A stretch of 64,000 nucleotides of DNA from Mantamonas sphyraenae STR306 (taxonomy: Eukaryota > Protista > CRuMs): assembly GCA_026936335.1 (NCBI GenBank), contig JAPMXV010000047.1:1-64000 (forward strand). Direction: 5' to 3'. Below the pieces are notes generated by a model. That model was not told the DNA's origin. It saw only the letters and a list, made by a program, of their open reading frames with translations, and searched no databases. Below, piece after piece: positions 1 through 64,000 of this stretch. The stretch's first letter is position 1. Every line of letters begins with the position of its first letter. The translations under genes were made by a program, and so were the position numbers.

Positions 1-18
1 TTTCGCTCAAACACTGAC

Positions 19-612
19 ATGTCGCCCTCCCAAGTAGCAAGTAGCACTGTGCGCCTCATCCGCCAACTCATGTCCCATGCCAAACGCCGCAGGGGGTCGA
101 CATCTACTCCTACCTCACCTGCCATCAAACGGCAGCGTGTCGAGTACCTACCCGAGCTGACGCGTGGTGTGAACTCACTCCGCGCGCGCGCGTACCAAAA
201 GCGCGAGTTCTTGGCAGGCACCTTGTATGTCGGACACCTTGTGACGTCGTTGGTGACCCTCGCTGTGCATGGACACCTGAGCATAGACGCAGTGTGCAGC
301 CACCTTGCACGTTTCGCATGGTCGCGCGTGTCCAACACAACTGCAGCACTTGCCACCCTCCTCGACACCCACGATGACCTTGCTCGGCTCTCTGCGACCC
401 ACTCTATCCCTTTACTATCCAGCAAGTCTGCAGCAGAGATGTTTGTGGCGTGTTGGGTGTACGGAGGCGTCAGACTGGCTCCGTTTCCCTGCTTGGCCTC
501 GCCTGCCGGCGTTGACTTGGTTTCTAGCCTGGTTGCAAGACCGTTTGTGGGGAGCCGCCCGTGGCCCGTCCAAATCACCTCCGACTCAGGAAATTGGTGT
601 ATGACGTCCTAA
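19..612 (+). CDS. Hypothetical protein with basic NLS-like motifs; possibly the N-terminal part of the SET-domain gene
   Basis: 197-aa ATG ORF containing AKRRRG and IKRQRVE. The same frame stays open after the TAA at 610-612 (ORF 625-1272). Confidence 0.45.
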   Translation: MSPSQVASSTVRLIRQLMSHAKRRRGSTSTPTSPAIKRQRVEYLPELTRGVNSLRARAYQKREFLAGTLYVGHLVTSLVTLAVHGHLSIDAVCSHLARFAWSRVSNTTAALATLLDTHDDLARLSATHSIPLLSSKSAAEMFVACWVYGGVRLAPFPCLASPAGVDLVSSLVARPFVGSRPWPVQITSDSGNWCMTS

Positions 613-946
613 CGTGAAGAAGGGGTGGATGTGTTTACGTGCAGACCAGGTGCTGGCCTGCTGGAAGAGCCAACAATTGTCTCCGCTCCGCCCGCACAGT
701 GCAGTGAGAGCCGCGACACGACCGTGGTTGGTGTGTGCCAGTCGGTGAGGAAACACCGGCACTGGCTACACACGAACAAAGGGACTGCATGTGTTGGCAG
801 CACACGCACTCGTCAAGGGACAACGCTGATTAATACCGAGGCATCGTGTTGTCGACGAGCCGGTGGCTGCGCTGGAACGATGATGACAAGTATCAAAGAA
901 CCAAGACAAACGCTGCTGTCCTGCCTCACATTGAGAGAGAGCGGCG

Positions 947-1570
947 ATGTTGGTCCATCCGAGTTCCGGGTTTGCTTCTGTCCTGAACAGCAGCGCAGCC
1001 CCCAACTGCGCGATGATCGAGCAGGACGGCGAAGGGTGGCTAGTGACACAGCGCGACATCGCTGCTGGCGAAGAGTTGACCTGGGACTACTGCGAGGGCG
1101 ACACGTCTGGCGAACAGGACATCGGGGACGCCCCTCACACTCAACGGCTGGAGCAGGTCCACCTGACTCGCTTGGGATCCTACGTGACACTTCAACTGGC
1201 TGCATTGTACGAAAGCCGCATGGCCAAGCGATTGCTGGTGGTGAGTTCCAAAACACACGTTCGTTTGTTTGAATCGCTGGCCTGCTTCCTCACCAAGCGG
1301 TATGAGGGGCACTGCTGCGTACTCTCCACCGCCGCCGAGCTTCTGAAGGAATCTGAGACATCAACCGCCATTGCCGCCCCAACGATGTACCTCGTGTGTG
1401 CACACGCACCCAAAGGACGTGTCAACTACACCCAAGTCGTCACGGCAGCAATGGGCCTGACGTACAAGGGGATTGTGTGTCTGGTGGTACACAGCCTCAC
1501 GCCACAGTGCCATTTTTACTCGGATCTTGGCTCCCCCGACACGACACGGGTGGGCTCACGCAGGGTGTGA
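947..1570 (+). CDS. SET-domain lysine methyltransferase-like protein (C-terminal SET half; 5' part probably frameshifted)
   Basis: FASVLNSSAAPNC...RDIAAGEELTWDY matches the SET signature (RFxNHSCxPN...RDIxxGEELTxDY), with the His replaced by Ser. Confidence 0.8.
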   Translation: MLVHPSSGFASVLNSSAAPNCAMIEQDGEGWLVTQRDIAAGEELTWDYCEGDTSGEQDIGDAPHTQRLEQVHLTRLGSYVTLQLAALYESRMAKRLLVVSSKTHVRLFESLACFLTKRYEGHCCVLSTAAELLKESETSTAIAAPTMYLVCAHAPKGRVNYTQVVTAAMGLTYKGIVCLVVHSLTPQCHFYSDLGSPDTTRVGSRRV

Positions 1571-1622
1571 GGAACTTGGAAGTTCACTCGACCACACGGG
1601 ACGCACAGACACATCTTCACAC

Positions 1623-3479
1623 AATGACGAGCGACAGGTGATGAGGACCCAGCAGCGCTTGTCGGCAATGCACACACAACAACGGTGGTATTTCAAGATG
1701 TCGCGGCAAGGCTCACACGGCAAGCGCGACTGGACGATGCAGAAGCAACGCAAGATCAGCCGTCCGCACACGCCCAGGAAAGACAGCCTCTCAAGCGCTC
1801 GCGTGTGCAGGATGAACCCATCTTTCAGTTCATCCTGGATGACCAGATGGAGCACCTGGTGGAGTACCTGAGCAATCCGGGAGTGGATGAGGAAACAACG
1901 GGAGGAGCTCATGAACCACATGTACACCGTGGTACCACGCCCTCCTGCATTCCATTGCACGTTTGGCGTCTCGCTCACGACATACTTGGACTATCTCACC
2001 TAGAACGAGAGATGGTGTGGAGCCACACAGAGCCGCGTGAACGCGTAAAGTCGTTCGTCAGACGCATCCTCGAATTTTGGCGCCATCACGCAAGCCAACC
2101 AAGACGGCGCAGGGCTTCTTCTCCAGGAGATGGCGGCTTTTGCTCGAAGCAACGCACCGCGCCCCGTGCACATGGGAAGGTGTATCGGACACACTTTGCG
2201 TGGCAGCCGAAACGTCCAGCCTCGACACGATGGATGTGGAGGTTGTCGTGACGCCAACGGTGGATGAAACGCTGCAAGGATGGCTGGCTGTGTCCCTGTC
2301 TACCGCGATCACAGTGCATGAAGGGACGTCGGCAATCGATCTGATGCGTGCTCTTCTGCAGGAGGTGGTGTCGGTTGGAATTGTGGTCGCCTCGGATCAA
2401 CTGGGTCGTGTGATGGCGACACATCTGGCCAAGATAGAGTTTGTGGACACACAGGTTCTGCAGGAAGTGGTAAACATTGCGCTGACGCACACGGAGGCTG
2501 TGCAGAAGTCAACGGCGTACACGCTGCACATCAACCTGGTGATGAGTCTGTGGATGAGCTGGTCCAAGAGTGTACACAGAGTGCGCACGAATCCATCTCA
2601 GTGTCCAAGGACCCATGATCGGCAGCATGGCTGACGAAGTTTCTTTCGAAAGGTGTTCCTCGTGGTGTTTGAACACAATTCTACGATTTTATCCAAATGC
2701 ACGAGTCTGCCCACCCATTGATTTGGAGGAAGAAATGGCCACACCCAAACCCGTTTTCGATGGTGATTCTGCCTTGTATGGGCTGTGCTCACCCTCTCAA
2801 TCCATAGAAAGCACATGCCATGAGAGCACAGTGGGCTGATCGTGTGCGAGGAACGACACACCTGAGAAACGCAACAAGAACTACAGCACAACTCACCGGT
2901 TCCATCGGAGCCATCAAACACCAAACATATGGCGAGATGTCTGCGTTGAAGCCACCCGTAGCGACAGTCACCCTTTGGGGTGACCAATTTCCCGACCTCA
3001 AAAAATGAAGCGCCCACGTCACCAGCAACACTTTGGGACCACATTGCATGGTGTTCCGCAACCGCACCTTCTCCTGTGACATGTACTCGGCCGATGCGTG
3101 TTGTGATGGGAAACTCACCACTCACCTCACTCGGCCTGTGTTTAGTGTGTCCAGCCCGCTGGCAGAGATTCGAATGCACGCAGCAGCAGAAATTGTGAAA
3201 GCCAGCCAGCTCACAGGTTCCAATAGTGTGTAGGTGCAGAAACGACGTTGCCTGAAGTGTTTGCACCGATGGATATCCGTCTCGGATGCGTCACCAAGTT
3301 GCAACGCCGCTTGGGAGCATTTGGTGAACAACACCGGGTCAAACTCTCGCTCTGTACTGGCTGACTCTTCGAACCGTCTGCTAGGAGACCAAATGGAGAT
3401 ATTCAACCACTCCCAGCGTCGTTTTAACAGTGCAGAACGAGCATACGCCAACCTGGAAAAGAGGGTAAAACCAGCTTGA
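1623..3479 (+). pseudogene. Fragmented hypothetical gene(s)
   Basis: Overlapping + strand ORFs 1685-2251, 2077-2634 and 2570-2839, then same-frame pieces 2820-3008, 3033-3233 and 3234-3479 separated by single stops. No family recognised. Confidence 0.35.
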
Positions 3480-3635
3480 CGGGATCGAAAGACCACAGCG
3501 CTGTGGCCACAGCGACGGTCCAACGTGGTTATCGGTGAGAGAATACCAGATCACTGCATACTATGCCATGTATCCACATGCATGTTGATTGGCCTCAGTG
3601 CGCCGGGTTGGGCAATTTTCAAAACACCGCGCACG

Positions 3636-5055
3636 ATGACCAAGGCATCTCTACTCTCTATCGTGTCTCTGGCAGCGACTCTCATCCTACTTGCTGGACC
3701 ATCCCGTCAGACAGTGACAAACGCTCAATGGGGCGGACCTGAGGACGACTACGCTCGTTGTGTGAACGAAGCAAGCGACGGAAGCGTGTTCATCTCGGGC
3801 TGGACCAAAAGCAGCCTGGATGGCTACACAAATGCTGGCGACGCCGACTTTTACGTGACACGCATGTTCCGTAACGGGACACGTGTGTGGAGCAGGCAGT
3901 GGGGCACTGACAGAGAAGATGAGCTCGTCAGTGCAGTGGTAGATTCGCAAGACAACCTGTATGTGTTTGGCCAAACACGAGGCTCCTTGCCTGGCTTCAC
4001 GCTAAAAGGCGATCGAGACTTGGTGGTGAGCAAGCTCTCTCCGACGGGCACCATTCTGTGGAACAAGCAGTTCGGAGTCGAAGCAACGGACTACGCAGAC
4101 GTCGCAGCGATGGACGCCTCGGGCAACATCTACGTTGCTGGCAGCGTGTTTGGTTCGTTCATGAACATGACAAGTGGCAATCCTAACCTGCAAGACGTGT
4201 TGGTGGTGAAACTGGACCAGAACGGGGAGATCCTGTGTCCAGGCAGTTCTACAGCACCCCCTACATGGGCAACAGCCAGAGTGAGAGCGTGTGGACGATG
4301 GAGATCATCACACAACGCAATCTACGTAGGCGGACGCACCAGCGGAGACATCACGAACCAGAACAGAACGTACAGCAACGCCAACCACGGCTTTCTGATG
4401 AAGCTTGACCCGCAAGGCAACCGCGAGTGGGTGTGGCAGAGCAACTACACGACACCTGTACTTCCCAGAGGCATGGTGCTTCTCTCGGATGGTCTGTTGT
4501 ACACGATTGGCAACCAGGGCAGTCCCGTGTCCAAACCCTTGTTGATGCGCCACCACACGAATGGCACGTTTGTGTCATCCACTCAAGTGAACGGGGTCAT
4601 CCAAGCAGACACTAACCTGGTTGCCCCACCATGGCAGCTGTACTATGCAGGAACCATCCCAGACAACAACCTTCCCTTCAAACGCGCGCTGATCGAGATG
4701 GATCCCAACGGACCGTGATCTTGGCATCCCGATGGGACACTACACCGACTCCTTACAAACACTCGATTCCTGTCCGACGGGGCGCTGATGGTGACAGGCA
4801 AGGTGGATCAGTTCATTGCAGTTGGATTCCAGAGCGCTGGCAAAAGCGACATGTTTACGACTGAGTATGCGCCCAGTCCCAGTCCGTCCGCATCTCCGAC
4901 TCCTGGTGCATCTGCCACACCGACCCGACGCCCACAGCCACAACCTCTCCAGTGCGAGCGCTTCGTCCCAGAATGCGAGTGGCCCAACGGCCGGTGCGCT
5001 GCTCGTCATGCTGATGGCCTCTGCGGCGCTTGCCCACATGCAAGGCACGTGGTAA
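3636..5055 (+). CDS. Secreted/surface SBBP-type beta-propeller protein with Pro/Ser/Thr stalk and hydrophobic C-terminal tail (frameshifted)
   Basis: Signal peptide MTKASLLSIVSLAATLILLAG. Repeats VDSQDNLYVFGQT..DLVVSKLSPTGTILWNKQFG and MDASGNIYVAGS..DVLVVKLDQNG. PSPSPSASPTP stalk in ORF 4788-5225 and tail AGALLVMLMASAALAH in ORF 4816-5055. Confidence 0.75.
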
Positions 5056-6335
5056 AGACACGTAAAATCGTTGCTTACCCTGTCCACTTTGATCCCTCGT
5101 CCTCTGAGATATCCAGTCGGTATACGCAAAACGAGAAAACGAGAGTATCCCAAGAAGGATGGGTTTGTACAAAATCGCGCAATATCGTACAATATCCACC
5201 TCCAAGCTGTGCGCAGAATGTGTGACCTGGAGTAACACCAGGAGTGACTGGAGTGATAGAATGATTGTGAGCACAGTGCAGCCGTTGTCTGCGACTCTCA
5301 AAGTGCTGTCTGGGCTCCTTGGAGGGGTTGTTTCGGCAAGTGATTCGTCATCGTGTGTCGGCTGTGCCCTTGCTTTGGATACCCTCTCCAGATGGATCTC
5401 ACTTTGCTGTGGGTGCAACGACAGTTGTAGCTTCTGCATTGCACGGTTTTCGGTGGGCAGAGCAAAGCGACATCCTCAACACCATCCCAGCCTGGTCAGA
5501 TTCCCTTTTGCACAACGGCAATCAAACGTGCCCACCGAGCCTGTCCCTCAAATGGTCACGGTCCATACCACCGTCTGTATGAAGCAACCATGGGTTTGGA
5601 GATCCCAAGGATCGTTCTTTGGATGGGTGAGCTCCTGCACCAGAAGAGCCGACTGGGCGAAGTTGGTCCTCACGCACCAACCTCCGGCGCCTGTGGAGCC
5701 AATGCTGTCCATACCATTTCTTGAAGTAGACCGCACAGCTGAGGTGGTGGCGAAACGAGAAACCTGAGATGAGCAAACGCGACCCGGACTGCGCATGGCT
5801 CGATTGGACCACGTCTACCGTGAATCGATCGGTCGACTCCAACTCTGCTCCAATGCTAACAACTGTGCGCTCCAATAGAGTTCACACCAGGCATGGAAGA
5901 GCAGCCAAGGAGTCGGCCACAGCGGATCTTGCCTGATGCACCCTGCACATCCAGATCGCACTGGTCGGAGATTGACCCTACCTTGCCAAGCTCCACCGTA
6001 GGCCATCAGAGACACCTGTGACACCTGAAAGCTGCTTGTAGGTGTTCGATCCAACCTCTAACCGATCTTCGGTCAGAAACGCCGCGCAACAGGCTTCCAA
6101 CGCGACCTGGAGGGCAAAACCCGCGCAAGCCCTGACACCAAGCCGCTTCTCCTGCGACTGCGTGACAAGCCGGACACAGGGCCACAGACGGATGTCCAAC
6201 ACAACCATGCAGAGCATGCACCTACGGACGGAACAAAGAGGCGATTGCCACCCTGTCAGAGGGGTAGAAAGCGACGTGAACGACTCGTGCGCAACTCGCA
6301 GCAATTTCAAGCACGAAAAAAACCACCCGTCCGCG

Positions 6336-7703
6336 ATGCCGCGTTTCTTCCTTCTCATCTTGACCATTACGCTTCTGTGTGCGACACCCACACTGGCTGT
6401 ACAGACGTACACCTTTCCCGGGTGCAACGACCACTTTTCTGGGCTTGCTTCGTCTCCGGTGACACGCTCGGGCGTGCGTTGGGACGCCAGTGCGCAGGCG
6501 CTGTATGTTGTAGACACAGCATACACCACGCTTGCCAACCAGCTTTCATACTCGGGACCAGGAGTTGCGCGCGGCTTCCTGGCCAAGATGGCCCTGAACG
6601 GCACGACGGAGTGGAGCGTTCGCTTCCGGTCATTCGGGTCAGACGTGGTGCTGCAGGACGGCTCTGTGTGTTTGTGCTTGGTCGCATCTCCACCAACCCA
6701 TCCCTGACGAGCGGGCAGACAGAACTCAGTCGCGTCATGCCCAACGGCACGGTGGTGTGGAAGATGGCGGATTCGGACATGAGCCAGAGTGGGCTGCGCA
6801 TGGCTTCGTGGGGAGCGTCAGACCTGGTTCTGGTTGGACACATCGCCAACACAACAGCCAACACGGTAACGATGTATGTGCAACGGCGTGCGTCGAACGG
6901 CACGGTAAAGTGGACCACGTGTTTGGAAGTGGCGACAGCAAAGACCAAGTGCGCGAGGTGGGCGTCGATGCGAGCTCTGGAGACATCTTTGCAGCGGGCG
7001 GTGCATCCACCAACATACCAGGGTACCCGAAACCGTCTGGATTTGCGACGCGGATGTTTGTGGCACGAGTGTCGTCTGCAGGTGTGCTCCAGAGCGTGGC
7101 CTACCCTTCGTCTTCGCCCACAGGAGGGGCAACGATGGTAGACTACGACGCCAGAGCATCGCTGTAGACAGTGCGTCTAGCAAGCTGTACACTGTCGCCT
7201 ACAAGGCCGAGAACTCTGGGTGGCGCGCCACGCTGTACCAAACAGATTTTGCTGGAACACTGAACTGGCATCGTACCAATGCGTCGATCGACAACCAGTT
7301 CCCCCGACCTGCAATGGTCGATGTAGATTCCACGGGAGTGTACTACGCAACCTGGTATCTGCAGGGCACGACAACCACGCCCATCTCGGCCGTGCTGCGG
7401 TACGACGCGACCGGCTCGTTCCAGTGGTGGAAAACCTGGGCTCCAGACCACTACGTGTCTGGCATGACACTTGCAGGTGACTCCATCGTGGTGTTTGGCT
7501 TTACCATGGATGCGAGCACGTCGACCCGGTACTGCTCGCTCTCGGTGGTTGGCAAGAGTGAGCCGTCGTCGCCCACACCGGACAGCTCGACCCCAACCCC
7601 AACTCCAACGGCAGCACCCACTTCCAGCGACGCAACTCACAACCATGTTCATTTGATCCTGCTCCTCCTCACTTGGCTCTGTCTCCTTCATTTGCTGCAG
7701 TGA
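6336..7703 (+). CDS. Second secreted beta-propeller-like protein with Pro/Thr stalk and hydrophobic tail (multiply frameshifted)
   Basis: Signal peptide MPRFFLLILTITLLCATPTLA. Repeats FLAKMALNGTTEW, LSRVMPNGTVVW, VDASSGDIFAAG, VDSTGVYYA..LRYDATGSFQW spread over ORFs 6042-6707, 6245-7141, 6757-7167 and 7314-7703. Ends PTPTPT...LILLLLTWLCLL. Confidence 0.65.
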
Positions 7704-7848
7704 GATGTGGGACAGCGACTGCACACCTGACGGTATCCAACAAAAAGCAAGCGGTTGCGAAAGATTCTTTATGTTTTGTTATTGTGGTTGCTGCTGCTCC
7801 TTGACTACGGTGCGGGTTCGTCGAGCGCTCCAATCAAAGGCGCTGGGC

Positions 7849-8400
7849 TCATGTCTCTATCATTTCAAAGCCTGTCAAGTTGCTCGAACTCATGTGCTGC
7901 TGCCTATCCAGTTGTGCCTGCTGCTTCTCACTCCACACTTGTGTTTCATCGTCGGCGGTTGGATTTTCCAGGTAGATATCGTTTGACCTGTGCGCACCGC
8001 GGCGAAACTTCTTGGCAAGGTCCAGCTCGTGGAAGCTACACGGACATTGACCTTGGGCGCTCGCCTCTCCCCGGCCAGAGGAATACTGACTATTGTCCTG
8101 CTGCGTGCATTTCCAGTGGCGCCGCAGATTCTTGGCCGCTTGGGCCCAGCCGAACAGTTGCTTACCTGCCAGTATGTACGTGGCGTATTTTGGCTGTGCA
8201 CCGTCACCATCTTTCTTCGATCTCTTCATGATGGGCACACCAGCTTTCGATAGAAGTGTTTTCACAGCAGACAGTGTGAATTCTTTGTCCACCTTCTTGG
8301 TGGCCAGCAAGCAGCCATCTGAGGCCGAGTCAACATGTGTGTTGACAACGTCACGGATCTCGGCCAGGGTTTCTGCCGAGACCACTTGCCTGTCCGTCGA

Positions 8401-8432
<32 letters not shown>

Positions 8433-9186
8433 GATCGTCGTCGTTCGTGTTCGGTGTGTTGTACGCACATAACACAATGTCTTCCGGCGCCTTCTCCAGT
8501 TGCCGGAGCTCGTCGGTTGTTGGTATTCCCAGAAAACCCAGAATGCGGTCCAGAACTTCCTTGTCGTCGCTATAGTGCGGTGGTGACGTGTTTGTGCGCG
8601 ACGTGAGCGCATTTGTGTGCTTCGAGTCTCCCTGACAGTTCTCCTGCTCAGTTTCTCTGCAGATTGAAGCGTTTTCTGTGAGCATGTCAGAAGGGCAAGG
8701 TTCTGAAGGCGTTTGCAACGGTTGTCTTGGATTGAATACCAGCCACTGGATGATAAGTGCTCCTTGGGAGAGTCCAACAAAGCCACGAACTCACGGTAGG
8801 GGGATCGCTTCCCAGATACCCAGTTGTTCTGCAGGTGACATCCCGCAGTACAAGTCCACCATGTCCGGTTGCGGTCCGCTGTACTCATCATCATCCCTTC
8901 TTCGGCTGTTTTCATGTTCTTTTGCAATTCTTCCTTGTACTTCTCCTCTGACTTGTCGTTGGTACGATACTCCTCCACCTTTTGCGCGACCTGGCGCAGG
9001 AGCTTCTCGTTGACCTTCTCCAACCGCTGGACCCCGCGGCGCCTTTTCTCGTACCACCGTACATTGTTTTCCGCTTTTGAAGTGGGCGGTGTATATCGTT
9101 GGCACCGAAGCTTGACGGTGGATACGTACAAGCGCCACAGATCTGATGTTGTGTCGAGCTTGTGTCCCGAGCTGCTACTGCTACTG

Positions 9187-9222
<36 letters not shown>

Positions 9223-9769
9223 AGGTCATTGAACTCCTCACTGCTGTCTGGCTCCCCCTGATCCTTCTCAACCCGCTGGTGTTTTGCGACGGGGTTCTCG
9301 TTGTCATCAAACTCACCCCTCGGGCGTCTTCATCGCTTCGATCACGCTTGGAAGGTCGATCTGTGGCGTTCAACTCGTCCTGCGAGTTTGACGGCCCGTA
9401 CGGCACGTTGACGTCGTACACTGGTAGCTGGGGTAGGGTGACTTCACCGTCCACAGTCCAGACATGGACGTTGCTTTCGTATGGTTCCAGGACGATGCGA
9501 GCATGACCATCAACATCTGTGTCCCTCAGGGGATTGGGGCGTCGAAATAGTACACGTTCTGCCCGTTGTGCGCTAGGCCTCGCTCAAGTTGCTGAGCATC
9601 AAACGAAGAGCTTTCTGCTGCGCTCCATTTCGCCAGCAACTCTACCATGAATGCTACATCGCACGGGTCTGAGGATCCCATGTGCATGTCCCGCTGGGCG
9701 TTATGGGGACTTCCAAACAGTCTCTTGTTGCTCAACCTATCCTTGGCATGCTGACGCTTGGCGTACTGG
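7849..9769 (-). CDS. Probable frameshifted C-terminal extension of the UL9-like helicase gene (low-complexity and coiled-coil segments)
   Basis: ORFs 9526-9735, 8912-9454, 8262-9131 and 7849-8718 tile the minus strand directly after 9770. Removing one base from the A5 run near 9791-9795 joins LELLF to KHKKDFDQYAKRQHAKDRLSNKRLFG. Confidence 0.5.
8394..8443. repeat. (GTC)n trinucleotide microsatellite, poly-Asp on the minus strand
   Basis: gtcgtcgtc run visible; encodes DDDHDDDDDDDDDD in ORF 7849-8718. Confidence 0.9.
9171..9221. repeat. (CTG/CTA)n trinucleotide microsatellite, probably poly-Ser on the minus strand
   Basis: gctgctactgctactgctactgctgctg... run visible. Confidence 0.9.
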
Positions 9770-12700
9770 TCAAAGTCCTTTTTGTGCTTGAAAAAGAAGC
9801 TCCAGATTCGCGACGTAATCTTTGTGCCGTCCGACGGAGACCAAGTTCATCTGCGAGCGCAAGAACGCCTCGTTCACATCGTTCGGGACGTTTCGCACAC
9901 GGTTTACCATCTGCACAACCATCATGGGTGATGTTAAGTCGGGTTTCCGCAGAAAAGAGAATGAATCGAACGCCGTGGGCTCGACGCTCACTCCTTCAAC
10001 GATTTTGCTCGTCACAAACGTCGCGTCGTGATCTGCGCAACCTTTTGCCGATTGGCTCCTGGCCATATTGCGGAAAAGCCCTTGCTTTCTCTCGCTTTGT
10101 GCCTTGTGAAAATCGGTCAGCGGAATCCGCTTGAATGTACTCTTGCTCATGGCGTTCAGGTTGCGGACGCTCCGGTCCTGTTCCGTTTTGTCCACTCCCT
10201 TGCCCTTTACCAAGTACACGGTGGGTTTGCGGTCTGTCACAGCGGCTTGGTTTTCGGTGTAGAGCTCGCAGCAGCGTTCAAGGTCATCCACTGCAGAGAA
10301 GATGCGGTAGTCGCGGAGAAACTCCAGGTCAGCCTGTGGACGGTGCTGCCATTCGGCGATCATGCGCTGCAGAAACGTCTCCTGTGAGCGGTGGATGACC
10401 ACGTCCATGCCACGTGGCTTTTCTCGTCCGACTACGATGACACGGAAACGCAGATTGCGGTTGGGAACCAGCCTGCGGATGGTGGAAACCCAAAACGACA
10501 CCGTCTCCGGCGTCAACTCCGCCGAGGCAAAGTACAGCATCTTGGCTGTGATGAATGTGCGCAAAATACAGCCGAGGGTCGCATTAACCGGTGCGTTGTG
10601 TGCCAACGTTTGTTCCAGGAGCTTGCTCGGTAGCCGCGCGATCTCGTCGAGATTGACAAACTCAGGCTCCATGTTTTCGTGGTACACATGGCGCAGCATG
10701 CTCTCCATTGTTGAGACGACGTGTTGCACATCTTCCTTTCTGCGCTTGCCGTTGCGGATGTCATCGTACGAGACGACGCCCGGGAGGTTGTCCATCAGGC
10801 TTGGCAGCAAGGCAGTCCGGTAGATGATGCTCAGCGAGGACTGCAAAAAGGCCGATTCTTTGTCGTCTCCATCTGTGGCATGCATAAGGTAATCGGAGTG
10901 CAGACGGGCGAGGAGAAGCGACTTACCCAGAGCCGTTGGTGCGCACACAAAATAAACAAGCATCGGCAAATTGCCTTCTGCATCCTCAATCTCGATATCG
11001 TCCTGCCCTTCGTAGTCACGGCGCAGATGATCCATGTCTTGCGAGATTTTGGCCCACACCTCCTTGTCGTCTGCGCGACCGGCATGGACAAACACATCCT
11101 GCTGATGGATCTTCTCCTTGAGACCATCCAGCCAATCCTTCTCAGCCCTTTCTTTCTCCAAGTCCGACGCCATCGTTCGGGCGGGCTGTGATTGTATGTT
11201 GTACAGGATGGCGCTCATGAGCACAAGCAGCGTGTCCAGGTCCAAGTTGCACAGATCGGGCGACTTTGGTACCTGGGACACCTTGTGCCGAGGATTCCCT
11301 CCACACACAGCCCAGTTTTCGTCTTTCCGTACATACACGTACACCTTTGGCAAACGAGAGAGGGTGACGCGGATTTGTGTCCGCTCCTCTTGGTCGGTGA
11401 TGATTAGCCGCACCGCACCGTTGCCAAACGCCGAGCGGCGCACCTGTACATCTGCTTCCTCCCAGGTCTTGTCAAAAGCTCCGCTTTCGTCTGTGTTCAT
11501 CGTGTCTGTGGCTGTCTGAGTGTTGCAAGAGTCGCTCGGAAGGCGAGTTGGTATCAGACGCGCAGTCTCCTCCAAGATCCTCCCCAAATAGCGCAAACCT
11601 TCGTGTTGAGCATGCTGGGTGAGAAACGTGGACACGTACTTGTCCAGGGACATTGTGCTCTGCTCGTCGGACGTGTCGAGCCTGTGCAGCAGCCAGTTTG
11701 CCAGCACAGGAGGACACGTTTGTTCAGCTTGCATGGTGTACGGCCACAGAGCACTGGTGGAACTGTACGCTGTCAGTAGCTTGCTGTAATCCTCGCTCAT
11801 CACCAATTTCCGCACCGACTTGTTCCAAGCCTTTTGCTGCACTGTCCCCTTGAATCTCTGAAGGACAGTCACAGGGTGGTCGCTGTTCAAGCCACACATG
11901 GAAGGTGAGTGTCGTTCGGGAAGAAGCATTTCAGAGCACACCATGACGCCACCTAGCTTCTTCTCAATTTCCTTCAGGATCCCCAGCGTGCGCTCTGCGG
12001 TGTCCCGATCCACACGCAAATCCACAACCAGCTGGACGCACACAGATGGATCGTCTTTGTCAGCAGAGCGACGGACCATGATGGTGTACATAACGCTCAT
12101 GAACTCGATGTCCTCGTCCTCGTATTCGCCGACCAGCTTTTGGAGAAACTCGAGCACCACTTTCTTGGTATGCGTCACGTAAACGCCGTCGTTCTCTTCA
12201 TCGCCATCATACCGGAAGTGAACTACCAGTTTGTGATCCATGTCTTGGGCATACGTGGCCTCAGCCAGAGGCACGACGTTCTCCGCTGCATGCTCCTGGT
12301 ACCATCGCAGCATTTTCTCACAGTACCCGGGGTACTCCATGTTGCCAATACCCATGCGCGCCGTCTCTTCGCCGATTTGTACGTACACGGGGCCACCTCT
12401 TTTCCTGTACCTGCGTTCGAACATACCAAAGCCCGTGCCGAGTTTACCCTTGCCTTTTCTTTGCGCTGTGCTCGACGGCTCTTCAGCGTCTTCCCCAATC
12501 CCAACTTTGACTGTAGTGTTGTCTACATCGACTACAATCTCATTCACAGCCTCGTTGCTACCCCTCACAGGCTCGTTGCTACCCCTCACAGGCTCCACTT
12601 GTGTGGCCGGATGGTTGTGCACAGCGAGGGTGCTCTCGGCCGACGGCAGTCCAGTGTCAGTTTCCAGCTCCATGCCATCGACTGTAGCCTCATTCTTGGC

Positions 12701-12886
12701 TTCAGACCGGCTGTCAGACCCCTGCATATCCCCACTGAGCGAAATCTTGATTGGTTGGGGGTGACGGCGCATCACGAACAGGAAAACATACTCGCCTATC
12801 GAGTGCTCCAACCGATGCCGCTGGTGTCCGGACCTGGTCCTGCACGCTGCTTCATCAACCAGGAGGTACCAACTCATCACACACAC
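9770..12886 (-). CDS. Herpes UL9-like replication origin-binding protein (SF2 helicase) with long N-terminal extension
   Basis: Motifs in UL9-family order: YFVCAPTALGKSLLL (I), SIIYRTALL (Ia), VVSTMESML, VNLDEI (II), YFASAEL (III), TSKIVEGVSVEPTAFD (V), VQMVNRVRNV (VI). Confidence 0.75.
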   Translation of the reverse strand: MCVMSWYLLVDEAACRTRSGHQRHRLEHSIGEYVFLFVMRRHPQPIKISLSGDMQGSDSRSEAKNEATVDGMELETDTGLPSAESTLAVHNHPATQVEPVRGSNEPVRGSNEAVNEIVVDVDNTTVKVGIGEDAEEPSSTAQRKGKGKLGTGFGMFERRYRKRGGPVYVQIGEETARMGIGNMEYPGYCEKMLRWYQEHAAENVVPLAEATYAQDMDHKLVVHFRYDGDEENDGVYVTHTKKVVLEFLQKLVGEYEDEDIEFMSVMYTIMVRRSADKDDPSVCVQLVVDLRVDRDTAERTLGILKEIEKKLGGVMVCSEMLLPERHSPSMCGLNSDHPVTVLQRFKGTVQQKAWNKSVRKLVMSEDYSKLLTAYSSTSALWPYTMQAEQTCPPVLANWLLHRLDTSDEQSTMSLDKYVSTFLTQHAQHEGLRYLGRILEETARLIPTRLPSDSCNTQTATDTMNTDESGAFDKTWEEADVQVRRSAFGNGAVRLIITDQEERTQIRVTLSRLPKVYVYVRKDENWAVCGGNPRHKVSQVPKSPDLCNLDLDTLLVLMSAILYNIQSQPARTMASDLEKERAEKDWLDGLKEKIHQQDVFVHAGRADDKEVWAKISQDMDHLRRDYEGQDDIEIEDAEGNLPMLVYFVCAPTALGKSLLLARLHSDYLMHATDGDDKESAFLQSSLSIIYRTALLPSLMDNLPGVVSYDDIRNGKRRKEDVQHVVSTMESMLRHVYHENMEPEFVNLDEIARLPSKLLEQTLAHNAPVNATLGCILRTFITAKMLYFASAELTPETVSFWVSTIRRLVPNRNLRFRVIVVGREKPRGMDVVIHRSQETFLQRMIAEWQHRPQADLEFLRDYRIFSAVDDLERCCELYTENQAAVTDRKPTVYLVKGKGVDKTEQDRSVRNLNAMSKSTFKRIPLTDFHKAQSERKQGLFRNMARSQSAKGCADHDATFVTSKIVEGVSVEPTAFDSFSFLRKPDLTSPMMVVQMVNRVRNVPNDVNEAFLRSQMNLVSVGRHKDYVANLELLFQAQKGL
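12546..12594. repeat. 21-bp in-frame tandem duplication (EPVRGSN x2)
   Basis: ctcgttgctacccctcacagg occurs twice in tandem; the protein reads VEPVRGSNEPVRGSNEAV. Confidence 0.85.
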
Positions 12887-12981
12887 ACATACGCCAGCTA
12901 GGCTGACTTTTGCGAGCTGGTGCCCGTACTGTTTAGCATCACTGTGTCAAGAACAAGGAAATTATAAAGCCCACCTTCTTT

Positions 12982-13413
12982 TTATGCTTCTGCTTCATCG
13001 TCTGGGATGGAACGTCGGTTGCGCCGGCGGGGGAGAATTATCTCGTCATCGTCATCTCCAGAGTCGTCCACATCGCTTCCGGAGTAGCATGAGCTGTTTA
13101 AATCGTCAACATCCACATCCAAGTCACTCCAGTTGGCATAGCCGTAGTTGTCCTCCTCATCAGACCCCTCGTTGTAGTACCACTGATCGTCCTCATCTTC
13201 CTCACTCGTCCAACGGTTCTCGTCCTCCTCGTCACTGCTTGTAAGCTCAATGCACTCCAAAAACTCGTCGTCATCCGCAATAAACTGCCTCATCTCCTCC
13301 TCCTCCTCCGAGTCCATAATCTCCTCCTCCTCAAATTCGTCATCAATAAAACGGAACCCGTACCCCCCTACTCCACTGATGGTTTCACCCCTATCTTCCT
13401 CGCCTCTCATCAT
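12982..13413 (-). CDS. Highly acidic small protein with basic C-terminal patch
   Basis: 143-aa ORF dominated by D/E, ending LPRRRNRRS. Probably extends upstream into ORF 13391-13591 via a frameshift. Confidence 0.55.
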   Translation of the reverse strand: MMRGEEDRGETISGVGGYGFRFIDDEFEEEEIMDSEEEEEMRQFIADDDEFLECIELTSSDEEDENRWTSEEDEDDQWYYNEGSDEEDNYGYANWSDLDVDVDDLNSSCYSGSDVDDSGDDDDEIILPRRRNRRSIPDDEAEA

Positions 13414-13752
13414 CTATTCCTTCTTCCAGTTCGTACCCGCTGCGGTAGTCTGCATCGTTGTCATCGACAACAATGTTGTGGTCATCATCGCCATCGTTCA
13501 TCGTTGGTGTGTTCAACGAACCGATTGCACCACTCGGCATCGAACCAGAGCACTTGTTTTCAGAATCACCTTTAATTGACTGATGGGTCATTTGGCGAAC
13601 TACACAACGTTATCTTGGCACAGCTGGAGCATTGCGAGGCACATCTGCTCGCGAGACTACCAATTGGTTTAACGTTACCAAAGTACAATACAACACCACA
13701 ACAATACGATACAGACAGTTTTTGTTCACATGACCTTGGACATCTTCACCGA

Positions 13753-14111
13753 TGGGTGGTTCCTGACGATGACCCGGGGTCCGGACTCGAGCTTCATCGT
13801 GAAAACCACACTTCTCACCCAGCCGACCCCACCTCTCAAAAAAAAAAAATCATAGGATGGTATATATATACAACTTTTTTTTTTTCGCCACACGACCTTG
13901 GGTGGTTCCTGACGATGACCCGGGGTCCGGACCTGAGCTTCATCGTGAAAACCACACTTCTCACCCAGCCGAGGCAAGACCACCCCACCTCTCCAAAAAA
14001 AAAAAATTCATAGGATGGTATATATATACAACTTTTTTTTTTCGCCACACGACCTTGGGTGGTTCCTGACGATGACCCGGGGTCCGGACCTGAGCTTCAT
14101 CGTGAAAACCA
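13753..14111. repeat. Tandem array (periods 146 and 157 bp; three GC-rich cores, two AT-rich spacers); candidate origin/terminus element
   Basis: Core TGGGTGGTTCCTGACGATGACCCGGGGTCCGGACCTGAGCTTCATCGTGAAAACCA starts at 13753 (variant), 13899 and 14056. Spacers read A-tract-TCATAGGATG-GTATATATATAC-AAC-T-tract. Confidence 0.9.
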
Positions 14112-14210
14112 GTTGGTCGAACGCTCATGGGCTGGCTCACAGTGTCTGAAGCCATGGAGCCACAATGCGGTGTTTGGCATCGTCTACAATACACTAGAGC
14201 AGAGGCACGT

Positions 14211-16515
14211 TCATTCGACAATCATCTCCGCGCTTTGTTTTTCTCTGTGAGAGATGGCCTTGCGGAGTGCAGCCACAAACGTCTTTGTGGTGGGCCCAAT
14301 ATAGCCTTCGTTTTCAACCGCCTTGGATCCTTGCATGAGTAAATCCAGGGCCTTCAACATTCTCACGTTGGTCTGTTTGCTCAGCGTCTCGCAGAGCTTG
14401 TCTTCATCGTCAGTTTCGTCGACATCCAGCAACGGGTAGAGAAACAACCCACGCTTGCAGCGAGTCAAAGCAACGTAAACGAGGTTCAACGACTCGTCCG
14501 CGTTACCTTGCGTGCTGGCAAACAGGTCAACGAGTCCGAGGATGTGCACATTCCCGCGATCGGCCCCCTTAGCTTTGTGTACCGTCGAGATCTGGATCTT
14601 GAAGAGTCCGTTGCCATCCATGGCGTCTGCTGGAGCGTGCATAAAGTCGTTGAAGCGCTGCTGGAGTTCGTGTACCCCCTGCTCATGAACGAGATCATCC
14701 CGCTGCAAGTACCGCCACCCTCGCACAAGAGCCACAGTTCGCAACATCATCGACACCCTGCGGTTCGCACCTCTGATGCTCCTGAAGAACTGCTGGACGT
14801 CCTGGCGAGTGTCGAAGCGACCGACCACGGCTGTGCGGCCAACGCCCTCCGTGTCGGCAACTTCTTCGGGTCCGAGCATCACCTGCAACTCGCGTTCGAC
14901 GAACCCCTGCGCGGTAGATCGCCACTCTTCCACATTCGTATGTTCTTCTGAGCCCCCGTGTTTGCTCCACCGACACTGGAGCTCAGTGCAAACTTGGGCG
15001 TACTCGTGGCCGCGATTGTCTGCAAGGAAGAATTGGTCGTACACAGCCAGCAACACACACTGCTCCTGGTTGTTGCGTACGATCAATAGGTCATCGTTTT
15101 CTGCCGTGGTCGCTCGGGGCAGCTCCTCGCGCGGCCCAAACGTACCTTGCGCAACGACGTCCTTGTCAAACTCGATTGGGGTGCCCAACGTCTCCAGCAC
15201 TGGTGCCATCTTGGAAAACACGCGACGTGTGAGTTTCAGCTCCAGGGTGTTCGTTCGCATCCCCTGGTTCGAGGCTTCCTCTTTCAGAGTGGCAAGCGCC
15301 GTTGGTGCCGCTCCTAGTGACAGGTTGATGGCCTGGCGCTTGTCGCCAAACACTGCAAGTATGCTGCCCTTCTTTTCCGTCATGCGGCGGGCAAATTCGA
15401 TCATGGCGGGAGTGCAGTCCTGTGCTTCGTCCACAATGAGCAGAGGGGCCACCATGTGCTTCTGCGGCAAGGAATCTGCGCCTGTGATGTTTGCCACGTA
15501 CACCGCATCTGGCATTGACACAATGCTTGTCATGTTGTTGGCAAACAGCTCGGCTGGCTTCAGCACCAGGCACACGAGCTCGGTCAGCACGCCCCGCTCA
15601 AACTCTGCCCCAAGCGCCTTTTTTTTCCAGTCCAGAGTGAGTGCGCAGATTGCGTTCCGTGTTGATCATGTGGTATACTTCACTCTTGTCGTTGCCAATG
15701 TTCATCTGCATGCAAGCCTGGCTGTAGAACTCAACCAGCGTTCGCAGCACCTTTTGCTCGACGCTCCTGACCAGCGGCGCATACTGCTGACAGCACTGTG
15801 TCAACACAGGCTTGGCAAACTTTACAATGTTTTGGTAGTGTCTCTGACACATGTCCCGAATTTCCTGGTTGTTGGTGCTTGCCTTGGACGCGTCGGCTCG
15901 TTTGACAAATTCGTTCGTAAGCTTGGTCACGTTTTCGCATAGGTACGAGTCAATGCGCTCATCGTCGATCTTCATGCCCTGTTGCATGTCAGCGCTCGCT
16001 CTGCACAGTACCTGCACAAAGTATCTCGGAAGAACCGAGCTCGAAGAGCTCGAATCAAACGTCACCGCTCCCTTTGCATGACTGCCCAAATCGCTCATGG
16101 CCTTGGAATGGAAAGTGCACACGTGCACACCATCGTCACTCCGCTTTGCCGCCACCTTGACTCCAGCTCGCTCGAGTGCCTCCTTCAAATCGTTCGCGTT
16201 GGCGCGGTTGAACACCAGCACATACAGAGCTCGGTCGGTCGTCCACCGATTCTCTCCACCCTCTTCTCTGAGGACTTCCTTCACAATAACCCTGATCACA
16301 GTCGACTTGCCCGCACCCGGCACTGCCTCAATCACAAGCCCCACCGCGTCCTTCTTTCGCGTCGCGGCCACTATCAAATCGACAAGCTCCCTCTGATCCC
16401 TGCTCAATGGCCTCTCTGTTGCTCTGCAAACATCTCCAGCCGATGCGGATGACGAGCAAGGCTGATCCAGGTGCTGCGTCGAGTCTGAAACGGCGCTCGC
16501 GTCTACTTCGTCCAT
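14211..16515 (-). CDS. UvrD/Rep/FBH1-like SF1 DNA helicase (~767 aa when joined; 1-nt frameshift at T8 run 15619-15626)
   Basis: AVPGAGKST (I), LVFNRANA (Ia), TFHSKA (Ib), IVDEAQD (II), FGDKRQAI (III), STVHKAKG (V), VYVALTRCK (VI). The right-arm copy has 7 A at this run and reads through. Confidence 0.9.
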
Positions 16516-16533
16516 GCGCCATGCCCGTGGGGG

Positions 16534-16839
16534 TTAGTTATTGTTGTAGAGGTGTTTATGTTTTACCAACCACGTAATTTGGAACCGTGTGTGGACGTTT
16601 GGGGGGCACGTACCAAGGTCAATGCGAGCCTGTTTCTTTGGCTGGGGCAGTGCCGCTGCAACTGTCGAAATCCACTCGTCCTCCTGGTACGACTCCTCAA
16701 TACTTGCTGAACGTGCACGTTTGCGCCCTTCTTCGTCGTGGGGCTGTGAACCTGCATCGGGCTGGCTCGTTTCGTCTGCCAGGACAATGTCACCAACACT
16801 CTCATCGACAGGGTCGATTTCCGGGATATCGATGTCCAT
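16534..16839 (-). CDS. Small acidic hypothetical protein with NLS-like motifs
   Basis: 101-aa ATG ORF ending 18 nt before the helicase start; contains RKRARS and KKQARI. Confidence 0.55.
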   Translation of the reverse strand: MDIDIPEIDPVDESVGDIVLADETSQPDAGSQPHDEEGRKRARSASIEESYQEDEWISTVAAALPQPKKQARIDLGTCPPNVHTRFQITWLVKHKHLYNNN

Positions 16840-17058
16840 GATTGCTTGTTTGCGTCTTGTGAGTGATCGAGCGGATTACTGTGACGTGCAAAGTGCAATC
16901 GCGTTGAGTTGCCTCAGACGGGGCAACCACGAGCTGCAGACCAAGTTGGACCGACAGGGCCACAGTGATGCTCCCACGCCCCTCAGAGCTTCCTCCATGC
17001 CCACACAGGTCGACACATCCATCTGTCAACCAGTAGTCCATGTATGGTCCCTGTTTGT

Positions 17059-17385
17059 GGTTTGTTTCGTGGTCCCGGACTTGGTCCGGACTGGACCTTC
17101 ATCGAAACCTCCAGTCACACGAATTGATGAGGTGAAATGAAAAGCCAAAAAATCAAAATACACCCGATTTTACGATGACCAGTGGGTCCGGACCTGGTCC
17201 GGGCCCAGGCTTCATCGCAAAACCAATCACAATCCACAGTGTGTGTGACCAAAGAGTGTGTTGGTACATGTGCGGAACTGTCCTCCCAGGACTTGGTCCA
17301 GGACTCACTGATATCGAAAGCGGTGAGCGAAACGACACGAACCCGACGATGAGAGTGGTCCCGGGCGAGGTCCAACCAGGCCCAC
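17059..17385. promoter_or_regulatory. Cluster of degenerate copies of the GGTCCGGACC core element in a divergent intergenic region
   Basis: 17168-17225 ttttACGATGACCagtgGGTCCGGACCTGgtccgggcccagGCTTCATCGcAAAACCA matches the 13.75-kb core. Weaker copies near 17060-17110, 17285-17305 and 17346-17385. Confidence 0.7.
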
Positions 17386-17434
17386 CACCTTGATTGGGTG
17401 AAAGGTGTACACCTCCTTGTGAACCACACAAGTC

Positions 17435-20400
17435 GTGGGCGCTGTGGGCTCCGTCGTCGATACGTTGATTACGTTGAGCAAGAGGACAAAGGGGCCAAGC
17501 AAGTTGCGCAGAACCCACCAAAGCCGCCCTTTGTTCTGCTCCATGGAGAACAGTGAGCAACAGGAGGGCAATGTTTGGGGAGCCACACATCGTAGAGATA
17601 GACCTGCAGCATCACGTAAACGCAAGAGGTCCGCCAAGCACCAGCGACGCAAGGGGGGTGGCCGATTTGGCGTCCAGGTGGCTGCGCAGCAAGTGCCCAT
17701 CCGGCTCGGGGACCAAGAACAAGAGCAAGAAGAGGAGCCGCAGAGCATTGACCCTGTAACTGACCACGCACCTAAGCGGTCCCGGGTAGAGTCTACCCCA
17801 TCTGCATCTTCGAGCTCCAGCTCCAGCTCCAGCTCCGAGACCCCAAACGGCACGGTGGGTTTCCCCTCTTGCAACCTCCATCCCGGCCCAGGTCATGCAC
17901 TCACACGTACCGAATGCGCGCATGTGTGGACATCCTGTGCCCGTCGCCACTACTTGCAGCCCAATGGTGACCAACAGGCCCCTGCTTCACCTTCAAAGCA
18001 CCAGCTGCCTGACAAGCACACATACGAGAGCATCACCTTGGAGCTGATCGAAGATATCAACAAGAACGAGCTCACACACCTAGGACCCAATGCTAAGCAC
18101 CCCAAGAGCAACCTAGTTGCCGCTTTTCAACAGTATCAAGGCGGCGAGGTAACCCCTGGTCAAGTGAAAGCGCTCGTGTGGGCGGCCGCCTCAGCATCAC
18201 TGGACCTCCCGCCTCCCGAGCCCCTGCTTACCTCCTACGAGAAATTGAGGCAATTTGTCAACAGTGCATATGTGTGTACATCAAACATGTCTTCAGCCCA
18301 GTGGGATTTGGTGGTCTATGCAAGTTTCTCGGGGCTGATCCCGCTCACAGTGCTCTGGGAACACACTGGGTGCCACTCCTGGACCTACTATGGAGGTATG
18401 AATCGCAATATCATTCGACCTGCATTCCACCTCACGGATGTTCGCATTGACAGCACACCGGCTTTGGAAGTTGACGAGCGACGTTTGATGAGCGTGGAGC
18501 TGGAGGCAGCCACCCTTGTTCAGGCCAAGCTGCTCTCGCTGGACAAAGAGAATGAGCAGGAAAGAGAGACACTGGAAGCGCTCGCAGAGAACTGGATGTC
18601 GTCCATTGAAGAGCTTTTACACCAGCGTGGAGGCAACAAAAAGGAGCCGCTGTGGGTTCATGGTTCGAGCTGCAAACTCACCTCTGAGCCAGAGAGTGTC
18701 ATCAACAAATACTGTCAAACGTTTCTTGAGAACAACAGTCAGGAGAGGGTCGATATTGTGGAGACACTAATCTGCTTCTGGATGGACCCCAAACACGGTG
18801 CCAACGCAACACGGTTTCGCGAGTTCCCGTCGATGCGCTCGAGTCTGATTGCCACCACCAATCCACAGACCCTCTGCAAGGCGGCTCTGCTTGCCCAGCG
18901 GGTGACTGCTGAGCACCAGGAGAACCTGACAAAGGCTCGCCAGTTTGCGGATGAAATTCGTTCCCAGGCGAGGAGCGACAGCGCGTCTGAGGACGAATTG
19001 GCCATACTCACGTGCTTGGCATTTGTGGGTGTAGTCCCGCTGTGCAAACTTGGCGCTTGGTACAAAGACGTGGAAGAACACGTCCTCGTGCCCGTTTTCG
19101 ACAAGCTCGAGTCCATCGAACCCTTCCACGATTACCCCCTACCGCTCCAAATTCTGTTGGAAACTGAGCTACATCGTGCCCATGAACTTCATGCACACGC
19201 TTTTCAGCAAGATCAGGACGCTGCAGCCGCCAACACGAACGACTGCGAGCGAACAGTGCTGCGCAAGGCCTGGCGGAACTCCTTGGTTGGCTTGCTCGAA
19301 CGACAGCACGACGCGTGGGAACACAATGTCAAAGCCATGAACGGCTACAGTGTCACCTCAGACTATTGTGTACAGTGCCTGATTCGATCGGACCGAGCAG
19401 CCCCCCACCACGGCGTGCCGATTGCCCGAGCTATCACATGTTCATGGGTCCACCACATCGCTCAGAAGAAGCAAGTCGCCAAGTTGGCTGCACATGCCGT
19501 GTACCGCTTTGCGGCGACCGCCTGGATGTCGCCACGTGCCTATCTCAGCAGCAACATGCACAAGACATCGACGGCAACCGAACACACAAGCATCTGTCGC
19601 CCACTCCTTTGGATCCACTGCTTCGACAGCGACGCCGGCCTTCTTCTGTGGGATCCAAAGCCATCGGGTCGCGCTTCAAGCTCCTCTTTGAACAACAGCG
19701 AGCACCCTGGCGCCTTTGCGTGGATGGCCAAACAACCCTTCTGTCCGGCCACCTGCCCTGTTGCAGCCAATCTCGACGCCGCCCTGATGGCTCAGAACGC
19801 CTTTCCCTGCCTCACCTATGACACAGCCAAAGAATCTGTCCCTCTCATGGAACCACGACAATGGCGTGCTCGTATGAAGAGGGCCTGGACTGTGCGCAAC
19901 CACTACGTGTACCCACGCTTCGCACTCAAACTTGCCTGGCTCTTGCACTGGCGGCTGCAGAATCTTTCCCCCCATCCGCAGGTCAGTGAGGACTCGTCCG
20001 ACGAGGAAGACCGCCATGGCTCCGCTGGCAACACAGAATCCAATGGACCCTTGGATCACCTGCAGCAACTCCGCAAGGACTCCTGGCCCTCCACACGCGT
20101 GCAAGGGACAGTGCTCCACGAATGGGAGATCATCAACCTCCCGCACGTTTTTGCAAACCTCATCGACCACAGCACTCTCAAAGCACTCACAAAGAGCCGC
20201 GCGTCAAACAACGCAAACCGTTCGCGTTCCAAAACTCGCGTGCCCAGAGAAGTCAAGTACTTGTCCGTTTTGGAAGGCAAAGACACCATCGACGCAACCA
20301 AGCTGTTTCCGTACGAGGCCACGTGGTGGGAGCTCGGCTCGGTTCTCTTTGATCGTGAGTACTCTCGCTGCACCGCAGACTACCGTGCCCTCCGTTCCCG

Positions 20401-20650
20401 CCTGAAAGATCTCCCCTTCCCTTGGGTCCCTCCTTCCTATTCGGACGACGACGACGATTTGATTGACTGCCGCGAGCGCTGGGACACGGTCACCGACAAA
20501 CTCCTCCCGTCGATGATCCAGCTTTTTCTGCGCAACAAGAGCGCCTCCGTGTCCACAAACACGACGCATCCAACAGAACAGGACTGCTGGCCACAAACAG
20601 GCATCCGGCCCATGCCGACAGACCCCTGGAATGACTATGCCGATATCTAG
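17435..20650 (+). CDS. Large hypothetical protein (1071 aa; ATG at 17543 may be the true start)
   Basis: Long uninterrupted ORF, identical in both arms, with N-terminal basic and Ser-rich region. No family recognised. Confidence 0.75.
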   Translation: MGAVGSVVDTLITLSKRTKGPSKLRRTHQSRPLFCSMENSEQQEGNVWGATHRRDRPAASRKRKRSAKHQRRKGGGRFGVQVAAQQVPIRLGDQEQEQEEEPQSIDPVTDHAPKRSRVESTPSASSSSSSSSSSETPNGTVGFPSCNLHPGPGHALTRTECAHVWTSCARRHYLQPNGDQQAPASPSKHQLPDKHTYESITLELIEDINKNELTHLGPNAKHPKSNLVAAFQQYQGGEVTPGQVKALVWAAASASLDLPPPEPLLTSYEKLRQFVNSAYVCTSNMSSAQWDLVVYASFSGLIPLTVLWEHTGCHSWTYYGGMNRNIIRPAFHLTDVRIDSTPALEVDERRLMSVELEAATLVQAKLLSLDKENEQERETLEALAENWMSSIEELLHQRGGNKKEPLWVHGSSCKLTSEPESVINKYCQTFLENNSQERVDIVETLICFWMDPKHGANATRFREFPSMRSSLIATTNPQTLCKAALLAQRVTAEHQENLTKARQFADEIRSQARSDSASEDELAILTCLAFVGVVPLCKLGAWYKDVEEHVLVPVFDKLESIEPFHDYPLPLQILLETELHRAHELHAHAFQQDQDAAAANTNDCERTVLRKAWRNSLVGLLERQHDAWEHNVKAMNGYSVTSDYCVQCLIRSDRAAPHHGVPIARAITCSWVHHIAQKKQVAKLAAHAVYRFAATAWMSPRAYLSSNMHKTSTATEHTSICRPLLWIHCFDSDAGLLLWDPKPSGRASSSSLNNSEHPGAFAWMAKQPFCPATCPVAANLDAALMAQNAFPCLTYDTAKESVPLMEPRQWRARMKRAWTVRNHYVYPRFALKLAWLLHWRLQNLSPHPQVSEDSSDEEDRHGSAGNTESNGPLDHLQQLRKDSWPSTRVQGTVLHEWEIINLPHVFANLIDHSTLKALTKSRASNNANRSRSKTRVPREVKYLSVLEGKDTIDATKLFPYEATWWELGSVLFDREYSRCTADYRALRSRLKDLPFPWVPPSYSDDDDDLIDCRERWDTVTDKLLPSMIQLFLRNKSASVSTNTTHPTEQDCWPQTGIRPMPTDPWNDYADI

Positions 20651-20655
20651 TAGGG

Positions 20656-21159
20656 ATGATTTTCCGATCCACCGCACCAACCCTGCACCACTGCGCCTCT
20701 GGTCATCGGTCGCCAGCAACCCACACCATCCACACACAGTCAAGGTTTTCCATGCTGGCGGGATATAGAGACGTGGATTGCAATCCCTGCACTGCGCCGG
20801 CTGGTCCAAAACAACAACGACAAATGACGCGGAGAACCCAGTTACCCCCTGACATGCAGACCCTCCTGGTCGAGATTATCAGGTGGCTCCAGCTCGCAGG
20901 TGATCTCACCTACATCACACCCTGCACCTCGCACATGGACATCGAGTCCCTGCCTTCAGCGCGCAACAACAGCACCACAATGGATCTCGAGAACACCTCG
21001 TCAGCAGAAACTCTCCACCGCAACAGGACAAAGCGACATCCCTCTCCGCTGCAAGATCGCAGCATAGACGACCCATACGATTGCTCGTGGTCCTCTGGAG
21101 ACCTCCTTCAAGAGGACGAGGGCCCGCCGCACAGAAAAAGGCGCAGACACGCTCGGTGA
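20656..21159 (+). CDS. Hypothetical protein with C-terminal NLS-like RKRRR
   Basis: 167-aa ORF directly after the 1071-aa gene on the same strand. Confidence 0.4.
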   Translation: MIFRSTAPTLHHCASGHRSPATHTIHTQSRFSMLAGYRDVDCNPCTAPAGPKQQRQMTRRTQLPPDMQTLLVEIIRWLQLAGDLTYITPCTSHMDIESLPSARNNSTTMDLENTSSAETLHRNRTKRHPSPLQDRSIDDPYDCSWSSGDLLQEDEGPPHRKRRRHAR

Positions 21160-22502
21160 GATGCAGTCCAGAGGAGGAGGCAAGAGACACCCAAACTCGA
21201 ACGGCCTGGGGTCTGCATGCGGAACCCCGCCAAGCACATGGGTTGCACCGCGTGACAGCGTGCCTGATAGTGCAGCCCCTTCTCAGCGAGCTCGTTCTTG
21301 CTCAAAGCTACCGATTGTCGAGGGAGCCGAAGCAGGCACAGAAAGCACATGGACGACGTGGCGTCTACACCATCACAGAATGACCATGGCTGCACGGGAC
21401 GGGTATATGGACTGCTACGTCCGGATTTCGTCGCCCCTGCACGCGAGACGTGCACCAACTGGGAAGTGACCACAAACGCGTGAATGAACAAGTGTATATG
21501 TGTGTGTGTGGTTGTGTGGTGTGTTTCCATGCATCGATGTGTCGGCGCGTCGTTGTAGGTGAGTGTGACGAAAAAAATTTGTGATGAGGTGATGTCCTCC
21601 GGCGAGATGGTTGAGTTGCGCTGTGAGCAAGACGCAGTCTCCTGTATAGGATAAGGGTGTGGATTCATGTACGGTTTGCAAAGAGGGAGGGGTGATTGGC
21701 TGCTTTGTGGGAACGGAAAAAGTAGGAAGATGGTGGAGAGAAGGGAAAGTGCTTGGTAGGCCCGTGGGAGTCGCGTCTATTGCAGTACATGGCTCACCTT
21801 GCTGGAAACAGGATGTACTCGAGGTGTGAACGAGCAGGAGGTATCTGGTGATTGGGGTGGCTTGTGTCGCTAGTCGCTTGTTTCGATCGTTGCACACCAG
21901 ATGGTTGTTCCCTGTGGGTTCAATGTGGGAGGAGGACAAAGTTTTACAGTGTACATTGGTGGAGGAAGGGCCTGGGAGGGGGTGGTGTCTCCACTCATTG
22001 TGGGATGTGGGCGTGGTGGACTATCATTTTCAGAGTGTCCACGGTGGTGTGGATGAAGTCTCGAGGGGTGCCATCGATGCGTGTGATGTCTCACACGACG
22101 GTGCAATTGTGCTCTGGGGTGATGGTGTGGTGGGATGTGAGGGAGATGCGGTGGCAATGCGAATACCCGGTTTGGACATAATGCACCAATTTCGTACAAA
22201 CAGTGCCATAGTGCTCATCACAAACGGAAAGAGTGTTCCCATCGTCGATCCAGGTCGTTACAGGACTCCCATGTGGATGTAGGGGTTGGAAAGGGTGTAA
22301 TAGAGTGTCCAGTGAGGGTGAGCACACTGGGGGAGGTCAGTGTAGTTGCGGCAGCTCCAGAGAATCTGTGCATTTTTTCGAAGCTGGACACGGAGGGGGG
22401 GTCGAAGACGTGTGCACCCACACGCACAGGTGGCATCAATCGGCCATGGTGGGCTTTTCGTGCGCGTAGTCTCGTCCACACCATCACTGAACCGCGGTCA
22501 AG

Positions 22503-23792
22503 ATGACAGCGCGGCAGACAAAACGCATGGTAGCCATCGACATGAGCAAACAGGGAGACTGGGAGGCGCAGGCCGAGGCTCTGGTGGAGGGGAGAGAGCA
22601 AGCGTACGACCTGGACGTGTCACGCAACCTGCTGTCTGCACACGACGCACGCGCAGTCGCTCGCTTGCTGCGTCGCTCGACACAGTTGCACACGTTGGAG
22701 CTCGGCGAGAACGAACTGGGACGTGGCGGCGTGATATCCATTGCCAGCGCCCTGTGTGTCAACACCACCCTGCGTGTGTTGCATCTGGAGGCAAACGAGC
22801 TGGGTGTGGACGGTGCACGCGCATTGGGACGGATGTTGGGAAAGAACAACACGCTGGCATGCCTGTATCTGGGCAACAATGATTTGGGGGACAGCGGTAT
22901 GGAAAAACTGGGTGTAGGGCTGATTGGGAACCGCGGTGTGCAGGTGCTGGGTCTGGAGGACAACGACATCGGATACCGTGGCGTTGTTGTGCTGGCGGCA
23001 GTCCTTGTGGAAAACACACGGCTGCACACAGTGAACCTGGACGGAAACAACATGGGCGACTTTGGCGCCATGCTACTCGGCGACGCACTCGTGCACAACC
23101 ACACGGTGCAGCGGCTGGACCTGAGCAACAACGGCGTGGGCGACGACGGACTGGACAGGCTGGGCAAGGCGCTGTCAGGCGGCAACACAGACGTGTGGTA
23201 CCTGGGCCACAGCCAGGAGCTGTGCAACGTGGACGGAGTGAGGGAGAACAGGTGGATGGTCAAGACAATGCTGGAAATGGTGGACAGAGGAGACGCAGTG
23301 GCGGTGGCCTGGGCGGTCAGCGAGCTGAACGTGTCGGTGAACGCGTTCTTTGAAGACAGAACCACACCGTTGATGCGCGCGGTGCAGCGAGGCGACGTCA
23401 GGATGGCCAACATGCTGCGGAGACTAGGGGCAGACGCGGATTTGACCGCAGAGGGGTGGCTGGACGCATATTCGGCGCGGACAATGGCCACTGCCAGAGC
23501 GTGGAGACCAGCGTGGCATTGGTTGTGGAGTGAAGACGTGGACGACGCTGTCGAGACGGTGTTGGTCATGGAGGCAGTGGGAGGAGGAGCAGGAGGAGGA
23601 GGAGCAGGGTGGGTGCGCGTGGGTGAGATGGAGGTGCTGCAGCGCGTGTGCGGTTGGGTCGCACAGTTCGTCGAGGGCTGTGAGAGACGTGCAAAGGGAC
23701 GTGGGGGGCGGAACAAGACACACAGGGGTGTGAGGGGGGAGCGGGAGGACCAGGGCAGAGTGGGAGGGAAGCGGCAGCGTGTGGGAGAGTGA
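22503..23792 (+). CDS. RNI-like leucine-rich-repeat protein with an ankyrin repeat
   Basis: About seven 28-aa LRRs (LHTLELGENELGRGG, LRVLHLEANELGVDGARALG, ...) followed by TTPLMRAVQRGDVRMANMLRRLGADADL. Confidence 0.9.
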   Translation: MTARQTKRMVAIDMSKQGDWEAQAEALVEGREQAYDLDVSRNLLSAHDARAVARLLRRSTQLHTLELGENELGRGGVISIASALCVNTTLRVLHLEANELGVDGARALGRMLGKNNTLACLYLGNNDLGDSGMEKLGVGLIGNRGVQVLGLEDNDIGYRGVVVLAAVLVENTRLHTVNLDGNNMGDFGAMLLGDALVHNHTVQRLDLSNNGVGDDGLDRLGKALSGGNTDVWYLGHSQELCNVDGVRENRWMVKTMLEMVDRGDAVAVAWAVSELNVSVNAFFEDRTTPLMRAVQRGDVRMANMLRRLGADADLTAEGWLDAYSARTMATARAWRPAWHWLWSEDVDDAVETVLVMEAVGGGAGGGGAGWVRVGEMEVLQRVCGWVAQFVEGCERRAKGRGGRNKTHRGVRGEREDQGRVGGKRQRVGE

Positions 23793-23864
23793 AGGAGGGG
23801 AGTTGTGCAGAAGAAACGGTGCGTGACATGACAAAGGGCGGCCCACTACGGTGAAGATTACAGC

Positions 23865-24662
23865 ATGGAAACAGATTCATTCCCGCTTACCGTCTCCGCG
23901 GTTGGAACTTTTGCTTTGTTGCACACAATACAACCGTATCTGTTCAGCCGACAACTGTTTTCCGTGATGAGCCGACTGATGCATGACATTGTGCAAATTC
24001 ACAAAGATATGAAACAGCTTGGACTGCAAATAAGGAACGCCTACGAGTGTGTGGCTGAAACCTCGCTGCTTCTCCACGCGCGGCTCCAGGACCTTCAGAT
24101 ACTGAAATCGAGGACCCTTTCATGTGAACGGAACGAACAGGCTGGCAGTGGTCCGTTGCGTGTTAGCGCACCGTCCGGAAAGAAAGAGAAGGGTGTCGCT
24201 GGGCGGCGTGGAAGAAAGCGCGCTCGCCAGGTCGCCTCGTTGGACGCTGAAAACGACCACATGTGTGTATCATTGAAACGGCAACGCGTGGAGTTGCATA
24301 TAACTCCAGGCATGCATGTCATGATGTGCTTGATGCTGATTTCTGGTGTAGAGAGACCCTCGTTGTCGGACGAGCTCCGGGTGCTTTGCCCTCTTGGGTT
24401 CGCCTGGTCCGTTGATGACAACAATGACCCACGCGCTCTGTACTGGAAGCAACTGGAACGAATCCTTCACAAGCACCGGTGTCTCGGAACGGCACAAGAC
24501 GGAGTCATTTGCATGCGAGCCGATACTTGCTCGGTTGACAACATCCACGACGCATTGTCGCCAAAATGGGTTTGGACAGAGGTGGACGGAGCGAGGCAGG
24601 AGCTCTCCTCGTCTATTTGCCTTTACATCCAAGCGCTGTTTCTCCAGCTGGGCTATCGGTAA
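23865..24662 (+). CDS. Hypothetical protein with coiled-coil and NLS-like motifs
   Basis: 265-aa ATG ORF with RRGRKRARQ and LKRQRVE; identical in both arms. Confidence 0.55.
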   Translation: METDSFPLTVSAVGTFALLHTIQPYLFSRQLFSVMSRLMHDIVQIHKDMKQLGLQIRNAYECVAETSLLLHARLQDLQILKSRTLSCERNEQAGSGPLRVSAPSGKKEKGVAGRRGRKRARQVASLDAENDHMCVSLKRQRVELHITPGMHVMMCLMLISGVERPSLSDELRVLCPLGFAWSVDDNNDPRALYWKQLERILHKHRCLGTAQDGVICMRADTCSVDNIHDALSPKWVWTEVDGARQELSSSICLYIQALFLQLGYR

Positions 24663-24729
24663 GCGGGCGCAGGAATGCATGAGGGAAATGTGCCAATGTG
24701 ACCCTCCACGTAGATGGCCGTCTGGGAGC

Positions 24730-26338
24730 CTACCCGGGTTTGAATCTCCCCCACAGAGTAGGCCAAGCAGGTGCAAGCACAATGGAGCCCTCGCTTTGCT
24801 TTGTGGGCCACGTATCCGCTGTTGTGATGTTCAACAGCTCGTGGACAGTGTCTTCAACGTCAACTGGTGTCGGAAGCTCGGTAAAAAAGTCCATGCTGCC
24901 ACTGCTGGAAGGGCTACTGTGTCTTGCGCTGCTGCTGTTCGACCGGCTATCGTTGCCATGGCTTGAGGGTGAGCCATTCCTTGCTGCAGTCTTCCAGTCA
25001 TTGTTTGCTTTCAGATTGTGATGGTTTGCAACTGACATCTTGTCATCGACGCCGGTTGTCTCGAATTGCACGTTGCTTGGCGTGGCCATTGTTGTTTGGG
25101 ATGATCGTGTCGAGTAGTTTGGAAACAAAGGCAAGTTAGCCAATCCATCGGCGGACATCTGAGACGCCATTTCAAGATTCCTAAGGTCTTCGGCATCAAC
25201 GTTGTCTTTCGAATTGTGGACAAGGGTGGTCAACATCCGAACGAGCGACTGCGTCCGCATCAGCTTTTCCTGCATCTTGCTCAGCAAGGCACGCTGCACT
25301 TGTAGGTGCACTTGCATGGCCTTTACACCACTCTGTAGCATTTGATTCTCTTTGTGCAGGTGCACAATCTGTACTCGTGGTGTTCCTTTCTCGATGCGCG
25401 TCGCTGTGGGCGATGTGTTCCAGTTTGCCGTCTTTGGCCACTCTTGCCCAGCTGTACTGTCTCTCACGACATGCTGCCGCTTTTCATCGGGGTGACCACC
25501 GTTTTCGTTTGGTTCCTGGTGCATGGTGTGATCTGTGTCGTCGGAGCTGCGCTTTCGCTTCCGGCTCTGCAATGCAGTGCAGGTGTTAGGGATCATACCG
25601 CGTGCACAACGTACGGCTAATGATCACCGTTGAGTCAAAAGCACGTGAAAATGTCCTCTGCGTCGGGATTCTCTCACCACAGCGCAGCGAAACGAAACCT
25701 GCAGCTGACCGTGGAAGAATCTCCACCTTTTCTTCTCCGCCTACCTTTGCGCTGCCTGTGTGTCTTTTGATGCTCCCGATACTGCGTACATCTGTTCGAA
25801 GAAACTTGGGATGGGAAAAGATAGCACTGCCCACTTTCCAGAATCCATAGGCGTTGAGTTGTCGCGCGAAACTCAAATACGACGAGTGGCGGAACACGGC
25901 ACCCAGAACTTCCTCCTCGAGTGCACGGGTGTCATGGACGACGATCCGACAGGAATTTTCAGGGCGCGAGTTCTCTGAACATGGGCCACCCTCAAGGACA
26001 GCCCGGTTACGAGTCTCTTGGCTTTGATGTGTGGTCGTGTTGTTACCGACGGATCGTTCCATATCCCCACAAGGCTCCCAGCCCCAAGAGATGATGTGTT
26101 GTGTGTCCGGATTCTCCAGCATCGTGAATGTTTGAATCAGGAACGTGGGCGTGCCTCTGGGGAAATAGAAGATGCGACCATCCGTTGTGATTGCTTTTCT
26201 CCCTTCTTTTGCAAGCTCTGCAGCCTCGGCAGGGGGTTGTTCAAGCAGCTTGGGTGGACATGATCGCCGATTCACCGACATGCCGTCGGTGGGAGGCGCG
26301 TGTAGAAGAGAGGAATTTGACTTGTGGCGGTCGCGCAT
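24730..26338 (-). CDS. HSF-type transcription factor, two exons (predicted intron about 25567-25744)
   Basis: HSF DNA-binding domain FLIQTFTMLE..IISW..FRHSSYLSFARQLNAYGFWKV..FSHPKFLR..IKR in ORF 25586-26338. HR-A/B-like heptads LHKENQML..QVQRALLSKMQEKL in ORF 24730-25596. Confidence 0.85.
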
Positions 26339-26386
26339 GATGTTGTCGCATTCCGAGATGGAACCAGTGGCTTGTACAAGCTTGTT

Positions 26387-27025
26387 TTAGATATCAGATA
26401 CCTCGCCAGAATTCATTGTCCCCACCTCCAGCCTTGTCATCACCTCATCTGGAAGTGTGCTGCATAGTGCACTTGGCTGGTTTTCCTCCATCCCTCCACA
26501 CGCAAACATCGCCTCCCTCTCCTCCACATTCATCACCAACGCCACCTTCATCGCCTCATCCACCTGTCCAACCCACCCAATCCAATGCCACGCCTTCCTC
26601 CACCCTGCCTCCCTCACCATCTCCACCGTTTTCACCCTCGGCTGCTCACCCCATTCTCTCAACACCTCCGTAATCCTCTCGTCCCGTTCACTCACTGCTC
26701 GCTCCAGCGCGGGTTTCAACTCCACAGGCACACCCCACTCCCTCAGCGCAGCCATCTTCTCCACATCCCCACAATCCACAAACTCCACATGCTGCTTCTT
26801 GTTTATCTCCAACAGCGACTTCAGTGCGTCGTTGTCAACGCCCAGTATCTTGCAGCACGACCGATTGTCTTCCATTGCCTTTGTCAGTGCTTCAGTTCCT
26901 CCTACACTGATGACGTTGTCACCGAGGTACAGACTGTGCAAGCTGCTGTTCTCACTCAGCGCCTGCGCAACTGCTACTGCACCTTCTTCCTTGATGTTGT
27001 TGCTCCAGAGTTATAGCGTCTCCTG
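26387..27025 (-). pseudogene. Truncated LRR protein, paralogue of 22503-23792, with in-frame stop at 27011-27013
   Basis: ETL*LWSNNIKEEGAVAVAQALSENSSLHSLYLGDNVISVGG; shares the WRxAWHW...VDxA..xLVM C-terminal motif. Confidence 0.7.
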
Positions 27026-27376
27026 TGGCAACCTGGGCTTGCACTCAGCGCACCACGAGTCGCATGGTTGACCTCAACAAGGATGGGTTTGTCAACACCG
27101 ACGGGTTTGTGCGCGCCTTTGACGAATGCAACCTCCATGCCCTCGACGATGGACAGTAACACGTGTCGGTTGAGCGCAAGGACGCCTGGCAACGAGGGAC
27201 ACATGCTCTGGGAGGTCCCAGTCGCCTCTTGTAGCCCTATCGGGTGTCGATGTGCACGTGCCTGTCCCCTTCCAACTCTACCTGAACGTGCTGTGTGGGT
27301 GGCATATGGAAACAGAGCCGTGATAGCCACGTGAAAGGCGAGCTTGGTTTTGGGAGGGAAAACCAAGAAACGGGCT

Positions 27377-27664
27377 CTACTCACTCTGACGACACTCACC
27401 AGGCTCTACAGCGTCTCCGGACTCGTCATTCACCCACTGCTGCTTCTCCCCGCGTGCTTGTTGGGAATCTTGCGTGGACACAGTTGCCGTGCTTGCGCTC
27501 GAGTCTTCCGAGCTGGTCGAGAGGGTCCGCTTGCGCTGGAGGCGTGTAACTCTTTGCAACGGAGAGGCTTCCACGTCTTGGATGTCAAGTGCTTGGATGT
27601 CAAGTGCAGGCCAGGCAAGACCCTCGGACGATTCGAGTGTGGACACAGCTTCGTTGAGGGACAT
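27377..27664 (-). CDS. Small hypothetical protein (ALDIQ x2)
   Basis: ATG-initiated ~95-aa part of ORF 27377-27802, with a 15-bp tandem duplication. Confidence 0.4.
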   Translation of the reverse strand: MSLNEAVSTLESSEGLAWPALDIQALDIQDVEASPLQRVTRLQRKRTLSTSSEDSSASTATVSTQDSQQARGEKQQWVNDESGDAVEPGECRQSE

Positions 27665-28406
27665 TGTTGGGTTGGGTAGTTGGACGCAAAGCGGCAGTTG
27701 GTTGAAAATTTGCGTTTTCGTCAAGATTGGATGCAACAAACTCGGTGTTCCTGTACCGACGGGGTCGAGGCACGCCCACGGTTGATGCGCCACCAAACCC
27801 ATTCAATTTCACAAGCAGAATGCGATCACATACCCATAGATATCTGTGGCTGGTCTTGGCCGCGTGTCTGCTGCTGGTGGAAACGGGTGAGTGCGGGAGT
27901 GTCGTCGTTTGGGTTTTTTCGCTCGTTTCCATTCGTCTCCGGACTTGTCCCTTGCAAGCGCGTGACAACCCCCCCACACGGCCCTATGGACCCTCCACGC
28001 TTTCAATGGCACCATGGGAAGTGGGAGCAATGCATGAATCGTGGGCCGGACGATTGCGGGGAGTTGAATGCCTTCTTTGTGTGGTGGCGTCGCTGCGTTT
28101 GGCGAATGCGCCCAGAGGGAAAAAATACCTGGATCCTTGTAGCGGTGGAGCGCCGTGTGCGCTCCACCGCCCCCGCCAGAGTATGGAAGCTGTGTCGATC
28201 GGCACTCTGTTCCGAATGATGATCCCCTGTGCATGCGACGTGTTTGTTTGTGCCCTCCCCCTGCGTGCGGTTTCGTCCCAAAAACGGTTTGACAACCGAC
28301 AAAAACGGCCTCGACGCATGTTTGGCGTGTTTGACTTGCCGTTGTCCTCACACCCGGCGCTTTCCCTCCAACAGGCTTGGCACACAACTCCTACCCTGTT
28401 TCCGAC

Positions 28407-31400
28407 ATGAGTGACCTCGAAGGATCATCTGTTGACGCTTTGTCGGCAGATGAGCTGCCGGAAGAATTGGAGTTTGTAGATGCTGACTCAGAACCAGAAA
28501 GTGTCCTGGACATGGACACCGAAGTGGCTAGCATTGAGGCAGCCGAGGACCAGAAATCATTGCAACAGCGATGGGATCTGGCCGATGGTGCGGAAGCTGT
28601 GGACACCCAAAGGGAGGAGTATCTCGTCCCGGAGGAAATGACCGACGCCGAGTTTTTCCATATCGGAGAAAACTTATCAAGTGATTCGTTGAAACTCGAG
28701 GAGCATGACACCCTGCCCTTTTACGGCAAGGTGCCAGTTCACACGTCGATTTCAAAGGAGACGCTTGTGCGCACTTTTGTGCGTGGCAATGTCAAAACGC
28801 ATCCCAGCTGGCTTCAGATGCAAGAGGGCATGCACCATCACCTGAACCAGGTGGCAAAACCTCTCAATGCACGTCTGGCCCGAGGCGCTTTGGCCATGGT
28901 GCAGAAGCATCTGGGAGGCCACATTCAGCGCATGATGGCTGAGGGTCAGCGGTCGTCGCACATGGACTTGGAGGACATGTTCGTGAGCGACGACGATGAC
29001 GATACAAGCGAGGACGCTGATGATGATGTGATGCAGAAAGGCAAACTGATCGAGGGAACAGACCAGCAGTCGTTCCTGAAGCACGTCGAATCGTTGCAGC
29101 AGCTGGCCCAGGACGGGCTCGTGGTTTACGGAGACCCGAGTGAGGGCGTGTTTGCCGCCACGTGTGAGTTCATGGCTGCACATCGTGACCAGGTGCATGT
29201 GGGCTCGGTGTTTTCCATCCCCAGTGGGTTGTACCGTGTGACGCACATCACCCCACCCAAGGGCAAGCCTGCGTGGACCCAAGGCCAAACTGTGCATTGC
29301 GACATCGCGTCGCTGCCTTATCATCTCACTTGCGTGAATGCAGACCTTGAGGACGCCATCGAGGACGCATCTGTCCACGTGGAGGTGACGGATCTGAGCA
29401 GCCTGTCGCGCAACGAGGAAACCGGAGAGGTGCAGGACTGGAGCCCGAATGCTCGTGCCGCTCGCACGAACCAGTTGCTTCGGAAGTCTGCACAGCGCCA
29501 TGACTACGTTGCTGCGCTGAACCGAGCGGACGACGTGGCTGAAAAGGCGTTGCTCGCCATTGAGCAGCACGGACGCGACCTGGACGACGTGTTGCTCCAG
29601 GACCGCGAAAACCTCGAAAAACGTGGTGTGGCCATGTACACTGGCGCTCGCGATCGCTACATGGATGTGGTCAAAGAGTATGCGCAGCGAATCTTTGACG
29701 CACAACGCAACCACATCAAGGCAGCGGCTCGCCTCCATCAAGCGTTTGCACAGTCCATGCAAAACACAGACGAGGAGGCGATGGATGATGAGTTTGATGA
29801 AGAAGCCATGGCGCAAGGTGACGATGATGATGAGGAGGAGGAGGACGAGGAGGAGGAATTGGAGGACGAGGTCGAAGTGCGTGACTTTTTCTGGCGCAAA
29901 GTGGCAAACGCTTTCAACAGCATTGGCGAGAAGCTGAAGAAGACGTTTAAAGCAGTCAAGTCGTTTGCGGAGAACGTGTACAATAAGGCTGCGGGCGCCC
30001 TGAAGCAGGTTGCAAACAAGGTGAGCAACTTGGTACGTTCAGCCGTGAATGCGGTGGTCAAAGCGGCCAAGGCAGTGGTCCGTGCTGTCAAGGAATTTGG
30101 TGAGAAGGTGGCTAGCGTGGCCAAGAAGTTTGGCGAGGCGGTCAAGAAGGCTGGCGAGGCGTTTGCAGACAAGATGAAGGAAGTGGGCGAAAAGATCAAG
30201 AGCACCGCAGTGGCGATTGGCAAGTCTGTCAAGCGCATTGCGGTGGTTGCGTACAAGTTGGCCAAGTTCTTCAACCAAGTCGCGCATGGCGGCTCGGCTG
30301 ACTTGGATTTGGACGAGAGTTTGTCGATTGGCTTTTCGGTGGAGAACATCGACTTTGGCAATCATCCGGACAAGTTCATGGACATGTGGAAAGAAAAGCG
30401 TGCTGAGGACAAGAAGAAGCGTGATGCAGCTGCAGGCAAGCCGGAGAAGCCGGAAAAGAAGAAGAGCAAGGCCAAGCCGAGCCTGCAGGTGATGCTGCGC
30501 ATCATCAAGGCCAAGATCATGCTCAAACCCACGCTTGTACTGGCCATCAAGATGAAGAAGTTCATGCCGCAGTACGTCAAGGTGGAGTTCCGTGGTGAGC
30601 TCGACATTGAGCTGCGCACCTTTACGCAGATCAACGCCGAATGGAAGTTTGAGAAGGAGAAGCTGGTGGGCAACAAGGCGATCACGACCATCAAGTTTGC
30701 CATTGGCCCGGTGCCTGTGTGGATCAGTGTCAAGGCGCAGTTCTACCTGGGCGTGGGCCTGACCATCAAGGCCGGCATCCAGTTCCGATACGGCGGCCGC
30801 GTGCACGGCAAGTGGCGCATTGGTGCGCACGGCGACATGAAAACCAAAAAGACCGGGTTCGTGAACAAAACGGAGATCAAGAACACGTTTGGCAAGCCGA
30901 ACGGTTTCCGTCCATGTGCGTCTGTGGAGCTGGAGGCGTTTGTGCGCCCGCAGGTGGCCTTCCACATGTACCACTCGGCAGGACCCACGCTGGGCTTTGA
31001 GCCGTTTGCAGTGCTGACGTTTGTGCCACAGGGCGCAACCGCATGCATGGCAATCACGGATTCGGGCGACATGGTGACGGCGGAACAGGAAGAGGTGGAG
31101 GATGAGGTGAACGACGGCAACACGTTGACGTTCGAGGCTGGCATCCGTGTCAAGGCCGGTATTCAGATCGTTGTTGTGAAGAAGATGCTGCTGGACGAGA
31201 ACATCCCCTTGTTTGAGAAGAAGTGGGAGCTGTTCGAGTTCAAGCTGACCGTTCCGACCAAGAAGGTGCTGAAGGCCATGAGTGGAATCGGAAACGTTCG
31301 CAAAATGCTGAACGAGACCAAGGATGAGGAGGATGAAGAGCAGCTGGAAGGGTTGCAAGACGAGGAGGAGGAGGTGGAAGAGGTGCAGCGTCGCGTGGAA

Positions 31401-34400
31401 ACGATTCCCACCGACGAGCTGATGGCAATCCCAGCAGGCATGCGACGTGGAGCATACTACACGGTGCTTCCCAATGTATTGCCCGAAGATGTGGCCACGC
31501 ACGAACTGAAGGACGCGGACAAGCACGACCAGCATCGTGTGCTGGACGACGCCGATGCCATTGTGGACGAGGCGCTGACTCGTCGTGTGGTGCGTGACGA
31601 AGTGCGCGATATGGATCGCATGGATAAGCGCATGCACAGGGGCGATCATGGAGTCAACTGGTATCAGGTTGAGATCGACACCGGTGCGCGACGGGACGAA
31701 CGTCGTATCCGAGAGGCTGTGGCGCACAATCGCCTCAACTCGTTGACATTCGAGCCGAAATCGTTTGACAACAGCCCGTTGCATGGATTCTGGTTGCTGC
31801 ATGGACACAGCCAGATGCGCAAGGAACGCTTCATGCTGCGTGCGCAACTCTTCAGGAAGCGCTTGGAAATGTTGGAGCGCGGGCGAATGGGCGATGAGTC
31901 CATGCGCAATGCGTTCCATGCCCAAGCTGTAGAGCTTGCCACGCGCGTGCGCATCTTGGACCTGCGCCTCCTCAAGGTCGACCAGTTTGAGCAGTTGCGT
32001 CGACGCCTCACCGATGAGTTCCGCAACAGGCAACAGGATTCAACCAGTCAAGAACACAAGTTGATGGAATACCAGTCGGATTACCGCAAGGAAATGGACG
32101 AAGCGAGACACTACGAGCGCTTGGTGCTTCAATTCAAGCTAGTGCGCGATGCCGACGAAAGAACGCAACGTGCGATGAGAGGCATTGCCGACAAGCTGAA
32201 TGACCAGCTGGAAGTGGTAAAACGTGCCTCCTCGCGTATCGAGGAGCAGTCGAGAAAGGTGGAACATGCTCTGGAGGCGATGAAAGAAGCGCGAGATCGG
32301 TTGGAATTCCTTACCAAGGTGTCATCGATGCAGGCGACAGCCAAGGCACGCATGGAAGCACACAAAAAGGTGGTGGACCTGCTGCATTCACAGCCTGTGC
32401 GTGAATTGCGTGCGGCGGGTCGCAAGGCGCAGCGCTTGCACGCCGCGGCCGTGATGGACCTTGTGAACGTGGAGAGGATGATGTTGAGTGAGGAAAAGCG
32501 GAAGGAACTTCGTGGCTCGGCTCGTGTGATGCTTGTGGATGCGCGCAAGGTGCTGGACGCAGAGTGGCGGCTGAGCGAGCGGATCAAGTCCATGGTTGCG
32601 AGCGCAGGTCTGAACTGGACACCGATCGAGGCTATTGGGTCGCCGTACCGCCGTCTGGTGGAGGAATTGAATGCGCGCACCGAAGCAGCGGCTGTTCGCA
32701 AGCACAAGACTCTGGTACCGCAAGCGCGATGCTACGTGGCCAATTGGTGGCATGCGTTTGACCGCAAGGGCACAGTGTCCTGTCGCAAGGGCTATGCGTT
32801 GGTCGCTTTGCGCAAGAGCAAGTGCAACGCGCTGGGATGCCTGGAAGAAGGCCAATGTTGCGGGTACGAAACCGAAGTGGCAACGAAGCACGTGGCCAAT
32901 TGGTGGGGATCGCTGGATCGCCGTGGTTGGTCGTCGTGTCCCAAGTACTACGCGCTCAGTGGCCTGATGCGCAATGGGTGTCACGGGTTGAATTGTCTGG
33001 AGGAAGGCGTGTGCACAAAGATGGTGACGGACGAGTGTGTGACGCAAGGGCACTTCTTCGGTCATGCCGGTTGGAATGCATGCCCTGCTGGATATGCGCT
33101 GCATGGCGTGTACCGTGACTCGAGTCACGGAGCAGGCAACCTGCAGAACTTGAGCACGGTGTCGTGCTGCAAAGTGCGCGATGCATACGAGCTGCCGAGC
33201 GCGATGCAGAAGAGCGTGATGCAGGTGGCAACCGTGAAGAAGCACAACGCAAACATGAAATGCTACGAGGCAGACTGGACGACCAAGTTTGACCATCGTG
33301 GCACCGCCAAGTGCCGTGCAGGCTTTGTGCTCATGGGGATGTTGAAGAATTCGTGCAACGGCATCGGATGCATCGAAAAAGCCATGTGCTGTGGCTACGA
33401 CAACGCCAAGGCAACCACAAAGGTGGCCAACTGGTGGAGCAAGCTGGATCAGCGAGGCTGGGCGTCCTGTCCACGTGGTTTTGCGATCAGTGGCCTGATG
33501 CGAAACTCGTGCAACGGATTGAACTGCATCGAGGAGGGCGTATGCACAAAGATGGTGACCAACGAGTGTATCACACAGGGAGGCTACTTCCGCCACTCTG
33601 GTTGGAGCAAGTGTCCTTCTGGATATGCGCTCCATGGCGTGTACCGTGACTCCAGCCATGGAGCAGGCAATCTGAAGAACCTGAGCACCGTCAGTTGTTG
33701 CAAACTGCAATCCGAGGGTTCTTTGGATGTTTCGTTCCGCCATGCGCTGGCTCACATGCGGCATCAAGAGGCCGAGCGCACGCAACGCGAAGCCAAGGCA
33801 AAGGCAGCCCGCGAAGAGTATGAGAGCAAGAAGAAGTTGGTGCAACAGCAGTGCTATGTGGCCAACTGGTGGCATGCGTTTGACCGCAAGGGTACTGTCA
33901 AGTGCCGTCCGGGGTATGCTCTGATGGGCATCCGCAAGAACAAGTGCAACAAGCTGGGTTGCATCGAAGAAGGCAAGTGCTGCGGCTACGCAACGACCCG
34001 TGCTCCTCACACCAAGATTGCCAACTGGTGGAGCCAACTGGACAAGCGTGGCTGGGCATCGTGTCCGAGCGGCTACGCGATCAGCGGGTTGATGCGCAAT
34101 GACTGCGATGGCCTGAATTGCCTGGAAGAGGCAGTGTGCTCCAAGATTGTGACTGGGAAGTGTGTGACGCAAGACAACTTCTTTGCTCATGAAGGTTGGA
34201 GCAAGTGTCCTCATGGATACGCACTGCACGCAGTTTACCGCAACTCGAACACGGGTGCGGGTGGGTTGAACAACCTCAGCACCGTGAGTTGCTGCAAGGT
34301 CCGTTCCGTGAACCAATTGGATGAGAATGTGCGCAAGGGAGCCATTGAAGCAGCTGTCGCAGCCAAGCGCAAGGCGGAGGAGTTGCACCGCCGACACAGC

Positions 34401-34868
34401 ACGCTGAAGTGCTATGTTGCCAACTGGTGGCATGCGTTTGACCGCAAGGGTACCGTCAAGTGCCGTCCGGGGTATGCTCTGATGGGCATCCGCAAGAACA
34501 AGTGCAACGAGCTGGGTTGCATCGAAGAAGGCAAGTGCTGCGGCTATGCAACGACCCGTGCTCCTCACACCAAGATTGCCAACTGGTGGAGCCAGCTGGA
34601 CAAGCGTGGCTGGGCATCGTGTCCGAGCGGCTACGCAATCAGCGGGTTGATGCGCAATGACTGTGATGGCCTGAATTGCCTGGAAGAGGCAGTGTGCTCC
34701 AAGATTGTGACTGGGAAGTGTGTGACGCAAGACAACTTCTTTGCTCATGAAGGTTGGAGCAAGTGTCCTCATGGATACGCACTGCACGCAGTTTACCGCA
34801 GCACGAACACGGGTGCGGGTGGGTTGAATAACCTCAGCACCGTGAGCTGCTGCCAGCTGAAAATGTGA
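28407..34868 (+). CDS. Giant multidomain protein: acidic N-terminus, amphipathic Lys/Ala helical region, beta-rich domain, coiled coil, four Cys/Trp-rich three-fold repeat modules
   Basis: Uninterrupted 2163-codon ORF (first ATG at 28407). Modules of type CYVANWWHAFDRKGTVxCxxGYALxGxRKxxCNxLGCIEEGxCC. Confidence 0.9.
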   Translation: MSDLEGSSVDALSADELPEELEFVDADSEPESVLDMDTEVASIEAAEDQKSLQQRWDLADGAEAVDTQREEYLVPEEMTDAEFFHIGENLSSDSLKLEEHDTLPFYGKVPVHTSISKETLVRTFVRGNVKTHPSWLQMQEGMHHHLNQVAKPLNARLARGALAMVQKHLGGHIQRMMAEGQRSSHMDLEDMFVSDDDDDTSEDADDDVMQKGKLIEGTDQQSFLKHVESLQQLAQDGLVVYGDPSEGVFAATCEFMAAHRDQVHVGSVFSIPSGLYRVTHITPPKGKPAWTQGQTVHCDIASLPYHLTCVNADLEDAIEDASVHVEVTDLSSLSRNEETGEVQDWSPNARAARTNQLLRKSAQRHDYVAALNRADDVAEKALLAIEQHGRDLDDVLLQDRENLEKRGVAMYTGARDRYMDVVKEYAQRIFDAQRNHIKAAARLHQAFAQSMQNTDEEAMDDEFDEEAMAQGDDDDEEEEDEEEELEDEVEVRDFFWRKVANAFNSIGEKLKKTFKAVKSFAENVYNKAAGALKQVANKVSNLVRSAVNAVVKAAKAVVRAVKEFGEKVASVAKKFGEAVKKAGEAFADKMKEVGEKIKSTAVAIGKSVKRIAVVAYKLAKFFNQVAHGGSADLDLDESLSIGFSVENIDFGNHPDKFMDMWKEKRAEDKKKRDAAAGKPEKPEKKKSKAKPSLQVMLRIIKAKIMLKPTLVLAIKMKKFMPQYVKVEFRGELDIELRTFTQINAEWKFEKEKLVGNKAITTIKFAIGPVPVWISVKAQFYLGVGLTIKAGIQFRYGGRVHGKWRIGAHGDMKTKKTGFVNKTEIKNTFGKPNGFRPCASVELEAFVRPQVAFHMYHSAGPTLGFEPFAVLTFVPQGATACMAITDSGDMVTAEQEEVEDEVNDGNTLTFEAGIRVKAGIQIVVVKKMLLDENIPLFEKKWELFEFKLTVPTKKVLKAMSGIGNVRKMLNETKDEEDEEQLEGLQDEEEEVEEVQRRVETIPTDELMAIPAGMRRGAYYTVLPNVLPEDVATHELKDADKHDQHRVLDDADAIVDEALTRRVVRDEVRDMDRMDKRMHRGDHGVNWYQVEIDTGARRDERRIREAVAHNRLNSLTFEPKSFDNSPLHGFWLLHGHSQMRKERFMLRAQLFRKRLEMLERGRMGDESMRNAFHAQAVELATRVRILDLRLLKVDQFEQLRRRLTDEFRNRQQDSTSQEHKLMEYQSDYRKEMDEARHYERLVLQFKLVRDADERTQRAMRGIADKLNDQLEVVKRASSRIEEQSRKVEHALEAMKEARDRLEFLTKVSSMQATAKARMEAHKKVVDLLHSQPVRELRAAGRKAQRLHAAAVMDLVNVERMMLSEEKRKELRGSARVMLVDARKVLDAEWRLSERIKSMVASAGLNWTPIEAIGSPYRRLVEELNARTEAAAVRKHKTLVPQARCYVANWWHAFDRKGTVSCRKGYALVALRKSKCNALGCLEEGQCCGYETEVATKHVANWWGSLDRRGWSSCPKYYALSGLMRNGCHGLNCLEEGVCTKMVTDECVTQGHFFGHAGWNACPAGYALHGVYRDSSHGAGNLQNLSTVSCCKVRDAYELPSAMQKSVMQVATVKKHNANMKCYEADWTTKFDHRGTAKCRAGFVLMGMLKNSCNGIGCIEKAMCCGYDNAKATTKVANWWSKLDQRGWASCPRGFAISGLMRNSCNGLNCIEEGVCTKMVTNECITQGGYFRHSGWSKCPSGYALHGVYRDSSHGAGNLKNLSTVSCCKLQSEGSLDVSFRHALAHMRHQEAERTQREAKAKAAREEYESKKKLVQQQCYVANWWHAFDRKGTVKCRPGYALMGIRKNKCNKLGCIEEGKCCGYATTRAPHTKIANWWSQLDKRGWASCPSGYAISGLMRNDCDGLNCLEEAVCSKIVTGKCVTQDNFFAHEGWSKCPHGYALHAVYRNSNTGAGGLNNLSTVSCCKVRSVNQLDENVRKGAIEAAVAAKRKAEELHRRHSTLKCYVANWWHAFDRKGTVKCRPGYALMGIRKNKCNELGCIEEGKCCGYATTRAPHTKIANWWSQLDKRGWASCPSGYAISGLMRNDCDGLNCLEEAVCSKIVTGKCVTQDNFFAHEGWSKCPHGYALHAVYRSTNTGAGGLNNLSTVSCCQLKM
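32730..34853 (+). repeat. Four ~440-bp coding repeat modules starting about 32730, 33261, 33852 and 34410
   Basis: Modules 3 and 4 are nearly identical at DNA level (558-bp offset); modules 1 and 2 are more diverged. Confidence 0.9.
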
Positions 34869-35079
34869 TTGAGAGAGAGTGTGTGTGCGCAGAGAGGCGA
34901 GTGTTCTCCTGGCATGCGAGTGAATGGAAATCACGTGTACCACATCTGTGCATTGATCCGGCTCACCTCCAGATTGTGTTTGCGTGCTTGCGGGGTGGCA
35001 CGGGCGGAGGCGCCTCTTCGTCGTTGTCATCCTTGTCGGACCGGCTGGGACGGCCAAACCCGCGTTGGAAATGTTGGGA

Positions 35080-35116
35080 GCCGAAAAGATAAACCCCTCC
35101 TCCACCAAAGAAGGGA
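35080..35116 (+). repeat. 37-bp element, perfect inverted copy of 46050-46086
   Basis: gccgaaaagataaacccctcctccaccaaagaaggga. Confidence 0.9.
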
Positions 35117-35380
35117 CATGATGTAAAAGACGAGGTGGGCAGGTCTGACCTGTGTTCAACCCGCTATCAGCCAATCCCACTCCTGACAGTGACCCTGTCC
35201 AAGTTGTTGTTGGTCGACTCCACCATCCTATCTTTGTCATTGTGAGGTGTTTGTTGATAGCACTGCCACCTCTGCTCGCAATCTGACATGTGAATCACTT
35301 CAGCAACGTCCTCTAGTCCGGCAAGACCTCCTACGACTTCTTTCCCGTCCTCTGCACCATCATTTTCGCATGTGTACACT

Positions 35381-36722
35381 ATGCACAAAGTGTTCTTGAT
35401 TGTTGCAGTTGTTGCAATGTTGTGTTTTCTGACGTTCAGCCTCTTCATCACGCACTACAACGAGTTTTTGCCCGCCCCAACCGCTCTGGAGGAATCCAAC
35501 AACTCCTCAGCAGCAGCGACACCGCAGCCACAGCTGCATCCTACACTTCAATTCCTCACCATGAACATGACTGTGGACACATTGCAAGATGAAGCTGGAA
35601 CTATTTCGACTGATGAGCCAAGCACTGTCAGGTGCAAAGTTGCGTGTGTTGTTACAAACGCATGTGTTGCCGCAACGGAGTTGGGGCGCTTCGCCTTGTT
35701 CTCTTTGGGAACACAACCATGGGTACATTCAAAACATACGAAGGAGTACAGATCTCACCGGAAACTCAACAGACAACAACAATGTCTGCTTTTGCAGCGG
35801 CTTCGGGTGCATTGTTGCACACCCAGAATAAGACCATTTATTCCTACGGCGTGTGGCACCCTGACAATTTCTATCACAACCTAGCTGATGAAATGCTTGG
35901 CGTGTACACTACCATGCGTGCTTTCGGGGATCCATCGACTGTGGAAGACAATGTCCTGGTGATCGTCCCACCCTTACCGAAACCGCCAATGTCGAAGCAT
36001 CGAGTATTTGGTTCATTCAATGGCTCGCCAAGAAACAGTACAATGTGCTAAGAGACCAAAGAATGCACTGCGGAACGCGTATTGTTGTTGGTAGGATACC
36101 AGTGAGTTTCAGTGTTTGCAACGACTTTGCCCATCACATTGCAGCCCAATCTGGACAGTCAGACGATGACCTTGCCTCACAGATCACTGTACTTGATCGT
36201 GGCAACTCCCGCAACATGTAAAACATTACAGAACTCGTTCTTCGCGTGCGTGAAGCCAAACTGGGCTACCCATTCAAGCTTGTGGACTCTGCCAAGTGAC
36301 CCCTTGCTGAGCAGGTCGCCACCGCGCGAAGAAGCAAAGTGTTTCTTGCCCGGAACGGTGCAGGAACAACTCTGAGGATGTTCATGCCGCCAAATTCTCT
36401 GCTGTTGACAGTAACAGCGCGAGAGCACAATATCAGCGAACACTGGAGGAATGGCATTGGTTACTTCGAACACTTGGCAATGTGTACGGAAGGTTCAATC
36501 ACCTGCACATGGGCTCGCAAGCAGTTTGAGGCAGGTGTGGGCATCAAAACCGATTCCGTTACCATCGACATCCCAACCCTTGTTGAGACCGTCCAAATGT
36601 TCCTCGCTGGCACACTTCCGTCCGAAAGGGTGAGTGTCATCCCATGGCAACTGCTTGACATTCAAGAGCCGCTTTTCATTCCTCAACAACAACAAGTTCA
36701 GTGGACCATCCAGCTACCTTGA
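35381..36722 (+). CDS. GT61/DUF563-like glycosyltransferase, type II membrane anchor (frameshifted into at least 3 ORFs)
   Basis: N-terminal TM MHKVFLIVAVVAMLCFLTFSLFI; NFYHNLADEML; RNGAGTTLRMFMPPNS resembling the GT61 HGAGLTNxxFM motif. Confidence 0.65.
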
Positions 36723-37635
36723 TGTCATCCCGTCACATGCTGGTCAGGCTGCCGTGCATCTGAAAGTGCGCACGTGGCTCAGCACCTACTCGTGTTCAAC
36801 ATCGTTGCATGTATGCAACACTCATCAATGCAACACAGTGCAAAGCACGGCATGATTTCTGCGTCCCTATTGTCCACAGCCGTCTCGGAAGATAGAGTGG
36901 AGTCGCAATTCAACGATTGGTGTCACCATCGTGATCACGAGCGTGAGTCCTGATGAAGTGTCCGACAAACAATCACGACAGGTCACGATTATTCTGGCGA
37001 CGTCTTGCGAGGCAAGTGTATCAGCTGGCTGCAAGCAAATCTGGAGCTTGAAATTCGACCAACTGCCTCAAACCCACACATGGACGCTCCAACTCCAGCA
37101 ACCACATTGGCATCCACACGTGCACGAATAACCACCACGACAAACACAAAGGAAGATCAAACCAATGGTACTTGCAAACGACGATTTCTACACGCAGACC
37201 AAACGCAGGACGGCGTGGCCTACGGGGTGTAGAAGGTACACAGCTACACATCAACAAGCGAATATGTTGCAAAGACGCACCAGCGGGGTCATCAGCCCTC
37301 TTTCGCGCCTGAAGCTCCACCACGAAGTCCTGAGAAGAGGATAGCGTTGTTGGTCGACCAACAACATCAGCAAACGAGAGGGCACATCGCATTCCATTCA
37401 CCACAATCAACCAGCTACACCACTGTTCATGTGTCTTCTTGCGGCGCTGCTCCTCGCGACGTCGTTCCTCTGCCGTCTGCGTGGGACTGCCCGCGACACA
37501 CCAGTCGGACCTTGCCCCTGCTGCCAAGGACGGCAGTGGGACGGCAAAGCGGAAGTCAAAGGCAAAGGCCAGTTGGTGACAGATGTGTGACGGGTGGGCG
37601 AGGAAATGAACATACACACAGAGCAGTGAGGACTC

Positions 37636-39318
37636 TCACCCAGATGAGATGAACGTCTCGGCGGCGTTGTGTGCGGTGAACACGAGAACTGGAAACATGA
37701 TGGCAAAGGTCACGCTGACCAAAGCGACGCGCATGTGACGTTCGCACAGGGCAGCAGCGAGCTGCACTGGGTCGTAGTGCACCTCAGTCACCATGATCTT
37801 GCGTACCAGGTAGAAAACAACTACTACGGCGATTAGGTTGGTAAAGGCGTAGCCACACGCCACAAGGATATCCTCATCGGTGAAATATGCGCTTCCATAT
37901 TTGTAGTAATCGGTGTTGTTGCCCCAGCGGAAGAGCAGAATCATGACAATAAAGTTGATGGAGTTGATGATCTCCGAGACGATCTCTAGACCGATGCGCT
38001 CGCTGACTGTGGTGCGATAATCATGAAGGTCGACCAACCTGCGGATGCGTCGATCCTGTAGGCTCATTTCCGTGATGTGCTGCACATTGTCCATGCCCTC
38101 TTCCACGTCCTGGCAGTGGTTGGTGTTCCGTACCGCCAACCTGTGAAGTTCTGGTTGCTCGTCGTCCGAATCGCCCATGAGTGCCTCTTCCTGTTCCACC
38201 ATGGTCCTTGTGGACACCAATGAATTTTCATGTCTGAGGAGCTTCTGCACAATGCTCGTCTGCATGACCCTGTTGCGCACATTGTACCCCTGCGTGCTCA
38301 TAGACCACATGTACGAGCCGGTCGTGACGCACACCTCCGCAATGAGGTAGGCAAGGAAGGTGGACAGCGCAGAGATGGATGGGAGTAGTAGCATACCAAA
38401 CAGGTCTCCCACACAACTGGCCGCAAACCCAAACAGCAGGCCCGCGTCTTTGTCAATGTTGCTCGCAAGCATTCCCGTCAGGCGCTCAAACATGACCATC
38501 AGAAGCGGGTAGGCGATGACAGACATCGTCTGAACCATAAAGTCACCCACAGCAAAGGCTGTGCTGAATGAAATGCACACAATGAAGAGAATGGATGGAA
38601 GACCGAGCATGGCCTGGCATCGGATAAACACGTTCAGAAACGAGGCTCCCCTCTCGGCCGCGATCTCGTTTTTCTCCTGGGATGTGTACGCAAACCACCA
38701 CAACACTGCAGACATTGACCATATGCCAATACCCAAGGTGGCCGGGGCAAAAGGGATTGGAAAAATTCCCACACCCAGCGCAAGAATACAGTACATCCCC
38801 GGCACGCCGACTGAGAGGCTCAAGAACGGAATGTACCACCGCCTGGAAGGGGCAAGGAACCGCTCCACCCAAATGCGTTGCATGCATGAGATGATAACCG
38901 ACCAGAACATGCTGTAGCCCAAAATGTAGCCGATATTCCCCAGCGGACCAGCTGCAAGGGGAGCAAGCGGGAAGGAAACCCACCCGGCAATGTATGCGAG
39001 GGGTACAAACTGCAGGAGAGCTAAGAGGTAGAGCATACGACTCCCGCTCACAGGATATGGATTTCCGCATGCGCTCAATGCACGTGCAGCGGCGTATTCG
39101 GCGTGGTCGGCACGATCACATGGTTCAATTTCCCCCTCCTTTTGCAGCGCGGCCATGAGCAGCGCAGTTTGGTCATCCAGCTTGCAGTACGCACGCGCAA
39201 GTTGTACATACCGTTGACGTAAATCCGTTGCGTCTTCGCTTGTGCTGTAAATGCTTCGAAGGCTTCGTTGCTGCTGCGAGTCCTGCCAACTCCTGCGAGG
39301 AATTGTCGGCAATGACAT
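37636..39318 (-). CDS. Polytopic membrane protein (about 9-10 hydrophobic segments), function unknown
   Basis: 560-aa intact ORF with many long hydrophobic stretches and one large hydrophilic loop. Confidence 0.8.
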   Translation of the reverse strand: MSLPTIPRRSWQDSQQQRSLRSIYSTSEDATDLRQRYVQLARAYCKLDDQTALLMAALQKEGEIEPCDRADHAEYAAARALSACGNPYPVSGSRMLYLLALLQFVPLAYIAGWVSFPLAPLAAGPLGNIGYILGYSMFWSVIISCMQRIWVERFLAPSRRWYIPFLSLSVGVPGMYCILALGVGIFPIPFAPATLGIGIWSMSAVLWWFAYTSQEKNEIAAERGASFLNVFIRCQAMLGLPSILFIVCISFSTAFAVGDFMVQTMSVIAYPLLMVMFERLTGMLASNIDKDAGLLFGFAASCVGDLFGMLLLPSISALSTFLAYLIAEVCVTTGSYMWSMSTQGYNVRNRVMQTSIVQKLLRHENSLVSTRTMVEQEEALMGDSDDEQPELHRLAVRNTNHCQDVEEGMDNVQHITEMSLQDRRIRRLVDLHDYRTTVSERIGLEIVSEIINSINFIVMILLFRWGNNTDYYKYGSAYFTDEDILVACGYAFTNLIAVVVVFYLVRKIMVTEVHYDPVQLAAALCERHMRVALVSVTFAIMFPVLVFTAHNAAETFISSG

Positions 39319-39717
39319 TTTTGCGTGTGAAAAACGAGAAAAGTTTGGCCGTTTGCGCGCTTCCGCAGTTCTGCTCGTGTGTGGTGCTGTTCTGTGGGAT
39401 TATGTTCCTTACAAACAGCTTTGTGAACGAGTTTCAGCGGGCAGTTGTGATCTATGTGACGGTTGGGACGGAGTGTGGCGAGGGGACTTGCGGCGGAGGA
39501 GTTGGAGGGCAGTGTGGAGGAGGAGATGATGGTGGAGATGCAGCAGGCGGAGACAAAGTGAACGAAGGAGTATATACCCCATGCCACGTTTCAATAGCAA
39601 TAATCCGACGCCTTTCATTGGTGATTGTGCTTGGCAACGTCGTGTGCAAGATTCAAATTCAGAACTCCATGGTCTAAAACAGGGGGCTACCACTGACAAC
39701 GTACCCTTGACCAGCAC

Positions 39718-40908
39718 CTATTCATTTCCCTGCTTCTTGACAAACGCAAATCGAATGTAGTGGCTCAACGACATGCTCATATCCTGGTGTCCAAGCATAC
39801 CTTGGAGCAGCGTCAACCCTTGCCTCTTCAGTTCCTGCGCTCCCAACCACTCTGGATCCATGGCCAGCTGGTACAAAGCATAGCTAGTGTTCCACTGTCG
39901 CGGGTAGTTCAACCAGCTCTTCCAGGAGCAGTGCAGGTCCAGCGGGTGACCCTGTTTGCTCCACCGCACAATCTCATCGTATGACAGCCCTGTGATAGGT
40001 TCATCCACATCTCGATCCAAGCAGGACAGACACTCCATGTCCATCAGTGTCTCTCGCCAGAATTTGCGCACGACCCGTGTGGATCCGGCGGCGATGATGG
40101 ATTGGAGTTGCTCTGCGCAATAGTCGGCTCCGTTTTCGATGAGCTCTTGATGGGTAAACAGGAGAATAGGTGCCCAGCGTCCTTCTTCCACCTTGCCCTG
40201 CGCGGTAAAGTGCACCCAGAGATACCCATCGGCTGAACGGACCTCGTCGACTACCGTTGTCTTTTTGGCCACATCCACCAGTGCTGTGCGAAAGTAGAGC
40301 AGCATATACATCGATTCTGGTGTGTGCAATCCCGTGTTGAGGATGACCTGACGCACAGCTTCCCAGGCATCGAGAGAGACGGTCCGACCAAGATCCACCA
40401 AGGCCTTTTGCAGGAAGTGGGGCGTCACACGCAGCATCTGAGCCAGCTTGGCTTCCTTTTTGCGAGACAACAGCTTGCGCATGACCAGGTTGACGGGTTC
40501 CAGCTCGGCCATGCCCAGCAGTTGTCCTTGCAGCTGTTCGTCGTTTTCGTCGCGGCCGGGTTTGACCACCATCCGCTTGCTCTTGCGCTTCCACTCTTGA
40601 CTGGCATCGGCCACGGGGAGATCGGCGTAGAATAGAGGGGCAGAGGTGCCGGTGTAGGTGCTGGGACCTTGCTGGTTGGAACTGGAGGAGAGGGAGAGGC
40701 TTGCGAGGTCAGCGACGAGGCTGGAGACATCATCGGCGTCTGTGTGAAGGGAGGGGTGTGAGTGGGGAGGTTGAGGCCGTGCAGGTGGATTGGAATCGGG
40801 GTACAAGATGTGCCGATAGATCCTACCTTGTGTGTGTGCCATAGCAGCGAAGTCGTCGTTTCCCGCCTCTTTGTCAACGGCCGTTTGTGCCATTGTCTCT
40901 AAGCGCAT
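39718..40908 (-). CDS. Divergent protelomerase/telomere-resolvase-like tyrosine recombinase
   Basis: VHFTAQGK (cf. FSGQAK), NYPRQW (xxxR), DPEW, and MLGHQDMSMSLSHYIRF (cf. phage N15 TelN ILGHDDENTQLHYKQF, recalled from memory) in correct order. The first catalytic Arg is ambiguous (YFRTALVDV). Confidence 0.65.
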   Translation of the reverse strand: MRLETMAQTAVDKEAGNDDFAAMAHTQGRIYRHILYPDSNPPARPQPPHSHPSLHTDADDVSSLVADLASLSLSSSSNQQGPSTYTGTSAPLFYADLPVADASQEWKRKSKRMVVKPGRDENDEQLQGQLLGMAELEPVNLVMRKLLSRKKEAKLAQMLRVTPHFLQKALVDLGRTVSLDAWEAVRQVILNTGLHTPESMYMLLYFRTALVDVAKKTTVVDEVRSADGYLWVHFTAQGKVEEGRWAPILLFTHQELIENGADYCAEQLQSIIAAGSTRVVRKFWRETLMDMECLSCLDRDVDEPITGLSYDEIVRWSKQGHPLDLHCSWKSWLNYPRQWNTSYALYQLAMDPEWLGAQELKRQGLTLLQGMLGHQDMSMSLSHYIRFAFVKKQGNE

Positions 40909-40926
40909 GGGTGAGAGAAGAGTGAG

Positions 40927-41283
40927 TCATTGAAGTGGTGTAGATAGTTGACTAGTGGTGATTTGACGGCAGATACTACCTTGTGCGCGCCTCTTGGCCT
41001 GCTGGCGTGCAAATTCTTGCTCGGCTGCTTTCAACGCCGCGCGGCGGTCCTGTACATGCTGCTGCGCTTCATCAATGGCAGTAAACGCCTGTGGGTTGTC
41101 CTTGCGGTGCTGTGGGTTAAACAGTGACAACCCAGCCTCCTTGAGCTCTGCCTTGATGGACGTCCACTCGTCTGCTGCTTCGCGCGCGGCCAACCGAGCG
41201 GCATGCAGTTCGTCCTTAGCCAACTGCAATGACGATGATTCAGTGTTCAGTGACACGTTCTCCTTGGCTTCTACGGTGGACAT
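40927..41283 (-). CDS. Small helical/coiled-coil hypothetical protein
   Basis: ATG at 41283, Ala/Glu/Gln-rich, ends 18 nt upstream of the resolvase-like gene on the same strand. Confidence 0.5.
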   Translation of the reverse strand: MSTVEAKENVSLNTESSSLQLAKDELHAARLAAREAADEWTSIKAELKEAGLSLFNPQHRKDNPQAFTAIDEAQQHVQDRRAALKAAEQEFARQQAKRRAQGSICRQITTSQLSTPLQ

Positions 41284-41915
41284 CTTTGTCAAAACGGTTG
41301 GTGGAGAATGCGCGTGCAGCTGAGATAAGTGGTCGCTTGAGATGCACACACGGCGAGAGGACGGATGATCAGCCATCAAAAATTGCCTTCTTTCGCAGTG
41401 ATTGAGGCCAAATGGTGATTCAGTACTGGACGCACCGATGTCGACTTATGGAACACCGTGAACGGATGAAGGCTTGTGAAAACTCCTGGTTCGCCCAATT
41501 TGGTTGCTCTGCAACCATAGATAGCTCAGTCTCACCAACCATCGTCATCGAAATGCGATCTGTTGGGTCAAGGTAGACTGTTCCGTGATGGGGATTGTGT
41601 CTTAAGATACGCGTGCTTCGAGCTACCATGGAAAATGGCAATTGTCATATTGTCAACTCCAAGGCCAAGGCATTCTTCCGTGAGTTGGCTCGCATCAGAG
41701 ATTCTGGCGATGATCGCCAGTACTGGCAATAACATTTCAGTGAGTACTGTGAGTTTGAAGAAGCAGCAAACCCGCGTCAAATCGTACATGCCCTCGTTGA
41801 CTTGAAGCAGCTTCGGAGCCGTGCACGCCGAGTCGTCCAGCCATGACGACGTCAACTGCAAGGCCACTTCATATCGCTGCTCATAAGAGCAGGGTACCCA
41901 GCCTCGTACCACTTC

Positions 41916-43585
41916 GTGCCATTCACCATGTTGTCCCGCTGGCAAAGCAAACGCCCGTACAACGAAATGCCCAGCAAGAAGACACCTCAAAGGCGTGCCA
42001 AAAGGAAGAAGCAGCAGGAAAAGGATGACGAAAGGGCTGGCGAATCATCACCATCCACTCCCACAGCCTCGGTCTCACTGGACTGCGCCGCAACTGAGAA
42101 ACAAGCTGTCCAATCTGTGAACGAGCTGCAATCCGGAGACAACCAGGGCACACCGGGGATGCCTGGTCGGTCTATGGGCACTGGGCTTGTACAACAATCA
42201 GCTTCAAAGGCGGAACGCAAGCATAGCCAGAGCCCGAGTCACTCTGGGGGGACGCTCAGCAAGACCAAAGCCCAAGGGCGGGGAGTTTGCCGAGCAAACA
42301 CACACAAAGATGAGAGTGTCGACTGCGAAGGATGCAAAGAATGCAAAGGTCAAAACAACACACAAACGGAAAGAACCACAGGGCAAGGGCAAGGGCAAGG
42401 GCTTGGGCAGGAGAAAGGTTTCTGGCCGCCAGCAACGGAAGCTTACCAAAGCACAGGAGAGAGTGTTGAGAGAAATATGTTTCAGGAGATGGAATGTGAA
42501 CGAGCACTGCTGAACCAGCAGCGCCGTAGAGAGCGGCTGAAGCAGGAGGAAGAGGAAAGGCACAAGGCACAACGCTTGAACGACACCATACACAAGGCAG
42601 AGGTGCACCTGGCAAGAGCATCGGGAAAGAACAGTGCAAACGAGTTGGGAAATGTGATTCTCCAGCCGCACCCCAAGGCACGCCATTCCCGCCTTCAAAC
42701 ACTGCCCAAGGAGGGGAAGCGGAGAACAAGGAAGGCGGAAAAGCGTGGGTCAACACCTGGAAAGATAGAACTTACCCCCCTTTGTTGAACATATGCTGTG
42801 GATTCCCACTCTGGTGCTTGGGGACAACCCCCGATGGGTGTACGATTCTGCAGCAGGACACCGATACCAACGGGATGGAGATCACCGAGGTGCGCGTGCG
42901 TGCCGCAGACGAATCAGCGATGGCCACAATGATGAATGCAACACTTGCTGCTTCCCCAAAAGCGACAAGGGAGTGCCTGCAGTCCACACTCATCCCCGTG
43001 GACACCTTCCTGGAAGGACTTCGCGATCAATCCGAGAGTAGTCTGCCTGAACCATGGGACGCCGGTATTCTGGCGAGTCTGTGGCAACGATCGCAAAACA
43101 AGAATTCCGGTGAGCTTTTTGTTGGGTTTGTTCACAACACGGGACGGTGTAGCGAGTTCTGGACCTTGGCCCTGCAAGGGGCGACCAAGTCGAACCACGC
43201 ACGTGAGCGGATGCTGGGCATTCGGATGCCAGCTTGTTTCCACTGGAAACGAGACGTGTGTCCGTCGATTGTGATGTCCCACCATGATAGTTGGGAGCTG
43301 ATTCAACCCTCATGTACTGTGGTCCTATCTGGCGACATCTCCACCGTCGTGACACTGATTCCAAGAGCACCACTGGGCTTGCAAGTGCTTTATCCACCAT
43401 CCAAACACGGAACCACGATGATCAACATGGCCAAAGATGGGCAGTGCATGGCTGAGCTTTCCGTCCTTGAGCGGCAGCTGGTGCAGCGGGTATGCGAGGA
43501 AGCGGAGGTCGACGGCGACACCACACGCGTGCTGGGACAGAGGGGACCGAACCACGGTACCGTGGTGTTGGTCCGCGACAAATGA
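41916..43585 (+). CDS. Hypothetical protein(s): charged low-complexity ORF 41916-42788 and ORF 42782-43585, possibly one frameshifted gene
   Basis: Two long overlapping same-strand ORFs meeting at a C6/T4 homopolymer near 42775-42784. Confidence 0.45.
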
Positions 43586-44239
43586 GTACACAGGTGTGTT
43601 TTGCAACGGCGAGTCCGTGTGTGGCGCCCCTGGGGTGTGGGTAACAATGGTGAACACATGGGACGACGCCGAGACGTTGACAGAACTTGGGGACGAAGAG
43701 TGCAATTGAGTGCGCAGAGGAACCAAGGGAGAAGATTGGTGGTGCTTTGCCAACGCTCGATCCAGCTTGACCAAGCTCATACGCAATTTGAGACGCTCTG
43801 CAAGCAAGCCAATAGACAAGTGATGCGCTCGTGACCAGTCTTCCTTGCGGTGGCGACTTGTTGTTGTAGTTTTCACATGGTTTGAGGTGCGCAGGACATC
43901 ACCAGCGTTGAACCTTCGGGCCTGGGTGATTAAACCGCTGCAGTCAGTGGGGCGGCAAACGGATGTTTGCGTCGTTATTTGGTCGGCAATCGCAAGGCAT
44001 GATACAGGTGGGAGACAAAATGGGTGCCAAGGACGACAGGGTGAAGCGTGTGATGGATGGATTGATGGTGTTCAATCCATGCAGAAAGTGGAGCACAGGT
44101 CGCATCACCGCATCTTCGTTGCAAAGGATGAATGAGCTTGACACAGTGCACAGTGATGGCAAAATGGAGATTGGCAGCTGATTAGGGAGGATGCCACCGT
44201 GTCGCTGTGAACTAAACTGCGGACTGGTCGGGCCTGGTT

Positions 44240-44623
44240 GTGCGAACCAGCGTCCATGACCTCCAACTACGAGCGTTCTTGCGCCAATGGCTTCAACACA
44301 ACTCAGGAATGAGCGAAGATAGCAATCTTGTCCCATTGAAAGAGGGCGCCTTTCTGCAAATGATTGAGGAATACAATCAAGTCGGGACTTTTGGAGAAAA
44401 AAACAAACGGCTTGCCTTTCACCACACGTTTGCGAAGTTGCTGGCCGATAAAGGCTTGGCTTTGTTTTACAAGGAGGGTCATGCGGGCAACGGACAAAAA
44501 TTCGTGGTAGCGAAGCGTGGTGGAGACATCCTTACACAAGAGGATATTGACAACTGGTGTCAATATGTACGTGATCAAGATGAAAGCTTAGATTTCGAGT
44601 ACGCGCTGCAAGATGAAGCTTAG
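44240..44623 (+). CDS. Small hypothetical protein
   Basis: 127-aa ORF with protein-like composition; its stop lies inside a tandem duplication. Confidence 0.4.
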   Translation: MRTSVHDLQLRAFLRQWLQHNSGMSEDSNLVPLKEGAFLQMIEEYNQVGTFGEKNKRLAFHHTFAKLLADKGLALFYKEGHAGNGQKFVVAKRGGDILTQEDIDNWCQYVRDQDESLDFEYALQDEA

Positions 44624-44639
44624 ATTTCGAGTACTCGCT
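44576..44639 (+). repeat. 33-bp-period direct duplication
   Basis: caagatgaaagcttagatttcgagtacgcgct followed by caagatgaagcttagatttcgagtactcgct. Confidence 0.9.
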
Positions 44640-46033
44640 TTCTTATTTGCACAACCCAACCCAGCAAAGAAGGGGGTCTCTTCGGCCACCCAAAAATGTG
44701 ATGGAAGCGTTTCAATGGCCTTTACAAAGCATTACGCCAAGTTGTAGGCAATGAAACCCATTGTGTGAAAGACCCAACACTTAAAGCAACGCTACCGCCA
44801 AAACTTCCCTCTTGCGTGTGGAAAAGATCTTCACGTGCATGGACACAAAGTCCATTCGAGAGGTGTATCGTTTGTCGCGATCGTGCGTGAACCGCTTGAT
44901 GGTGAAGTACCGTGTCGTTTGGTGCGCTGCACGGACGAGACACACCAGGCGCGAGGTCGCGAACGTACCCTCCCAATCCCGTTGTCTGTACAAAACGCAC
45001 GTTTTTCGTCATAATGGACAGTTACACCGATTGGCTTCCTTGTTCAATGCTGCGGCTGAGCATACGAACCATCGTGTTGGACAAGCTCCCAATCCGTGCA
45101 GATGAGTGGAAATGCATTCATTCCTGCATGCTTTGGTGCCCTGGCTATGTCCACGGAAAGGCAATGGGAGGGAACGCGTTGTGACAAAAACACCGGATAG
45201 CGGGTGGTATCTCATCCAGAGCTAAACAATGGCGAGATTCGGGGAACGATGTACTTGCTGATTCCCACAGCCGTTCGCTGGGTCCTCTCAGTGGTGAAGA
45301 CTGACCGACTGCGTACGCATTGATAAGAAAATTGCCCATGACCGAGGACTGATACTTGCTACGGAGTGTGAAACCAGGACGCAGTGAGAAAGATCGCCTT
45401 CGCTGACTAGAGAGGTGAGATCCGAGGATTGACCTTCGTTTGGCTAGGTGGAAACGCAAGTCCGTCATATGTAAATTTTGATTCAAAAACAAATCCAGAA
45501 TATGATCGTTCTCTCAATTTCAGTTTCAATCAAAATTTACAATATCCATGTCATCTTCGGTATATTGCGCCTGTTGTTGATTGGCATTTGAAACGACGAC
45601 CAGATGTGGTAATCTGTGCAGAAAGCAAGCGCCTGCATCCGGCTTGATCCTTCACGTTCCTCGTACGGACCTAACCTGCCAGTTGTCCGAAACATGGCGA
45701 TATTGTGCAAACAACGAGTTTAAAACCAACCACCAAGAACTTCTCTTCGATCGTGTTCTCTCCCGATGTTCGATCGCACTAGGAGCCACGCCTTTGATAC
45801 AGAGTCTTGCCAAGCACACATGTCGTGCATCATTGCATTTTCACACTACTTTGCTGACCATGCACAAAGTTTGGGGGTTCCGCGTGAAATCTTATCCAAA
45901 CGCGAGAGGGAAAAATGGGAATGGAGTTTGCGTTTTTTATGCGTTGTCTGTGTGCTTTACATGATGGGTTTCATTGTCTTCGGCATGGATTACTGCTTGA
46001 CTTGTTGCCACGTAACGCTTCCATCATGCTTCG

Positions 46034-46088
46034 ATGCCCGAAAAGATACTCCCTTCTTTGGTGGAGGAGGGGTTTATCTTTTCGGCAT
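46034..46088. terminator. Hairpin-forming element, candidate transcript 3'-end signal
   Basis: atgcc(c)gaaaagata ... tatcttttcggcat stem; related copies at 35080 and about 44654. Confidence 0.4.
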
Positions 46089-46148
46089 TCAGAGTCTTCC
46101 TTGAAGCAATCTATGAGAATGCCCACCACTAAACCCGACACAATCGGT

Positions 46149-46972
46149 TTACTGTTGGTAAAAAGACAGCTCACAACTCATCATGTAGATTTGCGCAGCG
46201 GTCCTGGTCTGCACACTGGTTGTTTGGTACATGCCAGCAACGGGAGAGCGAATCCTTCTCACACAGGTTCCAACGTGATTCCATCGCCTTTGATCGTGAC
46301 CGAGGAGGACGGTGGAAAGGTGTGTACTCTCAAGTTTGGAGCGAAAGACATACGCCAGAGTCAAGTGCGCCTTGGTGACCCGACCTGGATAGCGTTGCCG
46401 TACCATCGAAGAATGCTGGCCTCAACTTCCGGTTCTCCAAAGCCCCACTGGACCACGTGGTGGTCAATGGCTGTGGTGGTGGCACTCTCTCCAAGTTTAT
46501 ACGCACTCACTACCCCGATGCCCGCCTCGACACCGTTGAGCGTGATCCTGCCGTCGTGGAAATCGCTCGGAATTAGTTTGAACTCCCCACCGACAGCAAC
46601 GTTCATGTCCACCTGAATGGTGACGGCGAAGACTTTGTCTCGAAGTGTCGAGGCGGTGAGTATATGATCTTGTTTTTCAAGTTAGTTGCGCGGGAGTACC
46701 ATGTTCAATGATTTCAAAAAGGAAGCGATGTCGATTTCCATGCCACTGAGCAGGTGCGCCAATCGGCTTGGAAACTGTGGAGTCGTGTGATGGAAATTGG
46801 AGGTGACACACCCTTTCGTGATGGGTTGTGTGTGGATGCAGGATCCGTACCCTCGAGCCGAACTCGCAGCACACTCGCTCGCCAGGGCCCACGCCACGCA
46901 CAGCTGGTCCTTGGGCGCTCGTTTTGAGCTGATCCTGTGCAACCGACTCATCGTGGTCGTTGTGCCGATCAA
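46149..46972 (-). pseudogene. Fragmented hypothetical gene
   Basis: ORFs 46682-46972 and 46361-46612 are in one frame separated by a single TAA; ORF 46149-46406 overlaps downstream. Confidence 0.35.
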
Positions 46973-47056
46973 CGTCTTTCATTGAAGATAAGTGTGCGTT
47001 GTCTTCGGGAAAAGAAAGTCCTCCTAGACGAGTAGGCGCTCACCTGACCACCAGAA

Positions 47057-48403
47057 ATGTTCATGCGAGCAGCACAAACGGTTCAGGCTGAGAAGGCGGT
47101 CTACGGAATGCTCGGCCTTGCGTTTGGATTTGGTGTCGCATGTGCAAGTCGTCCGAGCTCTGAGCTCGTGAGTAGCAGAACGGGCGACGAAGCCTGCCGT
47201 GGTTGCATTCACAAGATGGTTGCCTCGCTATCAGGGGACACGCGAGCCGTGGTGTCGAAACGCGTGCTCGAGCGTGCGTGCCGGCAGGTATGGGACGAAG
47301 AGACTGCGGTGGCGACACTCTGTGAATTGGAGAACACAAAGGTGCTCACCGAACTCGGTCCGCGTGCAATGTTTTTCACGGTCCATAAGCAACACATGGT
47401 CCGAGAAGAGGATGGTGTGTTGACGCGTGGAGAAAGGTTGGATCTTCTACGTGGGTACACCGATACCGTTTGGAAGGATGCGTTGACGGTCGAAGAGCGG
47501 GTCGCCGTTTCGCTGCAGTTGCAGCATGTTTTGGAGGGCTTTGAGAACAACTACAACGAAGTGGCCCGTGAGGCTGTGGTTGGACTATGGGTTGCAGGGC
47601 TGTACTCTCTCGGCCTGTCTGATGAGACTGAGGCCAGAAAGATGGTGTTGTTTGATAAGGCAGAGGATGTAATGCAGAGGTACAAAGTGAAGGACAACGT
47701 CAGCAAGGTGCTGCGCTTCCTCGCTCGTGGAGGGACTTTGGCAAAGATTCCAAAAGAGGTGTGTGCTGATGCAGACCACGCTTTGGAGTGCTTGGAGAGC
47801 CACCCCATGGTATTTGGAGAAGATGTCCCCCCGCTCGTCAAAGATTGGCGCCTGCAGTACAAGGCACTCATGTGTTTGCAAAACGCGATTTACGGGAGCG
47901 CTGAACGATGCAAAGCAGGTTCGGAAACGCTAGCTGATATCGTCAATGAGGACCTATCGCTCCTGGGGGAGCACCTTTACACCGGCTTGGAAGGTGTGCT
48001 TCTCAGCAACCATCTCGACATTGAGATGACGGCAGCGTTAGCATTCTGGCACATTGGAAAAGTTGAAGTGGCAGCGTACTACATGCATCGTGCAAGTATT
48101 TTTGCCACGACTCTTTATGGCAGAGACTCAGTCGCGACCCTGCACATTGACCTGGCGAGTCAGCATGTTGCAAACGCTGCCCTCAGCAAAGAGGGATTGG
48201 GTATCCGCGCGGGGGTGCTGGACAATGCGCTGAAAGTTTACGAGAGGTTGCAGGCGACACTGTGCACAAACCACATCCCACATTTCGTGAGTGCGGACAG
48301 GCTGGAAAAGTTTGCGTGTGCGAGCATGAAGGAGCTCATGCCGAAGCTACAGGTGGACGAGCGAATCAGATTTCAACATGTTATGCGCATGTGTAGCAAG
48401 TAG
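47057..48403 (+). CDS. Helical hypothetical protein with degenerate TPR-like C-terminal repeats
   Basis: 448-aa intact ORF; AAYYMHRASIFATTLYGRDSVAT and ALKVYERL resemble kinesin-light-chain-type TPRs. Confidence 0.6.
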   Translation: MFMRAAQTVQAEKAVYGMLGLAFGFGVACASRPSSELVSSRTGDEACRGCIHKMVASLSGDTRAVVSKRVLERACRQVWDEETAVATLCELENTKVLTELGPRAMFFTVHKQHMVREEDGVLTRGERLDLLRGYTDTVWKDALTVEERVAVSLQLQHVLEGFENNYNEVAREAVVGLWVAGLYSLGLSDETEARKMVLFDKAEDVMQRYKVKDNVSKVLRFLARGGTLAKIPKEVCADADHALECLESHPMVFGEDVPPLVKDWRLQYKALMCLQNAIYGSAERCKAGSETLADIVNEDLSLLGEHLYTGLEGVLLSNHLDIEMTAALAFWHIGKVEVAAYYMHRASIFATTLYGRDSVATLHIDLASQHVANAALSKEGLGIRAGVLDNALKVYERLQATLCTNHIPHFVSADRLEKFACASMKELMPKLQVDERIRFQHVMRMCSK

Positions 48404-48456
48404 TTGTGAACCTGCTGCTCCGCGAAAGGAGCAGTCCTACTCCTTTGACAAACCCC

Positions 48457-49522
48457 TCACGGAACACTCCTACGATCCCGGTTCCATGAACGCCATCCAC
48501 TCCTAGTCCAGCTCACCTCTGGGCCACAAACCCGGCAACCAATCTCGTCATCCCACACAGCACGCATCGCATGATGAGAAGCGGCCACATAAAGTCGGTT
48601 TGCTGATCGGCGACGTGCTTCAAAATCATCTTGGTCACGCATTCGTCGGGGAGTCAACAAACATGTGCTCATACTTGGATCGCGCGTCGACATTGAGGTT
48701 GCGCACCTCGCGAAACCATTCTCGCTCAGCGTGAGATGTCATCCACACAGAGAGAAGCTCAGCTCGCGAAACATCCGGTGCAAGTCCAGCAGGCCATCCT
48801 CCATCCTTAGCCAGCAAGAGCACACAGGATTTCCCACCCACGCCACCCGTCGGTACCAGATCGGTCCACAGCACAACACTGTGTGTGCGGTACTGTTGCG
48901 GCAGCAGGGGTGCTGCAAAGTCCACCAACGAGGCCTCCCATCGCGGATTGTCGTCGTGCAGTCCTCCGCCGAGGTCCATCGCCTCCTGCGTGCACATCAT
49001 GGCTGCCAGTCGTCCACGTACCCACGTGGCTATCTTCCATTTGAGTCGAGGAAGAGCGTACACAAGGACTGCTCTGCTGTGTGCTTCGTGCTTGTCGGCA
49101 AACTCGAAATCCTTGAGCGGTGGTCGTTTCTTTGACAAGTTGGAGTGCCTCGTCTGTGTTTGCACACGGTGCATACCGCTGCGGCCACAGCACGTCCGCC
49201 TCTACCTGATCAACACTCCTGACATTACCCGAAACCTCTGGCCAGGATGACGGCCGAGTCGTATCGCCGTGCCAGAATTGACTGCGCGCTGCCGCGGAAA
49301 GTCGAACGCGAAATGCGCCAGCCAGGTCGGAGCTGAGGCATGGGGCCCGCAGTTGCCGAGAGTAAACGGCGAGTGCTTGTAAAATCCGCGACACATATAC
49401 ACGGCTGGTGGCAGGCGCACCATGCACTGCACGCGAAACTCGGCAAACATGTACAACTCTGCTTTGGCAAGGACCTGCTGCATTATGGTCCGTGAAACCG
49501 TCATAAACACGTGCGAATACAT
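48457..49522 (-). pseudogene. Fragmented hypothetical gene
   Basis: ORFs 49202-49522 and 48635-49174 share a frame across one TAG; ORF 48457-48693 overlaps. Confidence 0.35.
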
Positions 49523-49779
49523 GAACCCACCGTTCTCGTGTTCCCATTTGAGAGCAGAGCAGCACCAGTCGAGCAGCCGGGATCGGTGATCTCATTCTAG
49601 CTGTTCCTCGACACTGAGGTCTTTTCCAAGGAGATACGAATCAACTCTCAACACCGCGATTCCACGACGTGCTGGGATCGGAACTGATATGTATGATCGG
49701 TTCGACAAACTGTGATTCTGGTACTTGGAGAAATCAGCCACGGTGTCCGGGGTTCCTCGGAAGGCAAAGGAAGGAGGAA

Positions 49780-50790
49780 ATGAAGGAGCGCAGCGTCGAC
49801 CAAGTAAACCCATCCGCGCGTGCAATGTCAACCATCTCACAGGACGACTGGTGGGGCGACTTGTTCCAAGGCGATGTGTCGGACGAATGCTTCTCGGAGA
49901 AGGAGAACCTGCTGATCAGCCGCTATGAGCTTTCCACGGACCAGCAGCGCGTCCTACACGCGGTGAACCAAACACGCAACATTGAGCGCATCCCAGCGGA
50001 AGAACTAGTGTGGAACATTGGAGTATGCTCAGCCGGAGGCGACGTCGAGTGGCCACAGGTGTACAAGACGGTGCTGGAGCGCGTATCGCGCTTTGAGGAG
50101 GCAGAGCGAAAGTATGGGTGGGTGTCCGGCGAGTGGACACCCGAGCTGATGCGATTGCTCATTCGCAACTGGTATTGTGGCATGATGGTCATTGTTCCGG
50201 GTGTGGTTTGCACAAACGGAAGCCCGTTGATGTTTGTGCACGAGTACTACGCCTACGCGCCTCTGATTGAGGACCAGGACGACGCATACATCCAACAGAC
50301 CATCGATCTCTTTGTGCGCCAGACTCGCTCCATCTGCAAGAGCTACCCGACAGCCACGACAAAGGGTTTGGTCAGCTTCAGCGACTTTACCCACTTTGAT
50401 CATGACCGCTACGACATGCATCGACAAAAGATGGAGCACGCCGAGGTCGGGGCGTACATCCCCTCCAAACTCGTCCGCATGATCGCCACCAACACAGACG
50501 AAAAGATGAACAAGCTTTACAGTGAATACCCTGCCCGTATGCTCAAGAAGTGGGGACTAGCACAGTACGATGGTGGTCTTTCGGACGCCATTGAGAACGA
50601 TGAATACCTGCCATCTGTAGATGTCATTCCCCAGTTTATGGGTGGCAATTCGCACGTTAACATCCTTGAGTGTCTCCAACATCTGCTGAGCCAGGAGCCA
50701 GAGGCTCTGAAACTGCTAGAGTCCGTCCACGAGGAGATGAGGGTTGACGGAGAGCTTCCAAATCCAGAATACATGGGACAGGGAGAGTGA
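49780..50790 (+). CDS. CRAL-TRIO (Sec14-like) lipid-binding domain protein
   Basis: GSPLMFV, KGLVSFSDFTHF, YIPSKLVRMIATN and DVIPQFMGG match the Sec14 pattern. Part of ORF 49669-50790. Confidence 0.7.
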   Translation: MKERSVDQVNPSARAMSTISQDDWWGDLFQGDVSDECFSEKENLLISRYELSTDQQRVLHAVNQTRNIERIPAEELVWNIGVCSAGGDVEWPQVYKTVLERVSRFEEAERKYGWVSGEWTPELMRLLIRNWYCGMMVIVPGVVCTNGSPLMFVHEYYAYAPLIEDQDDAYIQQTIDLFVRQTRSICKSYPTATTKGLVSFSDFTHFDHDRYDMHRQKMEHAEVGAYIPSKLVRMIATNTDEKMNKLYSEYPARMLKKWGLAQYDGGLSDAIENDEYLPSVDVIPQFMGGNSHVNILECLQHLLSQEPEALKLLESVHEEMRVDGELPNPEYMGQGE

Positions 50791-50949
50791 CCACCTCACC
50801 TCGTATATCCTTGTATGGCCAATCCCACCCACCCTCGTACCTGCCCCGTCCCCGTCGGTACAGGAACACTGAGTTTGTTGCATCCAATCTTGACGAAAAC
50901 GCAAATTTTCAACCAACTGCCGCTTTGCGTCCAACTACCCAACCCAACA

Positions 50950-51237
50950 ATGTCCCTCAACGAAGCTGTGTCCACACTCGAATCGTCCGAGGGTCTTGCC
51001 TGGCCTGCACTTGACATCCAAGCACTTGACATCCAAGACGTGGAAGCCTCTCCGTTGCAAAGAGTTACACGCCTCCAGCGCAAGCGGACCCTCTCGACCA
51101 GCTCGGAAGACTCGAGCGCAAGCACGGCAACTGTGTCCACGCAAGATTCCCAACAAGCACGCGGGGAGAAGCAGCAGTGGGTGAATGACGAGTCCGGAGA
51201 CGCTGTAGAGCCTGGTGAGTGTCGTCAGAGTGAGTAG
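50950..51237 (+). CDS. Small hypothetical protein (repeat copy)
   Basis: Mirror of 27377-27664. Confidence 0.4.
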   Translation: MSLNEAVSTLESSEGLAWPALDIQALDIQDVEASPLQRVTRLQRKRTLSTSSEDSSASTATVSTQDSQQARGEKQQWVNDESGDAVEPGECRQSE

Positions 51238-51588
51238 AGCCCGTTTCTTGGTTTTCCCTCCCAAAACCAAGCTCGCCTTTCACGTGGCTATCACGGCTCT
51301 GTTTCCATATGCCACCCACACAGCACGTTCAGGTAGAGTTGGAAGGGGACAGGCACGTGCACATCGACACCCGATAGGGCTACAAGAGGCGACTGGGACC
51401 TCCCAGAGCATGTGTCCCTCGTTGCCAGGCGTCCTTGCGCTCAACCGACACGTGTTACTGTCCATCGTCGAGGGCATGGAGGTTGCATTCGTCAAAGGCG
51501 CGCACAAACCCGTCGGTGTTGACAAACCCATCCTTGTTGAGGTCAACCATGCGACTCGTGGTGCGCTGAGTGCAAGCCCAGGTTGCCA

Positions 51589-52227
51589 CAGGAGACGCTA
51601 TAACTCTGGAGCAACAACATCAAGGAAGAAGGTGCAGTAGCAGTTGCGCAGGCGCTGAGTGAGAACAGCAGCTTGCACAGTCTGTACCTCGGTGACAACG
51701 TCATCAGTGTAGGAGGAACTGAAGCACTGACAAAGGCAATGGAAGACAATCGGTCGTGCTGCAAGATACTGGGCGTTGACAACGACGCACTGAAGTCGCT
51801 GTTGGAGATAAACAAGAAGCAGCATGTGGAGTTTGTGGATTGTGGGGATGTGGAGAAGATGGCTGCGCTGAGGGAGTGGGGTGTGCCTGTGGAGTTGAAA
51901 CCCGCGCTGGAGCGAGCAGTGAGTGAACGGGACGAGAGGATTACGGAGGTGTTGAGAGAATGGGGTGAGCAGCCGAGGGTGAAAACGGTGGAGATGGTGA
52001 GGGAGGCAGGGTGGAGGAAGGCGTGGCATTGGATTGGGTGGGTTGGACAGGTGGATGAGGCGATGAAGGTGGCGTTGGTGATGAATGTGGAGGAGAGGGA
52101 GGCGATGTTTGCGTGTGGAGGGATGGAGGAAAACCAGCCAAGTGCACTATGCAGCACACTTCCAGATGAGGTGATGACAAGGCTGGAGGTGGGGACAATG
52201 AATTCTGGCGAGGTATCTGATATCTAA
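51589..52227 (+). pseudogene. Truncated LRR protein (repeat copy), TAA at 51601-51603
   Basis: Mirror of 26387-27025. Confidence 0.7.
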
Positions 52228-52275
52228 AACAAGCTTGTACAAGCCACTGGTTCCATCTCGGAATGCGACAACATC

Positions 52276-53884
52276 ATGCGCGACCGCCACAAGTCAAATT
52301 CCTCTCTTCTACACGCGCCTCCCACCGACGGCATGTCGGTGAATCGGCGATCATGTCCACCCAAGCTGCTTGAACAACCCCCTGCCGAGGCTGCAGAGCT
52401 TGCAAAAGAAGGGAGAAAAGCAATCACAACGGATGGTCGCATCTTCTATTTCCCCAGAGGCACGCCCACGTTCCTGATTCAAACATTCACGATGCTGGAG
52501 AATCCGGACACACAACACATCATCTCTTGGGGCTGGGAGCCTTGTGGGGATATGGAACGATCCGTCGGTAACAACACGACCACACATCAAAGCCAAGAGA
52601 CTCGTAACCGGGCTGTCCTTGAGGGTGGCCCATGTTCAGAGAACTCGCGCCCTGAAAATTCCTGTCGGATCGTCGTCCATGACACCCGTGCACTCGAGGA
52701 GGAAGTTCTGGGTGCCGTGTTCCGCCACTCGTCGTATTTGAGTTTCGCGCGACAACTCAACGCCTATGGATTCTGGAAAGTGGGCAGTGCTATCTTTTCC
52801 CATCCCAAGTTTCTTCGAACAGATGTACGCAGTATCGGGAGCATCAAAAGACACACAGGCAGCGCAAAGGTAGGCGGAGAAGAAAAGGTGGAGATTCTTC
52901 CACGGTCAGCTGCAGGTTTCGTTTCGCTGCGCTGTGGTGAGAGAATCCCGACGCAGAGGACATTTTCACGTGCTTTTGACTCAACGGTGATCATTAGCCG
53001 TACGTTGTGCACGCGGTATGATCCCTAACACCTGCACTGCATTGCAGAGCCGGAAGCGAAAGCGCAGCTCCGACGACACAGATCACACCATGCACCAGGA
53101 ACCAAACGAAAACGGTGGTCACCCCGATGAAAAGCGGCAGCATGTCGTGAGAGACAGTACAGCTGGGCAAGAGTGGCCAAAGACGGCAAACTGGAACACA
53201 TCGCCCACAGCGACGCGCATCGAGAAAGGAACACCACGAGTACAGATTGTGCACCTGCACAAAGAGAATCAAATGCTACAGAGTGGTGTAAAGGCCATGC
53301 AAGTGCACCTACAAGTGCAGCGTGCCTTGCTGAGCAAGATGCAGGAAAAGCTGATGCGGACGCAGTCGCTCGTTCGGATGTTGACCACCCTTGTCCACAA
53401 TTCGAAAGACAACGTTGATGCCGAAGACCTTAGGAATCTTGAAATGGCGTCTCAGATGTCCGCCGATGGATTGGCTAACTTGCCTTTGTTTCCAAACTAC
53501 TCGACACGATCATCCCAAACAACAATGGCCACGCCAAGCAACGTGCAATTCGAGACAACCGGCGTCGATGACAAGATGTCAGTTGCAAACCATCACAATC
53601 TGAAAGCAAACAATGACTGGAAGACTGCAGCAAGGAATGGCTCACCCTCAAGCCATGGCAACGATAGCCGGTCGAACAGCAGCAGCGCAAGACACAGTAG
53701 CCCTTCCAGCAGTGGCAGCATGGACTTTTTTACCGAGCTTCCGACACCAGTTGACGTTGAAGACACTGTCCACGAGCTGTTGAACATCACAACAGCGGAT
53801 ACGTGGCCCACAAAGCAAAGCGAGGGCTCCATTGTGCTTGCACCTGCTTGGCCTACTCTGTGGGGGAGATTCAAACCCGGGTAG
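52276..53884 (+). CDS. HSF-type transcription factor (repeat copy), predicted intron 52870-53047
   Basis: AAG|GTAGGC...CCTAAC...TTGCAG|AGC joins ORFs 52276-53028 and 53018-53884 in frame. Confidence 0.85.
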
Positions 53885-53951
53885 GCTCCCAGACGGCCAT
53901 CTACGTGGAGGGTCACATTGGCACATTTCCCTCATGCATTCCTGCGCCCGC

Positions 53952-54749
53952 TTACCGATAGCCCAGCTGGAGAAACAGCGCTTGGATGTAAAGGCAAATA
54001 GACGAGGAGAGCTCCTGCCTCGCTCCGTCCACCTCTGTCCAAACCCATTTTGGCGACAATGCGTCGTGGATGTTGTCAACCGAGCAAGTATCGGCTCGCA
54101 TGCAAATGACTCCGTCTTGTGCCGTTCCGAGACACCGGTGCTTGTGAAGGATTCGTTCCAGTTGCTTCCAGTACAGAGCGCGTGGGTCATTGTTGTCATC
54201 AACGGACCAGGCGAACCCAAGAGGGCAAAGCACCCGGAGCTCGTCCGACAACGAGGGTCTCTCTACACCAGAAATCAGCATCAAGCACATCATGACATGC
54301 ATGCCTGGAGTTATATGCAACTCCACGCGTTGCCGTTTCAATGATACACACATGTGGTCGTTTTCAGCGTCCAACGAGGCGACCTGGCGAGCGCGCTTTC
54401 TTCCACGCCGCCCAGCGACACCCTTCTCTTTCTTTCCGGACGGTGCGCTAACACGCAACGGACCACTGCCAGCCTGTTCGTTCCGTTCACATGAAAGGGT
54501 CCTCGATTTCAGTATCTGAAGGTCCTGGAGCCGCGCGTGGAGAAGCAGCGAGGTTTCAGCCACACACTCGTAGGCGTTCCTTATTTGCAGTCCAAGCTGT
54601 TTCATATCTTTGTGAATTTGCACAATGTCATGCATCAGTCGGCTCATCACGGAAAACAGTTGTCGGCTGAACAGATACGGTTGTATTGTGTGCAACAAAG
54701 CAAAAGTTCCAACCGCGGAGACGGTAAGCGGGAATGAATCTGTTTCCAT
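53952..54749 (-). CDS. Hypothetical protein (repeat copy)
   Basis: Mirror of 23865-24662. Confidence 0.55.
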   Translation of the reverse strand: METDSFPLTVSAVGTFALLHTIQPYLFSRQLFSVMSRLMHDIVQIHKDMKQLGLQIRNAYECVAETSLLLHARLQDLQILKSRTLSCERNEQAGSGPLRVSAPSGKKEKGVAGRRGRKRARQVASLDAENDHMCVSLKRQRVELHITPGMHVMMCLMLISGVERPSLSDELRVLCPLGFAWSVDDNNDPRALYWKQLERILHKHRCLGTAQDGVICMRADTCSVDNIHDALSPKWVWTEVDGARQELSSSICLYIQALFLQLGYR

Positions 54750-54821
54750 GCTGTAATCTTCACCGTAGTGGGCCGCCCTTTGTCATGTCACGCACCGTTT
54801 CTTCTGCACAACTCCCCTCCT

Positions 54822-56111
54822 TCACTCTCCCACACGCTGCCGCTTCCCTCCCACTCTGCCCTGGTCCTCCCGCTCCCCCCTCACACCCCTGTGTGTCTTG
54901 TTCCGCCCCCCACGTCCCTTTGCACGTCTCTCACAGCCCTCGACGAACTGTGCGACCCAACCGCACACGCGCTGCAGCACCTCCATCTCACCCACGCGCA
55001 CCCACCCTGCTCCTCCTCCTCCTGCTCCTCCTCCCACTGCCTCCATGACCAACACCGTCTCGACAGCGTCGTCCACGTCTTCACTCCACAACCAATGCCA
55101 CGCTGGTCTCCACGCTCTGGCAGTGGCCATTGTCCGCGCCGAATATGCGTCCAGCCACCCCTCTGCGGTCAAATCCGCGTCTGCCCCTAGTCTCCGCAGC
55201 ATGTTGGCCATCCTGACGTCGCCTCGCTGCACCGCGCGCATCAACGGTGTGGTTCTGTCTTCAAAGAACGCGTTCACCGACACGTTCAGCTCGCTGACCG
55301 CCCAGGCCACCGCCACTGCGTCTCCTCTGTCCACCATTTCCAGCATTGTCTTGACCATCCACCTGTTCTCCCTCACTCCGTCCACGTTGCACAGCTCCTG
55401 GCTGTGGCCCAGGTACCACACGTCTGTGTTGCCGCCTGACAGCGCCTTGCCCAGCCTGTCCAGTCCGTCGTCGCCCACGCCGTTGTTGCTCAGGTCCAGC
55501 CGCTGCACCGTGTGGTTGTGCACGAGTGCGTCGCCGAGTAGCATGGCGCCAAAGTCGCCCATGTTGTTTCCGTCCAGGTTCACTGTGTGCAGCCGTGTGT
55601 TTTCCACAAGGACTGCCGCCAGCACAACAACGCCACGGTATCCGATGTCGTTGTCCTCCAGACCCAGCACCTGCACACCGCGGTTCCCAATCAGCCCTAC
55701 ACCCAGTTTTTCCATACCGCTGTCCCCCAAATCATTGTTGCCCAGATACAGGCATGCCAGCGTGTTGTTCTTTCCCAACATCCGTCCCAATGCGCGTGCA
55801 CCGTCCACACCCAGCTCGTTTGCCTCCAGATGCAACACACGCAGGGTGGTGTTGACACACAGGGCGCTGGCAATGGATATCACGCCGCCACGTCCCAGTT
55901 CGTTCTCGCCGAGCTCCAACGTGTGCAACTGTGTCGAGCGACGCAGCAAGCGAGCGACTGCGCGTGCGTCGTGTGCAGACAGCAGGTTGCGTGACACGTC
56001 CAGGTCGTACGCTTGCTCTCTCCCCTCCACCAGAGCCTCGGCCTGCGCCTCCCAGTCTCCCTGTTTGCTCATGTCGATGGCTACCATGCGTTTTGTCTGC
56101 CGCGCTGTCAT
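54822..56111 (-). CDS. LRR + ankyrin protein (repeat copy)
   Basis: Identical translation to 22503-23792. Confidence 0.9.
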   Translation of the reverse strand: MTARQTKRMVAIDMSKQGDWEAQAEALVEGREQAYDLDVSRNLLSAHDARAVARLLRRSTQLHTLELGENELGRGGVISIASALCVNTTLRVLHLEANELGVDGARALGRMLGKNNTLACLYLGNNDLGDSGMEKLGVGLIGNRGVQVLGLEDNDIGYRGVVVLAAVLVENTRLHTVNLDGNNMGDFGAMLLGDALVHNHTVQRLDLSNNGVGDDGLDRLGKALSGGNTDVWYLGHSQELCNVDGVRENRWMVKTMLEMVDRGDAVAVAWAVSELNVSVNAFFEDRTTPLMRAVQRGDVRMANMLRRLGADADLTAEGWLDAYSARTMATARAWRPAWHWLWSEDVDDAVETVLVMEAVGGGAGGGGAGWVRVGEMEVLQRVCGWVAQFVEGCERRAKGRGGRNKTHRGVRGEREDQGRVGGKRQRVGE

Positions 56112-57455
56112 CTTGACCGCGGTTCAGTGATGGTGTGGACGAGACTACGCGCACGAAAAGCCCACCATGGCCGATTGATGCCACCTGTGCGTGTGGGTGC
56201 ACACGTCTTCGACCCCCCCTCCGTGTCCAGCTTCGAAAAAATGCACAGATTCTCTGGAGCTGCCGCAACTACACTGACCTCCCCCCAGTGTGCTCACCCT
56301 CACTGGACACTCTATTACACCCTTTCCAACCCCTACATCCACATGGGAGTCCTGTAACGACCTGGATCGACGATGGGAACACTCTTTCCGTTTGTGATGA
56401 GCACTATGGCACTGTTTGTACGAAATTGGTGCATTATGTCCAAACCGGGTATTCGCATTGCCACCGCATCTCCCTCACATCCCACCACACCATCACCCCA
56501 GAGCACAATTGCACCGTCGTGTGAGACATCACACGCATCGATGGCACCCCTCGAGACTTCATCCACACCACCGTGGACACTCTGAAAATGATAGTCCACC
56601 ACGCCCACATCCCACAATGAGTGGAGACACCACCCCCTCCCAGGCCCTTCCTCCACCAATGTACACTGTAAAACTTTGTCCTCCTCCCACATTGAACCCA
56701 CAGGGAACAACCATCTGGTGTGCAACGATCGAAACAAGCGACTAGCGACACAAGCCACCCCAATCACCAGATACCTCCTGCTCGTTCACACCTCGAGTAC
56801 ATCCTGTTTCCAGCAAGGTGAGCCATGTACTGCAATAGACGCGACTCCCACGGGCCTACCAAGCACTTTCCCTTCTCTCCACCATCTTCCTACTTTTTCC
56901 GTTCCCACAAAGCAGCCAATCACCCCTCCCTCTTTGCAAACCGTACATGAATCCACACCCTTATCCTATACAGGAGACTGCGTCTTGCTCACAGCGCAAC
57001 TCAACCATCTCGCCGGAGGACATCACCTCATCACAAATTTTTTTCGTCACACTCACCTACAACGACGCGCCGACACATCGATGCATGGAAACACACCACA
57101 CAACCACACACACACATATACACTTGTTCATTCACGCGTTTGTGGTCACTTCCCAGTTGGTGCACGTCTCGCGTGCAGGGGCGACGAAATCCGGACGTAG
57201 CAGTCCATATACCCGTCCCGTGCAGCCATGGTCATTCTGTGATGGTGTAGACGCCACGTCGTCCATGTGCTTTCTGTGCCTGCTTCGGCTCCCTCGACAA
57301 TCGGTAGCTTTGAGCAAGAACGAGCTCGCTGAGAAGGGGCTGCACTATCAGGCACGCTGTCACGCGGTGCAACCCATGTGCTTGGCGGGGTTCCGCATGC
57401 AGACCCCAGGCCGTTCGAGTTTGGGTGTCTCTTGCCTCCTCCTCTGGACTGCATC

Positions 57456-57959
57456 TCACCGAGCGTGTCTGCGCCTTTTTCTGTGCGGCGGGCCCTCGTC
57501 CTCTTGAAGGAGGTCTCCAGAGGACCACGAGCAATCGTATGGGTCGTCTATGCTGCGATCTTGCAGCGGAGAGGGATGTCGCTTTGTCCTGTTGCGGTGG
57601 AGAGTTTCTGCTGACGAGGTGTTCTCGAGATCCATTGTGGTGCTGTTGTTGCGCGCTGAAGGCAGGGACTCGATGTCCATGTGCGAGGTGCAGGGTGTGA
57701 TGTAGGTGAGATCACCTGCGAGCTGGAGCCACCTGATAATCTCGACCAGGAGGGTCTGCATGTCAGGGGGTAACTGGGTTCTCCGCGTCATTTGTCGTTG
57801 TTGTTTTGGACCAGCCGGCGCAGTGCAGGGATTGCAATCCACGTCTCTATATCCCGCCAGCATGGAAAACCTTGACTGTGTGTGGATGGTGTGGGTTGCT
57901 GGCGACCGATGACCAGAGGCGCAGTGGTGCAGGGTTGGTGCGGTGGATCGGAAAATCAT
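57456..57959 (-). CDS. Hypothetical protein (repeat copy)
   Basis: Mirror of 20656-21159. Confidence 0.4.
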   Translation of the reverse strand: MIFRSTAPTLHHCASGHRSPATHTIHTQSRFSMLAGYRDVDCNPCTAPAGPKQQRQMTRRTQLPPDMQTLLVEIIRWLQLAGDLTYITPCTSHMDIESLPSARNNSTTMDLENTSSAETLHRNRTKRHPSPLQDRSIDDPYDCSWSSGDLLQEDEGPPHRKRRRHAR

Positions 57960-57964
57960 CCCTA

Positions 57965-60900
57965 CTAGATATCGGCATAGTCATTCCAGGGGTCTGTCGG
58001 CATGGGCCGGATGCCTGTTTGTGGCCAGCAGTCCTGTTCTGTTGGATGCGTCGTGTTTGTGGACACGGAGGCGCTCTTGTTGCGCAGAAAAAGCTGGATC
58101 ATCGACGGGAGGAGTTTGTCGGTGACCGTGTCCCAGCGCTCGCGGCAGTCAATCAAATCGTCGTCGTCGTCCGAATAGGAAGGAGGGACCCAAGGGAAGG
58201 GGAGATCTTTCAGGCGGGAACGGAGGGCACGGTAGTCTGCGGTGCAGCGAGAGTACTCACGATCAAAGAGAACCGAGCCGAGCTCCCACCACGTGGCCTC
58301 GTACGGAAACAGCTTGGTTGCGTCGATGGTGTCTTTGCCTTCCAAAACGGACAAGTACTTGACTTCTCTGGGCACGCGAGTTTTGGAACGCGAACGGTTT
58401 GCGTTGTTTGACGCGCGGCTCTTTGTGAGTGCTTTGAGAGTGCTGTGGTCGATGAGGTTTGCAAAAACGTGCGGGAGGTTGATGATCTCCCATTCGTGGA
58501 GCACTGTCCCTTGCACGCGTGTGGAGGGCCAGGAGTCCTTGCGGAGTTGCTGCAGGTGATCCAAGGGTCCATTGGATTCTGTGTTGCCAGCGGAGCCATG
58601 GCGGTCTTCCTCGTCGGACGAGTCCTCACTGACCTGCGGATGGGGGGAAAGATTCTGCAGCCGCCAGTGCAAGAGCCAGGCAAGTTTGAGTGCGAAGCGT
58701 GGGTACACGTAGTGGTTGCGCACAGTCCAGGCCCTCTTCATACGAGCACGCCATTGTCGTGGTTCCATGAGAGGGACAGATTCTTTGGCTGTGTCATAGG
58801 TGAGGCAGGGAAAGGCGTTCTGAGCCATCAGGGCGGCGTCGAGATTGGCTGCAACAGGGCAGGTGGCCGGACAGAAGGGTTGTTTGGCCATCCACGCAAA
58901 GGCGCCAGGGTGCTCGCTGTTGTTCAAAGAGGAGCTTGAAGCGCGACCCGATGGCTTTGGATCCCACAGAAGAAGGCCGGCGTCGCTGTCGAAGCAGTGG
59001 ATCCAAAGGAGTGGGCGACAGATGCTTGTGTGTTCGGTTGCCGTCGATGTCTTGTGCATGTTGCTGCTGAGATAGGCACGTGGCGACATCCAGGCGGTCG
59101 CCGCAAAGCGGTACACGGCATGTGCAGCCAACTTGGCGACTTGCTTCTTCTGAGCGATGTGGTGGACCCATGAACATGTGATAGCTCGGGCAATCGGCAC
59201 GCCGTGGTGGGGGGCTGCTCGGTCCGATCGAATCAGGCACTGTACACAATAGTCTGAGGTGACACTGTAGCCGTTCATGGCTTTGACATTGTGTTCCCAC
59301 GCGTCGTGCTGTCGTTCGAGCAAGCCAACCAAGGAGTTCCGCCAGGCCTTGCGCAGCACTGTTCGCTCGCAGTCGTTCGTGTTGGCGGCTGCAGCGTCCT
59401 GATCTTGCTGAAAAGCGTGTGCATGAAGTTCATGGGCACGATGTAGCTCAGTTTCCAACAGAATTTGGAGCGGTAGGGGGTAATCGTGGAAGGGTTCGAT
59501 GGACTCGAGCTTGTCGAAAACGGGCACGAGGACGTGTTCTTCCACGTCTTTGTACCAAGCGCCAAGTTTGCACAGCGGGACTACACCCACAAATGCCAAG
59601 CACGTGAGTATGGCCAATTCGTCCTCAGACGCGCTGTCGCTCCTCGCCTGGGAACGAATTTCATCCGCAAACTGGCGAGCCTTTGTCAGGTTCTCCTGGT
59701 GCTCAGCAGTCACCCGCTGGGCAAGCAGAGCCGCCTTGCAGAGGGTCTGTGGATTGGTGGTGGCAATCAGACTCGAGCGCATCGACGGGAACTCGCGAAA
59801 CCGTGTTGCGTTGGCACCGTGTTTGGGGTCCATCCAGAAGCAGATTAGTGTCTCCACAATATCGACCCTCTCCTGACTGTTGTTCTCAAGAAACGTTTGA
59901 CAGTATTTGTTGATGACACTCTCTGGCTCAGAGGTGAGTTTGCAGCTCGAACCATGAACCCACAGCGGCTCCTTTTTGTTGCCTCCACGCTGGTGTAAAA
60001 GCTCTTCAATGGACGACATCCAGTTCTCTGCGAGCGCTTCCAGTGTCTCTCTTTCCTGCTCATTCTCTTTGTCCAGCGAGAGCAGCTTGGCCTGAACAAG
60101 GGTGGCTGCCTCCAGCTCCACGCTCATCAAACGTCGCTCGTCAACTTCCAAAGCCGGTGTGCTGTCAATGCGAACATCCGTGAGGTGGAATGCAGGTCGA
60201 ATGATATTGCGATTCATACCTCCATAGTAGGTCCAGGAGTGGCACCCAGTGTGTTCCCAGAGCACTGTGAGCGGGATCAGCCCCGAGAAACTTGCATAGA
60301 CCACCAAATCCCACTGGGCTGAAGACATGTTTGATGTACACACATATGCACTGTTGACAAATTGCCTCAATTTCTCGTAGGAGGTAAGCAGGGGCTCGGG
60401 AGGCGGGAGGTCCAGTGATGCTGAGGCGGCCGCCCACACGAGCGCTTTCACTTGACCAGGGGTTACCTCGCCGCCTTGATACTGTTGAAAAGCGGCAACT
60501 AGGTTGCTCTTGGGGTGCTTAGCATTGGGTCCTAGGTGTGTGAGCTCGTTCTTGTTGATATCTTCGATCAGCTCCAAGGTGATGCTCTCGTATGTGTGCT
60601 TGTCAGGCAGCTGGTGCTTTGAAGGTGAAGCAGGGGCCTGTTGGTCACCATTGGGCTGCAAGTAGTGGCGACGGGCACAGGATGTCCACACATGCGCGCA
60701 TTCGGTACGTGTGAGTGCATGACCTGGGCCGGGATGGAGGTTGCAAGAGGGGAAACCCACCGTGCCGTTTGGGGTCTCGGAGCTGGAGCTGGAGCTGGAG
60801 CTCGAAGATGCAGATGGGGTAGACTCTACCCGGGACCGCTTAGGTGCGTGGTCAGTTACAGGGTCAATGCTCTGCGGCTCCTCTTCTTGCTCTTGTTCTT

Positions 60901-61180
60901 GGTCCCCGAGCCGGATGGGCACTTGCTGCGCAGCCACCTGGACGCCAAATCGGCCACCCCCCTTGCGTCGCTGGTGCTTGGCGGACCTCTTGCGTTTACG
61001 TGATGCTGCAGGTCTATCTCTACGATGTGTGGCTCCCCAAACATTGCCCTCCTGTTGCTCACTGTTCTCCATGGAGCAGAACAAAGGGCGGCTTTGGTGG
61101 GTTCTGCGCAACTTGCTTGGCCCCTTTGTCCTCTTGCTCAACGTAATCAACGTATCGACGACGGAGCCCACAGCGCCCAC
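57965..61180 (-). CDS. Large hypothetical protein, 1071 aa (repeat copy)
   Basis: Identical translation to 17435-20650. Confidence 0.75.
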   Translation of the reverse strand: MGAVGSVVDTLITLSKRTKGPSKLRRTHQSRPLFCSMENSEQQEGNVWGATHRRDRPAASRKRKRSAKHQRRKGGGRFGVQVAAQQVPIRLGDQEQEQEEEPQSIDPVTDHAPKRSRVESTPSASSSSSSSSSSETPNGTVGFPSCNLHPGPGHALTRTECAHVWTSCARRHYLQPNGDQQAPASPSKHQLPDKHTYESITLELIEDINKNELTHLGPNAKHPKSNLVAAFQQYQGGEVTPGQVKALVWAAASASLDLPPPEPLLTSYEKLRQFVNSAYVCTSNMSSAQWDLVVYASFSGLIPLTVLWEHTGCHSWTYYGGMNRNIIRPAFHLTDVRIDSTPALEVDERRLMSVELEAATLVQAKLLSLDKENEQERETLEALAENWMSSIEELLHQRGGNKKEPLWVHGSSCKLTSEPESVINKYCQTFLENNSQERVDIVETLICFWMDPKHGANATRFREFPSMRSSLIATTNPQTLCKAALLAQRVTAEHQENLTKARQFADEIRSQARSDSASEDELAILTCLAFVGVVPLCKLGAWYKDVEEHVLVPVFDKLESIEPFHDYPLPLQILLETELHRAHELHAHAFQQDQDAAAANTNDCERTVLRKAWRNSLVGLLERQHDAWEHNVKAMNGYSVTSDYCVQCLIRSDRAAPHHGVPIARAITCSWVHHIAQKKQVAKLAAHAVYRFAATAWMSPRAYLSSNMHKTSTATEHTSICRPLLWIHCFDSDAGLLLWDPKPSGRASSSSLNNSEHPGAFAWMAKQPFCPATCPVAANLDAALMAQNAFPCLTYDTAKESVPLMEPRQWRARMKRAWTVRNHYVYPRFALKLAWLLHWRLQNLSPHPQVSEDSSDEEDRHGSAGNTESNGPLDHLQQLRKDSWPSTRVQGTVLHEWEIINLPHVFANLIDHSTLKALTKSRASNNANRSRSKTRVPREVKYLSVLEGKDTIDATKLFPYEATWWELGSVLFDREYSRCTADYRALRSRLKDLPFPWVPPSYSDDDDDLIDCRERWDTVTDKLLPSMIQLFLRNKSASVSTNTTHPTEQDCWPQTGIRPMPTDPWNDYADI

Positions 61181-61229
61181 GACTTGTGTGGTTCACAAGG
61201 AGGTGTACACCTTTCACCCAATCAAGGTG

Positions 61230-61556
61230 GTGGGCCTGGTTGGACCTCGCCCGGGACCACTCTCATCGTCGGGTTCGTGTCGTTTCGCTCACCGCTTTCG
61301 ATATCAGTGAGTCCTGGACCAAGTCCTGGGAGGACAGTTCCGCACATGTACCAACACACTCTTTGGTCACACACACTGTGGATTGTGATTGGTTTTGCGA
61401 TGAAGCCTGGGCCCGGACCAGGTCCGGACCCACTGGTCATCGTAAAATCGGGTGTATTTTGATTTTTTGGCTTTTCATTTCACCTCATCAATTCGTGTGA
61501 CTGGAGGTTTCGATGAAGGTCCAGTCCGGACCAAGTCCGGGACCACGAAACAAACC
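61230..61556. promoter_or_regulatory. GGTCCGGACC core-element cluster (repeat copy)
   Basis: tggttttgcgatgaagcctgggcccggaccaggtccggacccactggtcatcgtaaaa at 61390-61447. Confidence 0.7.
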
Positions 61557-61775
61557 ACAAACAGGGACCATACATGGACTACTGGTTGACAGATGGATGT
61601 GTCGACCTGTGTGGGCATGGAGGAAGCTCTGAGGGGCGTGGGAGCATCACTGTGGCCCTGTCGGTCCAACTTGGTCTGCAGCTCGTGGTTGCCCCGTCTG
61701 AGGCAACTCAACGCGATTGCACTTTGCACGTCACAGTAATCCGCTCGATCACTCACAAGACGCAAACAAGCAATC

Positions 61776-62081
61776 ATGGACATCGATATCCCGGAAATCG
61801 ACCCTGTCGATGAGAGTGTTGGTGACATTGTCCTGGCAGACGAAACGAGCCAGCCCGATGCAGGTTCACAGCCCCACGACGAAGAAGGGCGCAAACGTGC
61901 ACGTTCAGCAAGTATTGAGGAGTCGTACCAGGAGGACGAGTGGATTTCGACAGTTGCAGCGGCACTGCCCCAGCCAAAGAAACAGGCTCGCATTGACCTT
62001 GGTACGTGCCCCCCAAACGTCCACACACGGTTCCAAATTACGTGGTTGGTAAAACATAAACACCTCTACAACAATAACTAA
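61776..62081 (+). CDS. Small acidic hypothetical protein (repeat copy)
   Basis: Mirror of 16534-16839. Confidence 0.55.
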   Translation: MDIDIPEIDPVDESVGDIVLADETSQPDAGSQPHDEEGRKRARSASIEESYQEDEWISTVAAALPQPKKQARIDLGTCPPNVHTRFQITWLVKHKHLYNNN

Positions 62082-62099
62082 CCCCCACGGGCATGGCGC

Positions 62100-64000
62100 A
62101 TGGACGAAGTAGACGCGAGCGCCGTTTCAGACTCGACGCAGCACCTGGATCAGCCTTGCTCGTCATCCGCATCGGCTGGAGATGTTTGCAGAGCAACAGA
62201 GAGGCCATTGAGCAGGGATCAGAGGGAGCTTGTCGATTTGATAGTGGCCGCGACGCGAAAGAAGGACGCGGTGGGGCTTGTGATTGAGGCAGTGCCGGGT
62301 GCGGGCAAGTCGACTGTGATCAGGGTTATTGTGAAGGAAGTCCTCAGAGAAGAGGGTGGAGAGAATCGGTGGACGACCGACCGAGCTCTGTATGTGCTGG
62401 TGTTCAACCGCGCCAACGCGAACGATTTGAAGGAGGCACTCGAGCGAGCTGGAGTCAAGGTGGCGGCAAAGCGGAGTGACGATGGTGTGCACGTGTGCAC
62501 TTTCCATTCCAAGGCCATGAGCGATTTGGGCAGTCATGCAAAGGGAGCGGTGACGTTTGATTCGAGCTCTTCGAGCTCGGTTCTTCCGAGATACTTTGTG
62601 CAGGTACTGTGCAGAGCGAGCGCTGACATGCAACAGGGCATGAAGATCGACGATGAGCGCATTGACTCGTACCTATGCGAAAACGTGACCAAGCTTACGA
62701 ACGAATTTGTCAAACGAGCCGACGCGTCCAAGGCAAGCACCAACAACCAGGAAATTCGGGACATGTGTCAGAGACACTACCAAAACATTGTAAAGTTTGC
62801 CAAGCCTGTGTTGACACAGTGCTGTCAGCAGTATGCGCCGCTGGTCAGGAGCGTCGAGCAAAAGGTGCTGCGAACGCTGGTTGAGTTCTACAGCCAGGCT
62901 TGCATGCAGATGAACATTGGCAACGACAAGAGTGAAGTATACCACATGATCAACACGGAACGCAATCTGCGCACTCACTCTGGACTGGAAAAAAAGGCGC
63001 TTGGGGCAGAGTTTGAGCGGGGCGTGCTGACCGAGCTCGTGTGCCTGGTGCTGAAGCCAGCCGAGCTGTTTGCCAACAACATGACAAGCATTGTGTCAAT
63101 GCCAGATGCGGTGTACGTGGCAAACATCACAGGCGCAGATTCCTTGCCGCAGAAGCACATGGTGGCCCCTCTGCTCATTGTGGACGAAGCACAGGACTGC
63201 ACTCCCGCCATGATCGAATTTGCCCGCCGCATGACGGAAAAGAAGGGCAGCATACTTGCAGTGTTTGGCGACAAGCGCCAGGCCATCAACCTGTCACTAG
63301 GAGCGGCACCAACGGCGCTTGCCACTCTGAAAGAGGAAGCCTCGAACCAGGGGATGCGAACGAACACCCTGGAGCTGAAACTCACACGTCGCGTGTTTTC
63401 CAAGATGGCACCAGTGCTGGAGACGTTGGGCACCCCAATCGAGTTTGACAAGGACGTCGTTGCGCAAGGTACGTTTGGGCCGCGCGAGGAGCTGCCCCGA
63501 GCGACCACGGCAGAAAACGATGACCTATTGATCGTACGCAACAACCAGGAGCAGTGTGTGTTGCTGGCTGTGTACGACCAATTCTTCCTTGCAGACAATC
63601 GCGGCCACGAGTACGCCCAAGTTTGCACTGAGCTCCAGTGTCGGTGGAGCAAACACGGGGGCTCAGAAGAACATACGAATGTGGAAGAGTGGCGATCTAC
63701 CGCGCAGGGGTTCGTCGAACGCGAGTTGCAGGTGATGCTCGGACCCGAAGAAGTTGCCGACACGGAGGGCGTTGGCCGCACAGCCGTGGTCGGTCGCTTC
63801 GACACTCGCCAGGACGTCCAGCAGTTCTTCAGGAGCATCAGAGGTGCGAACCGCAGGGTGTCGATGATGTTGCGAACTGTGGCTCTTTGTGCGAGGGTGG
63901 CGGTACTTGCAGCGGGATGATCTCGTTCATGAGCAGGGGGTACACGAACTCCAGCAGCGCTTCAACGACTTTATGCACGCTCCAGCAGACGCCATGGATG
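62100..64000 (+). CDS. UvrD-like SF1 helicase (repeat copy; extra T at 63886-63888; runs off the window)
   Basis: Motifs I-IV in the 606-aa ORF; the left copy has TT at this position and reads through. Confidence 0.9.

Follow-up and report, generated by a model that had tools for sequence, protein, structure and literature searches.

A possible nuclear selfish replicon with a UL9/CyRepA1-family helicase and a long inverted repeat in Mantamonas sphyraenae

Genes and inverted repeat at the locus

The window analysed here comprises positions 1-64,000 of the forward strand of contig JAPMXV010000047.1 (64,000 nucleotides; Mantamonas sphyraenae STR306, assembly GCA_026936335.1). It contains genes for two helicases on either side of an array of imperfect palindromic boxes, a recombinase-like gene, cargo genes, and the arms of a very long inverted repeat (Table 1). 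The non-redundant sequence, with the right-arm copy left out, is 1-50841 (50.8 kb).

Table 1. Features of the window, with the evidence or context for each.
Feature	Position	Strand	Evidence or context
SET gene	947-1570		Pfam; outside 7849-64000, the region of the earlier note
UL9/CyRepA1-family SF2 helicase, likely replication initiator, ~1,675 codons	7849-12877	-	Atlas, NCBIfam, profile, motif alignment
Degenerate box copy	12808-12862		~100 bp upstream of the end of the run X4 contig over the helicase gene
Small, very acidic ORF, no family	12982-13413	-	ORF list, Pfam
Candidate origin, three imperfect palindromic boxes and two AT spacers	13755-14115		TRF, motif search, folding
UvrD/Rep-type SF1 helicase, 838 codons, one GT-AG intron (16503-16613)	14211-16839	-	Pfam; intron from run X4
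Left arm of inverted repeat	14615-27772		Pairing within window; probably continues left beyond base 1
Four further box-like elements with 11-bp GGTCCGGACY iterations	17062-17385		Between the divergent UvrD and ORF17543 genes
ORF17543, 1,035-aa orphan	17543-20650	+	Covered by run X4 contigs; copy at 57965-61072 (-)
LRR/ankyrin gene	22503-23792		Left arm; Pfam
HSF gene	24730-26338		Left arm; Pfam
LRR gene	26387-27667		Left arm; Pfam
Unique central segment, 23 kb	27773-50841		2,153-aa Cys-repeat protein, membrane protein, decayed glycosyltransferase-like and methyltransferase-like genes, orphans
Probable tyrosine-recombinase-superfamily protein, 396 aa	39718-40908	-	ESM Atlas, weak profile fits
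Right arm of inverted repeat	50842-64000		Truncated by window end

An earlier note on this DNA had described inverted repeats of more than 13 kb, and these were borne out: the arms are 99.954% identical over 13,160 aligned columns and flank the central segment. They differ by three homopolymer indels and three substitutions, the latter no more than 30 bp from the inner end and one of them 28 bp inside the repeat boundary. The 13 kb arm length is a lower bound, as the right arm leaves the window. Short-read depth is flat across 1-20 kb in runs X1, X2, and X3, in paired and unpaired parts alike, and does not rise inside the paired arm (264, versus 264-281 in 1-14 kb, in run X1). Therefore, either each arm is longer than 30 kb or the assembly produced the repeat artefactually. 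Both inner junctions are intergenic, with gene spans covering ~88% of the sequence (chance ~1.4%, given rough gene bounds).

It is unlikely that the repeat arose as a fold-back or amplification chimera in long reads, in which case there would be no IR-unique-IR layout and the helicase module would be a single-copy insertion. The flat depth fits such an origin, as do arms identical except for homopolymer errors and a noisy left window end (87 gaps in 1-8392 relative to short-read contigs), and false inverted duplications are described as arising by amplification (PMC6218980). However, the 23 kb spacer, the two intergenic junctions, and the substitution close to the boundary all speak against it, and flat depth is equally expected if 1-27772 is entirely arm. 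Indel density relative to short reads is 28/kb at base 1 and declines smoothly to 0.17/kb at 14-20 kb, a gradient that many reads extending outward from the junction would produce. The inverted repeat is likely to be real, with each arm probably longer than 30 kb.

A replicated telomere junction was rejected because of the spacer, and a reading as an rDNA palindrome was also rejected. Searches for Rfam families, tRNAs, and telomeric repeat arrays found none in the window, which contains one TTGGGG-type doublet. With arms this long, homologous recombination would suffice for Flp-like inversion and no recombinase would be required. The spacing between box arms differs among copies, unlike that of a fixed-spacer Flp-type recombination site.

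A putative replication module

Judged by its sequence, the SF2 helicase is a very divergent member of the UL9/Herpes_ori_bp/CyRepA1 family. Its top two ESM Atlas clusters score 0.98 and 0.97, with PF02399 in 20% and 53% of members, respectively. The protein matches NCBIfam CyRepA1 at E=1.5e-5 (24.1 bits, under the curated cut-off of 200) and scores 10.4 bits on a UL9-family profile, versus 3.0 for the best shuffle (0/200 reach the score). SF2 motifs I, Ia, II, III, V, and VI (APTALGKS, IIYRTAL, LDEIA, FASAEL, TSKIVEGVSVE, QMVNRVR) align with those of six bacterial Reps, and the Walker A motif (APTALGKS) is slightly degenerate. There was no direct Pfam match to PF02399 at E<=1, and no relative of residues 600-1035 among 7,758 candidates (near-length proteins only). 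A ferredoxin/palm-like fold is predicted for residues ~230-350 (beta-alpha-beta-beta-alpha-beta; single-sequence AlphaFold, pLDDT 39), for which fold searches returned generic ferredoxin-like matches only (best Z 7.3); no AEP primase Pfam match was found.

The earlier note had placed a UL9-like helicase at 9770-12886 and proposed herpes-like initiation. The family assignment stands, but the gene is longer: with six indels corrected from short-read contigs, none of the seven segments between 12877 and the stop codon at 7849 is interrupted by a stop (net 1,676 codons), and translation may begin later, at 12727. A pseudogene reading of the split ORFs at 7849-9770 was rejected, since these same contigs identify the breaks as errors in the window sequence. 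A specifically herpesviral reading was also rejected; no herpes-specific feature was found, and the family is reported from viruses and plasmids, including NCLDV primase-helicases and cyanobacterial CyRepA1.

The identity of the second helicase is confirmed by Pfam matches to its N- and C-terminal domains (PF00580, 56.5 bits, cut-off 23; PF13361, 33.9 bits, cut-off 25.6), although its previously proposed extent (14211-16515) is not, the start lying behind an intron. A second copy on the + strand of the right arm reaches the window end (Pfam UvrD-helicase, E=4.4e-15). The break at 15619 in the left copy is a homopolymer error in the window, and a pseudogene was rejected. No UvrD relatives were found among 7,997 candidates (near-length proteins only).

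Run X4, catalogued as 'DNA?' and inferred to be RNA, yields two GT-AG joints, contigs over the helicase, UvrD, and ORF17543 genes, and a depth of ~1 over the array, a pattern that fits transcripts of a live module. The spliceosomal GT-AG introns agree with the nuclear setting that had been proposed.

The array between the helicases had been described as palindromic. It is origin-like, but its palindromes are imperfect: only one of eight stretches folds better than all 200 shuffles. The origin boxes are ~55 bp each, of the form ACGATGA...GGTCCGGAC...TCATCGT (TRF period 157), and are separated by two spacers of ~50 bp (A-tract/TATA/T-tract, 82-84% AT) that rank first and second in AT content among the 50-mers of 1-50841. 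GTCCGGAC occurs six times in 1-50841, versus 0.93 expected, every time at 12.8-17.2 kb, and box-like elements were found nowhere in the window but at 12.8-17.4 kb and in the mirror copy of that region. Among these, 17165-17225 folds at z -4.9. A composite box pattern has five matches, versus none in 100 shuffles, a significance that is overstated because the pattern was built from the copies. The box motif had no matches in viral contigs; those in 96 metagenome stretches were taken as chance, as none was related by tblastn or blastn.

In herpesvirus oriS, boxes around AT-rich spacers adjoin an origin-binding SF2 helicase, and the array has a similar layout. Its anatomy, beside a UL9-family helicase, suggests that it is likely to be a replication origin. 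The UL9-like protein would bind the GGTCCGGAC boxes and melt the AT spacers, and UvrD would extend unwinding. Boxes upstream of the module genes would let the initiator or ORF17543 control those genes; alternatively, the boxes and AT tracts could be plain promoters. The helicase gene, the box-AT array, and the spliced UvrD gene, adjacent and intact, likely form one replication module, to which ORF17543 likely also belongs.

The recombinase-like protein and cargo genes

A tyrosine-recombinase-like gene had been noted in the unique segment, and its product probably belongs to that superfamily. It scores 0.94 in the ESM Atlas (113-121 of 256 features shared), where its rows carry PF00589 or no family, not PF16684. 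Candidate catalytic residues are R207, K239, Y335/R337, H374, and Y384; K, H, and Y are clear, whereas the arginines depend on the alignment register. In one register both are replaced (H195, W329), and the register that best fits protelomerases places Y343 at the second Arg. No Pfam match was found to protelomerases (PF16684) or, at E<=1, to Flp, Crypton, or Starship recombinase families, and no relatives were found among 3,774 candidates (near-length proteins only). A single-sequence AlphaFold model (pLDDT 38) gave nothing specific in fold searches.

The further description of this protein as protelomerase-like is suggestive but not significant. It is improbable that the locus is part of a linear replicon, viral or plasmid, that ends in long inverted repeats and in which this protein is an active protelomerase resolving replicated ends into hairpin telomeres. 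The C-terminal part resembles TelN (BLASTP E=0.024; common S.A.Y, DP.W, LGH.D, HY..F), and no shuffle (0/500 and 0/60) reaches its score on a profile of 38 protelomerases, although 5/1000 do so on a narrower one. The candidate spacings, 32/98/37/10, compare with protelomerase medians of 26/82.5/33/9 (26 of 38 sequences measured), the R-to-H spacing being nearer protelomerases than integrases (23), and in TelA, too, a Tyr precedes the second Arg. Precedents are four cyanobacterial contigs, picked for this, that pair a CyRepA1-type Rep with a protelomerase, and phaeoviruses, which have a telomere resolvase and inverted ends. However, in absolute terms the scores are very low (3.3 bits; hhalign probability 2.7-3.5%, P 0.012-0.017), and an integrase profile of 40 sequences fits about equally well (3.2 bits, reached by 5/500 shuffles and by 0/60 in hhalign; P 0.016, versus 0.012 for protelomerases). 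Two of the candidate spacings, the first and the third, fall beyond the values measured in protelomerases; the absence of PF16684 from the Atlas rows and the alignment of the second Arg with Y343 likewise count against this activity. In the window, beyond which the molecule ends lie, no telRL-like palindrome was detected; the longest palindromes have 12-bp arms with a 5-bp spacer or 10-bp arms without one (20 bp perfect), and the N15 telRL repeat is 56 bp. With the gene also 23-26 kb from the replication module, the hairpin-telomere resolution once proposed is not upheld. The protein would most likely serve in integration, excision, or dimer resolution, or be a partly degenerate DNA-binding relic.

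The cargo had been described as eukaryotic, and Pfam supports this for the HSF, LRR/ankyrin, and SET genes. CRAL-TRIO was rejected as an established call, with no Pfam match, and GT61 was not sustained: the match, to part of a gene interrupted by in-frame stops, reaches only E=0.084. The HSF, LRR/ankyrin, secreted protein, and membrane protein genes would be host-derived passengers, some of them decaying. Scans of window ORFs with Pfam, PHROGs, and NCBIfam detected no capsid, PolB, or packaging ATPase/terminase, and the proposal of a large DNA virus is accordingly unproven; intron-rich mirusviruses, too, lack PolB. Besides the UvrD helicase, Pfam identified no housekeeping families in the scanned ORFs (41 in a first scan, more later). 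The four module genes and the cargo have similar codon use (RSCU r=0.90), which gives no sign of recent foreign origin.

Possible nature of the element and its closest relatives

Overall, the segment may be a selfish replicon, descended from a large virus or a plasmid, that lives in a protist-like nucleus (probability about 0.45). The mobile-element origin proposed earlier is upheld, alongside the UL9-family assignment and the origin-like array. Since no polymerase was detected, copying would fall to host polymerases, and ordinary homologous recombination would keep the arms identical and flip the 23 kb core. Against a selfish replicon, codon use lacks a recent-foreign signal, depth is not raised inside the paired arm, as an artefactual duplication would also give, neither element ends nor a target-site duplication, circle junction, or copy-number excess was observed, and the linkage is known from a single genome, since no sequence relatives of the helicase, UvrD, or recombinase-like protein were found in viral contigs, GTDB genomes (0/37 candidates), plasmids, or PDB sequences. 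Exact look-up gave 0/10 matches.

It is rather unlikely that the locus is instead an ordinary accessory or subtelomeric chromosomal region, in which a recent inverted segmental duplication holds domesticated or stranded old viral genes and promoter boxes that do not replicate autonomously. Spliceosomal introns, host-like codon use, eukaryotic cargo families, the lack of detected virion or polymerase genes, and the register with both arginines replaced are consistent with such a region, and stranded UL9-like OBP genes are described from the Ectocarpus genome (PMC2373305). Against this reading, the array adjoins both the initiator and the second helicase, all of them intact, boxes are restricted to the module, and no housekeeping genes were detected in 51 kb.

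Each part has precedent; set together here are an intact UL9-type initiator, an adjacent array, a spliced UvrD gene, a recombinase-like gene, and a very long inverted repeat, with no virion genes seen, and this combination was not found in the literature searched. If it replicates autonomously, the element would be a rare nuclear plasmid-like replicon in a eukaryote, and its compact, directly testable initiator-origin pair could perhaps be developed into a vector for an unusual lineage. Should the resolvase produce hairpin telomeres, this would be a case beyond the phaeoviruses of nuclear DNA ends maintained without telomerase. A mere relic in a duplicated region would simply be another endogenous viral remnant.

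Among eukaryotic tyrosine-recombinase elements (yeast 2-micron/Flp, Cryptons, and Starships), 2-micron has inverted repeats, of less than 1 kb, and Starships carry large cargo. None of these is known to encode a UL9-like initiator. As in herpesviruses, an SF2 helicase lies beside the array, and a profile of the helicase and six bacterial Reps matches HSV UL9 structures at E~1e-21, mostly via the bacterial rows. However, there is no direct match to these structures, motif II is DEIA rather than DEVM/DEIM, the helicase is twice as long as UL9, and no ICP8, UL5/8/52, PolB, HK97 capsid, or terminase was detected in the window.

Nucleocytovirus UL9-like primase-helicases (mimivirus R1/R8, ASFV pF1055L, SmDNAV/skiaviruses, mriyaviruses) and the endogenous Ectocarpus OBP genes are likewise described as long Herpes_ori_bp SF2 proteins with an N-terminal extension in a eukaryotic nuclear setting. 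There was no match to them at the sequence level, the fold predicted here is only generically ferredoxin-like, and no capsid, A32 ATPase, or VLTF gene was detected in the window. Phaeoviruses and their EVEs (EsV-1, FsV-158) are described as nuclear giant-virus DNA with inverted ends, a tyrosine recombinase, a telomere resolvase, and some introns. They have a full NCLDV core and a telRL-like site, neither of which was found here, and EsV-1 itself lacks an OBP, unlike the helicase-bearing locus described here.

Similarly, cyanobacterial replicons carry a UL9-like Rep and a protelomerase (PF16684) on one small contig (4/4 picked contigs). Likeness to the present helicase is limited to the helicase domain, where the motifs align; the replicons are bacterial, the profile gives their resolvases 198-384 bits, versus ~3 for the protein here, and no match to the UvrD of this locus was found on their stretches. 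A capsid-less, intron-bearing linear nuclear plasmid of more than 85 kb, with terminal repeats of more than 30 kb, a UL9-type origin per arm, and a central hairpin-making protelomerase, is improbable; such a plasmid would be the eukaryotic counterpart of these replicons. CyRepA1 was above cut-off in 29 of 121 cyanobacterial genomes.

A UL9-family helicase beside a palindromic array

The proposed initiator, which the earlier note had called UL9-like, belongs to the UL9 helicase family, though as a divergent member. It has no direct match in Pfam, PHROGs or PDB sequences; residues 620-1030 match two ESM Atlas protein clusters at 0.98 and 0.97, with PF02399 in 20% and 53% of members, and the protein scores 10.4 bits on a profile built from 36 stretches of bacterial Reps (best of 200 shuffles, 3.0), its motifs I, Ia, II, III, V and VI aligning with those of the Reps. 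NCBIfam CyRepA1 was matched at E=1.5e-5 with a score far below the family cut-off, and an alignment of helicase and Reps retrieves HSV UL9 structures, mostly via its bacterial rows. Since the family is also described in SmDNAV/skiaviruses, mimivirus, ASFV, mriyaviruses and endogenous Ectocarpus DNA (10.64898/2026.08.29.747986, 10.64898/2026.07.28.741200, PMC2373305), and 29 of 121 cyanobacterial genomes contain a CyRepA1 match above the cut-off, it is not herpes-specific, and the herpes-like reading was too narrow. Six indels common to four public sequencing runs (X1-X4, compared as short-read contigs) keep the frame open to 7849 (7/7 segments, net 1,676 codons); the stop at 9770 is therefore a window error and was ruled out as the gene end. 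In a low-confidence structure prediction the N-terminal domain has a ferredoxin/palm order, and it may be an AEP primase of the kind present in mimivirus R8.

Main features of the window
Feature	Position	Strand	Remarks
SET and propeller genes	1-7.7 kb		
Two paralogous secreted beta-propeller (SBBP-type) genes	3582-4718; about 5900-7703		second with GT-AG intron 6038-6169
UL9-like helicase	12877-7849	-	
Array, three boxes	13755-14115		outer arms ACGATGA/TCATCGT flank GGTCCGGAC
UvrD gene	14211-16839	-	
ORF17543	17543-20650	+	
Inverted repeat arms	14615-27772; 50842-64000		contain HSF, LRR/ankyrin genes
Core	27773-50841		
2,153-aa protein	28407-34868	+	acidic and coiled-coil parts, about four Cys-rich repeats
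GT61-like (glycosyltransferase-like) and methyltransferase-like genes	35381-36720; 45900-46900		in-frame stops, frameshifts
Recombinase-like protein (396 aa)	39718-40908	-	

The UvrD assignment was likewise borne out, both domains exceeding Pfam cut-offs. Contigs of X4 cover the genes of both helicases and ORF17543 and contain two joints with GT-AG ends, 6037-6170 and 16502-16614 (minus strand), the intron of the latter being in frame with the ATG of the UvrD gene at 16839. Their depth drops to about 1 across the array and to 3-5 between 16.0 and 17.3 kb; such values cannot rank genes. X4 is entered as 'DNA?' in the run listing; we infer that it is a transcriptome and that this module is transcribed and spliced.

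The array boxes are parted by A-tract/TATA/T-tract spacers, which rank first and second in AT content among all 50-mers of 1-50841, and GTCCGGAC occurs in 6 copies (0.93 expected), all within 12826-17193. Upstream of the helicase gene, and again between UvrD and ORF17543, there are related boxes with a repeat unit of 11 bp. The array noted earlier is present; as to folding, the copy at 17165-17225 alone among eight stretches beats all 200 shuffles. The spacing between box arms varies among copies, as would suit iterons or operators that bind a protein more than sites for a recombinase or for telomere resolution. The array is likely a replication origin and possibly a promoter, roles that are compatible.

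The inverted repeat

The giant inverted repeat (>13 kb) of the earlier note is present in this assembly, its arms pairing at 99.954% identity. They differ by three homopolymer indels and three substitutions, the latter no more than 30 bp from the inner end, and the right arm runs past the window end. Short-read depth is flat across 1-20000 (X1 264-281, X2 189-194, X3 about 9-12) and short-read contigs extend leftwards past base 1 by about 3.2 kb; therefore, either the whole sequence to the left of 27772 is arm, which would make the arm >30 kb and duplicate the initiator and array too, or the repeat is an assembly artefact, amplification being documented to yield false inverted duplications (PMC6218980). 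However, both inner junctions are intergenic, though rough gene spans cover 88%, one substitution sits 28 bp in from the boundary, and the density of indels relative to short reads declines smoothly, from 28.4 per kb at base 1 to 0.17 per kb at 14-20 kb. This indirect evidence favours a repeat that is quite probably real. A contig end probably lies close to base 1, and ORFs within the error-rich 1-8392 (87 gaps against short-read contigs) are unreliable.

The recombinase-like gene ends some 400 bp away from the repeat's centre of symmetry, 39307, where no palindrome was found. Within the core, 35080-35116 and 46050-46086 form a perfect 37-bp inverted pair 10.9 kb apart, with flanks that share no similarity.

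The recombinase-like protein

This protein matched nothing in Pfam, NCBIfam, PHROGs, PDB or database searches. By Atlas features (0.94), 16 of 30 matches fell in clusters that bear PF00589, and the other 14 in clusters without a name. It scored 3.3 bits on a protelomerase profile (38 sequences; 0/500 shuffles that high) and 3.2 on an integrase profile (40 sequences; 5/500), and hhalign gave 23.1 and 21.0, respectively, each above all 60 shuffles, with probabilities near 3%. On a narrower protelomerase profile its score was reached by 5 of 1000 shuffles; its last 60 residues resemble TelN. The ordered candidate set is complete (R207-K239-Y335/R337-H374-Y384), with spacings of 32/98/37/10, compared with 31/80/28/11 for TelA catalytic residues (PMC3558466) and 26-29/70-96/28-33/8-13 among protelomerases (26/38 sequences measured). 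In alternative registers, arginine positions fall on H195 and W329 (integrase) or Y343 (protelomerase). Structure models were too poor to be of use. The protein probably belongs to the tyrosine-recombinase superfamily, within which it may be the protelomerase-like resolvase of the earlier note or an integrase, the two fitting about alike. No telRL-like palindrome (56 bp in N15) was found in the window.

Cargo genes and proposed working mode

At 55% GC, the window is gene-dense and has spliceosomal introns as well as genes of eukaryotic families (HSF, SET, LRR/ankyrin, SBBP propellers); its host would be a protist-like eukaryote. Between 72 and 95% of the words of 7800-17700 are present in the four runs (one organism, one study). 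The HSF and LRR/ankyrin cargo was recovered as claimed, SET was recovered at 1-7.7 kb, outside the interval given in the note, and CRAL-TRIO and GT61 were not confirmed, the latter label falling on a GT61-like core gene that matches at E=0.084. That gene and the methyltransferase-like gene, labelled by eye, are probably pseudogenes, their stops being read from the window alone. Codon use of module and cargo correlates at 0.90. A family search with the 2,153-aa protein gave no match; two of its Cys-rich repeats are 97.5% identical in DNA, and its gene probably begins at 27820. The ORF upstream of 28407 holds a signal-peptide-like start.

The replicon reading keeps its UL9-family initiator, likely origin and UvrD, whereas capsid, packaging and polymerase genes were not detected in the window, a negative weakened because intron-rich mirusviruses are described without PolB (PMC12768974) and the rest of the molecule lies outside. 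Most likely, the UL9-like protein would fire the array; UvrD and host enzymes would copy the DNA, homologous recombination would keep the arms alike and flip the core, and the recombinase, if active, may serve integration, excision or dimer resolution. A replicon driven by CyRepA1 or NCLDV-OBP would work similarly. The assignment stops at the UL9 helicase family and does not extend to herpesvirus, NCLDV, mirusvirus or protelomerase system. The suggested pairing of UL9-type initiator and resolvase has precedents in four picked cyanobacterial contigs (L434-L437, 18-36 kb) that carry CyRepA1-type Rep with protelomerase and are candidate linear hairpin-ended replicons, and in phaeovirus EVEs with tyrosine recombinase, telomere resolvase and a telRL-like site (10.1101/2025.09.15.676377). 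PMC13483431 and PMC10827195 were also consulted. One literature search listed no paper naming CyRepA with protelomerase-type replicon terms. The finding is real, unusual and testable, and is seen in one genome; its boldest claims, such as hairpin telomeres, remain proposals. X1 also contains a separate, unrelated 6.5-kb contig, with 18 nt in common only, at depth 44, one sixth of the region's 264; the region would be multi-copy if this contig is single-copy host DNA, and it may equally be another organism's.

Follow-up and report, generated by a model that had tools for sequence, protein, structure and literature searches.

In eukaryotes, tyrosine recombinases are markers of mobile elements, and on repeated occasions they have become host proteins that bind DNA. 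The active site of the superfamily is described as a pentad of two Arg, a Lys, a His, and a His or Trp, plus a Tyr (PMC4381057). For the protelomerase TelA, the catalytic set comprises Arg255, Lys286, Tyr363, Arg366, His394, and Tyr405, with Arg255 termed essential (PMC3558466). Catalytically dead derivatives of recombinases include the DUF3504 proteins and Ndc10/Gcr1 (PMC3212892) and MrpR of prophage SPbeta (PMC10516654). Three further sources (PMC3537659, PMC13221069, and bioRxiv 10.64898/2026.06.19.733378) served as background only. A literature search, mostly at the level of listed entries, yielded no paper describing a gene or element like the one reported here, and a query that combined origin-binding protein or UL9 with endogenous, protist, and tyrosine recombinase gave no match.

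The gene is located in a 64,000-nt stretch of the Mantamonas sphyraenae STR306 assembly (hereafter the window), in which the original prediction had singled out a 396-codon ORF as a hidden protelomerase-like tyrosine recombinase. We confirmed that the ORF is open at 39718-40908(-), and all of the motif strings quoted for it are present in the order given (FRTALVD at residue 206, FTAQGK at 234, NYPR at 334, LGHQ at 372, and SHY at 382; residue numbers follow the 396-codon ORF, and the number in the spliced protein is the ORF number + 69). Because a contig from one sequencing run (X3) skips two GT-AG introns, the ORF is not the full gene, which would instead have two introns and encode a 465-aa orphan protein, the C-terminal half of which is a predicted tyrosine-recombinase catalytic domain. 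The parts of the gene are as follows.

40980..41283, minus strand: exon 1; the X3 contig reaches 41278 and joins 40980 to 40898
40899..40979, minus strand: intron 1; 81 nt, GTAG...AG, stops in all three frames
40827..40898, minus strand: exon 2; 72 nt, based on the X3 contig and the open spliced frame
40740..40826, minus strand: intron 2; 87 nt, GTAG...AG, in frame, coding frame without a stop
39718..40739, minus strand: exon 3; holds the entire predicted recombinase-type catalytic domain (ORF residues about 170-393)

The region is present in four public runs (X1 to X4) of one study, two of which are possibly the source of the assembly and none of which is recorded as RNA. The X3 contig (depth 30, 39727-41278) omits 40899-40979 and 40740-40826, both of which read GTAG...AG on the minus strand and are preceded by AAG; this evidence of splicing comes from a single contig of a single run, and the joints are absent from the other three. 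GT-AG intervals are also skipped in two other genes in X3, and its depth is very uneven. Given the spliced joints and the uneven depth, we infer that X3 is RNA, and the gene is apparently spliced and transcribed. The spliced frame is open with a single stop and gives 465 aa from the ATG at 41283, the likely start codon, or 496 aa from an in-frame ATG at 41376. The start assumed earlier (ATG 40908) falls in intron 1 sequence, and ORF residues 28-57 correspond to intron 2 according to the X3 contig; the ORF reads through intron 2 because this intron is in frame and has no stop. Exon 1, supplied by a same-frame ORF at 40927-41379, is Ala/Glu/Gln-rich and coiled-coil-like by eye, with no Pfam family above cut-off. 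GC3 is 0.69, matching the neighbouring genes. The X1 and X2 contigs across 39529-46079 and the X3 contig list zero differing letters, so the codons in the catalytic columns discussed below are not assembly errors.

Sequence searches of the ORF against Pfam, NCBIfam, PHROGs, and the PDB gave no relevant match. A word-indexed search with residues 125-396 retained none of 1,186 candidates at E 0.1, and phmmer found no homologue among 1.84 billion representatives (the sole match, at E 8e-4, was a bacterial cell-wall-hydrolase-like repeat and was discarded as spurious). No relative was found in IMG/VR, none of 37 pattern matches in metagenome contigs was confirmed, and tblastn against phage records returned four records at E 4-5. 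When the ORF was compared with N15 TelN as a single pair, only the C-terminal part aligned by BLASTP (23% over 118 columns, E 0.024). The protein belongs to no described family and is invisible to standard annotation; the proposal of a hidden and very divergent recombinase-superfamily domain in a eukaryotic context, missed by Pfam, NCBIfam, PHROGs, and PDB searches, is supported. With homologues absent, assignment to a family depends on remote-similarity methods.

We assessed the domain with language-model features, profiles, and ordered motif blocks. A search of the ESM Atlas with residues 125-396 gave top scores of 0.94, with 16 of the 30 matches in the PF00589 set and the other 14 unnamed. 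A second search used residues 185-394 against named clusters only, with PF00589 excluded. Recombinase families made up 26 of its 30 matches: PF12835 (seven, best score 0.95), PF16684 (nine, best score 0.94), PF16795 (six), and PF22823 MrpR (four); three further matches among those shown were also recombinase-related, including an Ndc10 cluster at 0.88. Shuffled proteins reach 0.9 in 4-10 of 100 cases, and shared-feature counts for matches scoring at least 0.9 (108-135 of 256) are below the 170 typical for same-family matches, so the Atlas result indicates a distant relative. The boxes of the ORF are as follows.

40315..40335, minus strand: box I TGLHTPE, residues 192-198, placed by both family profiles and by alignments
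40165..40209, minus strand: K box FTAQGKVEEGRWAPI with Lys239, which fits the protelomerase FxGQxK and the integrase GKxxxxRxVP patterns
39889..39909, minus strand: box II region NYPRQWN in its best register, which is weakly determined
39757..39804, minus strand: QGMLGHQDMSMSLSHY with His374 and Tyr384, the latter at the predicted nucleophile position

In an ordered test of five blocks (box I, K, box II, H, and Y), the ORF scored 31.8 with the integrase profile and 25.4 with the protelomerase profile, values reached by none of 1,000 shuffles in either case, and ranked first among 70 ORFs of the window with both. The profiles were built from 62 protelomerases and 29 integrases (a few of the integrase ORFs are wrongly picked frames), and the spacing limits were equal for both, generous, and set post hoc after global alignments. 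Ordered-block tests that included the catalytic His were equalled by 0-4 of 1,000 shuffles. A global hhalign comparison was uninformative (5 of 100 shuffles), and profile-HMM scores were weak, with an integrase HMM equalled by 27 of 1,000 shuffles. With a protelomerase HMM from 17 sequences, the ORF took first place among 425, though with an E value of 2.8 (2.9 bits, 7 of 1,000 shuffles), and this signal was lost with 62 sequences (-1.1 bits, 112 of 1,000 shuffles equally good).

These results bear on the alternative that the motif resemblance arose by chance in an unrelated orphan protein. The lack of any match in Pfam, NCBIfam, PHROGs, PDB sequences, phage records, and the 1.84 billion representatives fits such a reading, as do a block test that was not significant when the catalytic His was left out (26-41 of 300 shuffles), the failure of unguided folding (see below), and the selection of the ORF for its motifs out of the whole window. 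Against it, two Atlas searches with different segments, one of them without PF00589, both gave recombinase families, and two elements that had not been noticed earlier, box I and an R-x-x-P stretch extending the K box, occur in the right order. We consider a chance resemblance decidedly unlikely and regard a tyrosine-recombinase fold as highly probable.

An unguided AlphaFold model failed (pLDDT 38.7), and its fold search returned Bcl-2-like helical bundles with Z at most 5.8. A second model was guided by an alignment with 12 integrase domains, which were used because MAFFT with whole protelomerases misaligned the query; this model is of low confidence, with a pLDDT of 62.6 (about 80 over the C-terminal boxes) and a pTM of 0.63. 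Foldseek with the guided model gave no match at E 0.001 (best E 0.14, TM about 0.3), although the first 15 matches shown were all recombinases or topoisomerases IB, and a BFVD search found nothing at E 0.001. VIA-align placed recombinase-titled entries in 17 of its first 18 matches, with XerH (Z 6.5), lambda Int (6.3), TelA (6.0), and TelK (5.4) tied and all below 8. The superposition on TelK and TelA that had been proposed as a check ties with integrases and uses a model that is circular. Being built on an integrase alignment, the guided model only shows compatibility with a recombinase fold.

As poxviral and bacterial topoisomerases IB are among the fold matches, a divergent type IB topoisomerase was also weighed. 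YFRT and RQWNTS in the ORF are reminiscent of topoisomerase IB boxes. The HMM built from 18 bacterial topoisomerase IB loci, a set that lacks eukaryotic and viral members and in which one frame or more was wrongly picked, scored the ORF at -2.6 bits (435 of 1,000 shuffles equally good), there was no match to PF01028 or any other Pfam family, and no topoisomerase family appeared among the Atlas matches shown. This identity therefore seems extremely unlikely.

Within the superfamily, the query resembles two groups. It shares TGLxxxE, GKxxxxRxxP, and QxMLGHxDxS..Y, in the same order, with XerC/D- and phage-integrase-type recombinases (PF00589, PF12835; XerH 5jjv, lambda Int 1z1b); XerH gave the best structural match (Z 6.5, rmsd 4.6, 154 residues aligned) and PF12835 the best Atlas score of 0.95. 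It differs from integrases in having His for the first Arg, lacking HxxR, and carrying insertions of about 16 and 25 residues; identity is 15-22% with no Pfam match, the query has spliceosomal introns, and its long N-terminal part is not core-binding-domain-like by any search. With the protelomerases TelN, TelK, TelA, and ResT (PF16684), it shares FxxQxK, the C-terminal H..HY..F, and a long distance from Lys to box II, with TelA giving Z 6.0 (rmsd 5.0, 160 aligned) and PF16684 an Atlas score of 0.94. It differs from protelomerases in the absence of GRRxxE, in a box-I-to-Lys spacing of 44 versus 25-37, in a doubtful second Arg, and in that no tos/telRL-type palindrome was found in the window. 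On the integrase blocks, true protelomerases reach scores of 18-43, and the protelomerase blocks give true integrases scores of -1 to 38. By these scores, the query sits at cross-family distance, and its sequence features place it midway between the two groups. Integrase and protelomerase ancestry are tied and not separable.

The assignment to protelomerases specifically is not supported. Integrases score equally well or better (Atlas 0.95 for PF12835 versus 0.94 for PF16684), the K box and LGH box can be aligned equally well to Xer-type motifs, and the Arg that is invariant in protelomerases (62 of 62) is His in the query. The HMM search that had been suggested returned no PF16684 match at E up to 10, and our own 62-sequence HMM gave the negative score reported above; PF16684 itself was present in a single genome of the 401 sampled. 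We also considered a functional protelomerase that would form the hairpin telomeres of a linear element, as FTAQGK is like FSGQAK and SHYIRF like LHYKQF of TelN, 9 of 30 filtered Atlas matches were PF16684 (up to 0.94), TelA and TelK match structurally in a tie with integrases, the Lys-to-box-II spacing of 98-101 is near the family range of 72-96, and the ends of the molecule fall outside the window. Set against these are GLHTPE in place of GRRxxE, the loss of the HMM signal, and the palindromes. A palindrome scan gave the control, N15 telRL, a score of 22 (11 perfect pairs, no spacer). No telRL-like palindrome was found in 1-50842, where the single palindrome at threshold (12-bp arms, 5-nt spacer) is at shuffle level. 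The two targets proposed for a cleavage assay fared no better: 17168-17225 scored 9 with an odd (1-nt) centre, and the boxes of 13753-14111 scored 6 or less. Taken together, a working protelomerase is very unlikely.

FRTALVD had been read as the first Arg motif, but both family profiles choose TGLHTPE, and Arg207 scores negative; mean BLOSUM sums in the box I register are 10.5 and 7.1 (two families) for His195 versus -5.3 and -4.4 for Arg207. Global alignments line up VILNTGLHTPES with AAVSGRRMIEIM of TelN and with LLYATGLRVSEL-type boxes of Xer-like integrases, and the pattern [TS]G[LMIR]xxxE occurs in 0.4% of shuffled 36-position windows. Box I is expected in a loop between two helices, and the guided model places the His195 site there (helix 179-192, loop G193-H195, a helix, and then a beta hairpin around the K box). 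His195 (codon CAC, 40324-40326; His264 in the spliced protein) occupies the first catalytic Arg column, which is Arg in all 62 protelomerases and in 26 of 29 integrases, and no read difference is listed at its codon in the covering X1, X2, and X3 contigs.

In the K box, FTAQGK has the protelomerase FxGQxK feature with Gly replaced by Ala (block score 7.7-9.8 bits), and GKVEEGRWAPI is in register with GKGNKERLVPL of locus L098. The best register of box II pairs PRQWN with PHTLR, so that the His/Lys column is occupied by Arg337 and the second Arg column by Asn340; both families favour Asn340 for the latter (-1.1 and 1.3, versus -7.6 and -5.4 for Arg337), with box II scores near or below zero in every register. 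The C-terminal motif is LGHx9Y rather than LGHx8Y, and the spacing of 10 from His374 to Tyr384 is within the 9-21 of the family. In place of a complete R-K-H-R-H/W pentad plus Tyr, alignment A3 has H195-K239-R337-N340-H374-Y384. From the sequence, both catalytic arginines are likely lost, with His195 and probably Asn340 in their columns, and Lys239, His374, and Tyr384 are retained. The suggestion that the enzyme is partly degenerate is supported.

Arg mutants of Cre retain binding and synapsis (PMC4381057). As the Arg columns are altered here, the most likely state by analogy would be one in which cleavage is lost and DNA binding kept. On balance, we therefore lean towards a catalytically degenerate, DNA-binding recombinase derivative. 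A mobile-element recombinase would have been retained as a site-specific DNA-binding or bridging protein, the target of which would most plausibly be the long inverted-repeat molecule that carries the gene. DUF3504, Ndc10/Gcr1, and MrpR offer the nearest parallel, as they too have a recombinase fold (predicted in the query) and are missing Arg/His residues of the catalytic set; the Atlas matches include clusters of MrpR (0.90) and Ndc10 (0.88), and MrpR (8a0a) gave Z 4.0. They differ in that no sequence similarity to them was detected and the query keeps three catalytic positions, and the query is a single orphan on an inverted-repeat molecule rather than a conserved host gene family. If the protein is dead, it would represent a separate domestication event, or a gene seen in the course of decay while three of its catalytic residues are still present.

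Several observations count against the degenerate reading. The CAC codon of His195 is one substitution from an Arg codon, so the Arg may have been lost only recently, in a gene that is merely in decay. The Lys, the His, and the Tyr have all been kept, which is unusual for an old domesticated copy. Box II is weak everywhere and Arg is natural at the Arg337 column (19 of 62 protelomerases), which would also suit a rearranged active site. A related alternative is that the inverted-repeat element encodes an active but atypical tyrosine recombinase (an invertase, integrase, or resolvase); the role of the canonical arginines would then fall to Arg337, perhaps together with His195 or Arg207. It agrees with the intact Lys239, His374, and Tyr384, with the Arg frequency at the Arg337 column, and with a gene that is spliced and apparently transcribed; it conflicts with the retention of both canonical Arg in 62 of 62 protelomerases and with the negative score of Arg207 in the box I column. 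Together with the repeat evidence given below, this leaves such an enzyme an unlikely explanation, if one with appreciable weight.

The main features of the surrounding molecule are as follows.

1..27772, no strand: left arm; 14615-27772 is paired at 99.95%, and 1-14614 is assigned by its doubled depth
27773..50841, no strand: unique spacer of 23,069 nt that holds the gene, at half of the arm read depth
50842..64000, no strand: right arm, which ends at the window edge
35080..35116, plus strand: 37-bp inverted repeat, left copy, perfect
46050..46086, minus strand: 37-bp inverted repeat, right copy, which overlaps an imperfect hairpin
14211..16515, minus strand: UvrD/REP-type SF1 helicase gene, with a mirror copy at 62100-63920(+)
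9770..12877, minus strand: 1035-codon ORF with a P-loop and helicase-like motifs (APTALGKS, NLDEI, QMVNRVRN)
13753..14111, no strand: array of three GC-rich boxes, set apart by two spacers of the form A-tract/TATATATA/T-tract, between two helicase genes

The window contains an inverted repeat of 13.16 kb at 99.95% identity (14615-27772 / 50842-64000). Contig depth in the arms is about 264 versus 137 in the spacer for X1, 189 versus 101 for X2, and 10-11 versus 3-5 for X4 (depth is not copy number, though the arm/spacer ratio is consistent), and doubled depth continues to position 1, beyond which a contig extends about 3.2 kb. The right junction is bridged by contigs, a loose end in X4 matches the left junction, and the arm junctions share no repeat. 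A fold-back artefact is ruled out by the 23-kb spacer, the halving of depth in three DNA runs, and contig support at both junctions, and the inverted-repeat structure is real. Assuming that one molecule carries both copies, its length is probably 85 kb or more, and it may be a minichromosome, amplicon, or episome. The original prediction had also remarked on the nearness of the gene to the repeat midpoint at 39307. The gene does end 411 nt away, but this nearness to the symmetry axis is no more than chance would give, since a gene of this span falls as close about 10% of the time; no local symmetry was found in the midpoint region of the spacer.

Perfect 37-bp inverted repeats bracket 11 kb including the gene, and these repeats are one place where an active recombinase would invert or resolve the element. 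The helicase genes and origin-like array held by the arms also agree with this alternative. Active integrase- or Xer-type recombinases use paired sites, in each of which a 6-8 bp spacer separates two short arms in inverted orientation; the 37-bp repeats are without this internal structure. No strand-changing joint is listed at the 37-bp repeats or arm junctions in any of the four runs (short-read contigs break there and cannot show one), and the arm junctions have no repeat in common, both of which weigh against activity. Other inverted repeats lie in the AT-richer part of the spacer that holds the 37-bp pair (44661-44835 versus 45883-46064, and 45470-45541).

The arms encode UvrD helicase, HSF, LRR, SET, and propeller genes. 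A frame break in the 14211-16515 helicase copy coincides with a 1-nt difference from short-read contigs at 15619. The ORF at 9770-12877 has a putative resemblance to origin-binding SF2 helicases; database support for an origin-binding helicase was not found, with AAA_22 the only match (E 0.033). By its anatomy, the array at 13753-14111 looks replication origin-like and not like a resolvase-type palindrome. Boxes of a GC-rich family, CGATG(A/C)C...TCCGGAC...CTTCATC, occur at 12813, 13767, 13913, 14070, and 17173 (mirror 61442), each close to a 5' or 3' end of one of the two helicase genes. Rfam gave nothing at gathering score in 1-50900 and one chance-level match in 12500-17600.

These arms allow a bolder reading, in which the molecule is an undescribed self-replicating nuclear element or minichromosome and its central gene encodes a functional recombinase, which has rebuilt its active site and serves to flip, resolve, or cap the element. 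Each arm would then carry an origin-like array between SF2-like and UvrD helicase genes, and the rebuilt site would have His at Arg-I and Arg at His-I. We hold this to be quite unlikely. If active, the enzyme would overturn the rule of two invariant arginines, and the microbial eukaryote that carries it would be expected to have a large inverted-repeat element of a kind not seen before. Cryptons, DIRS/Ngaro, Starships, polinton-like viruses, and the Flp system of the 2-micron plasmid likewise have a eukaryotic recombinase-type gene beside helicase genes, and long inverted repeats. They differ from this locus, in which the gene is central rather than terminal and the arms are at least 28 kb. 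A Pfam scan of 153 window ORFs (in sets of 5, 16, and 132; 13 of the 163 ORFs of at least 115 aa in 1-50900 lay outside it) found no capsid, reverse transcriptase, pPolB, DUF3435/DUF3504, or viral hallmark family.

Other features of the window were recorded alongside. In 7849-12877(-), a helicase-like ORF is followed by shorter ORFs with several 1-2 nt indels relative to short-read contigs, and one X3 contig covers 9231-12711; these ORFs may be one gene split by assembly errors. Compared with all four runs, 1-14614 shows numerous substitutions and indels (in 1-8392 alone, 21 substitutions and 87 gap letters); here the assembly looks unpolished, which is not the case for the spacer or the paired part of the arm. 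The gene at 28407-34868(+) encodes a 2153-aa protein that has C-terminal repeats rich in cysteine and tryptophan and matches no Pfam family above cut-off; over the 3' part of the gene, summed X3 contig depth climbs to about 30,000, and the DNA contigs point to a paralogue at another locus. An LRR-like coding stretch at 51677-52130 (mirror about 26484-26937) has very high summed depth and many loose ends in all four runs, and is probably multicopy in the genome. Further GT-AG introns were seen in X3 contigs at 6038-6169(+) and at 16503-16613(-), the latter at the 5' end of the UvrD helicase gene.
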